The translations under genes and the position numbers were made by a program. Source: Jimgerdemannia flammicorona (Eukaryota). Taken from it: DNA of 64,000 nucleotides. This document shows, one piece after another, positions 1 to 64,000 of this stretch; within the stretch, counting starts at the first letter, position 1; each line of letters starts with the position of its first letter. The notes beneath the pieces are model-generated. The model searched no databases, had not been told where the DNA came from, and saw only the letters and a program-made list of their open reading frames with translations. The stretch is taken from NCBI GenBank assembly GCA_003990765.1, contig RBNJ01000010.1, positions 1-64,000 on the forward strand. Direction: 5' to 3'.

Positions 1-541
1 ATCTGATAGCTTATTCTATAATCTTGCATATACTCTTAGAATCTGATATATCAGTAAGGGTTTCTAGCTCAGATTAGGATAATTAATAAATTCCATAATA
101 GGGTGAGTTTGAATCAGGAATAGTCTCAATACTATATTCTACTATTCAAACTAGTAGTAGTTCTTGAAATTCTTGAAAAACATCTTCATATTCCTTGAGA
201 AGTTCTTGGAGATTGTCTTCCTTATTATCTTTATCCTTTAGAAGTTCAGAAAGCTCTTTATCATTATCTTCTGGGGTCTTCTTAACTCTATATACATATT
301 GTAACAGTGACCTCAGAATGATGACATCAGTACAGGAGACAGCCTTTCCTCACAAGCCACCAGATCAGAGCACAAGGAGATCATACAGCATATGAGATGA
401 GCAATGATGACCAACTGTGAGTCATTGTGACCACAGTACAAGTATCTTGAGGAATATAAAAGAAGGATTAAGGAACTGCAGTAGCAGCAACTAACAAGAC
501 TCACTAATCCCAAAATAGCCCAAAGACTTACCACAAACAAA

Positions 542-1354
542 ATGCCTACTGCTCACCAAACCTCAAGGTCAAGGAACCACCAAGGCATCTCAGTCAAGGA
601 AAAGATATTCCAAGACATCAGAAGAGCCATGAGGACCTGCTCCTAGTATCAACCTAGGTACTGCAGATCCCTATCACTTTATCCTCTACCACCATGAAAT
701 GGAAACAAGGATCACCATTGCTACTGAATGCCTCCAAATGTGGCAGGAGTATGAAATAGGAAACCTCCTCTGCCAGGAGTTCTCACAAGCCAGTCCTCAA
801 GAGCTACAAGATACCACTTCCATGGATATATGTAAGGCAAGGACAGCTAAAAAGATCCATCAGATCTTCAGGCATGCACCATGGTCAATCTCCAACTTGG
901 AGTATATTAGAGTCTCAGATTTCAGAGACCTATCATCTTACCATATCAATGTACTAGAAACTAGAGTAGCTACAGAAGCCCAGTCCACTATCACCCTCAA
1001 TAGTGATGAAGTAGAAGACTTCTGGCACCCCATCCTCCAGGATAACTCAGACCAATTCCTACAAGGGTTGATCTCAGTATTCTAAGGCCCAAGCATCCAG
1101 ATTAGACCTTCCCAAGACCCCACATTTGTCTCTTATTTTGTGGAAGAGAACCTCATAGATTGGAGAGCCCCTGATTTCCCCACTCCAAATGTGATGACAT
1201 TATCAGCAATGATGTCATCTCACATCATATCGAAGTATATGAAATGTACAACATACACAAGATGCACAATCTGCACAATGATAAATTCACAGATCTCATC
1301 TCCTTCAGTGACAATGAGGATGAAGCCCCCATGATCCTGAACTTTCTGCTCTAA
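542..1354 (+). pseudogene. ORF-X accessory gene inside the 5' LTR of A
   Basis: MPTAHQ...PMILNFLL*; its stops and indels are at different positions from those in the 3' LTR copy. Confidence 0.8.
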
Positions 1355-1362
1355 GTTCTTTA

Positions 1363-1500
1363 TTACACTGAATAATGCCAGCATCAGAATTTTGATGTAA
1401 CACTGGATAATGCCAGTACTGGCATTCTGAGGTGATGTGAAATTGTTTCAGCACTGGTATTCTGATGTGATACTGAATTATACTAGCATCCTGAACCTGT
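1363..1500 (+). repeat. 35-bp tandem repeat, about 4 units, in the LTR of A (second copy ~8574-8711)
   Basis: Units start at 1363, 1398, 1433 and 1468 (e.g. TAACACTGGATAATGCCAGTACTGGCATTCTGAGG). Confidence 0.85.
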
Positions 1501-1832
1501 ACAACCATCAGTGCCAACTCTGGAACTTAGTAGTTTTAGTTATTGGAATTTATATTTAGCTTTATATCTTAGCAACCATTGAATTATATTTTGTATAAAT
1601 ACCCCTCTTATTTTCTCTGAAATAAAGTCAGTCTTCTTAGTACAATACATACAATCCCTTGCAAGCAATCTAAGAGATAACAAGACAGTTAAAGATAAGA
1701 AGTTTGAGGACTATAAAACCTTGGGAAGGTACTCTAATAAGAACTTGCTTATAACAAACTTGAGTTAGTCTAAGAGATACATCTTGAAGAGAATCTGGCA
1801 TATTGGAAGAACTCAGCAACCACTATGTGACA

Positions 1833-1893
1833 ACTTGGTACCCATTGGCTGGTGATTCAAGATAAATCCCTCACTTTCAAGCTGAAAAATGAA
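1833..1893 (+). promoter_or_regulatory. Primer-binding site and leader of A, nearly identical to 16008-16068 of B
   Basis: ACTTGGT(A/G)CCCATTGGCTGGTGATTCAAGAT(A/G)AATCCCTCACTTTCAAGCTGAA directly follows both 5' LTRs. Confidence 0.85.
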
Positions 1894-1952
1894 CAACCCC
1901 CACAACAACTACCCTGACTACAAGAGTCACCTCTGCAAGAATTCAAGATAAG

Positions 1953-4900
1953 ATGGAAATGTGTCCCCCCATATTCTATGAATATACTACTGAAGAGTCA
2001 ATTCTGACCTTCATTGAAGACTTTGAACAATTTGCTGCCATATGAGCCCTTGATGTAGATGCACAATTGGCCCTTCTACCACTCAGCCTCAGAGGATCTG
2101 CCAGAGATAAGTTCAATGCAGCCACCATTGCTGATGCTGGTGCAGCCAAACTTGCCAATATGAAGGCCTTTCTCAGAACAACATATTATACTGAAGAGAT
2201 TAAGCAAGCTCTCAAGGACCAACTCAATACTATCTGCCAGAGACTTAGTGAAGATCCCAACTCATTCTATATCTAAATCTGCCACCAGATTGTCTTGGCT
2301 GGCTATGATGACTGCCTCAAGGAACAAATAGTAGATTCAACCTTCCTCAAAGGAGTTTACTCTGAAATTGCCCTAGCAATCTGGTCTACCCTAGCTGCAC
2401 TGACCCTTGATCAGAAAGTGGTCTTTGCACAGAGATATTGGACTGCCAGACACTCTGCCAAACACTCAATGGAGAAAATAACTGGCATCAAGATGGAGCC
2501 ATCAAAGCCAACTAGTATCATACTCACCACAGTTGTAAACAAACAACCAACCCCACCTACCCCCAAGATAGCCAAAGCTGACCCAGTGGAAGAACTTACC
2601 AAGCAGTTCGCTGAGATGACTGCACACCTTGGTGATGTTGTTAGAGAAGTCCAAAGTACTAACAGGAGACCAGTGCAGAGATTTGCAGCTGCTACAGAAG
2701 AATGCAATATCACATGCTTCAGATGTGGAGAAGAAGGCCACTATGCAAAGAGTTGCATAACTGAAACAAGATGTAAAGCCCAATCAAGCAATGCTAGTAG
2801 AACCAGAGAACAAACCAATGCAGTAGTCATTGAGGAGATTGGTGACACTGATGATGAAGAATACTACAAGAAGCTCGAATTCTACCCTGCTACTGAAGGT
2901 ACCAGAACCTGGTCCAAGCCCTATGACAAGAAGAGCAACAGCAAGCCAGTTAGAAGACCAAAGAAGACCCTAGCTGTCACTATTCAAAGTAAGACCCAAC
3001 TTGAGGAGATTGATCAAGATATGGAGTTAGATGAAGCTATCTGTCAAATCATTAAAGGCACTACTCCAGTCTCAGGAGAAAGTGAAAGCAAGAAGGAATA
3101 GAAGCTATGCAAGACCAAGATCCACCAGTATGACATCTACAAGGACCTCAAGAAACAGAAAGTCAATGCTACTTTTGGACAACTAGCCAAAGTCCCTGCC
3201 TTTAGACAGCAGTTGAGAGTAGGACTTACAACTATCACCAAGAATCAAGAGTACAAGATTGTAGAAGCTCACAATATATAGGAAGAATCTGAAGACCAGC
3301 ACAAGACATCAGCTTATACCCCATATCAGATTGAAGACTGTATCTTTGATACCATCATTGATACTGGTGCTGGAGGATGCCTCATGAGCAAGAAGGCAAT
3401 TGACCACCTAGGCTGGGACATTGAAGAGTCCACCAAGATGGTCTATATCATGGCAGATGGTACATGAGCTACCCCTCTTAGCAAAATCCAAGAAGTCCCC
3501 ATTAAGATAAGAGGAGCTATCATCCCAGTAGATGTGATTGTCACAAGTACCACTAACTATAATATCCTCATTGGCAACCAATGACTTCACAAGGCCAAGG
3601 CCATTATTGACCTCAATGTCCAGAAGATGCAGATCAACTATAGAGGAAGAAAGGTATGAGTCTCTATCAATGTCCACAAAGGAGTTCTATCAGATATAGA
3701 GGAAGGAGATGAGGAAGACACAGAGATCTTCATGTACTTAGTGAACAAGAACAAGAACAAGACACTCAAGCTCACAGATGAGCAGTAGTAAAACAAGATC
3801 ATCAATGGCTATGCCTCTCAAGAAAGATGCCCCCATGGTACTAGGATGTACTGCTCTGAACACCTGAATGACTGCTGGTCCTGTATTAGTGAAGTCAGAA
3901 AAATCCACCAACAGAAACATGAGCAAGAAGCTGCCAAAGCAAAAAGGAAAGCCAAAGAAGATGACCAGCCCCCAGAGCTTCAGGCTGACAGTAATGATGA
4001 GGAGGAACAAGAATCAGACATCACCCTCAAGGTTAAGAAGTTTCACCCTGAAGCCAAGATCCCAGAATAAAAGACCAAAGAAGCCATAGGAATGGACCTT
4101 GCCAGCATTTAAGATGCTACCCTTGAATCACAGACCACCACCCTACTTGGCACTGGAATTGGAGTCAAGCTGTCAGAAAACTATGCTGGAATTATCAAGA
4201 CTAGGAGCAGTCTGGCCAAAAGCAAAATCTCAGTTGAAGGAGGAGTAATTGACCCTGATTATACTGGCAAGATCTTTCTCATAGTCAGAAATCACAACCA
4301 TACCACCCCCTTCAAAGTTAAGAAGTATGACAGGATTGGCCAGATGCTGATCCATGAAATCAAGAAGCCCAAGATCATTGAAGCCATTGAACTCATCAAG
4401 ACCAAGAGAAGAGAACAAGGCTTTAGATCTACTAGAAGAGGAGCCTATGATACTACCAAGATTACCAAACTTAAGCACAAGAAAGACAAGGACCAGAACA
4501 AGCACACATATACCATTGGAGAGAACTTTCTTCTGGAGGAACAACTTCTCAAGATCCTGCACCAGAATGAAGGAGTACTTGCTACAGACTTTAGGGATAT
4601 CTACAATCAAGAACCTAAGTACTATCACAAAGTTGACACTGGTGATACCAAGCCCATTTACCAGAAAGCCTGATCCATACCATCTGCCTACAGAGAGTGG
4701 CTGTGAGCAGAACTCAAGGAAATAGAAGAAGCTGGAATCATCAAGCAAGCTATCAGCCCCTGGGCCTCACCCATTATTCTTGCCTCGAAGAAAGAAAGCA
4801 AACCTGGAGAGTTTGTGCTAAGACTCTGTATTGACTACAGGAAGCTCAATGCCATCATCAAGAAGGATAGACAGCCCTTGCCAAATATTCAAGAAATTCT

Positions 4901-5924
4901 TACCACCCTTGGAAGTGAAGCCAAATACTATACCACCTTGGATCTGTTCTCAGGCTTCCATCAGATAGGTCTCATATAAGATGCCAGTGAGAAATCAGTC
5001 TTTATTACACCTGATACCACCTATATCTATCTGTGAATACCATTTGGAATGTGCAATGCCCCAGTAAGTTTCCAGTGAATGATGAACAGAGTCTTCAGCA
5101 ATGAGATTGGAAAATGGCTCTTTGTCTATGTTGATGATGTGATCATCTTTAGCAATACTGTACGAGAATATGTCAATCACATACAGCTAGCCCTCAAGAA
5201 ACTCAAGGAGTATGGCCTCTACATCAAGCCCAAGAAATGTAAGTTTGAAGCTCAAGAAATTGCCTATCTAGGACACCTCATCAACCAGACTGGAATCCAC
5301 ACAGACCCCATGAAGATCAAGGCTGTTGTAGCCTACCTGAGACCCAGGACAACCACAGAAGTCCATGCCTTCCTTGGACTGGCCAGCTACTACAGAAGGT
5401 TCATCAAAGGATATTCCAACATTACAGCACCTATCTATGAGCTACTGAAGAAGGAAACCAAATTCAAATAGACCAAGGAGTACCAAGAAACCTTCAATGA
5501 ACTCAAGACCAGATTGATCCAAGCACCTATCCTCAGAAGACCAGATTGGAACCTAGAATTCATCCTGCAGACAGATGTGAGTACTATAGGACTTGGAGCA
5601 GTCCTAGCTCAGAAGAAAGATAGACATGAATATGACATCTCCTATGCAAGCTGAGGTACCTATAGAGTAGAACAGAACTACAAGTCATGCAAGCTTGAAT
5701 GCTTAGCAGTAGTTTGGACAGTAGGCAAGTTCCACTACTACCTAGCTGGGAAACACTTCACTATTCAAACAGACCACTCTGCTCTTGCCTGGCTATTCCA
5801 CACTCTGAACCTCAAAGGAATATATATCAGATGGATCTACAGGCTGCAAGAGTATGACTGCACTATCAAGTACTACTCAGGAATGACCAACACCAATGCT
5901 GATGCACTCTCAAGGACACCCTGA
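1953..5924 (+). pseudogene. gag-PR-dUTPase-RT-RNaseH polyprotein of A, one frame with internal stops
   Basis: Zinc knuckle CFRCGEEGHYAKSC; protease IIDTGAG; RT YVDD; RNase H LQTD...ADALSRTP*; ORF-track fragments 2067, 2295, 3846, 4344 and 5079 are all in one frame. Confidence 0.95.
4020..4437 (+). pseudogene. dUTPase domain of A (between protease and RT)
   Basis: Trimeric dUTPase motifs GMDL, RSSLA, GGVIDPDYTG, RIGQML, RREQGFRST. Confidence 0.92.
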
Positions 5925-5949
5925 AACACCCCCATCAAGACCATTCAAT

Positions 5950-7200
5950 ATGAATAAGGAGCTATACTATGGATTAATCAGCTACCTTGGGCAGCAGAAG
6001 ATGCCCAACCATTTTGAACCCTGAACAATCACTATCATCAACTAGACTTGGAAACAGTTTGAACTAGACAATACTACACTCAGAAAAGGAGAAAAGCTAG
6101 TAATATCCAAACACAAGAAGTATCAAGTAATAAAGGAAGTATATGAGCAAAGATACTTAGGAGGAATCAACACATATGACAAGGCAAGAAGAACCATATG
6201 GTGGTCCAAGATGGAAGAAGACCTGTAACAATTTGTCAAAGAGTATGACAAGTGCCAAAAACAGAAATAAGATCAGCAAGACCAGGCACCTGGGTCATCA
6301 AGAATTGAGTCTATCCCCTTCCACCACATTGCAATAAATATCATTGGACCACTACTAGTAATAATATTAGGAAACCACTATATTATAGTTATTGTAGACC
6401 TCTTCACCAAATGAATAGAGGCAGGAGTATTACAAGAAGCCAATGCCCTCTCTATAGCTGACTTCCTATACCAAGAAATCATTTGCTACTACAAGGTATC
6501 AAAGTAAATCACAACAGACTGTAGCATGGAATTCATCAATAGATTCCATGAGATAATGTATCAGAAATACAAGATTTAGCACATCAAGACCACCGCATAC
6601 TACCCTCAAGGAAATGGACAAATAGAGAGAACCAACAAGACCCTCAAGAACATCCTAGCAAAGATCTCAGAGACATACATATGAGAATTGGGATAACTAT
6701 CTCCCAACTACCCTCTCTGTCCTATGAGATATATGGTCACAGAGCACACACTTTACCCAAGAGAGCTGCTCTTCAGAGAAGAAGATTCTGATGGAACCTT
6801 AGCTATAAATCTAGACCTAACTTAGAGATAGGTTGATGCAGAAATCTGGAGACTATATCAAATCAGGAAGAAGGCTGAAGATTACATCACCAAGTCACAA
6901 GCACTGACAAGGAAGAATGTGGAAAAGAATCACAAGGCCCTAGAATCCATCTGAATCAGAGAAAAGGTTCTACTGTATCGAAATATGGTAGAAGCCTCAT
7001 GGTCATGAAAACTGGAGCCCAAATGGGAAGGACCCTTCTATGTGCAAGATATTAAGGGAACCACCTTCTGGCTTAGAAAAATCTCAGAGACTATACTGCC
7101 TACCATGGTACATAGGAACAGACTCAAGAAGTACCATGAACCTATACAAGAGAAGCAAAATGTGATGATCACCCATGAGGTTCTAGTCCACAAATCATAA
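5950..7200 (+). pseudogene. Integrase of A, in the +1 frame relative to RT-RH
   Basis: Starts MNKELYY; WWSKM, IIGPL, VDLFTK, PQGNGQIERTNKTLK, KLEPKWEGPFY motifs. Confidence 0.9.
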
Positions 7201-7513
7201 CAGCATGTTCCATAACCAGCAGGCTATCTGTCTGGACCATTCTCTAAGAGATATGGCACTAGCAACTACTCATCCATGAGACTTTCAAAGTCAGAGGAGT
7301 TCGAACTGTCAACTGATTGGTTAAGATCAGAATCAGGCCCTTGCTCTATATGAAGGGAGTAACTCTTCACCATTATGCCAAAATACAAAGGGAAGATGCC
7401 AGTCCATAAATACCACTTTTCAACCCCTTGCCAGAGGTTATGGGATTGGCAAATTTTTCAAAACTAGACCAATGAATAAGGACACTCAGGAAGATCCTTA
7501 TTCAGGAGGAAGA

Positions 7514-9043
7514 TGTAACAGTGACCTCAGAATGATGACATCAGCACAGGAGACAGTCTTTCCTTACAAGCTACCAGATCAGAGCACAAGGAGATCATAC
7601 AGCATATAAGATGAGCAATAATGACCAACTGTAAGTCATTGTGACCACAGCACAAGTACATTAAGAAATATAAAAGAAAGATTAAGGAACCACAGTAGCA
7701 GCAACCAACAAGACCCACCAATCCCAAAATAGCCCAAAGACTTACCACAAATGAAATGCCCACTGCTCACCAAATCTCAAGGTCAAGGAACTACCAAGGT
7801 ATCTCAGTCAAGGAAAAGATGTTCCAAGACATCAGAAGAGCCATGAGGATCTGCTCAAGAAGGACTTCTAGTGTCAACCTGAGTACTGCAGATCCCTATC
7901 ACTTTATCCTCTATTACTATGAAATGGAAACAAGGATCACTATTACTACTGAATACCTCTAAATGTGGCAGGAGTATGAAATAAAAAACCTCCTCTGCTG
8001 GGAGTTCCCACAGGCCAGCCCTCAAGAGCTACAAGATGGTACTCCCATGGATATATGCGAGGCAAGAACAGCTAAAAAGATCCATCAGATCTTCAGGCAT
8101 GCACCATAGTCAATTCCCAACTTGGAGTATATTAGAGTCTCAGATTTCAGAGACCTATCATCCCGCCATATTAATGCACTAGAAGCCAGAGTGGCTATAG
8201 AAGCCCAGTCCACTATCACCCTCAATAGTGATGAAGTAGAAGACTTCTGGCACCCTATCCTCCAGGACAACCCAGACCAATTCCTACAAGGGTTGATCTC
8301 AGTATTCCAAGACCCAAGCATCCAGGTTAGACCTCCCCAAGACCCCACATTTGTCCCTTATTTTGTGGAAGAGAACCTTATAGATTGGAGAGCCCCTGAT
8401 TTCCCTACTGCTGAATGTGATGACATCATCCCACATGATAGTGAAGTATGCAAAATGTGTGATATATGTGAGATGCATGATCTGCATAATAACGAATTCA
8501 TGGATCTCATCTCCTTTAGTGATGACGAGAATGAAGCCCCCATGATCCTGAACTTTCTGCTCTAAGTTCTTTGTTATACTGAATAATGCCAGCACCAGTA
8601 TTTTGATGTAACACTAGATAATACCAGCACTGGCATTCTGAGGTGATGCGAAATTGTTCCAGCACCAGTATTCTGATGTGACACTGAATTATACCAGCAT
8701 TCTGAACCTGTACAACCATCAGTACTGATCCTGGAACTTAGTAGTTTTAGTTATTGGAATTTATATTTAGCTTTATATCTTAGCAACTATTGAATTATAT
8801 TTTATATAAATACCCCTCTTATTTTCTCTGAAATAAAGTCAGTTTTCTTAGTACAATACATACAATCCCTTATAAGCAATCTAAGAGATAACAAGACAGT
8901 TAAAGATAAGAAGTTTGAGGACTATAAGACCTTGGGAAGGCACTCCAATAAGAACTTGCTTATAACAAACTTGAGTTAGTCTAAGAGATATACCTTGAAG
9001 AGAATCTGACATATTTGAAGAACTCAGTGACTACTATGTGACA
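7514..9043 (+). repeat. 3' LTR of A
   Basis: Preceded by the PPT and followed by the ATAT duplication. Confidence 0.97.
7756..8565 (+). pseudogene. ORF-X inside the 3' LTR of A (269 codons, two C>T/G>A stops)
   Basis: One frame; TAA at 7960 and TAG at 8107 are CAA and TGG in the 5' LTR copy. Confidence 0.85.
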
Positions 9044-9814
9044 ATATAGTCTGATTTCTAAATCAGTTTCTTCATCTGAATAGCAGAAATAACATCACAT
9101 CTGGGTTTTGTTTTCTTCATAGTATGCTTGAGTTGTAACTTGATATCTCTCAGAGAGATTATATTGGTTTACTAATTGATATAGGGGTTCTCCTATATAA
9201 GTCAGAATTTTTCAAGAATGAGGTTGTGTCCAGAGAGATGTGTAATGTAGAAGGTTTACCTTATAGTATAGTTCTGAATTATAGAAGTGCATTTTTGTAT
9301 ATTTAGAGAGTTTCTATATTATTCTATTTTCAAAAGTAGCAATGCTTCTTTCTGGATTCCTTTGCATCTTAAGATGGATTTTGTTAGTAGTTTCTTAATC
9401 AAGATAGCATTTGCTTTCTCCACTGTCAATAAGAACTTCAATAGAGTTTCCTTCAATTTTTCTTAGAAGGTAGATATATTCTATATTGGTTTCTTACTAG
9501 GTGGTGATGGTTTCTGAAGTAGTTTCTTCTTTCTAATCTTGTACTTCTCTATCTTTATCATTGATGTTCTTGATTTCTTCATCTTATAATTCTGGGATCA
9601 TTGGCTTATACTTCTTGGATTTAAGAATACATATGATATATTCTCTTATATACTTGAAACAGTATATCTTAATTTCATATAGATATTATCTTGTAGAGAT
9701 ATATCTGTTGGCAATATACTGATACATAGCATTTCTGGTCTCAGTCTTGAGATTCTTCAATGTGGACAATCTTCTGTACCTTGGTTTTCTCTTTGGCTTT
9801 ATCAGAGTACTTCT

Positions 9815-10235
9815 CTATTGATCTAAAGGTTTTTTTTTCTCTATTAGAGAGTGACAGTTTCTTTATTTCTTCTACTTCAAGGTCATTATATATTACTTCA
9901 ATGATAGCTTGAGCAATTCATTTTTCATATGTAATTTTGATGGTCTTTTATCTAATATTGTGTAATAGGATCTTAATCTTATCTTTAAATCCTTAGTCTA
10001 CAACTTCTTCAGCTATACAGAGTCTCTCTTCTTTAGCTAAACTATACTTTTCTGTAAGGTAGATATAGATTCCTTTAGGAACTTCCATTTCAATACCTAT
10101 ATTAATAGTTGCTTGCTTGCCTAGTTCAATGGTTACTTTCATGCTAGAGTAGAGGTCATAGCTAGCATCAGATTCATATACTTTATCTGAAATTTTTACA
10201 ATAATGTGAAATCTCTTAACTCTGATTTTCTTGGC
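9815..10235 (-). pseudogene. dUTPase of C-left (between gag and protease)
   Basis: Minus strand reads DASYDLYSS...SLAK...IAQAII...FRS; counterpart of 14630-15060. Boundaries approximate. Confidence 0.8.
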
Positions 10236-13200
10236 AGTTTCTTTTAAGATCTCTTATCAAAGTAACAGTATGTGAGGAGGATAGTCCTTTGTTGATATTG
10301 ATCTTCTTGTCAGGATATTTTCATGATATATGTCCTCTCTTTTTATAGTAGAAATATGCTCTCTTCTTCATAAGTTCTTCTATTTCCTTATCAGACAGTT
10401 TCTTAAATTCTCTTTGTGGTCTTAAGGACTCATTCTGGAGTTCATACTTCTTCTCAATTAGCATTGTTTATCTCCTTTATTGATAGTTTTATTATCTTTT
10501 GACCTTTAAGATATAAGGATAGTATATACTTAAGTAACAGCTTATCCTAAGCACTATTACTCATATAGGTAATTATAGAGTCATTCTTATTTATAGATTT
10601 TTTCTAATAGCTATTCAGAGATAGTATCAAAGAAATAAGTAGCTTGGGTTCTATTTATGGTCTGCTCTCACTAGCTATATTCTGCTCTAATAGTATTCAG
10701 AAGAGTTTCTAATCTTATATCAAATGCTTTAAGATCTTCTTTTCTATTATTATAAAATTATAAATTCTTAATTTTGGCTCTGGCTTCAGCAATATAGACA
10801 GAGCTTCAGAACTGCTGAATAATTAGCTTCTTTAGGTCTATAGTAACTAAATAGACTTCATAGTCAGAGTGATCATCATCTCTGTTACTTGTAACAACTT
10901 CAGTATAGATTTCTTAGATAAGAGAGTATACTGATAAGTTGTGCTACTACTAAACTACTGTATCTGTAAAGTGTGTGGTAATCTTTTCTACTTATGAGTT
11001 TACTGTTATATAGAGATCTTCAATCTCATAGTATATATTATTATCAAGGATGCTGTCTAGACTTCAGTTATTGTTTTATCCATTAGTATAGTAATTTGTA
11101 TCAACTTGTTCTATAAATGTTATTACTTAGTCTACTTTGTCTTCAAATGGAGTGAGGTAGAGTCCTTTTGTGAGCTTATTTATTTCAATACTGAGATAAA
11201 GAACTTGAGTAAGTATGGCTACTTAATCAGCTAATATTACTATCTTATTATCTACTAATATCATTATGCTATCTCTGTTTTTCATTTGGTAAAATGTTTG
11301 GGTTTCATCTTTTTCTATTATTATAGTATATTAATTGTAGTTTGGACTTAATTTTTCTATAATATTGCTGAGGTGAGTGAGCCTATAGCTAGTAGTTTTG
11401 ATAAAGTAATTGTTTTATCTACTATAATCTTTGATAGGATTGACATTCTTGGTAGTGGTTCTGTAATAGTACTGAGGCCACTAACATCTGGTTTGGGTGT
11501 TTTTTTGATTATTTTCCTAGGTCTGAATGATGTAGTGGGGGCTTCACTGGGTCTGGTGACTTGTAGTTCTTGTTACTGGATTATTCTTACTTATGTACAA
11601 AGAATTCAATAATAGAAGTAGAATTTCTTTTGATAGGAGTAATATTCTTTATAGTTTAAAAAGGTCTTAGCTTTGTAGTAGCAATTGTTTGGAATATGGT
11701 TCAAAAAGTGTTTAGTTGTAGCCTTAATATATTCTTAGATACATTTCTCATAGAAGTAGCTGCCAACTAGTTTGTTAAAATTCTCTTTAAGTTTAGGAGT
11801 ATAGAGAACTTCTTTATTGAGTATAAGAATACTTCTTAGATAGTTTTATTATCAAGTTTGTCAAACTTCTCTTAGCTAGTGTGGGGTTTGGTCTACTTAG
11901 TAATAATTCTATTAGATTCTTCTGCTTGAGTCTAAAGAGTATCTAGGGTGAAGATTCATCTTGACTATCACTGATAATATTAGTAATATTGACTAGTTCT
12001 GATAATTTGTAGTAGATTCTTAAAGAAAGTTGCTTATAAATAAGAAATAATTATCCACTGATACTTAATTATAATAAAACTATATACTGATAGAATTTAT
12101 ATATTATAGATAATCAATAGTGACCATCAGCCCTAAGTTTAGAGTTTTTGAGGAAGTGCTGAGTTTTGATTAAGAGTCTAAATATTACTTTTAGATTCTT
12201 GTATAGATAGAGATGGCCATACTTATATTCTAAGTTGATCAGGCTTAGAATTATTAATAAGTCAGATCTGGGAGTTTGTAATAAGAATACTACTTTTATT
12301 CTTATATATGAGAAAAGTGGAGCTGAGATCACAACATACTTAATATAGAGAGTATTTATATATGTTTGAAGACTATAACTAAATATAGTATTGGGTATAT
12401 CTATATAGTTATATTACTTTGAATAACTATAACAACTAGTCATAGTTACTCAAAATAGTATAATTATATATAGATATACCCAGTATACTATATTTAGTCA
12501 TAGCCTCAAATATGTATAAATACTCTCTATACTGAGTATATTATAACTTCAGCTCTACTTTCTCTAAATATAAAAATAAAGTAGTATTCTTATTATAGAA
12601 ATCCTTCAGATCTGACTTGTTAATAATTCTGAGTCTAATCAACTTAGAATACAAGTACAGCTATTTTTACTAGTATTAGAACTGAAAGCAATACTTAGAC
12701 TCTGCTATATTAGGCAACTGAAACTTAGTACTTCCTCAAGAATCCAGAATTTAGGGCTAATAGTTACCATTAACTATCCATAATATATTAATTTTATTGG
12801 TATATAGTTTTATTATAATTTGATAGTAGTAGATGGTTTCTCTTTACCTATAAGCAATCTTCCTTCAAAGAATCTACATACTATAGATAATTAGAATTGA
12901 TTAATATTACTAACATTGTTGGTAATAATCAAGATAAACATTTATCCTGGATACTCTTCAGACTCAAGCTGAAGAAGTCAATAGAATCATTACTAAGTAG
13001 ACTAAAATCTATATCAGCCAAGAGGAGTTTGATAAACTCAACAATGAAACCATCTAAGAAGTATTCAATACTTTTCTCACTCTTAAAAAAAGAAGTCCCC
13101 TATACTCTCAAACTTAAGGAAGATTTCAACAAATTAGTTTATAGCTACTTTTATGAGAAATATACCCAAGAATCTATTGAGACTACAACTGAATACTTCC

Positions 13201-14629
13201 TGAACAAACTCTCAAATAATTGCTACTATAAAGCTAAGACTTTTCTGAACTATAAAGGATACTATATCTATTAAAGAAATCTCATTTCTATTACTGAATT
13301 CTCTGTACACAAGTAAGAATAAATCAGTAATAAGAACTATAAGCTGTTAGATCTAGTGAAATTCTTATTATATCATCCAGATCTAGGAAGATAATTGAAA
13401 AAACCTCTGAGACATTAGTGGCCCTAGCACTATTACAGAACTACTATCAAAAATATCTAGTCTACTAAAGATCACAGCAGACCAAACAGTTGCTCTGTCA
13501 AAACCACCAGTCTACAGACTCACTTACCTTAGTGATATTATAGAAGAATCAAGTCCAAACTATAATCAATATACTATAACAATAGAAGAAGAAGATGAGA
13601 CCCAACTATCTCACCAAATGAATAACAGAGACAGCAGAATGATATTAGTAGATAATAAGATAGCAATATTGGCTGATCAAGTAACTATACTCACTCAAGC
13701 CCTTTATCTCAGTATTGAAATAAACAAGTCTATAAAAGGACTTCATCTCATCTTATTTGAAGACAAAGTAGATCAAGTAATAATATTCATAGAATAAGTC
13801 AATATCAATTACTATACCAATAGATAGAATGATAATCAGAGCCCAGATAGTATTCTTGATAATAATATATACTATGAGATTGAAGATCTCTATATAACTG
13901 CAGACTCATAAGTAGAAAAGATCACCATTTACTTTATAGGTACAGTAGTCTAGTAGTGGCACAATCTACTAGTATACTCTCTTACTTGGGAAACCTATGC
14001 TGAAGTTGTTGTAGATAATAGAGATAATAATTACTCTAACTATGAAGCTCACCTAGCTACTATAAGATTAAAGAAGCTAATTATTTAACAGTTCTATAGC
14101 TCTGCTCATATTACTAAAGCCAGAACCAAGCTCAAGAATCTGTGATTCTATAATAATAGAAAAAAAGACCTTAAAGTATTCACTACAAGACTAAAAACTC
14201 TTCTAAATACTATAGAAGTGAAATACAGCTAATGAGAGCAGACTATAAATAGAATCTGAGCTGTCTATTTCTTCAATACTATCTCTAAATAATTATTAAA
14301 AAAAATCTATAAACAAGAATGACTCTATAATTGCCCACATGAGCAATAGTACTTAGGACAAGCTATCACTTAAGCATATATTATCCTTATAGCCCAAAGA
14401 CTAAAAGATAACTGAATCAACAATAAAGAAGATAAATGATGCCAATTTAAAAAGAAGTATAAACCTCAGAATGAGTCCTCAAGACTATAAAGAGAATTTA
14501 AGAAACTATCTAATAAGAAATTAAAGAAGAAAGTATATTTCTACTGATAAGAAAACCAATACCAACAAAAAGCTATCCTCCTCACACACTATCACTATGA
14601 TAGGAGATGACTCAAAAGAAATCTTCAAG

Positions 14630-15060
14630 AAAATCAAGATCAAGAAATTCTATATTACTGCAAAGATCCCAGATAAAGTACATAAATCTAATACTAGCTA
14701 TAATCTCTACTCTAATATAGAAGTGACCATCAAATCAGATAAGCAAGCAACTATTAGCACAGGTAAGCAACTAACTATCAGCACAGATATCAGAATGGAA
14801 GTCCCTAAAGAAATCTATAGAAAGAAGTAGCCTGGCTAAAGAAAAAAGACTCTATGTAACTAGAGGAGTTATAGACTAAGAATTCTAAGACAAGATTAAG
14901 ATCCTACTATATAATACTGAACAAAAGACTGTTGAAATCATATGTGGAAAATGAATCACCCAAACTATCATCAAAGTAATATACAATGATCTCAAAGTAG
15001 AAGAAACAATGAATTATTATCCTCCAATAGAGAAAAAAAAACCTTTGGATCAACAGAAAA
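14630..15060 (+). pseudogene. dUTPase of C-right (between gag and protease)
   Basis: AKIPDKVH..SYNLYS...ISTG...SLAK...GVID...FGSTE. Boundaries approximate. Confidence 0.8.
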
Positions 15061-16106
15061 GCACCCTGATAAGACTAAGGAAAAGGCTAAGATATAGAAA
15101 ATTATCTACATTGAAGAACCTCAAGATAGAAATCAGAAATAATATCAGCACATTATTGATAGATATATCCATGAAATTAAGAGATACTGTTTTAAATATA
15201 TAAGAGAATATATTATATATATTCTTAAATCTAAGAAGTACAAGCCAATTATTTCAGAATAATTGAATAAAGAAATCAAGAGTATCAATAATGAAGATAA
15301 AGAAGCACAAGATTGAGAAGAGAAAACTACCCTAGAAATAATCACTGTCTGGTAAGAAATCAATATAAAATATATCTATCTATAAGGAAAATTGAAAAGA
15401 ACTCTGTTGAAGTCCTTATTGATAGTAGAGTAAGCAAGTGCTATCTTGACTAAGAAACTGCTGACAAATTCCACCTCAAGATATAAAGGAACTCAGAAAG
15501 AAATATTGCTACATTTGGAAATAGAAAAATACAGAAACTCTTTAAGATATTGTGATAGTATAGCCAGATTTGGAAGAAGGAAATAGAGAACAGATACTTG
15601 ATTGCACCCAGTCCCAAAGTAGTATAGCCACATAGTTAGTAGTCTCTGATTTCACCATTTGCTAAATATTTCGCAAAGTGCGAGATCGAGCTTCTTGATA
15701 TAGTATAGCATTTCGCAACTGGCGAAATATTTTACAAAGTGTTAAATGACTCATAACCTAGCCACATAACTCAGTAACCATCTCATAGCTAGCAAACTTG
15801 TATAAATAATCCAGTATCTTCAAGTGAATAAAACCTCAGATCAAAAGTGTTAGAAAAAGAACAAGTATACCAATAAAGGGACTTTCGGGATTATCTCTTT
15901 AAACACATTTGGCCTCAAGGAACTACCAACTCTGGGAGTCAAGAAGATAAGAATTTAAGATAAAGAAATCTGACATACTTGCCTATCTTAGCATCTACTA
16001 TATTACAACTTGGTGCCCATTGGCTGGTGATTCAAGATGAATCCCTCACTTTCAAGCTGAACAATGAATAACCGCAACAAGAACCCACACAATACAATCA
16101 GACAAA

Positions 16107-19100
16107 ATGGATATGAGACCACCTGTATTCTATAGATATACCTCTGATGAATCAATCATCACCTTCATTGATGATTTCGAGCAGTATACCACTGTAAGGA
16201 CCTTAAGTACAGCACAACAAGTTGTCTTACTCCCTGTAAGTCTCAGAGGCCCAGTAAGAACTGCATTCACCATGACTAATGTACAAGAAGCCAATAATCC
16301 AGCAAGAATTCTGGCTTTCAAGACCTGGCTCTGAGCAACCTACTATACAGACGAAATCAAACAAGCACTCAAGAATCAATTGAATACTATCTGCCAAGAA
16401 ATATCCAAAGACCCAAATATATTTTACACAAGAATCCGATACCAAATAGTCCTTGCTGACTACCCAGATGCAGTTCAGGACCAAGTGGCCAAGAATACCT
16501 TCATGAAGGGTATTCATCAAGAAATTGCCTTAGCTATCTGATCCACCCCAATGGCACTGGACCTAGCACAAAAGGTTACCTATGCCCAAAGATACTGGAC
16601 CACTAGACACCCTCAAGGCCACACGATGGAAAGAATAATAGGAGTAAAAATTGAACAAGCACCAAGGATCACCAATATAGTTCTAACTACTATAGTCAAC
16701 AGGAATACATAACTACAATCCCAACTACAAGAGCAAAGAAGAGCCAACCTAATGGAGGAACTGACCAAGCAGTTCACAAAAATGACCGTACACCTCAGTG
16801 ATGTGGTCAAGGAGTTCAAGAAGAAACCAGTACGGAAATTTGCAGCTACTTATGATAGATGATCAGTAACCTGCTACAGGTGTGGAGAAGAAGGCCATTA
16901 TGTCTCCGATTGCATGACAGAAACCAAGCGCAAGGCCAATCCAAGTAATCCAATCAGAAACCATAAACAGGCAAATACTATCACCTTTGAAGAGATTGGA
17001 GAATCTGAAGAGGAAAGGGAGGAATGGGAAGCTTATCCTACTACTACAAGTAAGAAGAATGTCCAAACCAGTCCCTACAAAAAACCTCCAGACAGACCTC
17101 CTAAGAAGGTTCAGATACTGATAAAACAACCAGAAACAGTCATCGAAAAGGAAATCTAGCAGACTGAAGCTGATCAAGATATGGAACTAGGACAAGATGC
17201 TGAACTGGAGTGAGCAGTAGAAGATATCATTCAAAATACCACCCCATCAAGTGAAGGAAAGAAGGAACAGAAATTGTGCAAGAGCAAGACCTTTAAGTAT
17301 AATATCTTCAAGGATCTCAAGGACCAAAAAGTAAATATAACCTTTGGCCAGCTAGCTGAAATCCCAACATTCAGACAGCAAATGAGAATGGAGATATCTG
17401 ATATTGAAAAGGATCAAGGCTACAGAATCATCGAAGCCAATAATGCACAAGAAGATTCTGATGAAGAAAGTGAAGATAATCGGAAGACATCAGCCTATGC
17501 TACCTGCCAGATTGAGGACCGAGTCTTTGAAGCTATCATTGATACAGGAGTAGGAGGATGTCTCATCACCAAGAAAGCAGTAGACCGCCTAGGCTGGGAG
17601 ATAGAAGAAGCCACCAAATTGGTGTTTGTCACAGCTGATAGAACATGAGCAATACCTCTGAGAAAGATCCAGGATGTACCTATCAAGTTTGGAGAAGCTA
17701 CCATCCCAGTAGATGTCATTGTCATAAATGCAACCAACTATGATATCCTCATCAGCAATCAATGACTTTACAAAGCTAAGGCAATGATTGATCTCAGTGC
17801 ACAGAAGATACAAATTGTCTACTGGAGAAAGAAGATCAGAATTCCCATCAATGTCCACAAAGGAGTCTGCCCTGAGATGGAGGAATAGCAAGAAGAAGAA
17901 GCCTACATGATTACCATAAAGAAGGGAAAAGGTAAGCAGTTGACAGAGGGGGAATAGTATAGGAGGATCACAGACAGATATGCCCCACTAGGAAGGTACC
18001 CCCATGATGAAAGAATGTACTACATCCAGCACTTGGATCACTGCTACTCCTGCATCATCAAGGTGAAAAAGATCACCAACAAGCCAAAGAAGAACCAGAA
18101 GGAACCAGAAAATAGACCACTAGAGCTATTGGATGACAGTAATAATGAAGAAGACATCACAGTCTAGATATGAAGGATTCACCCCAATGCAGTCATGCCA
18201 CAGTACAAATCAGAGAATGCAGCAGGAATGGACCTGTCTACCACAACATACACAACTCTTGAACCACAAACCACTACTATACTGGGAATAGGAATCGAAG
18301 TAACTATCCCACCAAATCATGTTGGAATCCTCAAGACAAGAAGCAGCTTAGCAAAGAGTAAAATATCCATAGAAGGAGGAGTCATTAATTCAGACTATAT
18401 AGGAGAAATTCTCCTCCTCACCAGGAATCATAATCCAACAATCTCATTTGAAGTAAGAAAGAAGGATTGGCTGGTGCAAATGCTCATCTTACCTGTCCTT
18501 AACCCAAGAATCAAGGAAGTTGCAAACATCAGACAAACTCAGTGAGGAAGAGCTGGATTCAGCTCTACAGGAAGAGGAGTCCTTGTAGCAACCAAGATTA
18601 CTGAATTGGAGCACAAGAAGGAGGAAAGCCAAGACAAACACACCTATGCAATTAGAAAGAACTTTCCCCTCAGGAAGGAGTTGCAGAACCTCTTGCATAT
18701 ATTTGAAGATGTACTGGCCATAGATTTCAAGGACATCAAGACCAAGAAACTCTTGTACTATCATGACATCAATACTGGAGATGCGAAACCAATCTATCAA
18801 AAAGCCTGCCCCATTCCACCAGCATACAGGAAATGGCTCAAGACTGAAATCAAGGAAATGGAGGAATCTGGTATCATCAAGGAAGCCAGCAGCCCTTGGT
18901 CTTCACCTATTGTCCTTACACCAAAGAAAGGAAGCTGACCAGGAGAATTTGCACCAAGACTCTGCACAGATTATAGAAGACTCAATGAGGTCACAGAGAA
19001 GAATAGACAACTATTGCCCAATATTGGTGACATTCTTATCATGTTGGAGAATGAATCACGATTTTATACCACTCTAGATCTGTTCTCAGGATTCTACCAA

Positions 19101-20060
19101 ATTGGCCTTACACCTGAAGCCAGCAAAAGATCAGTCTTCATCACTTCTGATAGAACCTATGTCTATCTCCGCATGCCTTTTGGAATGTGCAATGCACTAG
19201 CAAGCTTTCAGCAAATGATGAATAGCATCTTCAGGGATATTATGGAAAAATGGATGATGGTATATGTGGATGATGTGATCATTTTTAGCTGAATAGCTAA
19301 GGAGCACTTGGAACATATTGAGGAAATCCTCAGAAGGCTTCACAAAAATGGCCTCTACATCAAGCCCAAGAAATGCAAATTTGGAGAAGAAGAAATCACA
19401 TACCTCGGACACATCATCAACCATGAAGGAACACACACAGATCCCACAAAGATCAAGGCAGTAGCAGCATACCCAGTACCTACCAGTGTCACTGAAGCCC
19501 GAGCCTTCATGGGACTAGCATCCTATTACAGGAGATTTATTCGAAGATTCTCCCACATTGCCAGCCCTATCTATGACCTGTTCAGAAAAGAGGTCAAGTT
19601 TCAGTGGACACAACAACAGCAACTAGCCTTCGATGAACTCAAGATCAGGCTGACCCAGGCCCCAATCTTGAGAAGATCTGACTGGACATGAGAATTTATT
19701 CTACAGACAAATGCCAGTATAATGGGACTTGGAGCTGTCCTTGTACAGAAGAAGAATGGCACCGAGTATATGGTAGCCTATCTCAGCCAAGGTACTCATG
19801 GAGTAGAGCAGTCCTATGAGTCATACAAGCTAAAATGTCTTGCAGTCATCTGGGCTGTAGAGAAGTTCCACTATTACCTGGCAGGAAGATACTTCACCAT
19901 CCAGACAGACCACTCAGCACTTACCTAGTTGCTCACCACTAGTGAACCCAAAGGAATCTATGCCTAATGGATCATGAAGCTACAAGAATATGATGCCACA
20001 ATCACTTACCACCCCAGAAGAACCAATGCCAATGCTGATGCCCTCTCACAGACACCCTGA
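16107..20060 (+). pseudogene. gag-PR-dUTPase-RT-RNaseH polyprotein of B, one frame with no net indels
   Basis: CYRCGEEGHYVSDC, IIDTGVG, YVDD, ADALSQTP*; ORF-track fragments 16107, 16914, 17274, 18195, 18606, 19014, 19308 and 19722 share a frame. Confidence 0.95.
18160..18575 (+). pseudogene. dUTPase domain of B (between protease and RT)
   Basis: AAGMDL, RSSLA, GGVINSDYIGEI, LVQML, (R)GRAGFSSTG. Confidence 0.93.
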
Positions 20061-20085
20061 AGGACCCTACCCCCACAAAATCATC

Positions 20086-21276
20086 ATGAATAGGGAGCTG
20101 TACTATAGAATCATCAGCTACCTGGGGCAGCGAAAGATGCCCCCACATCTGGAAGAATGAACAAAAACAATTATTAATCAGACATGGAAACAATTCGAAA
20201 CTGATGGAGAAATATTCAAGAAAGGATAACAATTAGTCATCCCTGAGCACCAGAAGAATCAAGTAATGAAAGAAGTATATGAACAAGGCCATGTAGGAGG
20301 AACAAATACATATGACAAAGCAAGAAGAACCATGTGGTGGCCCGGAATGGAAGAAGATATCAGACAATTCATCAGAACCTGTGATAAATACCAGAAACAG
20401 AAACAAGACCAATGAGATCAAGCCCCCAGATCAGCAGACATCAAACCAGTACTATTTGCCCACATAGCAATAGATGTAATTGGCCCTCTACCTTTGACAT
20501 TAACAGGCAACCGATATGTCATCATGATTGTAGACCTATTCACAAAATAGGTAGAAGCTGGACCCCTCAAAGAAACCAATGCACAGTCAATTGCTGATTT
20601 CTTTCACAGAGAAATCATCTGCCAATTCAAGACCCCAAAACAAGTTACTACAGATAGAGGAACAGAATTCATCAACCAGTTCTATGAGACTCTGTATAAG
20701 AAATATAAGATCCAGTACATCAAGACCACAGCTTATCACTTGTAAGGAAACAGACAAGTAGAAAGAACCAACAAGATCCTCAAGAACATTATTGCCAAGA
20801 TCTGTAATGAATATGGAAACTGGGACCACTATCTTCCAATAGCATTATCCACTCTGTGGGACATATGATCACAAAGCACCCACTTCACACCACAAGAAAT
20901 GCTGTTTGGAGAAGAAAGTTCTAGTGGAAGTTTGTCAGTAAATAATAATGCAGTCTGGAAGCATGTGGACATGGAGATACAGAGATTGCATCAAATTAGG
21001 AAAAAGGCAGAGGATTACATAATCAAGGCACAGGCACTACAATGGAGCAATGTGGAAAAGATCCACAAGCTCCTAGAGATTATCAAAATAGGAGATGAAG
21101 TTCTGGTGTACTGGAATATAGTAGAAGCTTCTTGGTCATAAAAACTGGAGCCCAAGTGGGAAGGACCTTACCTGGTGCAAGATATAAAAGGGACCACTTT
21201 TCGACTATGAAAGCTCTTAGGCATAATAATCCCCACCACCATTCACTGAAACTGACTCAAGAAATATCATGGCTAA
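20086..21276 (+). pseudogene. Integrase of B, in the +1 frame relative to RT-RH
   Basis: MNRELYY...GHVGG...WWPGM...IDVIGPL...TDRGTEF...VERTNK...KLEPKWEGPY...KKYHG*. Confidence 0.92.
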
Positions 21277-21730
21277 TAACAAAAGTACTGTGATGGCACT
21301 CAAGATCACTAGCACTGCCCAAAGAGCCATCAAGAGACAATGGCATACCACTGAGCCTCTGACCATAGAGGAGTCTTATGATAGTATCCAAAGCATTATG
21401 TAGACTCATCTCTCTCGGATCTCACACTTCAAGGCCTATCAGCATCAAAATGAATTTCAAGAGTACTTCAAACTTGGCCAAGTACTCAACCAAGATCCAG
21501 AAATGACCAAAGAAAATTGGATCGCAGAATGCCAGCTCTCCTATTCCCAGATTACCATTGTTAAGAGAATCTACAAGCTATTCTGAGAGGATGAACCAGC
21601 ACTAGCCCATCTGTGAGGAGTGACTCCCTCAGACTTTGACCAAGTCAGGCGATACCATTGGGAAACAGTAATGCAATAAATCACACAATATAAGACCATA
21701 CAGACCATTGAAGCCTGGGAGTTTGAATAG
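21269..21730 (+). pseudogene. ORF-X accessory gene of B (153 codons; ATG overlaps the end of integrase)
   Basis: One frame with four stops, each explicable by C>T; MALKITSTAQRAIKRQW...EYFKLGQVL...KRIYKLF...GVTPSDF. Confidence 0.8.
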
Positions 21731-24145
21731 ATACTTCAAGGATGAGATCATCTATTCAGGAGGAAGTTGTGATGGTATAGCCAGATTTGGAAGAAGGAAA
21801 TAGGGAACAGATACTTGATCGCACCCAGTCCCAAAGTAGTATAGCCACATAGTTAGCAGTCCCTGATTTTGCCATTTGCTAAATATTTCGCAAAGTGTGA
21901 GATTGAGCTTCTCGATATAGTATAGTATTTCGCAACTAGTGAAATATTTCGCAAAGTGTTAAATGACTCATAACCTAGCCATGTAACTCAGTAACCATCT
22001 CATAGCTAGCAAACTTATATAAATAACCCAGTATTTTTGAGTGAATAAAACCTCAGATCGAAAGTATTAGAAAAAGAACAAGTATGCCAATAAAGGGACT
22101 TTCGGGATTACCTCTTTAAACACATTTAGTCTCAAGGAACTACCAACTCTGGGAGTCAAGAAGATAAGAATTCAAGATAAAGAAATCTGATGTACTTGCC
22201 CATCTTAGCATCTGCTATGTTACAATATATAAGAATACATTTTTACAACTTAGAAACTACACTACAAGATAAACCTTCTATATAGCACATCTCTATGAGT
22301 ATAATCTCATCTTTGGAAAATCCTGGCTCACTTAAGAGAACCCTTATATTGATTGGCAAATTAATATAATCTCTCTAAGAGATATCAAACTACAACCTGA
22401 ATACACTAAGAAGAAACCAAAGCCCAGATGTGATATTATATCTGCTATTCAGATAAAAAAGCTAATTTGAAAGTCAGACCAGTATATCTATATATACACA
22501 GTCAAGAAACCCTCAGAAGAAGATAATGAAGAACTCTCTGAACTTCTGAAGGATGAAGATGATAAAGAAGACAACCTCCAAGTACTACTTAAGAAATATG
22601 AAGATATTTTCCAGGAATCTTAAGAACTACCACTAGTTTGTACAGTAGAACATAGCATTGAGACCATCTCTGGGTCTGATCCTCTCTACTGTGGAATCTA
22701 TCAACTAGCCTAACCTGAGTTAAAAATCCTCAAGGAATAACTAGCAGAATTAACAGCAAAGGACTCATCTATCTATCAAAATTTCCATATAGTATACCAA
22801 TTCTTTTTATCTACAAAAAGGATAAAAGTCTCTAAATATATATTAATTACTAAGTACTCAACAAGATCTCAATCAAAAACTAATATATACTTCTAAAAAT
22901 TGATGAACTACTTGATTAAGTATGTATATAAGGTCAAGACCTTCTCACTTATTGACCTTATATTTAGATATTATCAAATTTGTATTAAAGAAGAAGATAT
23001 TTCCAAGACAGCTTTTTGAATAAGATTTGGATATTATAAATTCTGTGTGATGCCATTTGGCCTTACTAATATACCAGCAACCTTCCAAATACTGATAAAT
23101 GACATTTTCTAAGAATATCTTAGAGTTTTTATTCTAGTCTATCTATATGACATTCTGATATATAGTATGAGCAATATCATTTATTAATAACATCTATAGA
23201 TAGTCTTTGATATACTTCAAGAATACAAGCTCTCAGTAAAAAGAAAAAAATGTTATTTCTTCAGAAAGGAAATTTAATACTTAGGTTAAATTATCTCTGA
23301 AAATAATATTACTATTGATCCTAAAAAAATCCAAGCAATCTACAATTAGCTCATTCTGAAGACCCTCAAGTCTCTATGAGAATTTAATAGACTAATAGAA
23401 TATTATAGGAGATCTACATATTTAAGAATTCTCTGCAATTGCTACTCTACTCACAAGTCTTACTAAGAAAGGAGTCAATATCAAAAATGAATAAACAGAA
23501 GTATATACTATAGTTATAAATACTCTCAAGAGAATACTGACAAATATATTAATTCTGATCAGCCCCAATTCAATAGGACTCTTTGTAGTTACTACTGATG
23601 CTTCAAACATTATCATTAGAGCTGTCTAAACTCAATATAAATATCTTATTATCTATCTATCTCAGAAACTTAATAAGTATAAAAGAAACTGCACCATATA
23701 AGACAAGAAACTCCTTGCTATTATCTGATCTCTGTAAGTATAGAGACATTTCCTCCTTAGTAAAAAGTTCACCTTATGGATAAATAATCAAGCCCTTTGA
23801 TATATCCAGATATAGCCAATTCTCACAGAAAGATAGATCTGATAGATATAGATTTTTATACCTTTTGATGTTAAAATCAAACATATTGCTAGAACTAAGA
23901 ATAAAGTAGCTGATACACTCTCTCAAAGTACTCAGAAGGATGACCTTATAGCAATTAGCAACATCATTACCAGTCTATTTGAGGAAGTCAAAAAGGAGTA
24001 CATATATCAAGGATACCAATATATATATAAGAAATTACTAGACAAATTCTTAAAGAAGACAATAATATTATAAAGAATATCTACAAGAATGTATTTATTC
24101 AAAATAGATATATATATCTTGACAATATAAGAATTTAAGTTACTG

Positions 24146-27100
24146 TATAATAGAATGAATGAATGAGATATAACATACAATAAGTGATCACATGTTCTGG
24201 TGATGACATCATAATTAAGCATAATATATAAATGACAAATATAATAAATATAATGAATGAATGATGTGAATAAATAATATTCAGCTTATCTCCTGCAATC
24301 AGTACTATAGCAACTAGTACCATAGTAACTAGTACTATAGTAACTAATCATTGTCTAACAATAAAGGTCATAATTACAAACATTACCATAGTTATCAAAT
24401 TAGTCACTTATACTTAATCTGAAATTACAAACCAACTTGTATAAATATCTCCCAGTTTCTATCTAAAATAAAGCAGTTTTAGTTCAGTCCTTAATATAAT
24501 AATCAAGTTTCTCTCTCTATACATATATTCTCCTGAGTCTTAGTAATAATATTTAAGTAACTCTAGTATTTCTGACTAAACTTCAGAAGTCTAGCTAACT
24601 TCTGCCAGAACTGAGACTAATATATAAATTACAAAGACTTAAGTAAACTCATTGAACCTGAATTCCAAGGCAAATTCAGTCTATGTATAACAAAGAATAA
24701 GTTTCTTACAACTATAGTTAATAAGAAGGGTACTATCACTATAACTACTTTTAAGTAAATATTTCTTCACACCAAAGACTTCTTAGTATATATTATATAC
24801 TAAGTCTCTAAGTAATATCTTGTTTCTCTAATTATCCAAAGAATAAAAGAGAAGTAGAAATAAGAGTTATTATAACTTAGTAGTAGTAGAATTATCAATC
24901 CAAAAAGACATCAAGAATACACTTCTGAGAAGTTAGAATAAGACCAACCTTGGATAGCCCTAGAATCAACTGTAGATTCCCTAGAAATAAACCCCCAAAC
25001 TAGAGCTAGACAAGCTATTACTATTAGAACTAGGTGGTATCAGGAAACTATTGATCCAGAAATCCATCAGCTAGTAATTGACCAGATATACAGAGATCTA
25101 TATGAGGCCTTTAGGACTTTCTACCCAGGTCTTAAGAATATAGTCAGCTACTGTAGATTCTACATACTTCTCTATAACCACCTTAGAACTACTAGAATCC
25201 AAGAATCTACTATTATAGTCATCTAGAAATTTTTAAACTATATCTTATCCCATATAGTAAAAGAAGCAGCTACTAAGTAGATGGCATCTGATAGATATCA
25301 TCATACTTCTACCAGGACCTCTCTCTACTATAGACTAGTTATTTACTATGCCTCTGCTATAACAAGATATGATAACAAGCAAGCAGGATACCCACCCCCT
25401 ACTGCAGGTCCATCTATCTAGCCAGAATCTGATATCCTCTTTGAAGGACCTAGTTAATATGAGGATGCACTATCTCATCAGAGAAGAGAGTCAGATGAAG
25501 ACTCAGAAGAATATTAGTCTGATGATAGCTAATAAGAAATAGTAGGCCTAGAAATTTACCAAGGACCTACAGGTCAAGAACATCAGACCCCAGAACCAAT
25601 CCAGCCACCTATACAGAGGTTTGATTTACCCTCTCTTACAGGACTGTTTGATCTGATCTTTGAGAACCAAGTAACTCCAAGTCATATAGCACTATAACCT
25701 CACTAAGAAGAACAATCTTTAGAAGAATCTACCTCCATAGATCCACCACTAATAGTCAATATAATAATAGATACCAATATTGCAGCCCTGACTACCCAGC
25801 TGGCTATACTAGCAGAGATAGTAGAACAAATTGCCATATAGAACAAAATCAACCAAGACCTTGTGAATTCCTACCTTTAGTAGAAGAAATAGTAATATTG
25901 AGACCTTCATCAATACAGTTGATACAGAGTACTGAGCAAACCAATGGAATGATAACTGAGTATCTACAGAAATACTCACCAACAATCAAGACAATATTCT
26001 TCAATAGCTATTTGCAATATTAGTAGCATAAATAGAAACAGTAGCCATATTCTTTACTAGAATAGCAGCTGAGTTCTAGTGTACTTTAGAAGAATATTCA
26101 GTAACTTAGAAAGACTACTCTCAAGTCAATAGACAGACACTTGCCCATAACAGACTAGGTTGAGATGACCATACAGCAGGCCCAGGACTCAAGGCTTTGC
26201 TACTGACCAAATTCCAAAATATAGCCTATATATAAGAAATATGAAACAAATTAGCTCAGATGAAGTTCTATAAGAATAGTAAGGAGAATCTAGAAACCTT
26301 TACTACTAAGATAGATGTCTACCTCAAAATTATGGAACTTACCTACTAGGAAAACAATTTGGCCATTAATGATACTAGAGCTAATCATCTCTTTACAGCC
26401 CTACCAGACTGACTCACTCAGAAGATTAAGGAATAAGGTCCCCCCCAAGGATGTCTCCACTACTTATAGTACTTTGCCCAGATACATATGATATAAGGCT
26501 ACCATCCCCACTAAGACCTATTCTACTGATACTGGATATAACCTCTATAGTAGCCAAGACCTCACTATATGACCAAGTACCAATGCTATAATATATTCTG
26601 GAATTGCAATATAAGTCTCCAAAGAAACATACATTCATCTTGCTGAATGAAGTAGCCTGGCCAAAGAATTCAACATTGGACTAGAAGGAGGAGTAGTTAA
26701 TTAAGGATTTACTGGTGAAATTCATATTATCTTGTAAAATTTTGAAGATATCTCATTTGAAGTCAAAGTAGACCAAAGAATTACCCAAGCAATTATTGAA
26801 GAAATCCATCAAGATCTCTCCATTAAAGAAGTTCCTAAGCTCTCCCAGACAGACTATAGCAAGAAAGGATTTAGATCAACCAACAAACCCCCTAGTCAAA
26901 AGTTTACCACTATGAAGGAAGATGATGAAAACTAGTACAAGAGAATTATAGATAGTTATGTATCATATAGATGATGCCCTCATTCTATCCAAATGTACTG
27001 CATGGAATATATTAGTAAATACCATACATACCTCTCCAAAGTTTTCAGAATCCAATCTGAAAAATACCAAGTTCAATAGACTGAGGAACTTAAACAAGAC

Positions 27101-29963
27101 CACTCTTCTTATAAAGGATGGAAAGAGACTGACTTTGAGGAGACTGACAGCAATTGGAACAATGAGAATGAAGAGCTTAACCCTATCAAGAAGGAGGACA
27201 GTTGCATTAAGTTCACAGGCCAAGTTCACAGACAGAATGTCAATATCTTACTAGATAGTAGTACTATTGAAAACTATATCAATACCAAGACTACCAAGCC
27301 AAAGCAGACCAGCTACTAAAAAAAGGAGTGTTATCTTTAGTGATGGCAAGACTGCATCCTTGACTAAGATCTGTAAGGACCTATTGCTCAGGATTGGTAA
27401 ATATTAAGAAAGTTAGACTTTAGTATCATAGATCTCTCAGGACAAGATATTATTCTAAAAAAGGTCTAGTTGACCCAGTATAACTCAGACATCAACTGAA
27501 GGCAGAATGATCACTCTGATACCCCAAGAAGATATCAACTATCAAGGAATTGAGATCATCTCTACTATTCAAATGAAGAGACTCTCTTATAAAAAAGGAA
27601 ACACATACTTCATCTATATTGTACAAGAAGTCACTGAAGTCCTGAGTAGCTCAATCTCACTAGAAGCTCAAGAATTGTTTAAAGAATTCCAAGATATATT
27701 CCAGGAATCTCAAGGACTTCAACTCAAGTACTAAATCCAATATGAAATTAATCTTATTCCAGGATCTGAATCTTCATATAAGAGTATCTACTAGCTGATC
27801 TAATCTGAACTCAAGATTCTCAAGAATAAGTTGACCAAACTACTGGTCTAAGAATATATTAAACCCAGCTGCTCTCTATTTGGAGCCCCCATTCTGTTTA
27901 TCAAGAAATTGACTATAGAGCTCTCAATAAGATCACTATCAAGAACTAGTATATCTTGCCTAGAATTGATGAGTTGCTATATCAGATCTTCAAGGCCAAG
28001 ACCTTTTCTCTACTGAACTTGTGAAATAGTTATCACTAGATTCTCATTAATGAGAAGAATATTTACCAGTTCCAAGTCATGCCTTTTGATTTGACCAATA
28101 TACTAGTAATATTCCAGTATCTAATAAATGATATCTTTGGACTACTGCTCAATATTTGTATCCTTATATATATTGATAATATACTAATCTACAGTGAAAG
28201 AGTAGAGCTATACTATGTATATCCACCTCAGGCAGGTACTGATCCTTCTACAAGAATATCAGCTCTATGTTAAGATAAGTAAGTATAAGTTCTATCAAGA
28301 CCAGATTGAGTATCTAAGATATATCATCTCTGCTGAAGGTATCAATGTGGACTCCCAAAAGGTATCAGCTCTCAAGAATATTCCTATCTCCACTACCCTC
28401 AAGCTACTCTAGTACTTCCTGGATATTGCAGGTTACTACTGAAGATTTATCTAAGAATACTCTACTATTGCAGCCCCACTGACCAGTTTGACCTACAAAG
28501 GAGTGAACATCAAGACTGAATGGACCCTTGAGTATACTTAGACTATGGATCATCTCAAGAGACTCCTTACTGAGGCCTCAGTGCTAATTGTACCTAACCC
28601 TATTAAGCTATTCACTCTGACCACAGATGTCTCTAATATTGCTATTGGGGCAGTATTCAGTCAAGATCATCTAGTGGTCTATCTCTCTCAAAAGCTTAAG
28701 CCAGCAGAGACCCAGTATATTACCCATAAGAATAATTGTCACTATACTCCAAGAATGGCACTATTTCCTTCTAGGACAACCATTTGTAACTTATACTGAT
28801 TACTATACTCTGTGGTATATTCACAAACAGCCCATGCTGACTTACAGATAAGTCTGTTGAATGGAAATTATTACTAACTTTAATATAGAAATCAAGTATA
28901 TCTCAGGCAAAACTAACCATATGGCTGATGGTTTCTCTAGATACATAGAAGATAAACTTATCTTCATGGTTGAGATAATTAGATATCTCACTCAAATGAT
29001 CAAGAATAACTACCAATAGAACAGCCCTCTGGTGAAATTCCTTTAATTCTGTTAAGACCCAGAGGCTGAGATCCTAGAATCTATGGGGCAAATGTCTAAA
29101 AGGTTTACTTACTATAATAGACTTATCTATAGAGATCATGATAGAGTGGTTGTACCTAACAATAATACTCTGTAGCTCAAGATCATACAGGAACTCCATG
29201 ACACTCCTGTAGTAGGATACTTTGATTTTGAGAAGATCTACAATCTCCTCTCAAGAGAGTTCTACTGGCCAAAGATAACTAAGGATATCAAAGAGTTTGT
29301 AGCCTTATATAAGATATACTAAAGATTCAAAAGTGATAACAAGCTATCAGTAGAACTTCTGCAATCCCTGCCTATCCTGAGTTATAACTAGGATTAAATT
29401 GCCATGAACTTTATTATCCAGCTTCTCAAGACTAAGATAGGATGAGATACTATTGTAGTTTTTATAGACTATCTGAGCAAATAAGTCTATTTTATATCCA
29501 TCAAGATCACTGCCATAGTACCAGAGATTGCCAAGATCTTTCTCAATCAAGTATTCAGACTATATAGTATGTCTAGTATCATTGTATCTGACCAAGATGT
29601 CAAATTTACAAGTAACTTCTAGAAGGTATTCTTCTTCCTCCATAGGACCAAACTGAAGTTCTCTACTACCTATTACTCCCAAACTGATGGTCAGACTAAG
29701 TGAACCAATAGGATCCTTAAGTTGATGCTCAGTATCTTTTGCTATTATAAGTAGAATGATTGGGACAAGTATCTAGCCTATACTAAGTTTGCTTATAATA
29801 ATAGCCAGTAAACTTCTATAAAGAAGACCCCATTCTTTCTTAATCATGGTCAATACTCAAGGACCCCAAGCACTACTACAAAATCAGTTATCCCAGTAGC
29901 CTAAGATCTGGTCAAGACTATTTCTGATCTTATACAAATGACAAGAAATACTCTCATAAAAGC
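24146..29963 (+). mobile_element. Chromovirus-type Ty3/gypsy D, 5' part (LTR 24146-24874, long 5' ORF, gag, dUTPase, PR, RT, RH, IN)
   Basis: LTR matches the reverse complement of 33484-34235; decayed PBS at 24878; LLDSS, YIDN, TTDVSN, LHDTPVVG and QTDGQT motifs. Confidence 0.9.
26485..26885 (+). pseudogene. dUTPase of D (between gag and protease)
   Basis: DTGYNLYS...SGIAI...(R)SSLAK...GGVV..GFTGEI...RITQAII...KKGFRST. Confidence 0.88.
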
Positions 29964-30633
29964 ATATAGTAATAACTAGTATCTTATATATCAGAAGTTT
30001 ACTTTGGGACCCCAGAACCAGCAGAACATCTAGTAAACAAGAAGTATACCAAAATGAAGCTACTAGCTGAGATCAAATATCTCTTAGTTAGTTAGTCTGA
30101 TAATAGACCCTTTGTTCTATATGAGGATAGCCAGTCTTCACCAATACACTGATATAAATTTTGAGAAATTTTGATTAAGTATATTTAGTCTTATATAACT
30201 TAAGTACTCAATAAGAATATTAGTTCATAAGAAGGAAGAGATATAACAATTTCATAGTTATATTTTAGTCTTAGTACTTTTTTATACCTTTTCTCTAGTC
30301 TATTCTTACATATCTTTTCTTAAATATTCTACTATATTCCAACACCTTCCAAATACTTAGAAATCTTCTCTTAATACTAAGATATCACTAGAATATTCTT
30401 ATCTTTTCTTGGTACCAAGTATCTTATCTTAGCTAGTTATAGAACCTTTTGGAATATTGTAGAATTCTATTAATCATCTTTGCCAAAAACTTATTTCTAG
30501 GGGTTTTTCTTTTTTTCTAAGATCTTTCTGGATCTTTCTTTCAGATATTATATAAATATCCTTATTATTTACTTAGACTTACTAGAATTACTAAATTTAG
30601 CTACTTTCTCTTAAAGAAACTAGAACTATTATA
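29964..30633 (+). mobile_element. 3' end of element E (PPT and 3' LTR 30242-30633), displaced by the inversion
   Basis: LTR is the reverse complement of 52786-53253; PPT AAGAAGGAAGAGA; flank ATAAT versus ATAGT at the 5' LTR. Confidence 0.85.
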
Positions 30634-31121
30634 ATAATCATAGAATTCTATACTAACTATAGTCTTGAGATCAAATATAAGTATATTCTATGTAGATTAT
30701 TAGAGAGAGTTAAGTATATATAATACTAAGACTGATATAAGGTAAAGTATATAGAATATTGATATCTAAATATATAGTATATTTCAAAACTGAACTAATG
30801 TTTTATTAAATTTTTTATTTTAATTATTTAAATAAAATACTTTATATAAATATATTATAGTTTTATTTTAGAGATATTTAAAAATATTAAATTTATTATT
30901 TTTGAATTTTTATTTTATCTTTAAAAAAAAATCTAAAAAAAAAAAAATATATTAGTTCAATTTTAGAATGAAATTATTTATAAATATTCTTTATTTAATA
31001 AACAGAGAATAAATTGAGATATATATTTAAAACTTATTATAATTATTTTTTTAATATTTCTCTACAATCTTATATAATTTATTTTTTAAAATCTTATTTA
31101 TTTTATCTTTTATAACAAATC

Positions 31122-33483
31122 TATAATAAAACTATACCAATAGAATTAATATATTGTAGATAGTCAATGGTGACTATCAGCTCTAAGTTCTAAGTTCTTG
31201 AGAAAGTACTAAGTTTCAGTTATCTAATATGACAGAGTCTAAGTAATGCTTTTGATTTTAGTATTAGTAGAAATGGCCATGCTTATATTCTAAGTTGATC
31301 AGGCTCAGAATTATTAATAAGTTGGATCTGAGGAGTTTCTGTAATAAGAATACTACTTTATTTTTATATTCAGAAAAAGTAGAGCCAAGATTATAACATA
31401 CTTAGTATAGAGAGTATTTATATATATTTGAGGCTATAACTAAATATAGTGCACTAGATATATCTATATACAGTTATACTACTTTGGATAACTATGACTA
31501 CTAGTTGGAAATTCTATTGAAATTTTCATAGAAATTTCTATTGGAAATTCCAGAGGCTTATAATGATTTATTATATCCTTCTTTTCTTTGCTTGAGTCTA
31601 CTTATTAAACTTAGTACTAAACTCTAGGTATTCATCAAACTAGAGGGCAGTATACTAGACTACTTGAAAAGCAATCTCACTCTATTGTTTATTACTCAAA
31701 TTAATAATATTCTCAGGAGATACTTTATAGAGATAGTTAAGGACTTGAGGTCTGATACAGAAAAGGACATAGAGTTATTTGGTAACTATGTAAGTATAGT
31801 TATCAATAAAAAGATAGATTTACTACTTGGCAGTACTGAGGGTAGCTTTTGACAGATAAGATATTCTATATTATAGTACTTCTTAAGTTCTTATTTATAG
31901 TAGAAAGTCTAGAAATATTATATTCTTTCAAGATATTATTGGGCTTCATTTAGATCAGAGTCTCCAGAGATATGTATGTTAACAGATAGTAGTTCAGTGG
32001 AGTTCTATTGGTATTCAATTGCTCTAAGGACTGTAATAGTAATCTTATTTTTGACTTGTTCTTAGTATTATTACTGAGTATTCATATTAGAGGTAGAGTT
32101 ATCTATATAGAATTATTTCAGAATATTTATACTTCTTTTTACTGGAATTATTTAGAAATATAACTGTCTTTTGAAAATTTTATCAAAATTTCCATTATAC
32201 TAGGTATCTGTATCAAATTACTACTTCTTCTATATTTGGTAAAAGATTATCTTCTTTTTTCTAGATAGTATTATATTTAGAGTATCCTTTCCATTTTATA
32301 AGATAGTACCAGATGGGCTTGACAGCTTATCCAAATTAGTAATCCTTATGATCTAAGATGTAGTTGACTTTATATTCTGTTTGCTGATTGATGATTATTG
32401 GATCTAGGGGTAGTATGACTCTTTTTTTGAAAATGTTCAGAGTATATAGCTATAGATGTGATATATAGAACACTGGGTGAATTATCTCTAGTATTGCTGG
32501 GAGATCTAACTTATATACAATAGGTCTGTATTTTTTAAGAATCTTAAATAATCTATATAGCAGAATCCGAGTTTCTTTTTAGGACCTATATTACTCAGAG
32601 TCAGATGCTAGGTACTAAGTAATACTTGTTTTCTATTTTTAACTTCTTTTCTATTTTTGTCAGCATATACTGCTTGTATTTTTTGTGCTTCTATGAGAGT
32701 ATCTAATACTTGCTAGATGTTATCTTATATAGTATCAGTGATTTCTTATTCTATTAGTACTATAGTTCAGGTGGTAACTATAGGAGTTCATGAGTATTGT
32801 CCATAGTTCAAGTAAAATTATATCATCTTAGTACTTATACTTAAGCTGTTATTATATATAAATTCAGCTAGAGTTAGCTTTTTATCTCAATTATTTTACT
32901 TATAGCTATAGTAGATACTGAGTATCTGCTTCAGAGTTTGATTGGTTCTTTCTGTCTGGCAATCTGTTTGTAGATAGTATGCTGTAGATATTTTCAATTA
33001 TACTCCTAGGCTCTTGAAGAGTGCTTGCTAAAAGTTACTTATAAATTTTGCATCTCAGTTCAAGATAATTACTAATAGTAGTCTATAAAGGTGGAATATA
33101 TTATTGATAAACAGCTGTACTATTTTTGATACTATTACTATAGTTGTTATTACAACAAAGTGGGCTTACTTACTGAGGTGATCAATTAAGATGATAATTG
33201 TATCTCTTCCCTTTTTAGTTTTTAACAACTAGATAATAAAGTCTATTCTCAATTTCAGATAAGAATTGGTAGCAGCTGTAGAGTACCAGCTGGTGTCTAA
33301 TTGCTAGATTTATACCTTTGACAGATATTGCAGAATATAATATAGTTCTTGATATTGAATATCATTTTAGATCAATAAAAGTCTTGGGCAATATGTTAGT
33401 ATATCTTATCAAAACTCATATATCTAGCTATAGGTATATCATAGAGTTCTTATAGGATTCATAAGTAGATAGAAGTATCAGAG
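31122..33483 (-). mobile_element. 3' part of C-right (integrase, chromodomain, ORF-X, PPT, complete 3' LTR 31122-31575), inverted
   Basis: Minus strand reads IL(Q)ELYD...QTDCQTERTN...YLIKWKGY; LTR matches 12070-12440 and 12435-12817. Confidence 0.88.
31598..32085 (-). pseudogene. ORF-X accessory gene of C, with upstream TATA-like box (32124-32132)
   Basis: KITITVLRAIEYQ(W)NSTELL...KYYNI.YLI...K(R)LYVLF...KVSPENI aligns by eye with ORF-X of B; one frameshift. Confidence 0.78.
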
Positions 33484-36252
33484 TGTAATAACTCTTATTT
33501 CTACCTCTTTTTTATTCTTTGAATAATTAGAGAAATAAGATATTATTTAGGAACTTAGTACACAATATATACTAAGAAGTCTTCAGTATGAGGAAGCACT
33601 TGCTTGAAAGTAGTTATAGTGATAGTACCCTTCTTATCAACCATAGTTGTAAGGGACTTGTTCTTTGCTATGCATAGACTGAATTCATCTTAGAATTTAG
33701 ATTCAATAAGTTTACTTAAGATTTATATACCAGTCTCAGTTCTGGCAGAAGTTAGCTAGACTTCTGGAGTTTAGTCAGAAATACTAGAGTCACTTAGATG
33801 TTATTACTAAAACTCAGAAGAATATATGTGTGTAGAGATAAACTTGATTCTTATATCAAGGACTAAACTAAAACTGCTTTATTTTGAATAAAAACTAAGG
33901 GATATTTATATAAGTTGGTCTGTAATTTCTAACTAAATATAAGTAACTAATTTGATAACTATGGTGATATTTATAATTATAACCTTTATTGTTAGACAAT
34001 AGTCAGTTATTATGGTGCTGGTTGCTATGGTGTTGGTTACTGTGGTGCTGGTTGCTATGGTACTGGTTGCTGTGATACTAATTGCTAGAGATAAGCTGGA
34101 TATCATTTATTTGTATTATTCATTCATTATGTTCATTATATTCATCATTTATATGTTATACTCAATTATGATATTATCACTGGGTTTACATAATTGCTCA
34201 TTATATATTATATCTCATTTGTTTATTTTATTATATCTTTCTCTCCATAAAAGTCAATATCTATATTGATTTGAAAATTGAGAACTAGGGGAGAGATATC
34301 TTCCTCATCATCCTCCTTAGTAATATTGCTATCCTCACTAGAGATTGGGGGAGTAGTTGCTGATGGCTCAATGTCAAGAGTGGAGAAGTCAATGAAGTTT
34401 GCAAATAGTTCTTGAACTGAGATAAGTAGTAGAGTAGGAGTTCTCCATCTAATATAGTTGGGGCCATCTAAGTAGGGTTCTGGGTCCTTATGTCTAGGGA
34501 TATTAATTCAGATAGACAGTCCTTTAAAGAGATCAGAGAGACCTTAGAACCATTGGTCTGAGTTATTATTCAGGAGGGGGCTCTAGTAGGGTTTGCAGTC
34601 AATAGACTTGAGAGTAATCCAGAAGTTAGCTTATTGGACAACCTTAATCTCTAGTTCATCAACCTCAGAAAAGAGGAGGTTCTGGAAGTTCTTCAGTTAT
34701 ATAGTTGAGGTTGGAGATTGCAAAAAGTATATGGCATATAATTTGATAGATCTTTTTGGCTAGTCTTTGCTCATGCCTGTCCAGGTTAGTCTAGTCTGAG
34801 ACCTGGTCAACAGGTAGGCCTTTAGTATGTTGAAGAAGTTGATGGCTAATTTTATATTTATATCAGATTTTTAGGTAGCTAGTAGCAAGGTAGGCCCTTT
34901 TGATGAGTTCATAGTAGTTAAGAATATACTGTCCTAGGTCCTAGCTAGAGAGGTTAAGGGCCTCAGAGTAGCAGTTTCTTTCTTAGATAGTAATCTGGAT
35001 ATGTCTAAAGAGACAGTCAATCTGACTTAGGAGAGACTGGCTATGGTGGGCTGTTTGGCAGCAGGTAGCAGGCATTCTTATTTTGTCTTTTCTTTGGAAA
35101 AGAGGAGAGAGAGATGGGAGTTGTAGTATGTTCCTACCCTAGATATTTATACTTGTTTACCCATCTGATGTGACTTCATTTTAATCATATTTTTAGGGAA
35201 AAAAAGATATAACCTATTGCTGTAAGTGAGACATATACTGGTCATATGAGAAAATACTAATTTCAAAGATATCACTACATTACAATTGTGGTTACATAGG
35301 GTTGACAGATCTTGGTCTTCTTTTTTTTTTCTTTATCAGTATATTTACAAGGACTGGTCATTCTTATCTAGGGTGAGGGCTCTCATTGTTGTAGCTGAGG
35401 GTTTGAACCTTTTGGAAATAGTATTTCTTATAATCTAAGGTAATTTCTAGTAATAATATCTGTCATGTGGATGGACTTGAGATTGGTTCCAACATTGTTG
35501 GCTTTCTTGAGTTCTATATGAAGTATCTATTACTCTCTAATAGAGATGATACAGATGGTATGAATAGAGTTATTCAAATGTATTTTGCTGCACCTTACTG
35601 GGTTATTCTTTACCTAAGTATCCTCTTGTTGATTAATTATAGTATTCCTTTTCTTATAATATTTGGTATTATATATTCTGGATACATAACTATATATTAT
35701 CTTTTTTGTTTGCTATGTATACTAGGTTTAGAGCTATAGTTCCTTTCTCTGCTGAGGAGTAAGTATTTCCCATATAGTCCTGAAGGGCTTCATGTGTATT
35801 CTCCAGTACTTCTTCCTTTTTCCAGATAGTGTCATGAGTGGAATAACCCTTTCACTTAATAAGGAAAAACTACTTAAACTGCTTTGATATGTTTGCAGAT
35901 ATTGTGGTCAAGTACTTTTTCAATTTCAAATTTCTTATAATTATTGATTCTAATTGAGAGTAGTGGTGGAACTGTATATTTGAAGAATGGGTTTATATAG
36001 TAGTCCACTAGTTGGCTAATATAGAATACTGGGTGTACTTGAATATTATAGGGGAGTTGTAACTTATAGTTAATTTTACTGATTTTTTCCACAATCTTAT
36101 ATAGTCTAATTCTTCTAGTATAGAGTTTCTTAGCTAGTTGCTATGCCAGGGTGTCTGGATAGAGATGGTCTGTTTTAAGTATGACTATGTTACTAATATT
36201 ATAAGAGACTTCCCTTTACTTCAAGTTTACATGCTTAGTCTGATAGTTCTGG
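33484..36252 (-). mobile_element. 3' part of D (IN C-terminus, chromodomain, extra 3' ORFs, PPT, 3' LTR 33484-34235), inverted
   Basis: VHPVFYISQL...FEIEKVLDH...LIK(W)KGY; PPT GGAGAGAAAGA; joins in frame to 29963. Confidence 0.88.
34240..35075 (-). pseudogene. ORF-X accessory gene of D, with upstream TATA-like box (35144-35152)
   Basis: Collinear by eye with the LTR ORF of A over nearly its full length; small frameshifts; 3' end approximate. Confidence 0.82.
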
Positions 36253-36570
36253 GTCATCAATAATCCAAAGAAGTTACTATAGGGATTGAGCAATATATTT
36301 TGTCTTGAAGTCTTGAACTAGGTCTTAGAAGTTCTTAAGATTAACCAGTGGTTTCCAGTCAGTATCATATTCAGGATAATCCATCTACTTGACTAGGTAT
36401 TCAGAACAATAGTAATAAATTTATTTATTAAGAATTTTCTCAACTTTATACTTAATATAGTCTTTAATAATTATAGGGATAGATGGCTTGAAAATTTGAC
36501 CAGAGTAAGATAGTGACTGGTTTCAGATCTTGAGGTATAATATATAAAAGACTGGGTATACTCTTATGGT

Positions 36571-39500
36571 AGATGGTGGTTGGTACCTTTCATTGGTAAC
36601 ATTCAGGTGACACAAGACTCTGACAATACTTTTTACAATATTTTTGGTAAAAAGAGACTATCAATATAGACAGCAATGAGCATACTAGTGAGTATGTCAA
36701 CCAGGGGAGCAATAAGGCCTTTGACTGGCAGCAGGTCAGGAGAAGGTGAGGAGATAGGTTGGGGATACCAGAGCCCCCTATGGTTGGCCATAACATTGAT
36801 AGTAGATGGAGGGGTAGAATGAGGCAACAAGGAGGAGAGAGGACAATTTTTGCCAACAAGGTCAAGATGGAGAGGATATCATCTAGTCTGAATAGTTGAG
36901 TAGATTGGGAAAGGTATCAATGACTTCAGCTGGAAGACAGGAAGAGCCCCCATAGGAGGGTCAGGCAGTAGGGGGGGGGGAGTATAGGGGCTGGGAGTAT
37001 GATGGCTGATGAAGCTGTGACTGGAGATCTGGAAAAAAATCCAGATATGATGGTTGTTAGCAGATCAGAACAGAGGAAAGGTATGAGGCCTGGAGACCTG
37101 GCTGATGGTATGATGGGCATGGTGTCAGCACTGTTACTCAAAAAGTTGAGGTCAGAATATACCATCACATTGTGCTTCTGGGGCTTGGCAGTGACTGTGA
37201 GAATGATCTTAGGGCTGGTGGTGCAGAAGGTGAAGGGGACAGCTTCAGTGAAGTTCTTGAAGGGGAAAGAAGGGGTCAAGGTTGGATTTGAGAAGGAGGC
37301 ATCATTGTTGGAGGCTGTGGAGAAGGGGGTAGTAGTGGGCAGAGTAGTGGTTTTTATGGCCAGGTGTATGCACTGGGACCCTCAAGTAGTACAGTTGATG
37401 GTATTGGATCTTTCTACAGTATCAAGGGAGAGAGCCAGGGAGTTGATTGTGGAGGTGGTTAAGGAATATGGAGAAATCATAGACATCAGGTTTAGAGTCT
37501 GGGAGGGTACTGAACTCCAGATAGGAGATGTTGACATCAGGGTGAGGCTGGCTGGGAGAGAGAATATGGGGAAGGTGAAGGATTGGCCAGCAACCCTTAA
37601 GTGGGGATCAGTTGAATGTAAGATTTTGTAGATGAAGGAGATACTGAAGGAAGAGGAGGACTTACTGGAGGCTCTTGAGGATCTGGTAGGAGTAGTGAAG
37701 AGAAAGAGATTGGCTTAGAAGGAGTATAAAGCCAAGATGGTGGTGGAGGCTGTGGATGGAAAGAAGATCAGGATGGACTAGGTGGCCTGGGAGAAGGTGT
37801 AGGGGAGGCAAATCCAGAAGGAGCTGTTGGAGAAGTTGAGAGAGGGTGTGGTAGGTGGTGGTACAGGAGAAGAGAGTGTCAGACTGATGGAGAGTACTTG
37901 AGCAGGGGAGCATAGGATGGCCCAGGATGTGGCCCAGGGAGGATTGAGCAAGGAGAGACTGGGCAGCATAGTAGAAGATGCTGAAATGAGTAAGGAAGTC
38001 CACCCTCAGTATGGTATCCCAAGTAGGGTAGATGGTGAGGAGGAACTACTAAATGTACTGGAGGAGGAATAAGATGAGTCAGAGAGGAGCACCTTAGTGG
38101 ACCCTGTGGTGGAGGTCAAAGGAGTTGCTCAGGGTATTTCTGAGGTGGTGAATGAAGAGAAGTAGCTGTGAAAGACTCTGGAGGGAGTGGTGGCTGAGGA
38201 GCTGGGGGGTGAGAACTTCTGGATCCTAAGTGATAGGCATTGGGAGAAAATTCTTCATGGGGAGGAAGTGCCAAGGAAGATTAGAAATAAGATCCTGATG
38301 GTGCTCTTGGAATCAGAGAAATATCAAGTTTATAATTAGAGAGAGGAGGCTCTTTAAGAAATTGTAAATGACCAGATAGTATACTTATGGAATTCAAGAA
38401 AGGGATTGGAGAAATAGAGAGTGGTATGCATGGATTATCAGACAGAAATAGAGGTTGTGGATGGGGTGGAGTGTCAGGAAATCTTGGAAGCACTGGATGC
38501 TCAAGCTGTAGTGGAGGATGAGTTGGAGGCAGAGCAGTGCTTGGATCTTACTGGTGATGAGATGAGTATGAAATTCTAGAATAGACTCTCAATATCAAAC
38601 ATTATTCAATATGAATAGTACAACTAGAATCTTCTCTTTGAATATAAATAGGTTGAGGGGTGCAGAATGGTGAAGGAATATCTTTGGCTGGTTGAAGGGA
38701 CTGAATGCAGATCTTTTCTTATTGCAGGATGTGCAATATGAGAAAGGTATGGATTTACAGGACTGGACTAGAGAATGGAGTGGGGTAGCTATAGACTGGG
38801 TGGGTGGGCATCATGGTTTGAAAGAGGATGGAGGACATTGAGGATATTGGACATTGGGGGAGTAGACTAGTATGGAGAGTATGGAAGAGGTCTGAGTAGA
38901 ACTCCTTAACTGTTGAATCATATTATTGCCTAGCTGAGAGGGGGGAATATGTTGATTGAATCAGAGGCTTGAAAGAAGCTGGTGTTATGAGTGAGGCAGG
39001 GATCAATTGTCTGGGAGATAATTTTAACATAGTATGTGATAGTGGGATAGATAGGACTGATAGCAGGAGAAGAGTGGGGGGCCAAAGTGATGGGTTGGAA
39101 GATTAGATGGAGATCGAGAGGTTGAGCTTCTTGGTTGACTCAGGGTGCCAGTTTTAGACAGAGTACTGAATTTATACTCACTGGGTGGCAGGGCTGGGCT
39201 CTAGGATTGACTGGGTATTGACAGCAGAGTACTGAGAAGAGAATGTCTGAGATATACTGAAGATAGTCTGGTGCCCATGATCAGATCACTGAGGTCTGAT
39301 AGGAAGTGAGAGATTTGGGGAGAGTGGGGATGGGCCTGGACATTGGTGACTGAATTCTTCTTTATTGGAGAATGGTTCTTTATGGATGGACTGGGAGATA
39401 GAAGTTATTGAGAAGATTACTGGGTGGTAGGAGTAGGGACTGGTGATTGGGAATCACTAGTGGTGGCTGAAATCAAGTACTCAGAGGTACTAGAGGAAGG

Positions 39501-42321
39501 CAGGGAAAGGAAGGAGTGCTCAGTGATAGCAGCAAGTATAATGGGCTTTACAGAGATTGGTGGTGCTTCTGGAGAGATGGGCAGTGTCACTAGAGGATGG
39601 GGGGTGGCCAATTGGAGAGGTTTGTAGATATAAAAGGAAGTAGATAAGCTTAAGAAAGTGCTACAAATGGTGGAAAAGGTTAAGCTGAAAGAGATGATGG
39701 CAAGGTTGAGGTAGCAGGGGTTGGAGGAGGGGGAGAGACCTACTAGATTTTTATCTTGGTCACTTCAAGCTTGGTAAACCAGATAAAGGTGGGATGGTAT
39801 CTTGGATAAGAAGGGAGAGATGGTTATGGGGACTCCAACAATTTTGGAATTGCTGAGAACTTATTGGGGGAACTTATGGAGTGACAGAGAAGAGGCTGAA
39901 CATTGAATGGCAGTTGGAGGATTGGCATCTGGACCCAGCAATGGGCCTAGAGTTACTGAGAGACCCAGTGCAAGGAGAGAAGGTGTGTAAGGTCTTGGCT
40001 TCAACATGTAAAGAGATAGCTCCAGGCGAGAATGGGCTACCCTGGGATTTCTAGAAGAAGATGACTGGGGTGGAGGTGGTACTGGTAATGTGTGATGAGA
40101 TACTTCAATCTGAAACTTGAATTGGAGGCCAGTGTCTAGGGCTGGTCTCTTTGCTCTATAAAGATAAGAGAAGAAGAGAAGATTGGAAGAACTGGTGACT
40201 GATCATGCTCCTTGATATAGACTATAAGCTGGTGATGAAGATCTTAGTAATTAGGCTGCAGAGGATTACTCAGCAGATACTGAGAGTGGAGCAGAGGATA
40301 TTTGTAGGTGGTTAGTTAATCTGAGATAGAACTGCCTGGGTCTATGGAGTGATTGAAGGTGCTCAGGTAGCTGGGGTTGATGGCCACTTAGTATTTCTGG
40401 ATCAGTAGAAGACATATGCCAGAGTAAGGAGGGCCTGGCTGAAGAGAGTGCTGAAATATATGAAAATTCCCCCAGGGTTCAGGCAGTCATTAATCAGTCT
40501 ATTGGAGAATAGTTAAGCAGCATTAGTAGTAAATAGGTACAGAGGAGTGACTTTTCTACTTAGTCATAGGGTGCCACAAGGGGATTCTTTATTGCCCATC
40601 CTTTATGCCCTCTCCTTAGAGTCTCTATTGGACAGGATCTGGCATAGAATTGGGGGTTTAGATATTTTGGAGATTAACTGGAAGGTTGGAGCTTTTGTAG
40701 ATGATATGGTGGTTAGACTGGATTCCTTGGAGGATGTTGAGGAATTAAGGAGGACTGTGGAATAGTATAAGAGGGGCTCAGGTGCTTGACTCAACTGGTA
40801 CAAATATGAGACTCTATTGCTAGGTAGTGGAATAGTTGGCAGTGATATAATTGGAACAGTAGTTTTAGCAGGAGAACCAGTCTGATACTTGGAGATATAC
40901 TTCTTGGTATATGGGTCTCTTCTGCCCTATACTTAGTAGGAATAGCAGCTACTGGCATAGGGGAATATTCTCTTGAGGTGGGGTGGTTGGCATATTTCAT
41001 TGGTAGGAAAGGTGATGGTGCTGAATGTGTATTGGCTGCCAAAGCTATGGTATGTGGGGTATTATCTGAACTTCTCAGTATGGGTGGTCAGATAACTCTG
41101 AAGATAGCAAGATTATGGATTTGGGCCAGAAAGCAAAGTCAGATAGGCTGAGAGCTTCTGACTCTGTCTGTTGACATAGGTGAACTAGGCTTAGTAGACT
41201 TTACCAAATGCCTTTATTGTCTGAGAGCATGGTGGCTGAAAAGAGCAAGTAAGTTGAGGAGCTGAGAGTAGATACTACTTATGCAGAGGGTGTAGGAAGT
41301 CCAATATTTCTCTCATAAAGCAACTGGTGATCTGCTTGCAATGGTAGCTCTGGATGAGAGCAGAAGGATATATTATAAGGACTTTTGGTAAGGAGTGGTG
41401 GATGGTGCAAGGAGAATTGGACTTTGGTGATAGGGTGATAAGAGGGAGGAGGACTGGGGACTACAGATGTAGAGATGAGATAGGCTACTGCTGAGAGGTA
41501 CATTAGTAGAGGATTTTCAGCTTGACAATGAAATGGAATATATATGGAATCTTGGGGAGGACCTGTGGCCTGAAGTATGGCAGAGAGTGGGAATTGGCAA
41601 GAAGTGGAACTGGATTGATCTTTGGCCTTGGAGCAAGCAGATGATGCAGTGACTTCTCCCCAAGTTCTGGGTAGTATGGTGGAGGTTTCTATGGTGGAAT
41701 ATGATGCTGAATTATCAGTCTGGATACTTGGTGGTGGATAGTACTTTTGAGTATAAGGAATGTATAGATGTTGGTCAGAAGGAGGAAGTGGTACAAATGC
41801 CTGAACATTGGCTTAGAGAGTGTGAGATCTTGGGAGAGTTTTGATACTATATTGCAAACTGGTTAGGACTGCAGGCTCTGGTGGGAGGGGAAGGGAGGAG
41901 ATGGGGGGACCTCTGCCAAAGATTAGTGGGTGGGGTTGGAGATGAATAGTTGACCTTGAGATAGGCTCTGGCAATTTGGGTTGAGCTGGCCAGACATTGG
42001 TTACATATCTTTGAGGAGAGCCAACAAGTTGAGGTTGGGGCTAAGGTAGTATGGTGGGAATGATTAATGCTTGACATTTTGAATAACTGGTAGAGAGGGT
42101 GTGAGAGGGGCTAGTAGTGTCTGGTAAATTGTATTTGCAAGAAAAATGGAGAGAGGGTTCAGGTAGTAGATGCTGGGTTATACTCCAGCAGAGAGAGATA
42201 GAGAGTAAAGAAAGAGATCTGAGAGGCATAGGTTGAGGGGTTGTGGGTACAAATATATTATTATTTATAGATTGAGTAGTAATAAAGAGAAGTCCAAGTA
42301 ACTATAAAAAAAAAAAAAAAA
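36571..42321 (+). mobile_element. Full-length non-LTR retrotransposon (L1/Tx1-like LINE), decayed; ORF1 ~36.7-38.6 kb, ORF2 from 38611
   Basis: ~16-bp target duplication G(G/A)TATACTCTTATGGT at 36555-36570 and 42323-42338; poly(A) tail; APE motifs IFSLN, LLQD, SDH; RT VPQGDSLLP and AFVDD. Confidence 0.93.
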
Positions 42322-45300
42322 TGATATACTCTTATGGTTTCAGATAGCTTGAGATGGTAGAAGGATGTAGAGACTTGTTTAGTAATCTTAAAGAGTCTAA
42401 TATACTTGAGTTGAAATTTGTTCAATAGGTAGTTAACTTAAGATTATATCTTGAGATTCTCAGTAGACAGTAGTACTTAATCACTAATAGTATAGGTGAC
42501 ATTATAGTGTTTCTTATCAGTATACTTGGCTTGATACTGTTAGGCTTTCTGGAGATTCATAATAGCAATCTTAAGTAGTTCATCCATCTTATCTATGAGG
42601 TTCTTGATAGTAGGAACTTATATTTGACTACTTTTCTTAAAAGAGACTAGGCTTATAGGGATCTTGAGATCTTGACCATAGAGTAGCTGAAAAGAGAAAA
42701 GACTAGTAGATAATTAGACAGTATTATTATATACAAATTCCATATAAGTCAAGTAATAGACTCAATTATCTTGCTCATAAGAAATATAGTTTCTGAGTAT
42801 TTATTCTAGAGTTCTATTTATATACTTAGTTTGTTAATTAATTTATAGATAAAAGATAGTAGATATGGTCAATTGGGATCCTAGAGAGTTTGTCAGAAGT
42901 GACTGGTGAACTTGGGGTTACAGTTGCTGATAATTACTTATAGTAGACCATAGTGATAGAAGATAGACTTGAAAAAGATTCTTATAATTTTGGGTATAGT
43001 AGCATTAATGGTAGTTAGTTCAGTAACTATATTTTGATCAGATGATCAATGAATATGATGATAGCATTAGTGCCAGATTGGGTTCATAGTAGTTAAGTTA
43101 TAAAGTCTTTATAACTTATTTGAATTTCTTAGTTGAAATTAGTGATAATTATAACAAACCAGCTAGTACTTAGTTGGTAAACTTATTGTACTAGCAGAGG
43201 TTACAGCTAGTAACATAGTTCTTGATTTTCTTGATCATACTTGATCAATAGTAGTGATACTAGATATTCTTGACAGTTTTCTCAATTCTAAGATAATTGA
43301 CAAGTGGGGAATTATGGTGTTCTTATAGTATCTTATAGCATAAATTTATATTGTCAGGTAGATATACTTTGTCTTGATGGTAGATTAGGTTATCCTCAAT
43401 AATATATGTATCCTTGAGCTTATTTGAGAAAACTCTAGTAGTAACAGTATCTTCTTTGTAAGCTTATCTAATTTGATCTAGAAATTCTGATGCCAAGATA
43501 ACTTGTATGATTATGATAAGGTCTGGACATCTGAATAAGATATCTGATACTATAAGTATTTTGTCAGACTTATAGATGATTGTCAGATTGAAAGTTTGAA
43601 GCTCTAGACTCTACTTGGTTTATAGATATAATAGAGTAGATTGGGTATTAATGTACTTGAGAGATTGATGGTAAGTAATGACATCAAACTTAATATCTTC
43701 TAGATAGTATCATTAGTTATCTAGTGTATATATTATTACCAATAGCTCTTTTTCATTAGTAGCTAGCTTTTGTTTAGCTAGGGCCAACTTGTAGGATTTA
43801 AAGGCAATAGAGTAATATTCTTTGCCATCATATTATAATTAGACTGCTCTAATTGTAAAATTCAATATATTAGTAATAATGACAAATTTCAGACTTAGAT
43901 TTACATTATATAGAACTGAAGCATAGATCAGACAGTTTTTGAGTTCTTAGAAGGCTTATTAATAAAAGAGATCCCAGGTATAGAGTATATAGTGATCAGA
44001 GTAAGAGACCTTTCTCATGAGATTAGTTAGTAGCTCAGCAATGCTAGAAAAGTTTCTGATAAAGTAATAGTAGTAGCTAGCCAGACCAAGAAAGGACCAG
44101 AGTTCTATAAGATTTGTTAGAATAGGCTTTTCTTGAATTACTTCTATCTTATATAGATCTATTTGAATTCCTTATATAGAGATAATGTAGTCAAAATATT
44201 CAATTTGTTCTTTGAAAATTTCACACTTCTTGAGCTTTACTTAAAGATTATATTTTTGCAAGATTTTCAGAACTACTCAGATATGTTTGAGATGTTCTTT
44301 TTTAGTTATACTAAATATCAGGATATTATCAAGATATATCAATAAGATAAATAGTTGGTTCTTGAATATCTTATTTATGAGAGTCTGAAATATAGTAGAT
44401 ATATTAGTAAGACTAAATACTAAAACTAGAAATTCATAGAGTCTAAAAGAGGTCATAAATATAGTCTTGGGAATGTCTTCTAGCTTGATTTGGATTTAGT
44501 GGTAGTCTGATATAAAGTCTAGCTTAGTGAAGTACTTGACATTCTTAAGTGTATTAAAAATTTAATCAATTAAGAGTAGCAGATATTAGTTCTTAACTTT
44601 AAGCTTGTTGAGTACTTAGTAGTCTATATATATTTACAGAGTACCATCTTTCTTTTTGATGAATAGGACTGATAAGCTATAGGGGGATTTGCTTAGTTAA
44701 ATAGCTCCTTATACAAGTAACTCTTTTAGTTCTTTCTTGACTACTTCAATTTCAAGATATAATATGCAGTATATATATTTCTTGGATAGTATAGCTCCTA
44801 GGGTCAGTTCAATTTCATAATCAACTTCTTGTACAGGAGATAGACCAAGTAGCTTATCTAGAAAGACATCCTTAAATTCTTCAAGCAATAACTTAATACT
44901 ATCATTAATTGATAGCTTCTGTCTTACTTCTTGGAATGAACTATTGCAATAAAGATATATATTGTCTTCTTGAGTACTTTCTTATACTATTTGCTGATAG
45001 TATTGTAATCTGTGTTTTGTTTATAGGCTATCTATCTTGATAGTAATATTGACTCTTACTTAAAGTAGAATAACTTCATTCTTATACTAATTAATATTTG
45101 GATTATATTTGGTGAGCCAAGGTTTTTCTAAGATCAAATCATAATCTTCTAGTAGTGTAATCTCAAAGTCTACTCATTCCTAATATTTCTAAATCTTGAT
45201 GAGTAGTTTGGCTGCAATTGACTTGATAGGATGTAGTATACTATTTACAGTAACTACACTATCATTCTTAGATATAGACTTAGTGAGAATCTTGAGGTTT

Positions 45301-45728
45301 TCAATAGTTCTGATTGATGAAGTTTTCTACAGCTCTACTGTCTATGAGTACTTGAACTTTTTTTCCTTTAACTAGATCTTTGAAAATAAGTATGGCTTGA
45401 GCTTGATTTTCAGTAAGACCTGCTGCTTAATCAGTACTACTAAAATCTTTTTGGTCTCACTTAGTTTCAGATAGTCCTTGGACTTCTATAATCTTGGATT
45501 GATTGGCTTTTTCTAGGATTATTTGTATAACTCAGTCTCCTTCCTTAACTGTATAGTCTTGATTCTTTTGATTGATAAGTAAGACTTGAACTTATTCTCA
45601 ATAGTTTAAATCAATAATACTAGTACTAATATCTAAATGATATTTGATACTGAGTTCTGATCATAGTACAATTCTAGCATTATGTTCTTCAGAACATTGA
45701 ACTATAATTCTAGTAAATATCAGAGTTC

Positions 45729-48700
45729 TTTTTTTTTTTTTTTATAGTCACTTGGACTCCATCTTTATTATCAGTCTATGAATAAGTATATATTATCACC
45801 ACCCACTACCCAATCCCCATAGGGGAGCCCCTCCCCACCTTCTCACAAATAAAGATCACCCTCTCACCAACTACTCCTACTCTCCCCCCACTCTGTCTAC
45901 AAATTTTATCTACCAAGTAGCACCTCCGACCACCCTGCAGCCCCCAACCAAGCCACCAGTCAGTTAAGGTATCTTTCATAAGACTATGCCATCTCAACAA
46001 CCAGTCCCCTAAGCCCTGTCTCCTCTCATCCTCAAAAACAAATAGCCAGTGACTGGCCAGCCCCACCCAAATAGCCAAAGCCCAGCCTAAGGTAAGCCAC
46101 TCCTTTCCTACCCCCTCTACCAATTGATCTCTCAAGTCCTCCCACCTCCCCCATACTTCATCTCCCCTACACCTTACCCCCAAGTGATCCCCAATAGCCT
46201 GCCAAAAGTCTCCCAACACCTCACACTCTTCTAGCCAATGTTCTGGCATCTGTATATAACTCCCTTCCTATTCTATATTATGGTACTCCTCACAGTCAAA
46301 GCAACCCCCTATGATAAGGTGCCCCAAGTGGAAGTTGAGTATTATATTCCTCTGCAGTATATGCTACCAGACCACCCAGTACTTCAATGGCATCCACTTT
46401 TGCACTGCAGTACTCCAGGTCCAAACACCATACCAGTTCCACTCTTCTCCAATTCCAACTCCTTGCCAACTGCTAGGCCACAGATCCTGACCCGGTCTCC
46501 TTTGGCATTTCATTCCATTACCAATGTCAAACTTAATTAAAGGAGCACCACCCAGTAGTGTACAATTCTATCTCCACATTGCTAGGTCCCAAGCCACCTC
46601 CCCTTCATTCCCCTACTAACGAATTCCAATATAGTGCACCCCCTCTGCTATCCCTCACCAAAATCCTTTATATCATAGTTGTTCAGTGTTCTGAAGTCCA
46701 ACCAATAAGAGGAGATTGCCAGTTGAACCTCTTAGTGATGACTGCCTCTCCCAGATCTTCTGCAGCAAGAGAACCCAACCACCTCCTCTCAACTCTACTG
46801 CACTCTTTAGCCACCATGCTCTTAAGCAGTATAACCATTTTGGAAAGTCCACCAGCCCAAGACCACCTCTTGCCACCAGTAAGGACAAGGTCTCCCAACC
46901 AATCTGACTCCTTCTGCCAGCCCAAATCCATCCCTTTGCCAACTTCATCAATCTCTTCACTACCTAGACTGGGAAGTCCAGATGATAAGCCAGATACCAC
47001 AGCTTTGGCAGCCAGTAGATATTCAAAATTGAGACCTGCCCTGCCAGAGAAAAGTGCCTTCCCCCCCAACCCTGCAGGGCCTCCTCCCAGATTCCAATTC
47101 TCTGCTCTCACCAAAGCCTGGGCAGAACTGACCCATAGACTGACAAATAGATGCCCAAGTACTGTACTGCCTCACTGGTGGGGATGATTGTTCCTATAAC
47201 TTCCCCTCCCACCAGACTATTGCCTAGCACTATCATTTCACACTTGTGCCAATTCAGCTTAGCCCCACAGTTCTCCTCATACTACTTCACTGTCTTCTTA
47301 AGCTCTTCGACATCAGTGATCGATCCCAAACCAACCACCATGTCATCTGCAAAGGCCCCAACTTTCCACTCAATGTCAAAGACAGAGAGCCCCACTATCC
47401 TCTGCCTAATTCTGTCCATTAGGGGTTCCAGGGAAAGAGCATACAAAATGGGGGACAGTGGGTCCCCCTGGGGCACCCCCCTACCCAAGGGGAATGCAAC
47501 CCCTCTATGTCCATTATACATGAGTGCAGCCCTACTTCCTTCCAGTAGGCTGACCATTACTGACCAGAATTGGCATGGAACTCCTGTTCTATCTAATACT
47601 TTCACTAGCCAAACTCATTGCACCCAGTCATAAGCCTTCTCCTGGTCTAAGAAGACTAGATGCCCACCCAGTCCACAGGCCCTTGCCTCTTCAATAACTC
47701 CATGTACCCAGGCTGTGCCATTTCTAATGAGCTGACCACCCACAAATCCCCTCTGCTCAACACCCATGACTTGCTGGGCCACCTTCTGTAGTCTTGCAAC
47801 CACCACCTTAGTCACCAACTTTCTGTCCATATCTAGCAACATTATCAGTCACCAGTTCTTCCAATCCTCTCATCTTCCTTTGTTCTTATAAAGCAGTATC
47901 ACCAGCCCAAGATCCTACTCCCCCACCCATCTCCCTATCTATAGGATAAAGTCACACAATGCCATTATCTCTCCCATTACACCTGGGACTCCAACCATTT
48001 GCTTCCAGAAGTCCCAGGGCAGACTATCCTCCCCAGGTGCCATATCTGGTATTATCGCAGCAAGAACCTGGTGGATCTCATCCTCCTGTACAGGCATCAC
48101 CAGGTCACCTAGCCCCTCTACTGGTGGTGGGTACCAATCCTCCAATATTTGGTCAATGGCAGCAGCATCTGCCCCACCCTCCTCCTCACTCCACAATTCA
48201 CTCCATCACTCCTTCAACAATCCAAGAATGTCCTATACACCATGTACTAGTATACCATCTGAGTCAAGTACCCCTTTCCACTATTGCTGTACCCTTCTTG
48301 TCCTAAGGGCCCTTATAAGAAACTTGGAAGACCTCTCCCCTTTCTCCAGATTCTGCTAACAAAGCCATGCTGCCAAGCTTTGTACCCTTGCCTCTTCCTC
48401 TTCCCACAGTACCTATTGTAGTTCCCCAACCTCCATCTTCACTCTCATTAATCTCCAATCTTCTTCTTCCTCCAACATTGTCAGCCTTGCCCACTCCTCC
48501 AGGAGCCTAGCCAATCTAGTAGAAGCCCAATGTACTCTTCACCTCCTCTGCTTCCCTGCCTCCTTGCCAGCCTCACTCCAGTAAATCTTAGCCATCTCCT
48601 TCATCCTCATTCACCAAACCCCAACTGAGGCACCTTCCTGCCACTAGTTCTCCACCCTCAGCTGAATATCTTTAGCCCACTCATCCCACTGGGTCTTGTC

Positions 48701-51580
48701 ATCTAACAAAGAGGAATTTAGGCACCAATGTCCAGGCCCATCTCCACTTCCCTCAAAGCACCCCTGTCCCAAAAGCCCCCAGTGATCCAACCATGGACAC
48801 CATTCCACCTCCAGCAACTTCCAAGCATCTAGGCCCCAGCAACTGGCCATCAGAATCCAGTCAATCCTTGTCCCCAGGCCCCCTGCCCAATGTGTATAAA
48901 CCCTCCTATCCCCCAAGTACTCCCTACCAGCATTTACTAGCACACTTAGTCTTTCTACTTCCTCCCATACCACCAGCTCTCCACTCCTACTCTCAGCACC
49001 CTGTCCTCCATCTGTTCTATCCATCAGTATGTCCTGAACTATATTGAAATCCCAAGCATATCTACCCCAACCTCTGCAAGGATCCCACTCTCCTGTAGAT
49101 CTTTCACCCAATCTACACACTCACTCCATATAGCAGGGCAGTAACAGGAGCCAACTGTAACTGGCTCTCAGCCTGCATGAATCCACTCATCCCAGACCAG
49201 TCTCTCCTCCTAGCTCCTCTCCCCTCTGCCTTTCCAAACCAGAATCCCAACCTTGCCCTTCCAAATCACCACACCTCTCCATTCCTTTGTCCATTTCATC
49301 CTATTGGAATCATCCTCACACCTGATATCCTGCAAGAGAAAGAGATTGGCCTTCAATCTCTTCATCCAAGTAAAAATATTCCTACATCTAGCCATGCCCC
49401 ATAACCCATTCATATTCAAAGAAAAAATATTGGTTGTATTGTTCATAATGAAATATGTTATGTTATCAATCGATCTCTACTACTCTATGTTCATCTCCTC
49501 CTGTGCTGTGTCCAGATTATATTCCACAGCCACCTCTTTCTCTTCAGCCCTCTGAGCCTCCAATCCAGCCAGTAGGTCATTCATCTCCCCATCTGCCTTC
49601 TCCTTGAACTCCTCTCAGTATTTTAGGCAGGCCTTCTGCCAGAGCTACAATCTATAATGCTTGTTCCAGCAGTATTCAGCCCTCTCTCCAGCAATGACTA
49701 CCATCTCTGCCTCCCTCTCTTTATCCACCTCATACCCTTCCTCCTCCAGGTACACTGCAAGAATTTCTACCTTCAATGCCTTCATCACACCATCTCTCTG
49801 TAGTATCCTTGCCTAATGCTCATCACCCATCACTCACAAGTCCACCTCCCCCAACTCTTCTGCTGCAGGTTATTCATCATCTGGTACATCCAAAGTAGGT
49901 TCCCCACCTCCTTCCCACTTGGAGTTGCCAGCCTCCCTCCATTCAGCATTGTGGTATCAGCCCCAGTACTTGCAGACTCATCCCATACCTCTAGGACATC
50001 CACCAGTTCCTCCTCTCCAGCTGCCACCACCTGTCTCCTGTATGCTACCTCTGGAATTCCAAATTACACCCTCTGGGCCCCCTGCATTGGCACATTCTCT
50101 ACCACCCTGTTTCGGGAAGCTGGGCCTTATCTGATAAGAGAGGTAGGGGTAGGAGAGTCCTCCCAGTCCACCTCCCAAACCTTTAGTGTACCATCAGTAT
50201 ATGGGTCATTACTAGGCTTCTCCTTGTCCTCCCCTGCCTCCTTTCCAGCCTTCCCCCCCCCCTTGCCAACCCAGACACTCACTTTGGCCCCCCCTGTGCT
50301 CTTCAACTTGCTCACATCCTCCAGTGGTCTGTTTTCCAGCTTAGCCAGCAGCTCCTTCTGTCTCTTATACCCCTGAGCCCTTTCCCACTACTTCTTGTCC
50401 ACTCAAATCCACTTTCCATCTACTACCTCCAAGTGTGTTAACTCCACAAAGGCCTCTCAAGCCTTCACTCGCCTCTCTACAGTACCACTTAACTCTTCTA
50501 GTGCTTCTAATAAATCCTCCTCCTCCTCCTCACTTCCCTTCACCCTTGTCACCTTGCACAAGATTGCTCTCCAAACCATCACTGAAGGTCAGTCCCTTGT
50601 CTTCCCAGTAGCTTCTTCCCAGCTAGCTGAATCCTTACATCTATGTCATCAGTCCTAAGTGAGGTCTCTTTCCAGACCCTGAATCCGATATCCACCACCT
50701 CTCTATATTCTGCTATGACTTCCTCAACTCTCCTCCTTGTCTCCACTACTGTCACCATAGACACTCCTTTCACCAGCAGTTGGACCACCCTGGGATCTCA
50801 CTTCAGGCAATGTGCCATCAGAACACACACCTCCCCAACTACCAATCCAATCTTCAGTGCCTCCTCCAGTGGTGCAGCCTCCTCAAAACCCACCTCCACT
50901 CCCTCCAGTCTCTTCAATAACTTCACTGACATGGCTCCTGCCACCTGCTTAGCAATGAGCCCTAGCATCATTTTTACTATCACCACTAAGCCCTGGAAGT
51001 ACAGTATAACCATGAATACCAAGATCAATTTTTTGAGTAATGGGGCCACTGCCAGGCCTGTCACACTATCTGCCAAATCTCCTTGTCTTCCAAGCCTCAG
51101 CTGCTCAGCCTCACTATCAGCCATCACATCTGGAATTTTTTCCAGATTAGCAGTCCCATTGCCATCAGTAGTTACACTCCCCCCAGCCACTACTCCCCCA
51201 GCTCCACTGTCCCCCCTTCCAAGGGCTACTCCCCCATACACTGCTGCCTTCTCAGTCTCCTTGCCCCTTTGCAGCCAGCCCTCCAGCCCTGACACCTACT
51301 GTCTCCTCTTTACTGTCTCCACAAAGCTCACCCTCCCAGACCCTTGGCCTTCACCACTACCTCCACCCCTTCTATGTCCACCTGCCAGCAGCCCCCTCAT
51401 GCCCCCTCCCAGGCCTGGGCCCCTCTCCACCTGCTGCCAGTCAAAAGCACTTGGGCCACCCTACCCAGTATGCACCTCAGATTACCTGTCAGTCACCATG
51501 TTGTTAGTCTCTTTTCTCCAAAAACGATGTTGTAAGTGCTTTTCAAAGGTTGTATAACCTGAGTGGTACCAGAGAAAGAT
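45729..51580 (-). mobile_element. Second full-length L1/Tx1-like LINE, related family; ORF1 ~51.5-49.5 kb, ORF2 49446-45806
   Basis: 16-bp target duplication GTAAATA(T/C)CAGAGTTC at 45713-45728 and 51581-51596; poly(T) at 45729; RGVPQGDPLSP, AFADD, IFSLNMNGL. Confidence 0.95.
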
Positions 51581-53253
51581 GTAAATACCAGAGTTCAGTC
51601 TTTGACTAGAATGGTGACTTGATTGATGGAGTATAGGTCAAGACTAATGACTTCTTCTGATTGACATTGAGAGATCTGGATCTTCAGATGAAGCTTCTTG
51701 ATCTTGAGTTCAGATTGACTAGTGGTAGGGTTGATAGATATATCTTTAGACAATATAGTAACTGGTCTTGAGAGTTTGCTAGTCTTCTTAGGATATTTAG
51801 TTACAATGTGTTCTGTTTGATAACAGAAGAAATAAGCTCTAGATTTCTTTAGATAGTCTTTTTTTTCTAGAGTAAGCTTGGTATTCTTTTTATTTATAGC
51901 ATCTAGGTCCATTAGTGCTGGACCAACTGCTTTGGGTTGGTTCTTATAATAGTTCTCAAAATAGTCCTTCTTATAGTGCTCTGGTTCAAAGTAATTATTA
52001 AAGATATGTAATGATATCAAATCTATTGATAATTCTCATAGCTTTATTGAGGATCTGTAGCTCTTTTAACTTGACCTTGACTTTTGTATTTCCTTTCAGA
52101 TCTTAAATATAGTGGTCTATCTTTTCATCTTTAGATATTACTAGTAGTTTAAGTAGAATTGACAGAAATTATATATTGTAACTTTGTACAGACTTGAGTT
52201 GCTTGATATTTGCTAGTTTATCTCAGATTAGCTTAGTAATATTAGCAGACTTGAACTGCTGAAAAAGGGCCTCTTTGAAGGATTTCCAATCTTAGATTCT
52301 TGTATTTGAATAGATAGTAGTAGTTATAATATAATTGTATTATTAAATAACTGCATTTCCTCAGAGAAGTATAGTAGCAAATTAGACTTATATATCTTCT
52401 TCTATTCTTATAAGTTCAAAGTATTGGTCCAACTGAAAGGTCTATGCATCTGTGGTCAGTCCTCTTTAGTGACTATTGAAGGTATCTAGTTTGAGTAACT
52501 TAAAGCTAACTAATATAGTAGTAGGATATAATGTGGCTGCAGTTCTTGTTTTCTAATATTCTAGTTATACTTAAAGTAGTTAAATCTGATAGATCATAGA
52601 GATAATCATTTCCTCTAGATTGACTTGTAGTTCTATACTATCTACTTCTTTTGTGGTAGAGAGGTCTGGACAGTAAGCTGATTCTCTATAGCTTATTTTG
52701 TACTTATATGACTAGTTGTAACTAGTTTATAAATTTATATGAGATTTCTTAATAAGGTAAGATATAACTACCTACTGCTATCAAGTATAATAGTTTTAGT
52801 TTCTTTAAGAGAAAGCAGCTAAATCTAATAGTTCTAGTAAATTTAAAGTAGCTCAAAGAGATACTTGTAGATTTAAGTATTCTTAAAGGAATTCTGAGAG
52901 AAAATATTCTAAGCTTTATTTATATAGAGAACAAGAATATTTATATATATAAGATCTGAAAGAAAGATCTAGAAGAATCTTAGAAAAGAAGAGAAAAGCC
53001 AAGAAATAGATTTTTAGTAAAGATGACTAATAGTATTCTATAATATTTTAAAAGATTCTATAATTAGCTAAGATAAGATACTTAGTACCAAAAAAGATAA
53101 GAATGTTTTTATGATATCTTGATGCTAAGAAAATATTTCTAGGTATTTAGAAGATGCTGGAATATAGTAGAATATTTAAGAAAAGATAAGAAAAGATTAG
53201 AGAAAAGATATAAAAAAGTATTAAGACTAAAATATAACTGTGAAATTATTGCA

Positions 53254-53600
53254 ACTATATATACTTTATCTTATATTGATCTTAGTATCATATATATCTA
53301 ATACTCTCTAATCATAATACAGAATCAGTTTATAATAATCTGTATAAGACATATATACTTACTTATATTTGGTCTCAAGACTACAGTAGTATAGAATTTT
53401 ATAATTATAATTGAGTCTTCACTACTATGATATTAAATCAGTCTATAATGATCTATATAGAATATATCTATTTTGCACCTTATCTCTAGACTGTAGTAGT
53501 ACAGGATTTTATAATCATAGTTTAGTATAGTCTACTATAATATAGAATTAATCTATAATAATCTATATAGAACATATCTTATATCAATTATCTTCACTAT
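53254..53600. repeat. Degenerate AT-rich tandem repeat (~115-bp unit) flanking E; related sequence at ~30634-30760
   Basis: Recurrent AGACT(A/G)(C/T)AGTAGTA.AG.ATTTTATAAT.ATA and TATAAT.ATCT.TATA.A blocks. Confidence 0.55.
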
Positions 53601-54299
53601 TATATAACTTTTACTCCCACCCACCTCTCTATTTATATATATATATATTATATATTGAGTTCTTTGAAACTAACTGATATAATATATTTAAGACAGAATA
53701 TTTCTCATATATACATTTGTCCAAATATATAAATATATACTTATTTAATTTATTATTATATATAATTTGATATAAGGATAACAGCTGTGAGAGAGTATAG
53801 GTTATATAAGATGAGAATTTAATAATAAATTCTTCAGACTTAATCTAGTAAATAGACTAAATCAATAGACTTCTCTTTATATCAGAAAGTAGATTAGAGT
53901 AAAATTAGACAAAACTCATAATCTCCTAAATAGTGGCTTTAGAGTAGGTATTTCTCCTAAGTATTGTAATTTTTTTTTTTTAGAATTAAGTAGCTCTTGG
54001 TAGACATATCTCTTAAAGTATATTAGGCAGACTTATCTTTTGCTTTTGAACTTTTTGGACTGAGGTTTATTCACTCAAATCTCAGAAATATTTTATATAA
54101 ATATGATTGCTATCTAGTTGCTATCAGAGTAATTATAGAATATACTCCTTTCTCTACTATCTTACCAATTACAAGATTTGGTAGACAACCTTCCAAGTCT
54201 ACTTTCTATAACTAATATCTCCTCTACCTTGAATTGGTTTGCTATATCTATTGTAGGATAGTAGAAGGGAGGCAATGATGATAAGTTGTCTCTTTATTA

Positions 54300-55899
54300 T
54301 AGTGACAGCCAAAACTGTAACAATATTTAGTTATTTTTTATATATAATTATATTATAGCTTCAATATAAATACAATAAAATCCAAATTTTTACCATTAAT
54401 AATATAGTATCTTAGCTTTTGAATAGTATATTTTTTATTTTATTTGGATAAATATAGATATTAATATAACCATTTTAAGTTATATTACCATTGTTACAGT
54501 TTTGACCCTCTTGGCCATCCAAATCTGTTTGGGTTCACCACATGCTATTAAGTTGGGCTATAATTATCCACTTTTACTACAGTGTTGTTTCAGACATTCT
54601 TTACTACTCTATGGTGCTTTGCCATCATTTTCAAGCAATGAAAAAGCTTTCTGTCGACATTCATAACCATATCATCCACTTACTGCAATCTGGTTTATCC
54701 ACATGTAAGATTGCCAAAGAAACCAATGTGAGTGTGATGACAGTAAACCATGTAAAAACGGTGTATTGCAACAATATTCCTTCATCAAAAGGTGGTCATC
54801 CAGCTATGTTTTCAGCCCAGAATGAAGCATGGATTACCTGCCAAGTTATAATTGGCAAAGCAGATAATGTCACCAGAGTCATAAAAGCCCTTCAAGAAAG
54901 TGGCAAAAAGGCGAGTCTTAGTATGATAAAACGAATGCTCTGAAAGACTGGCCTCAAAGCATACGTAAAGCAAAAGAAACCACTTTTGCTGCCTCACCAC
55001 ATAAAGGTGCGCTATGAATTTGCCATGAAATACAAGCATTGGACAGTTGCCAACTGGAAAACCATTGTGTTTTCTGATGAAATGAAGATTAACCATTTGG
55101 GCTCCAATGGATGCAAATGGATATGGCATAAATCAGGCAGTGGTGGAGAGCTCCAACCAAACCAGGTGACTGGAATGCTAAAATTCAGTAGTGGATCATT
55201 AATGCTTTGGGGATATATGACATACAAGGGCATTGGATATATATGCCAAATCGAAGGCCGAATGAATGCCGAATTATATACTAGTATCCTTAGTGATAAA
55301 TTGCTTTGAACGATCAAGTATTACAAACTTAATCAAAAAAAGATCACCTTCCAACAGGATAATGATTCCAAATATACATCCAAAATGGCATGCGAATGGT
55401 TCAAAAACAACTCTATCCACATGTTAGACTGGCCAGCACAATCGCCAGACTTCAACCCCATCGAACATTTATGGTGTGAACTTAAAAAATGGTTGAATGC
55501 ATACGATGAACTACCTAAAGGAATGCTGGAATTATGGGAGTGCATACAGCATGTATGGAATAATATTCCTAAAGATGTTTGTATCAAATTAATTGAAAGT
55601 ATGCCCAGGCGCATTGCAGCAGTATATAAAGCCAAAGGTAGATATGTTAAATACTAAATAAAAATAAATAAGAGGTTTGGATGGCCAAGAGGGTCAAAAC
55701 TGTAACAATAGTAATATAACTTAAAATGGTTATATTAATGTCTATATTTATCCAAATAAAATAAAAAATATATCATTCAAAAGCTGAGATACTATATTAT
55801 TAATGATAAAAATTTGGATTTTATTATATTTATATTGAAGCTATAATATAATTATATATAAAAAATAACTAAACATTGTTACAGTTTTGGCTATCACTA
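54300..55899 (+). mobile_element. Tc1/mariner DNA transposon with 224-bp TIRs (54300-54523, 55676-55899)
   Basis: TA duplication at 54298-54299 and 55900-55901; termini TAGTG/CACTA (decayed CAGTG); near-identical long inverted repeats. Confidence 0.96.
54638..55657 (+). pseudogene. DD34E Tc1-family transposase (339 codons, TGA stops at 54941 and 55307)
   Basis: VFSDE, FQQDN-(34 aa)-SPDFNPIE; one frame. Confidence 0.95.
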
Positions 55900-55901
55900 T
55901 A

Positions 55902-57263
55902 GTATCAGATCAGTATCTTCTCTACTTTTTTATAATTTCTAGTATCTTTAGCTATATTTAGAGTATACTCATTTTGGTGTAGTACTTTCTTTCTTTTGCT
56001 ATCATCAATAAGATATTATCTGAAGTATCACAGGCTATATATAGAGTTGGCCAATCTTGGGTATCAAGTGCTAGTATAGATTATCTACAGATCTTCAATA
56101 TCTATAGTAGAGCCCTCTGAGCTTTGGTGAGCTTCTCAGTAAGTGCAGTTCTGCCATAGATGACTACTTTTTGGATAGAGTCAGAATGGGAGGGGAGATG
56201 GCCATCACAGATAAGAGAAAGAGTAATTATAGTAAATTAGTAGGATACCAGACTGGGGGCAGTCATTAGAACTGAGGTAAGTACTGCATTGGTGGGGCCT
56301 TCTGATTGTTATAGGGTAGTTAGATAGTAGATATTACTCTTGGCTTCTTTTAGCAATTCATGAAGTTGGGTCCTAGTTATTGAAAGAGATTGGAGGGCCC
56401 AAGACTACCCATTTTAGATATCTTGACTACACTTAACTGGAACTGGAAACTGATATAGTAATGTGATTGAGGCTCATAGGCTTGAGTAGTAGAGTATTGG
56501 GGGTCTTCTCTCACCTTACATATAAGTTCTTTACTTATCTCATCTGAGAGAATCAGGCCCTACTTACTGTGCCATACTTTGATAACAATTTTTCTTTATC
56601 TGTCATTCTCCTTGGGGTAGCAGAGGCTATTCTATTTAGCTTGGGTGTGGCCTTATATATATGTTGGGGTTTCAGGCATGTACCTTCAGTTGTAGGCATA
56701 TGGTTATTCCCTCCTGGTAGTAGAGAGAGCATAGTGTACAGAATGAGATACAGGCAATAATGCCCTACTATATCTGATATGGTTGAGCTGCTAGACAATA
56801 GCTAGCCTAGGTTAATGGAGATATAGTGCTTGGGAGGTAGTGAGGGAGGGTTTCAGCCTATATAGTCTAGGTTCTCTTCCAATAAAATCCATGAGACTTT
56901 GGGTAGGTTAAAAAAAAAAAAAAAGATAATTATAGAATGTGCAGTAAGGCTAGTTTAGAAAAGTGTTTCTTGTAAGACAGGTGTTCTGCTTGAGATGAGT
57001 ATTCCAGTTGGAACAGGTGTTCCACTTGGGATAGATATTCCAGTTGGAACAGGTATTCCACTTGGGATGAAATCAATATGCCTGATTTGGTACACCTGGT
57101 TATTTATACAAATTGTAGTGCATGTGGTTAACTATGTGGGGTAACTATGCTATGTGTTCTTTGTACATCATCTGGCTATATTATAGTGTTCGCTCATCAC
57201 ACTAATAAGGTCACGATTGCCTTATGATTGCCTTATAATTGCTTTATTATAATGGGTGCTGCA
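55902..57263 (-). mobile_element. Probable further LTR-element remnant (possible LTR 56971-57263 plus gag-like sequence; probably continues at ~53.8-54.3 kb, left of the Tc1)
   Basis: CpG-depleted; TG...CA-bounded segment with TATAAATA on the minus strand and internal repeats; no partner LTR in the window. Confidence 0.4.
56976..57068. repeat. 36-bp tandem repeat, about 2.6 units
   Basis: GAACAGGTGTTCCACTTGGGATAGATATTCCAGTTG repeated. Confidence 0.8.
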
Positions 57264-59860
57264 AGAGATGTTCTAAAGATTAGTCTCACTCATCGGTTAC
57301 TGTATCCAAATAATTAGTTTGCTTCCTTTTACAGCTTTTCACAATTGATTTGTTTTTTCTCCTATCTCTCTGGGCGGGGGTGGGAGCTTTGTAAGATCTC
57401 TAAATGATAGCTCGATTGGGAAGTTCAAATACTCCAAACATTGTATTGTAATTACACTGTGATCAGATGGGGATAGCCTTGGTGTGGCACTTTCGCTTTG
57501 GGCGATAACAGGAGTTGAAACAATAGGAGCTAGTGCAATAGACGTTGAGAATGTGCAACAGTTTTATATCCAATAGTTGCCGGGTCGTATCCGCGGAGAC
57601 GTATATATATACTATTGAAAATTCGATGGCACAGCGTTTTGGTCGTTTAACGTTCCAAACCAGAAGTTCACATACATATTTTCTTAATTTGGCACGATAT
57701 ACATTGTCTATAACTGGTCATTACACAGCATATTTGGGTAACTTTTCTGTGCTCACGGCACCAGGGTTATAGTGGCTAGCAAAAAAAAAAAAAAACCTGT
57801 GTTCGAGTCTGCACCAATTCCGTCACCGATGTGCTCCAAATAAACGTAGATCGCATACTTGCAAGGTGATTTTTTCTCTTGACCATGATCTGGGACCCCT
57901 TTTCGAACGTAAAAGATCATTTCCAGATCCAGATTCAGATCAAGCAACCCCAATCAATACTTACGTAATAGAATCCGCGTGATGTCTGTGCAAATACCAG
58001 GGCGGGTTGTTTCGAAAATTATTGGTGTGGCGCCCTGGACCCATTCTGTCGTATCTCTTAGCAGCGATAATGCTATAGATCTAGTTCGCATGAATGGTCA
58101 ATAGTTGAGAGTATTTGGTGGACCCAGTAATGTGCCTCCGTCCACAAAACTCAGAGTATATACAAACTTGAGCTTCCCATTTTTCTGTCGGCTCGGGCAA
58201 GGGGACGACCACGAAGTGGCGCTTGTATGAACTACCAGTGATCAGTGATAAATGGGCTAAGGACAATGTCGACCAACTTTATTTGTCGGTTTTCACCCGT
58301 TTTTTTTTTTTTATTTTTTTATTTTTTTTATCTCAAACATTGGGATGTCATAATATCCCTGTCCTGATGACATACAAAAAGTACCGACATTTCATAATCA
58401 AAATTCTTATTCTCGACGGATTGTCCAACCACAAAGAAATGGGTTCACTCGATCAATATCTATTCGCCGCTCTGTAGGGTTTTATGTGCATATGCGTTTT
58501 CTTTTGTTTCTCACCCTAGGTTTCTCCACGTTTTCTCGCCTCTACTTTTGGCAAAGTTATCCATATTCGTCTGACTAGCAGTACGACCTAGTTGTCTCGG
58601 CAATGTTGACAAGCCGGTTACACCAGCGGATACAAAAAAACCGGCATCACGGTTCCATAGGTCCATGTATGAGATCGAGTGTCACAACTCAAGGGTTCTG
58701 CTGTTGGATAATTCACGGTTGTTCTTGCAAAAAATGCCCGTGCAAATTACAGCGTCGTTGGCGTAATCGTACGTTTTATTTTTATACCACGCCATATTCG
58801 TCATTTCGACATTTCTCGAAACACTTTAATGTATTGTTGTTGTCGGTGGCTACCGATACTGCTCTCGACGATTTTTGGGGTTCTCGGATGATACATTTTC
58901 TCCAGGAAAATGATTTCTTCTGTGAAAGCCCTTGCTCTACGGAAAAACAAACCCGATGCGAGGTCAGACCCGCCATGCTAGTCCAACTCTTTATGGCAAA
59001 TTCGACCAAAAAGACATGATGCATGGTGAAACCAACCAAACTTCGGCTCAGAAATTGCATGTCCCATCAAAAACATCAAAACCCTTTCTGGGAGAAAATG
59101 ATCAGACTGTTTTTTTTTTTTTTTCTCGGACAATGGTTTGCTATGCAGCGATCCTAATTTGCACAGGATTGCTGTTCTTGGCCAAAGGGCTCCACCGCTT
59201 CGAGAACTCACTTCCTTGTAAGCTTCCTATCCGACTTGTTAAAGCCTCATTTAGGGTTTGCCTCATTTAGGGTTTGGTTCCGTCGCGATGTCTTCAATTT
59301 CTTTCATTTCCGATGACTCAGTGGGCCATTTTGTCCGATCGCAAGGGCATGTGAATAGTCCCAGCCTGGCTTGTTCCGGCCGTTTTTCGCTTGAGAGACA
59401 TGTGGGCAACATTCATCAAAAAGCCGAAATTGCTGCAGGTGCAGAAAATATATTGAGAGATGTAATGATACTTCTATTTATCAATGAGCGAGGTGTGAGA
59501 CCCAGACATGGATACAGACAAACGGCGTACAAAATCAGGAAGTATACAGCATAGCGGTAGAACAAGTGGTCCCAGATAGTTGAAGGTTCCAATGAACTTT
59601 GCACGCGGGGATATTCATAGTTAAATGGAAGCTATATAACCCAAGATGCCATATGTACAAATTATTCGAGACAAGAAAAATTAACAAAAAGAAAAGAAAA
59701 GCTTTTGTTGGTAGGTTAGTCTACTTGCGCATCGACTAAGGCAAAAAATTATCTTATGAAGGAGAGGAAGGAGTCGAAGCAGCAGTGTAGAATTGTTCAT
59801 AAGTCATCGATAATAAAATAACCGAATGTGGCTCAGAAACGACCTCCGTAAGCACCGAAT

Positions 59861-61240
59861 TTAATAGTGGCAGGCGCTTCCGTTCTGCTTTTCAAGTCCC
59901 ATCATCTTGGAAGGGGCGTCACCTGCATGGAGCATCGAGGCAGAATAGGGTGCCATTTGTGGGTAACCATTGGGAACTCCGTAAGGTTGTGGAAAGGCTG
60001 ACGCGGTCGGTGCCCCCGTTTGGAACGCAAGCTTGACCAGCATCGGACCCGAGGTGCGCGCCTGTTGAGGGCCAATATGTAAATGCTCCACTCCAGGCAA
60101 CGAGATGGGCCGAAGGGTGATTTGTTCGGGCTGCTGTGGGGAATGATACCCGTTGGGCGAGTTCGGCACGGAGTAGGTACGAGGAGCTGACGTAGGGTAC
60201 ATGCGCGGAGAGCTGGGGAGCGAACAGGGCGATCTGGGGAGTGCAGGTATCGACAGGTTAAACTGATGGTGAGGCTCGAGCGTGGCTGCCGGGGTCAGTG
60301 TGTCGGCGGAGTTGGGATGCTTTTGGTACCGGGTGTATATTCCGAAGGGGCTTGCGGGATCGACTGGTTCGAGATGAATCACCGGGACCGAAGAGATGGC
60401 TGGTGCAGGGGACGTCTTGTCAGTGTCCTCATTGGACACTGATTTCTCGACTGGTTCTGGAGTACGCGGACTAGATCCGTCTCGAGTAACCCCCAGTTCC
60501 TGACGTAATGAGCGATTTTCAGATTGCAGTTCCTAAATTGACATATGTCAGTGAGATTAGATTTGGAAGAGTGATTGAAATGATAATCTAGAGGACGAAG
60601 GAGACTAACCTTGATATGCTCCAACGCCAGTCTCAAGATGTTGCCCTTGTTTGGCTTCTGGCCAGGTTGGAATGCGTTAGGCACAACCTCGGAGATTTCA
60701 AAAATTGTGTGGTTAATATTGTCTCGGCGGCGCCTTTCCACGTAGTTGTGGTTTTCACGACGACGCTTGAGACGCTCCATCGCAACGTTGCTATCCAAGC
60801 TATTCCTGTAACGCAAAATACCAAATATATTTATATTGGTCAGATCGATGACTGATAATGACGTATTTTACATAATACCGCCGTACGCACCTGTTCAGAA
60901 TATTGACGCCATTAACTTTGTACGTGGTATTTTTCTTCGCCTTCGGTTTCTTCTTGGTGGCCGTCTGAGGCGACAGATCAGGCGTGAAATTCAGGAACAG
61001 TGGCTGATTGCTATTTATGCGTTCCTTGATATCAAGTTCATCATCATCGGACACTTCTTCGTCATCTTCAAACCGGGGCGAGGAGGCGCGGGAGGAGGGC
61101 GCCGACGAGTCATAGTAGGTGAAATCGTAGACAGATGGATTGTGGAGAGTTGGGGGGTGCGAGGCGGTGATGGTGAATTGGTGTTGTCCTTTCGAGAAGG
61201 TGTTAGAGAACGTCATGGTGGAGTCGATGGCAGGAGACAT
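59861..61240 (-). CDS. bHLH-leucine zipper transcription factor (USF/MiT/Cbf1-like group), 405 aa; exons 61240-60891, 60805-60610, 60532-59861
   Basis: RRENHNYVERRRRDNIN...PNKGNILRLALEHIKELQSENRSLRQEL; GT-AG introns 60890-60806 and 60609-60533 give a stop-free 1218-nt CDS. Confidence 0.93.
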
Positions 61241-63146
61241 CCTAGGCTAGTTTGAGGGTTTTGCTACAGGAGCGGGCCCAGTGCGGGGCGGTATTATATA
61301 GGAGAGGGCGTTTGTTAGTGACAGATGGAAATCAAGGAGTAATAAGCCAGATGGAGAAATACGAACACATGCGCCATTTTATTTTATTTTTTGTCCTTCT
61401 AGGAATGGACGGTCCGTTTAGTCAATTTGTCGGAGCACATGGCTAGTTTTGCTCCAAACCGCACCCTGATAATTGGTGGTACAGCTGGACGACGGGACCG
61501 TGTAGATTGTAGTTATTTTTGCCCGATGAAGGATAATCCGTTAAAAAAAGAGATCATCTGACATAGCCACAAATGTCGGTGACCACCTGGATTTATGACG
61601 AGTATTCCGTATTCCTTGCACGGTCAAATGCCGGAAATTTGAATCCCAGCTAACCTGTTTAGAATATATGTATAATCGTGCTGGAAATACTATATCGGCG
61701 ACACTTATTCTGTAACACTACATTACATAGGAGCTGTGGATCGGTAAGTACATGTCCACATCGAAAAGCTCCAAAGTTCTGGAGCACAAGACAAATAGGG
61801 TGCCAACAACGATCGTCATGTTTATACGGCGCCTGCAAGTAAACGGGCCGCATAACATCACATGCACCAAGCAATGAACATTCATTTCACAGTCAGCTCA
61901 GCCCGGCTCGGGGCGCTTCTTCGATGCTTCTGCCATTAAAGAACGGCATTCAAATCGGGAATAGGTTACAACGAAGAGAATATGGCAAAACAAAATATAT
62001 TTAGTAATTCACTAAGGGACGATTCCAACCCAGACATGGGTTCCGAGGCTTTCATTGACAAAGTGCGGAAGCACCCTGACGCAGCCGCATGATTTGTTTT
62101 GCGCACCTGTGCCAAATTTCGTGAACATTATCATGTGCATAATTTGGGTGAAGGCAACAAATAGAAACGCCGCGCCCGGCAATTTGTGGTCGGCCATCTC
62201 GCATCTAAGCCGATCCGAAACGTGTTGAAGGCACCATACAAACGCGGCTGTATTTCCCAAATCATCGTTGGCAAAATTGGTTCTTGTCCTCCCAAGGCAC
62301 CGAGGGTCATAGCCTTTCCCGAAATGTCCGCACCTGTCATTGGCCCAAATCGAACATCATTTGCTTGCTAGCCACTGGGAATCCAAGCCGTTTGGTGCAG
62401 TGGAAGACCCCATTTCTATTGGAACGAATATACCCAGTTTTAGTTTTAGTTTGTTTTGTTTTTGGTTTTTTGTTTTTCCCTGTAGCCTTCCATTTGATAT
62501 CTGCCTTTGATTTAAACCGAGCCTCACGGAGACAAGCGCCATTGGCTAAGACGTTATGCAGTTTGTGTCATATTGAATCTGCGGTATGATGTGCGCCGAA
62601 AGAATGGAAAAATGACGGGAAGGACTGGTAAAATTACGCGCACGTCCTGCTCCGTCCCGTCGGGCCCACGGCGATGGTTTGTAGTGTCCGTGCTCGGTTG
62701 TTGACTGACGTCAGGGTGGAGCACGTTTTACAGTTGGGCCCAGCCGCCTTTTGAACCATAACAAGGAGTGAAGCGGTCTCCTCACTGCAACACGCATTCC
62801 CAGGCAGCGAGATGATTCGGCAGAAGAGTGCCATATGCGGGGAAATAATTACGGTTTACAAGATCTGATAAAAACGGAACTAAATAAATGCGGAACCAAA
62901 AAAAATCACGCTTTCTTTAGCTCCGTGGTGCAGTACAGATTCCCTGGACTGGGCAGCTTCTCAATGGTCCATAGCACGCGGACATCAAGATGCTAAATGA
63001 ATGTTGGTAGGCCGCTCGATGGTACTTGCATGCGGACACAGACTGATGTTTAGCGAGTCTCCTCACTCCTATCCGACCTCGCGGTGATCGAGCCAGATAC
63101 GCCGAGATGGTCAGATGTAACCTTGATAGCATCTGTGGACATGCTC

Positions 63147-63179
<33 letters not shown>

Positions 63180-64000
63180 GTGCCAGCGCCCAGGTATATT
63201 TGCGTGTATTACCAGATGGTCGGCCCAACCGCAGAGGTATAAATGCCAACAACGACTGTTCCAGTTGGTATTTCTGTTGCAAAATGGTGAATCAGGGAGA
63301 AAAATGACAAGATAGGGCCACATGGTCCGTGCCGATAAAGTTATTGGAGGGGTGTCCAGATGTTCGATGACCGTGGGGCGTATAGAATTAAAAGACGCAA
63401 TATATAGATTAGAGTAAAGATAAACATAAAATATCCCGAAATCCACACACATGAAGATAAGAAAAATCACGTTCAAAAGCTGCTTTGCACCGCTCGAAAA
63501 GGCAGATGGCCAACAGCTATCATGCCATACACAAAAATTATCCATGTACCGTCCGCGCCCCACCCCACCCTACCCGACTCTCGTGAGACGCCACGTACGC
63601 GTACAAACATCAATATAAGTTTGGGAAACCTGATTTAATGTTCCGTGGCGCCCATCTTTCCTGTTGGCGGTGTCACGAATCGGGGGAGGGAAACACGATC
63701 GCTCACACCCCGCCGATCCGCACCCCTGTAGAAGGCCACTCTATACTCCGAATCTCCGAATGGCGCGATGAGGGATGGGACGGAGATTATGTGTGGATTT
63801 TTTTTATTCCGATTCCTATTTTATCACCACGAGGACTTTAGCTCCATTCCCGAATTATCCACGATGCCCGAATTCCCCGCATCGTGCTTCTCAAGATTGC
63901 GTAACACTGGGCCCCTGAGGCAATGGTGGGTACAGCAAAACGCTCTGTCCCCCATCCTCTGGCACCGTAGCTCCCCACCTTCCTCTGTAAAGTCATCGAG

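Follow-up and report, generated by a model that had tools for sequence, protein, structure and literature searches.

ORF-X, an uncharacterised accessory gene family of dUTPase-bearing Ty3/gypsy retrotransposons in Jimgerdemannia flammicorona

Extra ORFs of LTR retrotransposons are often noted and seldom understood, and the locus presented here raises the question of whether one such frame, recurring in four Ty3/gypsy families (A to D), is a gene, and of what kind. The window analyzed is the whole stretch of 64,000 nt from contig RBNJ01000010.1. The original prediction described in it an uncharacterised accessory gene, ORF-X, and all five copies (two in A and one each in B, C and D) are present (Table 1). 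Elements A and B are Ty3/gypsy by structure, with paired TG..CA LTRs, a PBS after the 5' LTR and a PPT before the 3' LTR, and their Pfam domain order is gag (CCHC), PR, dUTPase, RT, RNase H and IN. A dUTPase is borne by all four families.

Table 1. Coordinates of ORF-X copies and associated features in the window.
Feature	Position	Strand	Details
Element A	300-9044	+	LTRs 300-1833 / 7514-9044, 89-89.5% identical (blastn self-match)
A 5' LTR	300..1833	+	1534 bp; TG...CA ends; PBS at 1834 (blastn, sequence reading)
Putative TATA box ATATAAAAGAA, A 5' LTR	454..464	+	87 nt 5' of ORF-X ATG; twin 7668-7678
ORF-X long form, A 5' LTR	542..1354	+	HMM E 3e-100; at least 2 frameshifts, several stops
LTR core module TATAAATA-N19-AATAAA, A 5' LTR	1594..1626	+	twin 8805-8837
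A polypurine tract AGGAGGAAGA	7504..7513	+	adjoins 3' LTR, upstream of ORF-X
A 3' LTR	7514..9044	+	blastn self-match
ORF-X long form, A 3' LTR	7756..8565	+	269 codons; stops only at codons 69 and 118
Putative TATA box ATATAAAAGGG, B	21182..21192	+	86 nt 5' of ORF-X ATG, inside integrase C-terminal coding sequence
ORF-X short form, B	21269..21730	+	153 codons, 4 stops, no frameshift
B 3' LTR	21767..22225	+	459 bp, no ORF; core TATA/AATAAA module 22018-22049; 5' copy 15550-16008
ORF-X short form, C	31598..32085	-	B-family HMM E 2.6e-5; 12 stops in 162 codons
LTR after D ORF-X	33486..34241	-	80% identical to E 5' LTR (24146-24872); core module 33910->33878
ORF-X long form, D	34223..35075	-	HMM E 1.5e-28 and 9.5e-25; frameshift near 34700, about 8 stops
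TATAAATA of D	35144..35151	-	76 nt 5' of ORF-X ATG; AT-rich context, weaker

The copies are related to different degrees. The similarity of A to D that had been claimed is far above chance: tblastn gave E-values of 8e-11 and 4e-8, the A/D family HMM recovered D among 642 six-frame chunks of the window, and P0016, an intact protein from the databases, aligns with A (44% over 190 aa) and also with D (48-49%). The pairing of B with C stands at a moderate level, since the B-family HMM finds C in the six-frame window, but the C copy is very decayed and tblastn reached 1e-4 in one direction and 0.3 in the reverse. Between A/D and B the signal is weak, reciprocal and in the correct frame (HMM E-values = 0.015 and 0.006), hhalign of the two gave a probability of 70% (E-value = 4e-5, 104 columns) and protein P0008 matches A with an E-value of 3e-4. 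Profile alignments therefore range from strong (A-D, 1e-28) through moderate (B-C, 3e-5) to weak (A/D-B, 0.006-0.015), and in the six-frame window C escaped the A/D profile. The predicted shared core appears in the hhalign alignment as the motifs (W/F)QEY..(I/L)G..L and AK(K/R)IH(Q/K)(I/L)F...SDF.

Every ORF-X copy in the window has stops and that of A sits inside an LTR, as would be expected of a dead or chance frame conserved through regulatory constraint on LTR DNA. Public data hold homologues of 88-342 aa that are intact, and the comparison with one intact copy, given below, largely refutes this explanation. Significant homologues were 6 of 167 candidates for the A type and 7 of 9 for the B type, many of them truncated and on short contigs, and among 1.84 billion representatives only five proteins, all of the ORF-X family, reached E <= 0.001. 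Locus L001 carries a single intact ORF-X of 323 codons with 68% nucleotide identity to A; it is one long open frame, and the antisense strand has no comparable one. Against copy A of the window, pS is 0.73 and pN 0.23-0.28, which places the constraint on the protein and not on the DNA. In B, C and D, moreover, ORF-X lies outside the LTR. A chance frame is very improbable. ORF-X is a real protein-coding family, an uncharacterised accessory gene of Ty3/gypsy elements. The dN/dS of the same comparison is 0.11-0.13 (about 0.12), and this value, together with the intact homologues, indicates that ORF-X is maintained by purifying selection, in line with the earlier claim. The least decayed ORF-X of the window is the copy in the 3' LTR of A (7756..8565).

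The family has two architectures. The long form (A and D, about 270-340 aa) opens with a basic N-terminus, followed by a helical N-domain and a C-domain, and closes with an acidic tail whose last residues are LNF, while the short form (B and C, about 150 aa) is the N-domain only. The net charge of long proteins is -20 to -39; their first 60 residues contribute +8, and the C-terminus is acidic. The linker is hypervariable, and the selection figure of 0.12 covers the conserved domains. Structure prediction returned all-helical or mostly helical models of low confidence (AlphaFold, mean pLDDT 47 and 49), models too poor to support any fold or function class. Searches of Pfam, PDB sequences, Atlas and a fold search gave no match for ORF-X, which agrees with its description as an uncharacterised family, and no described domain was matched in Pfam or PDB. 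An env-like ORF3 of the errantivirus or retrovirus type was also considered and rejected: a membrane segment was found in none of eight family proteins (maximum 19-residue Kyte-Doolittle mean 0.19-1.05), and the statement that ORF-X is not env-like was borne out.

The position of the gene differs between families. In B, ORF-X is placed between the end of pol and the PPT/3' LTR, its ATG overlapping the last pol codons in a different frame. In C, it comes after the SH3 motif and putative chromodomain and before the LTR at 31506->31113 (minus strand), and in D the final codons of the gene run into the PPT (34246-34236) and the beginning of the LTR. In A, B and D the LTR has a PPT immediately before it, and the TTCAGGAGGAAG tract preceding the A LTR also precedes that of B. 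Only in family A is ORF-X internal to the LTR, between the LTR start and a TATA/AATAAA core module shared with the other elements. This TATAAATA-N-AATAAA module has 9 matches against 0.14 expected, occurs in the LTRs of A, B, E and D as well as in L001, and lies 180-240 nt 3' of the ORF-X stop in A and L001. It probably represents the genomic promoter and poly(A) signal at the U3/R border; with the border so placed, ORF-X of A would lie in U3. Since the PPT of A is upstream of ORF-X, a cassette of TATA box, ORF and LTR TATA-poly(A) would fall within U3 and be copied into both LTRs.

ORF-X apparently has its own promoter. The word ATATAAAAGRR has 4 matches on both strands of the 64 kb, against 0.63 expected, and at least 4 were obtained in 0 of 100 shuffles; three of the four (both LTRs of A, and B) are found 86-87 nt 5' of the ATG of ORF-X. 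The box of B arises from synonymous Ile and Lys codons, and A has GATATTAAGGGA at the homologous pol site. L001 carries GAATATAAAAGGG at -65 from its ORF-X ATG. No RNA run was listed for the sequence, and promoter use, transcription start and poly(A) site are predictions. The C and D copies are AT-rich, and TATA-like words are frequent there (about 0.3 per 50 nt by chance), so only the boxes of A, B and L001 carry weight, A and L001 being relatives.

These positions bear on whether ORF-X could be a C-terminal extension or leftover of the Pol polyprotein, made by readthrough or frameshift from integrase. The overlap of the B ATG with the last pol codons, and the location of ORF-X in C and D after the putative chromodomain on the same strand, would suit such an origin. 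In A, however, a stop, a 375 nt spacer and the PPT/LTR border separate pol from ORF-X. An MP start is kept in A, D, L001, P0003, P0016 and P0017, a TATA box stands upstream, and the database proteins begin at that conserved Met. No fused form occurred among proteins of 476-2000 aa, which is weak evidence. We consider a Pol extension improbable.

The pol genes fall into two groups, A with B and C with D, E and F. The amino acid identity of pol is 54% between A and B (1297 residues), 48-49% between C and D, and 29-43% between A or B and C to F. The pol of A and B stops about 25 codons past the SH3 motif and hence has no chromodomain. Candidate chromodomains, the integrase C-terminal mark of the chromovirus clade, are recognizable by eye after the SH3 of C and D; their Pfam Chromo matches (E-values = 0.016 and 0.036, 14-16 bits) are weak, below the 25.1-bit cut-off, and preceded by clear SH3_Tf2-1 matches. 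The type of ORF-X crosses these groups, as originally proposed, with A long and B short in one, C short and D long in the other. This discordance indicates that pol lineages have traded 3' ends, comprising the ORF-X type and U3. Which pol accompanies the D ORF-X is ambiguous, the candidates being the D1 and the E family: the D LTR is close to that of E (Table 1), yet the pol of E and D1 is 39% identical.

Could the same pattern have arisen without any exchange? ORF-X would then be ancestral to the four families and have diverged rapidly, with separate truncations in B and C and a shifted PPT in A. The dUTPase and LTR core module common to all families, the PPT common to A and B, the presence of the N-domain in every family and a B-C link of only moderate strength would all fit such a history. 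Three observations weigh on the other side. At about 68% nucleotide identity, ORF-X of A and L001 retain 62% protein identity, whereas A and B, at 66-69% nucleotide identity over gag-pol (from 1787/15963 to 7138/21271), share less than 25% in ORF-X. The similarity of A and B also breaks off abruptly at a single point, the ATG of B ORF-X (7138/21271). Lastly, ORF-X of A is much nearer to that of D (95+83 bits) than to that of B (9.8 bits), despite the distant pol group of D. A history free of exchange is accordingly doubtful. Of the claim that a module had been exchanged between lineages, the discordance of subtypes with pol stands, but the families are related and the events may be 3'-end swaps among relatives. 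Given the dUTPase and core module common to all four, ORF-X may be ancestral to the group, with 3' ends swapped among relatives, rather than travelling as a module across unrelated lineages; B and C may have acquired their short forms by separate truncation.

Our preferred reading, to which we give a probability of roughly 60%, is that ORF-X is a genuine ORF3 of related dUTPase-bearing Ty3/gypsy elements, probably expressed from an mRNA with its own TATA box, subject to 3'-end exchange and encoding a putative trans-acting factor. The genomic RNA would carry ORF-X at its 3' end, in the pol-PPT interval in B, C and D and in U3 in A. The putative TATA promoter would drive a short, subgenomic mRNA ending at the LTR poly(A) site, and for the A type, expression from either LTR, even a solo LTR, could follow. 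The likeliest route of exchange would be template switching between co-packaged RNAs. Composition and position suggest a soluble, probably nuclear protein aiding expression or RNA handling of its element, which would act as a Tas/Tax-type or Rev/CERV-type accessory protein and not as a structural or entry protein.

Several known systems offer parallels. Sag, the superantigen of a vertebrate retrovirus, the mouse mammary tumour virus, is a type II membrane glycoprotein encoded by a complete accessory ORF within U3, so that each LTR has a copy and the genomic RNA carries it at its 3' end. Among the ORF-X families only A, by its predicted place in U3, matches this LTR reading frame (PMC2118998). 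Unlike Sag, ORF-X has no membrane segment, and it shows no sequence similarity (no Pfam or PDB match). The tas/bel1 accessory gene of foamy viruses follows the structural genes on their 3' side, extends into U3 and is driven by an internal promoter in the upstream coding region; its product has an acidic C-terminal activation region. ORF-X may be likened to it in its place at the 3' end, the TATA box in upstream coding sequence (B) and the acidic C-terminus; it has no detectable homology, and the host and element class differ. In C. elegans, the Cer1 gypsy element encodes CERV, a non-structural protein reported to serve nuclear export of its own genomic RNA (PMC10309623), and ORF-X would likewise be a candidate non-structural Ty3/gypsy protein, a likeness of description only.

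Nearer by element class, LTR retrotransposons of bdelloid rotifers are described as dUTPase-bearing and gypsy-like with varied ORF3s after pol, of env-like, GDSL lipase or DEDDy exonuclease type, which recur in unrelated retroelement lineages and were read by the authors as modular gene sharing (Rodriguez, Kenefick and Arkhipova, 2017; PMC5408684). ORF-X is likewise the third ORF of dUTPase-bearing gypsy elements and crosses pol groups; as compared with the types reported there, it has no known domain or membrane segment and is LTR-internal in one family. Fungal Ty3/gypsy elements with a dUTPase between PR and RT have been described, and a figure legend labels an 'add. ORF' of unknown function in at least one of them (Novikova et al., 2010; PMC2864245). 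ORF-X resembles it by description only, kinship of the families not being implied, and the family-level analysis, promoter, LTR location and exchange given here for ORF-X are not part of that legend.

A different role would be to counter host genome defence (anti-silencing or anti-RIP/methylation, in the manner of VANC of plant VANDAL transposons) and not to regulate the element. Repeat decay is heavy, transition-type and CpA-biased, with 130 of 136 LTR differences being transitions, and a family-specific, fast-evolving, modular gene fits an arms race. ORF-X, on the other hand, is without similarity to known proteins in generic Pfam, PDB and Atlas searches, and a dN/dS of 0.12 over the conserved domains reflects purifying selection that such an interface would not typically show, the hypervariable linker notwithstanding. 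An anti-defence function thus seems rather unlikely. Returning to ORF-X as a regulatory ORF3, an extended form of it would make the A-type LTR a self-contained gene, in which solo LTRs too supply a nuclear factor activating or protecting all cognate copies and the cassette moves between retrotransposon lineages by 3'-end recombination. We regard this extension as speculative and unlikely; if true, a retrovirus-style regulatory gene would have arisen in a simple fungal retrotransposon.

What is new here is the positionally conserved putative TATA box upstream of ORF-X and the predicted location of the A gene in U3 of a 1.5-kb LTR. ORF-X is a selected family without known relatives, with two architectures and two positions, before the LTR and inside U3. 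It offers a tractable case for the acquisition of retrovirus-like regulatory genes by 'simple' retrotransposons, for the movement of LTR borders and for the trading of 3' modules between lineages. Should solo LTRs be able to express ORF-X, the remnants of LTRs would have a role beyond that of passive regulatory DNA.

Self-comparison of the window (blastn and tblastx), combined with Pfam searches on all stop-to-stop frames of at least 70 aa, resolved it into a nest of decayed Ty3/gypsy elements (see table). Element A, with ends TGTAAC...GTGACA and a primer-binding site after 1833, is 66-69% identical at the nucleotide level to element B from 1787/15963 to 7138/21271, and Pfam identified gag CCHC, protease, dUTPase, RT, RNase H and integrase in both. 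They are inserted independently, A in one arm and B in the other, into a 7.2-kb inverted duplication (57-298 plus 9049-12425 against 12425-15550 plus 22224-22730; arms 76-78% identical), which represents the 5' part of another dUTPase-bearing gypsy element, family F. The terminal stretch of element C (31506->31113) has 81-84% identity with the family F LTR. Element E probably bears a dUTPase at 26498-26830, judging by similarity; it is apparently truncated near 30245 and no ORF-X, the extra gene at the 3' end of the other elements, was detected in it. The LTRs of D and E are 80% identical, while the pol regions of E (24873-30245) and D (42300-45300) share approximately 39% protein identity and are unalignable as DNA; the 3' part of D either belongs to the E family or presents a further LTR/pol mismatch. 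The chromodomains of C and D score under the Pfam cut-off. dUTPase and chromodomain gypsy types have been reported from fungi (PMC2864245).

Coordinates of the Ty3/gypsy features and ORF-X copies in the window
Feature	Position	Strand	Remarks
Element A	300-9044	+	LTRs of 1534 bp (300-1833 and 7514-9044), 89.5% identical
Polypurine tract (PPT) of A	7504-7513	+	AGGAGGAAGA
dUTPase of A	4113-4670		between protease and RT
Element B	15550-22225	+	459-bp LTRs, 92.6% identical
dUTPase of B	18174-18542		between protease and RT
dUTPase of F, first arm	9996-10253	-	between protease and RT
dUTPase of F, second arm	14525-14827		between protease and RT
Family F LTR, "U"	12431-12825
Element C	33482->31113	-	3' part of family F
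Element E	24146 to ~30245	+	5' LTR 24146-24872
Element D, RT and integrase	45173->42657	-	followed by 6-kb LINE-like insertion
Element D, beyond the insertion		-	integrase SH3, chromodomain, ORF-X, LTR 34241->33486
ORF-X of A, 5' LTR	542-1354
ORF-X of A, 3' LTR	7756-8565		best copy; 269 codons, two stops
ORF-X of B	21269-21730
ORF-X of C	32085->31598
ORF-X of D	35075->34223

Between the two LTRs of element A, 130 of the 136 substitutions are transitions with a CpA/TpG bias, a RIP-like decay that fits a fungal host. Low-GC blocks (24-35%) between 9 and 16 kb and between 22 and 36 kb are compatible with a RIP-like process. Taken with the gypsy types reported from fungi and with the soil metagenome origin of the DNA runs that contain the sequence, this pattern suggests that the host is a fungus living in soil. 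The window also carries two inverted copies of a LINE-like element, at ~36200-42300 (+ sense) and 46029-52000 (- sense), which are 64% identical over 1.9 kb; one of them interrupts element D. Its RT was recognized by Pfam (RVT_1, E = 1.8e-17; motifs GVPQGDSL and FVDDMVV), and its sense strand shows an extreme excess of G over C (GC skew 0.4-0.5). A Tc1/mariner-type DNA transposon at 54295-55904 has 235-bp terminal inverted repeats (95% identical) and broken transposase pieces (HTH, HTH_Tnp_Tc3_2 and DDE_3). The sole apparent host gene seen lies at 60382-60867 (-), towards the right end of the window, where GC content is higher; this open frame encodes a basic helix-loop-helix domain (Pfam HLH, E = 5e-14).

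All five ORF-X stretches were recovered where the original prediction had placed them. The best copy of A, used as a tblastn query against the window, matched D (E = 8e-11 and 4e-8), and the C copy matched B (E = 1e-4). Profile HMMs built from database homologues were run on 642 six-frame chunks of the window. The A/D-type profile matched D in two frames (E = 1.5e-28 and 9.5e-25), so that a frameshift can be placed near 34700, and it matched B in the right frame (0.015), with no other match below 1; it thus missed the very decayed C copy. With the B-type profile, C scored 2.6e-5 and A 0.006. Comparing the profiles of the long (A, D) and short (B, C) types gave a probability of 70% (E = 4e-5, 104 columns), aligning the motifs (W/F)QEY..(I/L)G..L and AK(K/R)IH(Q/K)(I/L)F...SDF. 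Intact database proteins bridge the copies as well, P0016 of the long type showing 44% identity with A over 190 aa and 48-49% with D, and P0008 of the short type matching A at E = 3e-4. Judged by these comparisons, the ORF-X family is real and common to all four elements, as had been proposed, although the A/D profile by itself fails on C; the A~D link is the strongest, followed by B~C and then by A/D~B.

Word-indexed protein searches returned significant homologues for both types (6 of 167 candidates for A, seven of nine for B), and an exhaustive representative search of 1.84 billion proteins with the A-type profile gave five at E <= 0.001, all of the ORF-X family. These homologues are open frames of 88-342 aa; among those with a complete N-terminus, the long forms begin with MP... 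and the short forms with MANN.... No fused forms appeared among proteins of 476-2000 aa, a weak negative. Scanning metagenome DNA yielded a sole relative among 61 pattern matches, L001 (1345 bp), whose single long frame is a 323-codon ORF-X; the opposite strand has no comparable frame. It shows 68% nucleotide identity with A. Over 267 aligned codons of ORF-X, pN was 0.28 and pS 0.73, corresponding to a dN/dS of 0.13, or 0.11 when restricted to the first 210 codons; dS is saturated. The ratio is therefore not near 1, in line with the selection that had been suggested. The comparisons relied on natural intact homologues. The C and D copies are heavily decayed. Soil metagenome runs from several studies contain short contigs by the thousand that match the region 6900-9100 at 80-99% (2348 in one run), with cover falling at 8380-8527, across the hypervariable ORF-X linker. 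The four runs compared in this way consist of DNA-type contigs, and among the ten runs listed as containing the sequence none is an RNA run. These matches show the element family to be abundant in soils.

The LTRs of A, B, E and D, as well as L001, have in common a module composed of TATAAATA, 19-21 nt and AATAAA, found nine times in the window against 0.14 expected; six of the nine matches lie in those LTRs. We infer that it marks the U3/R border and supplies the promoter and the poly(A) signal for the genomic RNA. A further inverted repeat family (30245-30633 against 53250-52786, 85-88% identical) carries the module at 52945->52915 and is probably the LTR of yet another element. In A, the ORF-X ATG comes 240 nt after the PPT and the start of the LTR, and the module follows the stop codon by 240 nt (180 nt in L001), which locates the A-type ORF-X inside U3, with a copy in both LTRs. 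The sag gene of MMTV is likewise an ORF inside U3. In B and D, ORF-X precedes the PPT as a single copy, the last codons of D overlapping the PPT, and the ORF-X of C is also located upstream of its 3' LTR.

A second box, ATATAAAAGRR, has four matches on both strands of the window (0.63 expected; none of 100 shuffles reached four), three of which precede the ORF-X ATG, by 87 nt in each of the two A LTRs and by 86 nt in B. Outside the box the surroundings of A and B are unalignable. In B it lies within the integrase coding sequence and uses the codons ATA-AAA, where A has ATT-AAG for the same Ile-Lys. L001 starts with GAATATAAAAGGG, 65 nt before its ORF-X ATG, and in D TATAAATA is found at -76, although the AT-rich surroundings give such a match a chance of about 0.3. 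This arrangement supports, but falls short of proving, a dedicated ORF-X promoter and a short mRNA that would share the poly(A) site of the genomic RNA; in the A type, each LTR would form a complete transcription unit.

The type of ORF-X does not follow pol. Translated pol is 54% identical between A and B over 1297 aa, and either of them reaches 29-43% with C, D, E and F over short stretches; the latter form a second group (C-D 48-49%, F-E 53%, F-D 49%, C-E 45%). The long ORF-X occurs in A and D and the short one in B and C, crossing the pol groups as originally described. Similarity between A and B ends exactly at the ATG at the end of pol and resumes solely over the 45 nt leading up to the PPT, plus the LTR core and end. 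The ORF-X proteins of A and L001 keep 62% identity at the same nucleotide distance at which those of A and B fall under 25%, a difference that parallel divergence cannot explain. The economical reading is that 3' ends, comprising the ORF-X type and most of U3, were exchanged between related families; template switching by the reverse transcriptase would be expected to produce such exchange. The 332-nt spacer after pol in A (7139-7470) was considered as a relic of the B-type ORF-X, and this is unsupported (local alignment score 20, shuffle mean 18.8; 97 of 300 shuffles reach 20); likeness there is confined to roughly the final 45 nt, the PPT among them. The proposed exchanged and selected module is partly supported, by the discordance with pol and the low dN/dS, but as the four families are relatives with a common dUTPase and LTR core, the exchange amounts to shuffling within a group.

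Regarding the protein, the long form (A, D, L001, P0003, P0016 and P0017) starts with a basic stretch of 60 residues, which is followed by a helical N-domain. Next comes a further conserved block (LE..VA.EAQS.I...S.E...W.P.L.DNPDQ(F/W)LQGL...F.GP.I....PQ.P...PYF), and an acidic linker of hypervariable sequence then leads into a tail of the form D/E-rich...(I/V)LNF; the net charge is -20 to -39. The short form (B, C and P0008-P0014; ~150 aa, near neutral) is homologous to the N-domain alone. Neither has a hydrophobic segment, confirming that ORF-X is not env-like. At E <= 10, Pfam gave noise for the A copy (best 0.08, far below the cut-off) and nothing for B and C, and a sequence profile search of PDB gave no matches. 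ESM Atlas searches with P0003 (Atlas model pLDDT 0.35) and P0008 returned unnamed or unrelated small helical clusters alone, below or around chance. AlphaFold2 with family alignments produced helical models of low confidence (mean pLDDT 47.0 for the long form with 11 sequences and 49.0 for the short form with eight), which renders fold comparison uninformative; Foldseek with the long-form model found nothing at E <= 0.001 in PDB and BFVD, its quality being too low for meaningful rows. The family is thus uncharacterised across these resources, as had been claimed. The 3' position, the apparent promoter of its own, the basic N-terminus with an Arg-rich stretch, the absence of any membrane segment and an acidic tail in which hydrophobic residues are embedded all speak for a trans-acting factor, regulatory or RNA-handling, rather than for a structural or entry protein. 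Specifically, ORF-X may regulate the expression or RNA of its own element, to which we assign a probability of roughly 0.3; that it antagonises host silencing, the VANC-like role initially suggested, appears unlikely.

Third ORFs shared among lineages of LTR retrotransposons are described for rotifers (the ORF3s; PMC5408684), and a figure legend on fungal elements mentions an 'add. ORF' of unknown function (PMC2864245). No fungal retrotransposon with a gene inside its LTR was found described in a limited search of open-access text. We regard ORF-X as a new protein family, unusual for its LTR-borne arrangement and associated with a promoter-like box whose position is conserved.

Follow-up and report, generated by a model that had tools for sequence, protein, structure and literature searches.

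In the account usually taught of LTR retrotransposons and retroviruses, integrase (IN) is cleaved from the Pol polyprotein and recoding takes place only at the gag/pol border. The +1 frameshifts of Ty1 and Ty3 and the shifty stops of antizyme and prfB lie at that border or within a gene; functional copies retain them, and their product is a fusion protein. In victoriviruses, CP and RdRp are joined by an AUGA stop-restart site, and an upstream hairpin or pseudoknot stimulates the restart.

Reinitiation after long ORFs, in the account given in the relevant sections of PMC10275272, takes place where stop and start overlap (UAAUG or AUGA) or lie no more than 20 nt apart, with the start sometimes upstream of the stop; closeness of stop and AUG is the hallmark of coupled termination-reinitiation. 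The same sections describe calicivirus VP1/VP2 and influenza B M1/BM2, in which the downstream ORF is out of frame, its start overlaps the stop or lies a few nt away (AUGA, UAAUG), sometimes upstream of it, and the downstream product is made in the lower amount. They also supply a retroelement precedent for stop-start reinitiation, the non-LTR retrotransposon SART1, whose gag-like ORF1 is coupled to the pol ORF2 by an overlapping UAAUG (Kojima et al. 2005, as cited there). Among fungal viruses, hypovirus CHV1 joins ORF A and ORF B by a UAAUG stop-restart, according to the part of PMC2699510 that treats it. The Caulimoviridae, reverse-transcribing relatives of the Metaviridae, carry serial, closely abutting ORFs on one RNA, translate them by reinitiation that needs a virus-encoded transactivator, and have no IN (PMC10275272, same sections). 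A dUTPase between protease and RT, which is also found in the elements studied here, is described for the basidiomycete PosPlaTy3-5 and the bdelloid Juno, Vesta, and TelKA; the portions of PMC2864245 and PMC5408684 on these elements give a fused Gag-Pol or gag + pol + ORF3 and do not mention a separate IN ORF. Among the titles and abstracts listed by full-text searches of open-access papers, we found no LTR-retrotransposon IN made from a separate, stop-start-coupled ORF.

The window analyzed here is a 64,000-nucleotide stretch of Jimgerdemannia flammicorona contig RBNJ01000010.1, and it contains two related elements, A (300-9043) and B (15551-22224). In the feature lists below, L005 is a metagenome locus, a less decayed relative of B that served as the reference for codon comparison, and P0111 is a relative of the pol protein. 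Element A comprises:

296..299, + strand: target site duplication (TSD) ATAT on the 5' side, read directly; partner copy at 9044-9047
300..1832, + strand: 5' LTR (TG...CA), followed by the primer-binding site; self-blastn, ends read directly
1953..5957, + strand: gag-protease-dUTPase-RT-RNase H, frame 0; decayed, 19 premature stops; Pfam domains
5922..5924, + strand: premature TGA, a putative decayed Arg codon; the column is CGA in L005 and R in P0111
5950..5957, + strand: ATGAATAA, the IN start codon (5950-5952) overlapping the natural pol stop (5955-5957); read directly
5955-5957, + strand: natural pol stop TAA, aligned to the stop of L005
5950..7200, + strand: integrase ORF, frame +1; decayed, 13 stops; Pfam Integrase_H2C2 and rve
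7514..9043, + strand: 3' LTR, with a polypurine tract before it; TSD ATAT at 9044-9047

Element B comprises:

15551..16007, + strand: 5' LTR, ends read directly; TSD ATAT at 15547-15550
16107..20093, + strand: gag-protease-dUTPase-RT-RNase H frame; decayed, 19 premature stops
20058..20060, + strand: premature TGA, attributed to CpG-to-TpG decay of CGA; aligned L005 reads CCC CGA AGG
20086..20093, + strand: ATGAATAG, the IN start codon overlapping the natural pol stop; read directly
20091-20093, + strand: natural pol stop TAG
20086..21312, + strand: integrase ORF, frame +1; decayed; Pfam; end taken from the L005 IN alignment
21768..22224, + strand: 3' LTR; TSD ATAT at 22225-22228

The TG...CA LTRs, the 4-bp ATAT TSD, the primer-binding site, and the polypurine tract place both elements in Ty3/gypsy (Metaviridae), as does the Pfam order, in which gag zf-CCHC, protease, dUTPase, RT, and RNase H in frame 0 are followed by the IN zinc-binding domain and rve in frame +1. 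IN thus follows RT as expected for Ty3/gypsy, with the dUTPase as an extra domain. The LTRs of A (300-1833 vs 7514-9044 by self-blastn) are 89.5% identical and those of B 92.6% across 459 nt (blastn), and the two families share 53-59% amino-acid identity. A and B are read as old, dead copies from two related families of one LTR-retrotransposon clade. The IN of A is 78% identical to a stand-alone IN, P0001, whose C-terminus set the 3' end of the ORF. For element B, no match was listed among sequencing runs, RNA runs included. Further Ty3/gypsy elements lie at 26498-29733 and 43524-44747. As to the host, a bHLH ORF offers weak leads toward fungi.

The first-pass annotation of this DNA had ended the gag-to-RNase H frame at a TGA and proposed a programmed +1 frameshift there, with restart at the IN ATG as the alternative. 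Direct reading confirmed ACA CCC TGA A in both copies, with ADALSRTP in A (5898-5921, TGA at 5922-5924) and ADALSQTP in B (20034-20057, TGA at 20058-20060), an ATG 25 nt after the TGA (5950-5952 and 20086-20088) with IN in the +1 frame, and a spacer open in that frame in both copies. What the earlier reading missed is that frame 0 is open across both spacers as well. It runs 10 more codons, to a conserved stop, TAA in A and TAG in B, that overlaps the ATG. The junction of the A/B lineage is read as AUGAAUAA/G. The pol ORFs of L005, P0111, and a second metagenome locus, L007, also continue to a stop overlapping the ATG, and at the codon of the TGA L005 has CGA and P0111 has Arg. Initiation at the conserved ATG, the alternative offered earlier, is favored by the comparative data, but the pol stop that matters would be the overlapping TAA or TAG rather than the TGA 25 nt upstream.

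In each copy, tblastn covered gag-pol with one HSP and IN with another, i.e., a single frame change across gag-pol-IN. This part of the earlier argument, that B has no other frameshift and that the break is not decay, held for the single, ancestral frame change; the reasoning itself was weak, because decay here proceeds nearly without indels. The relatives described below indicate that the RNase H/IN frame break is real and ancestral rather than a product of random decay.

The IN of B matched 55 proteins of 221-706 aa. About 40 of them, at 36-86% identity, cover the N-terminus and are stand-alone proteins of roughly 370-570 aa, mostly with the same initiator Met. Met occupies the start column in all 30 aligned full-length INs (consensus M-N/D-x-E-L-Y-Y), and 28 begin exactly there, whereas in three fused relatives the column that holds Met in split INs reads T, T, and S. 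Against proteins of 707-2015 aa, the best match was only 29% identical. The same picture came from 1.84 billion representatives searched without a length filter: among the best 150 matches, 14 reached the IN N-terminus (query start no later than residue 24), all of them proteins of 233-632 aa with the alignment beginning within their first 18 residues, and no protein of at least 900 aa among these 150 aligned before query residue 49. On the other side of the junction, the closest dUTPase-bearing pol relatives (P0111, P0112, P0113, P0115, and P0116) have no IN domain. Four of the five end 13-30 residues past the motif (A/V)D(A/T)LSR, which is VDTLSR in P0111; near the C-terminal end of P0116 no such motif was recognizable. 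Viral contigs scanned with the IN alignment yielded only 5 distant loci. The earlier suggestion that integrase would be expressed separately is supported.

The metagenome loci (80 of 479 confirmed stretches) included 42 that cover the junction; RNase H and IN are split in 27 of these and fused in 15. Of the 27 split loci, 16 have the ATG at -7 to +15 nt relative to the pol stop, as do A and B at their natural stops. The junction is ATGA in 6 loci, TAATG or TGATG in 3 (UAAUG in the RNA of L006 and L012, UGAUG in that of L011), and ATGAATAA/G in L005 and L007 as well as in A and B. Relative to RNase H, the IN frame of the split loci is -1 (18 loci), +1 (5), or 0 (4). A and B fall in a clade of 11 rows, all split (SH-aLRT 89), with both +1 and -1 phases inside it. 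Because the phase differs between lineages (-1, +1, or 0), a single frameshift site is excluded. Several elements of this layout are unbroken: L004 has a 1746-codon gag-protease-dUTPase-RT-RNase H ORF and a 418-aa IN ORF, L009 has a closed ORF of 1651 codons, and L020 has 1479 codons (5'-open) and a 418-aa IN ORF. Metagenome elements with unbroken ORFs also show a pol stop and an IN ATG that overlap or abut (ATGA, TAATG, TGATG). These sequences show the two-ORF layout and its conservation in elements with unbroken ORFs. Some loci counted as split probably derive by decay from fused elements (L061 beside L056, L068 beside L069, and L046).

Taken together, a stop and an AUG that overlap or lie within ~20 nt of each other, a conserved AUG, and independence of the frame relation argue, at somewhat better than even chances, that in the A/B clade gag-pol is one long ORF and IN a second, overlapping or abutting cistron restarted by termination-reinitiation. 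With the IN AUG overlapping or abutting the pol stop in this way, some of the ribosomes finishing pol would restart at the adjacent AUG, and restart by only a fraction would leave IN sub-stoichiometric to Gag, RT, and RNase H. The step that we infer here, translation of IN from the full-length RNA by termination-reinitiation, is probably correct. A wider version, in which a widespread environmental and possibly fungal Ty3/gypsy clade has its own IN cistron, reached by reinitiation after a gag-pol of 1300-1750 codons through a signal other than the calicivirus TURBS, is put forward tentatively, at slightly less than even chances.

These junctions resemble those of caliciviruses and influenza B in their out-of-frame stop/AUG arrangement and those of victoriviruses and CHV1 in having the same tetra- and pentanucleotide overlaps. 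They differ from the former pair in that the upstream ORF has 1300-1750 codons and belongs to an LTR retrotransposon rather than an RNA virus. In addition, of 16 junctions only one has the TURBS motif UGGGA of caliciviruses and influenza B (motif 1, the 18S rRNA complement) in the 120 nt before the AUG; we conclude that the A/B clade, as read from these junctions, is not of the TURBS subtype. Nor was a common RNA structure found in single-sequence folds of 14 junctions. Over the one span folded, -100 to +20 nt around the ATG, their z-scores ranged from -2.76 to +1.82 (A, -0.15; B, +1.82), with no stimulatory element for a +1 shift evident in A or B, and the consensus fold of five sequences (the ERLPKGPxF subgroup) came to ~0 kcal/mol. 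Past an ORF of more than 1300 codons, reinitiation ordinarily depends on an RNA signal of this kind. Strong hairpins were seen in L006, L012, and L011 only, lying just 5' of the overlap in L006 and L012 as in victoriviruses; unlike in victoriviruses, they are confined to 2-3 of the 14 junctions and are not found in A, B, or L005.

As in SART1 (PMC10275272), the second ORF of a retroelement appears to be coupled by an overlapping stop and start, although here the split is inside pol, between RNase H and IN. SART1 needs downstream structure, and the folding done here covered only the -100 to +20 nt span. Compared with the Caulimoviridae, whose serial ORFs the layout recalls, no virus-encoded-type transactivator is evident, and ORF3 of six relatives gave no Pfam match. 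Like Ty1 and Ty3, the elements have one ORF followed by another in the +1 frame; unlike in Ty1/Ty3, antizyme, or prfB, the shifty stop is missing from less decayed relatives, the phase varies, and it is the AUG that is conserved.

A clade-wide separate IN cistron joined to pol by stop-start overlap, if true, would alter the taught picture of how LTR retrotransposons make IN. It would be a new way to set enzyme stoichiometry in retroelements, with integrase dosage uncoupled from that of Gag and RT in elements lacking a gag/pol frameshift, and a new eukaryotic system of reinitiation after a long ORF. The junctions, in three phases and several overlap types, would then form a natural, diverse set for studying ribosome restart after very long ORFs.

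It is also conceivable that IN has an RNA of its own, spliced, subgenomic, or driven by an internal promoter, or that ribosomes enter internally at an IRES just upstream of the conserved AUG, the stop-start overlap being a matter of genome compaction. This accounts for the conserved AUG and the frame independence no less well than reinitiation does, and the lack of a TURBS motif or common structure at the junctions examined is in its favor. So are the long spacers. In eight split loci, representing about four distinct elements or families (L020, L021, L024, L025, and L029-L032), 31 to 830 nt separate the two ORFs; the 263 to 374 nt of L029-L032 need something besides tight coupling, and L030 and L031 have a common conserved non-coding motif ~100 nt upstream of the IN AUG. 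At such distances coupling is less plausible, and another mechanism may serve the whole clade. Neither a transcript of its own nor an IRES, however, requires the AUG to sit so close to the stop (-7 to +15 nt in 16 of 27 split loci), in many cases with nucleotides in common, and we regard separate or internal entry as possible but on the unlikely side.

Production of an RNase H-IN fusion by frameshifting within the short ORF overlap, +1 in the A, B, L005, and L007 type and -1 in others, is quite unlikely. In all 14 members examined from the window's clade, the open IN frame reaches back beyond the AUG into the pol ORF, by 10 to 136 nt, and 3 of 10 loci in the -1 frame (L009, L012, and L013) have an X_XXY_YYZ heptamer in the overlap. 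The other 7 lack the slippery heptamer that a -1 frameshift would demand; some overlaps are just 10 to 19 nt (L022, L011), and split loci outside the clade (L020, L025, L030-L032) have none at all. In three loci, IN is in frame 0 behind a stop; for these three in-frame cases, stop-codon read-through is possible. Opposite shift directions within one clade would need repeated re-invention, and a fusion gives no reason for an invariant Met that the fused relatives lack.

A still less probable idea is that the frame break disabled IN in the common ancestor and that both families spread through IN supplied in trans, for which the other Ty3/gypsy elements of the window (26498-29733 and 43524-44747) could be sources. 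Between A and B, however, IN has a dN/dS of 0.125 and is at least as constrained as RT-RNase H (0.173), and IN ORFs of ~410-450 aa are intact in dozens of relatives. We conclude from these ratios that the integrase is under purifying selection.

For the TGA itself, comparison with L005 points to decay. Only 15 of 120 L005 CpGs survive in B (54 are now TG and 32 CA), the CpG observed/expected ratio of the window is 0.20, and the LTRs of A differ by 130 transitions, 6 transversions, and 3 indels. Gaps between B and L005 are limited to 3, 3, and 6 nt. Stops in B correspond to sense codons of L005 in 28 of 29 cases, and 13 TGA stops, the one at the junction and 12 others, stand opposite CGA. For A, the CGA ancestry of the codon rests on homology to L005 and P0111, both of which read P-R at this point, rather than on the DNA of a close relative. 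Among 27 codon columns with CGA in L005, a stop is present in B in 14, in A in 4, and in both in 3, compared with 2.07 expected if the two were independent; the shared TGA is thus a chance outcome under this decay. We conclude from the codon alignments that the TGA lying 25 nt before the ATG arose in parallel, by CpG deamination of Arg CGA, and has no function.

A prolyl-tRNA on CCC could re-pair on CCU, and ACACCCTGAA is identical in A and B. Nevertheless, with CGA in L005 and Arg in P0111 at the codon, with frame 0 running on past it, with two stops in the IN frame of L007 between the TGA-equivalent position and its ATG, and with neither the site nor the spacer phase conserved in the clade (IN is -1, +1, or 0 to RNase H), the antizyme- or prfB-style +1 frameshift at CCC-UGA-A that had been proposed is the least credible reading of all. 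Under such heavy CpG decay, in-frame TGAs common to old copies are to be expected at CGA codons and are not a sign of recoding. An alternative genetic code was also considered for the in-frame stops and rejected: one Trp column is TGA in A and TAG in B, the stops of B align to CGA, TGG, CAA, and CAG in L005, and nearly all differences within the LTR pair are transitions.

Elements A and B, the two decayed Ty3/gypsy LTR retrotransposons of the window, both have TG...CA termini and a 4-bp ATAT target duplication, and their primer-binding and polypurine sites are near-identical. Pfam places zf-CCHC, aspartic protease, dUTPase, RT and RNase H (RH) domains in a single frame of each element, and the zinc-binding and rve core domains of integrase (IN) in the +1 frame. 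With 53% identity in gag-pol protein, 59% in IN and ~69% in DNA, A and B represent separate families rather than copies of a single one. They are inserted into different copies of one older repeat, at different positions and in opposite orientations, with the ATAT target duplication at both insertions.

Elements A and B: repeats and natural ends of pol
300-1832 and 7514-9043, +: LTRs of A, 89.5% identical
57-298 and 9049-9500: older repeat flanking A
5955-5957, +: TAA, natural pol stop of A, stop-start overlap ATGAATAA
15551-16007 and 21768-22224, +: LTRs of B, 92.6% identical
15349-15550 and 22224-22730: older repeat flanking B
20091-20093, +: TAG, natural pol stop of B, stop-start overlap ATGAATAG

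The first-pass annotation had proposed a programmed +1 frameshift at CCC-TGA-A between RH and IN. Direct reading confirmed its coordinates and letters: A reads GCA CTC TCA AGG ACA CCC TGA (TGA, 5922-5924; ATG at 5950) and B reads ACA CCC TGA (TGA, 20058-20060; ATG at 20086), with a 25-nt spacer open in the +1 frame in both. The 0 frame, which had been overlooked, is also open through both spacers. Premature stops number ~19 in gag-pol and 10-13 in IN per element, against a single change of frame in each. The A LTR pair differs by 130 transitions, 6 transversions and 3 indels, and the window has a CpG observed/expected ratio of 0.20; decay is almost purely C-to-T and G-to-A, with few indels. 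Such decay is expected to leave many stops without frameshifts, so the rarity of frame changes is a weak argument against decay and none for function.

L005, on a metagenome contig, is a far less decayed relative of B (83.7% DNA identity), and its gag-pol ORF is unbroken over 1281 codons. ACA CCC TGA AGG of B aligns with ATG CCC CGA AGG of L005. Sense codons stand in L005 at 28 of the 29 in-frame stops of B, and 13 TGA stops of B, the junction TGA among them, lie opposite CGA. Only 15 of 120 L005 CpGs are still CpG in B; 54 have become TG and 32 CA. P0111, a pol protein with a dUTPase domain and 48% identity to B pol (queried from dUTPase to RNase H), has Pro-Arg at the junction site. Of the 27 codon columns with CGA in L005, 14 hold a stop in B, 4 hold one in A and 3 do so in both, against 2.07 shared stops expected if independent. 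By these alignments the junction TGA is a decayed arginine codon, CGA, and A and B have an identical ACACCCTGAA because a hypermutable codon decayed in parallel in the two; CCC-TGA-A does not stand as a conserved shifty stop. At a conserved IN Trp codon, B (20548-20550) and L005 (5074-5076) have a common TAG where A has TGA; this TAG was either inherited from a common, already broken master copy or is a third parallel hit.

The RNase H frame continues past (A/V)D(A/T)LSR, with a 13-residue tail in A, B, L005 and P0111 and a longer one in the metagenome locus L007. In all five the tail terminates in (Y/H)-E-stop, and this pol stop overlaps the IN start. We examined 80 loci of 479 confirmed stretches in a scan of metagenome contigs. 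The junction was covered in 42: 27 were split (IN as an ORF separate from pol) and 15 fused (RH and IN in one ORF). In 16 of the 27 split loci the pol stop and the IN start overlap or abut, and in 8 they are separated by a spacer of 31 to 830 nt.

Stop-start junctions in split metagenome loci
ATGA: L001, L003, L004, L013, L022, L023
TAATG or TGATG: L006, L011, L012
ATGAATAA/G: L005, L007
ATGGATCTAG: L009
TGAtcATG: L010
In-frame TAA, then ATG 9-12 nt downstream: L049, L059, L073

The split is kept in elements with unbroken ORFs, which terminal direct repeats identify as LTR elements: L004 (gag-PR-dUTPase-RT-RH ORF of 1746 codons, IN ORF of 418 aa), L009 (closed ORF of 1651 codons) and L020 (1479 codons, 5'-open, IN ORF of 418 aa). 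Three of the split loci (L046, L061, L068) probably derive from fused elements by decay, since two of the three have near-identical fused sisters. L020 has no dUTPase; its pol ORF runs ~315 acidic, Trp-rich residues past ADALSR (3494-4441), and IN starts 62 nt after the pol stop. In the L030/L031 subgroup, with pol-IN spacers of 278-371 nt, a conserved non-coding motif of ~40 nt lies ~100 nt upstream of the IN ATG (L030:4110-4160, L031:1236-1290) and could be a promoter, acceptor or entry site.

Protein relatives agree with a stand-alone IN. The B IN query (X at stops) gave 55 matches of 221-706 aa, ~40 of which include the N-terminus (36-86% identity). All 30 full-length INs that were aligned share the start Met, and 28 begin precisely there, with M-N/D-x-E-L-Y-Y-G-L; the top match among proteins of 707-2015 aa was merely 29% identical. 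In a HMMER search of 1.84 billion representatives without a length filter, all 14 matches reaching the IN N-terminal segment among the best 150 were 233-632 aa long and started there, and none of the proteins of at least 900 aa among these 150 aligned before query residue 49. The five closest dUTPase-bearing pol relatives lack an IN domain, and four end 13-30 residues past (A/V)D(A/T)LSR. These comparisons indicate that the RH/IN frame break is ancestral and clade-wide. Between A and B, dN/dS is 0.125 for IN, 0.173 for RT-RH and 0.201 for gag (dS saturated); purifying selection acted on IN while it occupied a frame of its own.

Site and phase, alike in A and B, are not constant among relatives: of the 27 split loci (among 80 of 479 stretches), 18 have IN in the -1 frame relative to RH, 5 have it in +1 and 4 in 0. 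A quick maximum-likelihood tree built from 40 INs (L005, L009, L013 and L060 were left out, their IN ORFs being too short) places A and B as sisters (SH-aLRT 100) within an 11-row clade (SH-aLRT 89) whose members are all split, with +1 in A, B and L007 and -1 in L001, L003/4, L006, L010-12 and L023. The split/fused character requires at least 5-7 changes over the whole tree, and the column of the IN start Met holds T, T and S in fused relatives. Given the mixed phases, the repeated changes and these residues, no single frameshift site explains the pattern; what stays constant is an AUG placed at the pol stop.

Sequence comparison thus establishes that these elements have a two-ORF architecture, that it is old and where the TGA comes from. 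As for how IN is made, we lean toward termination-reinitiation, in which full-length RNA would yield IN at the overlapping stop-start. Since a single ORF here spans gag to RNase H, a low-efficiency restart would leave IN the sole sub-stoichiometric product. In the sections of PMC10275272 drawn on here, this class has long upstream ORFs and a stop and start that share nucleotides (UAAUG, AUGA) or lie ≤20 nt apart, the start sometimes upstream of the stop; caliciviruses reach an efficiency of 3-20%, and SART1 offers a retrotransposon precedent. UGGGA, a motif of calicivirus/influenza B TURBS elements, was upstream of just 1 of 16 junctions. Folds from -100 to +20 nt revealed no structure common to the junctions, and those of A and B were no better than shuffles. 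L006 (1797-1832) and L012 (418-451) have a strong hairpin within the stretch that encodes RLPKGPPW/F, and its end lies 5-7 nt upstream of the UAAUG overlap; most outer-stem positions differ between the two with pairing kept (compensatory). This hairpin is absent in L010 and L013, and a 5-sequence consensus fold had no energy. The hairpin of L011 is a different one.

A separate transcript or internal ribosome entry is a less likely source of IN, though one to be taken seriously. Frameshifting within the ORF overlap is improbable, since 7 of the 10 loci whose IN is in the -1 frame lack a canonical -1 slippery heptamer in the overlap, and there are overlaps as short as 10-19 nt. A CCC-UGA-A shifty stop is scarcely credible, given arginine at the same site in L005 (CGA) and P0111 (Pro-Arg). 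In the parts of PMC2864245 and PMC5408684 drawn on here, dUTPase-bearing Ty3/gypsy elements are organized as gag-pol, or as gag, pol and ORF3, with no separate IN described; among the titles and abstracts listed by full-text searches of the open-access literature, none reports an LTR retrotransposon whose IN ORF is stop-start-coupled.

Many relatives have a third ORF of ~200-310 aa, without a Pfam match, which overlaps the 3' end of IN by 26-404 nt and is read in +1 relative to it. A and B have no space for it between IN and the 3' LTR.

Third ORFs in metagenome loci
L003:5960-6652; L006:3063-3782; L010:2436-3121
L011:2635-3253; L012:1678-2271; L022:3171-4007

Elsewhere in the window, more distant Ty3/gypsy remnants lie at 26498-29733 (+) and 43524-44747 (-); the former has RNase H (28735-28941) and IN (29179-29733) matches that share one frame, as is ordinary for fused elements. 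ORFs within 36001-52000 had no Pfam match. GC skew there is extreme and switches sign, from +0.47 and +0.37 at 36-44 kb to -0.27 and -0.42 at 44-52 kb, suggesting either strand-asymmetric C-to-T decay or two one-strand-depleted repeats in inverted orientation. A weak Tc1/Sleeping-Beauty-like HTH ORF lies at 54506-54940 (+). An ORF with a bHLH DNA-binding domain at 60382-60867 (-) is probably a host gene exon; the Atlas clusters closest to it are fungal (score 0.84, a weak lead only).
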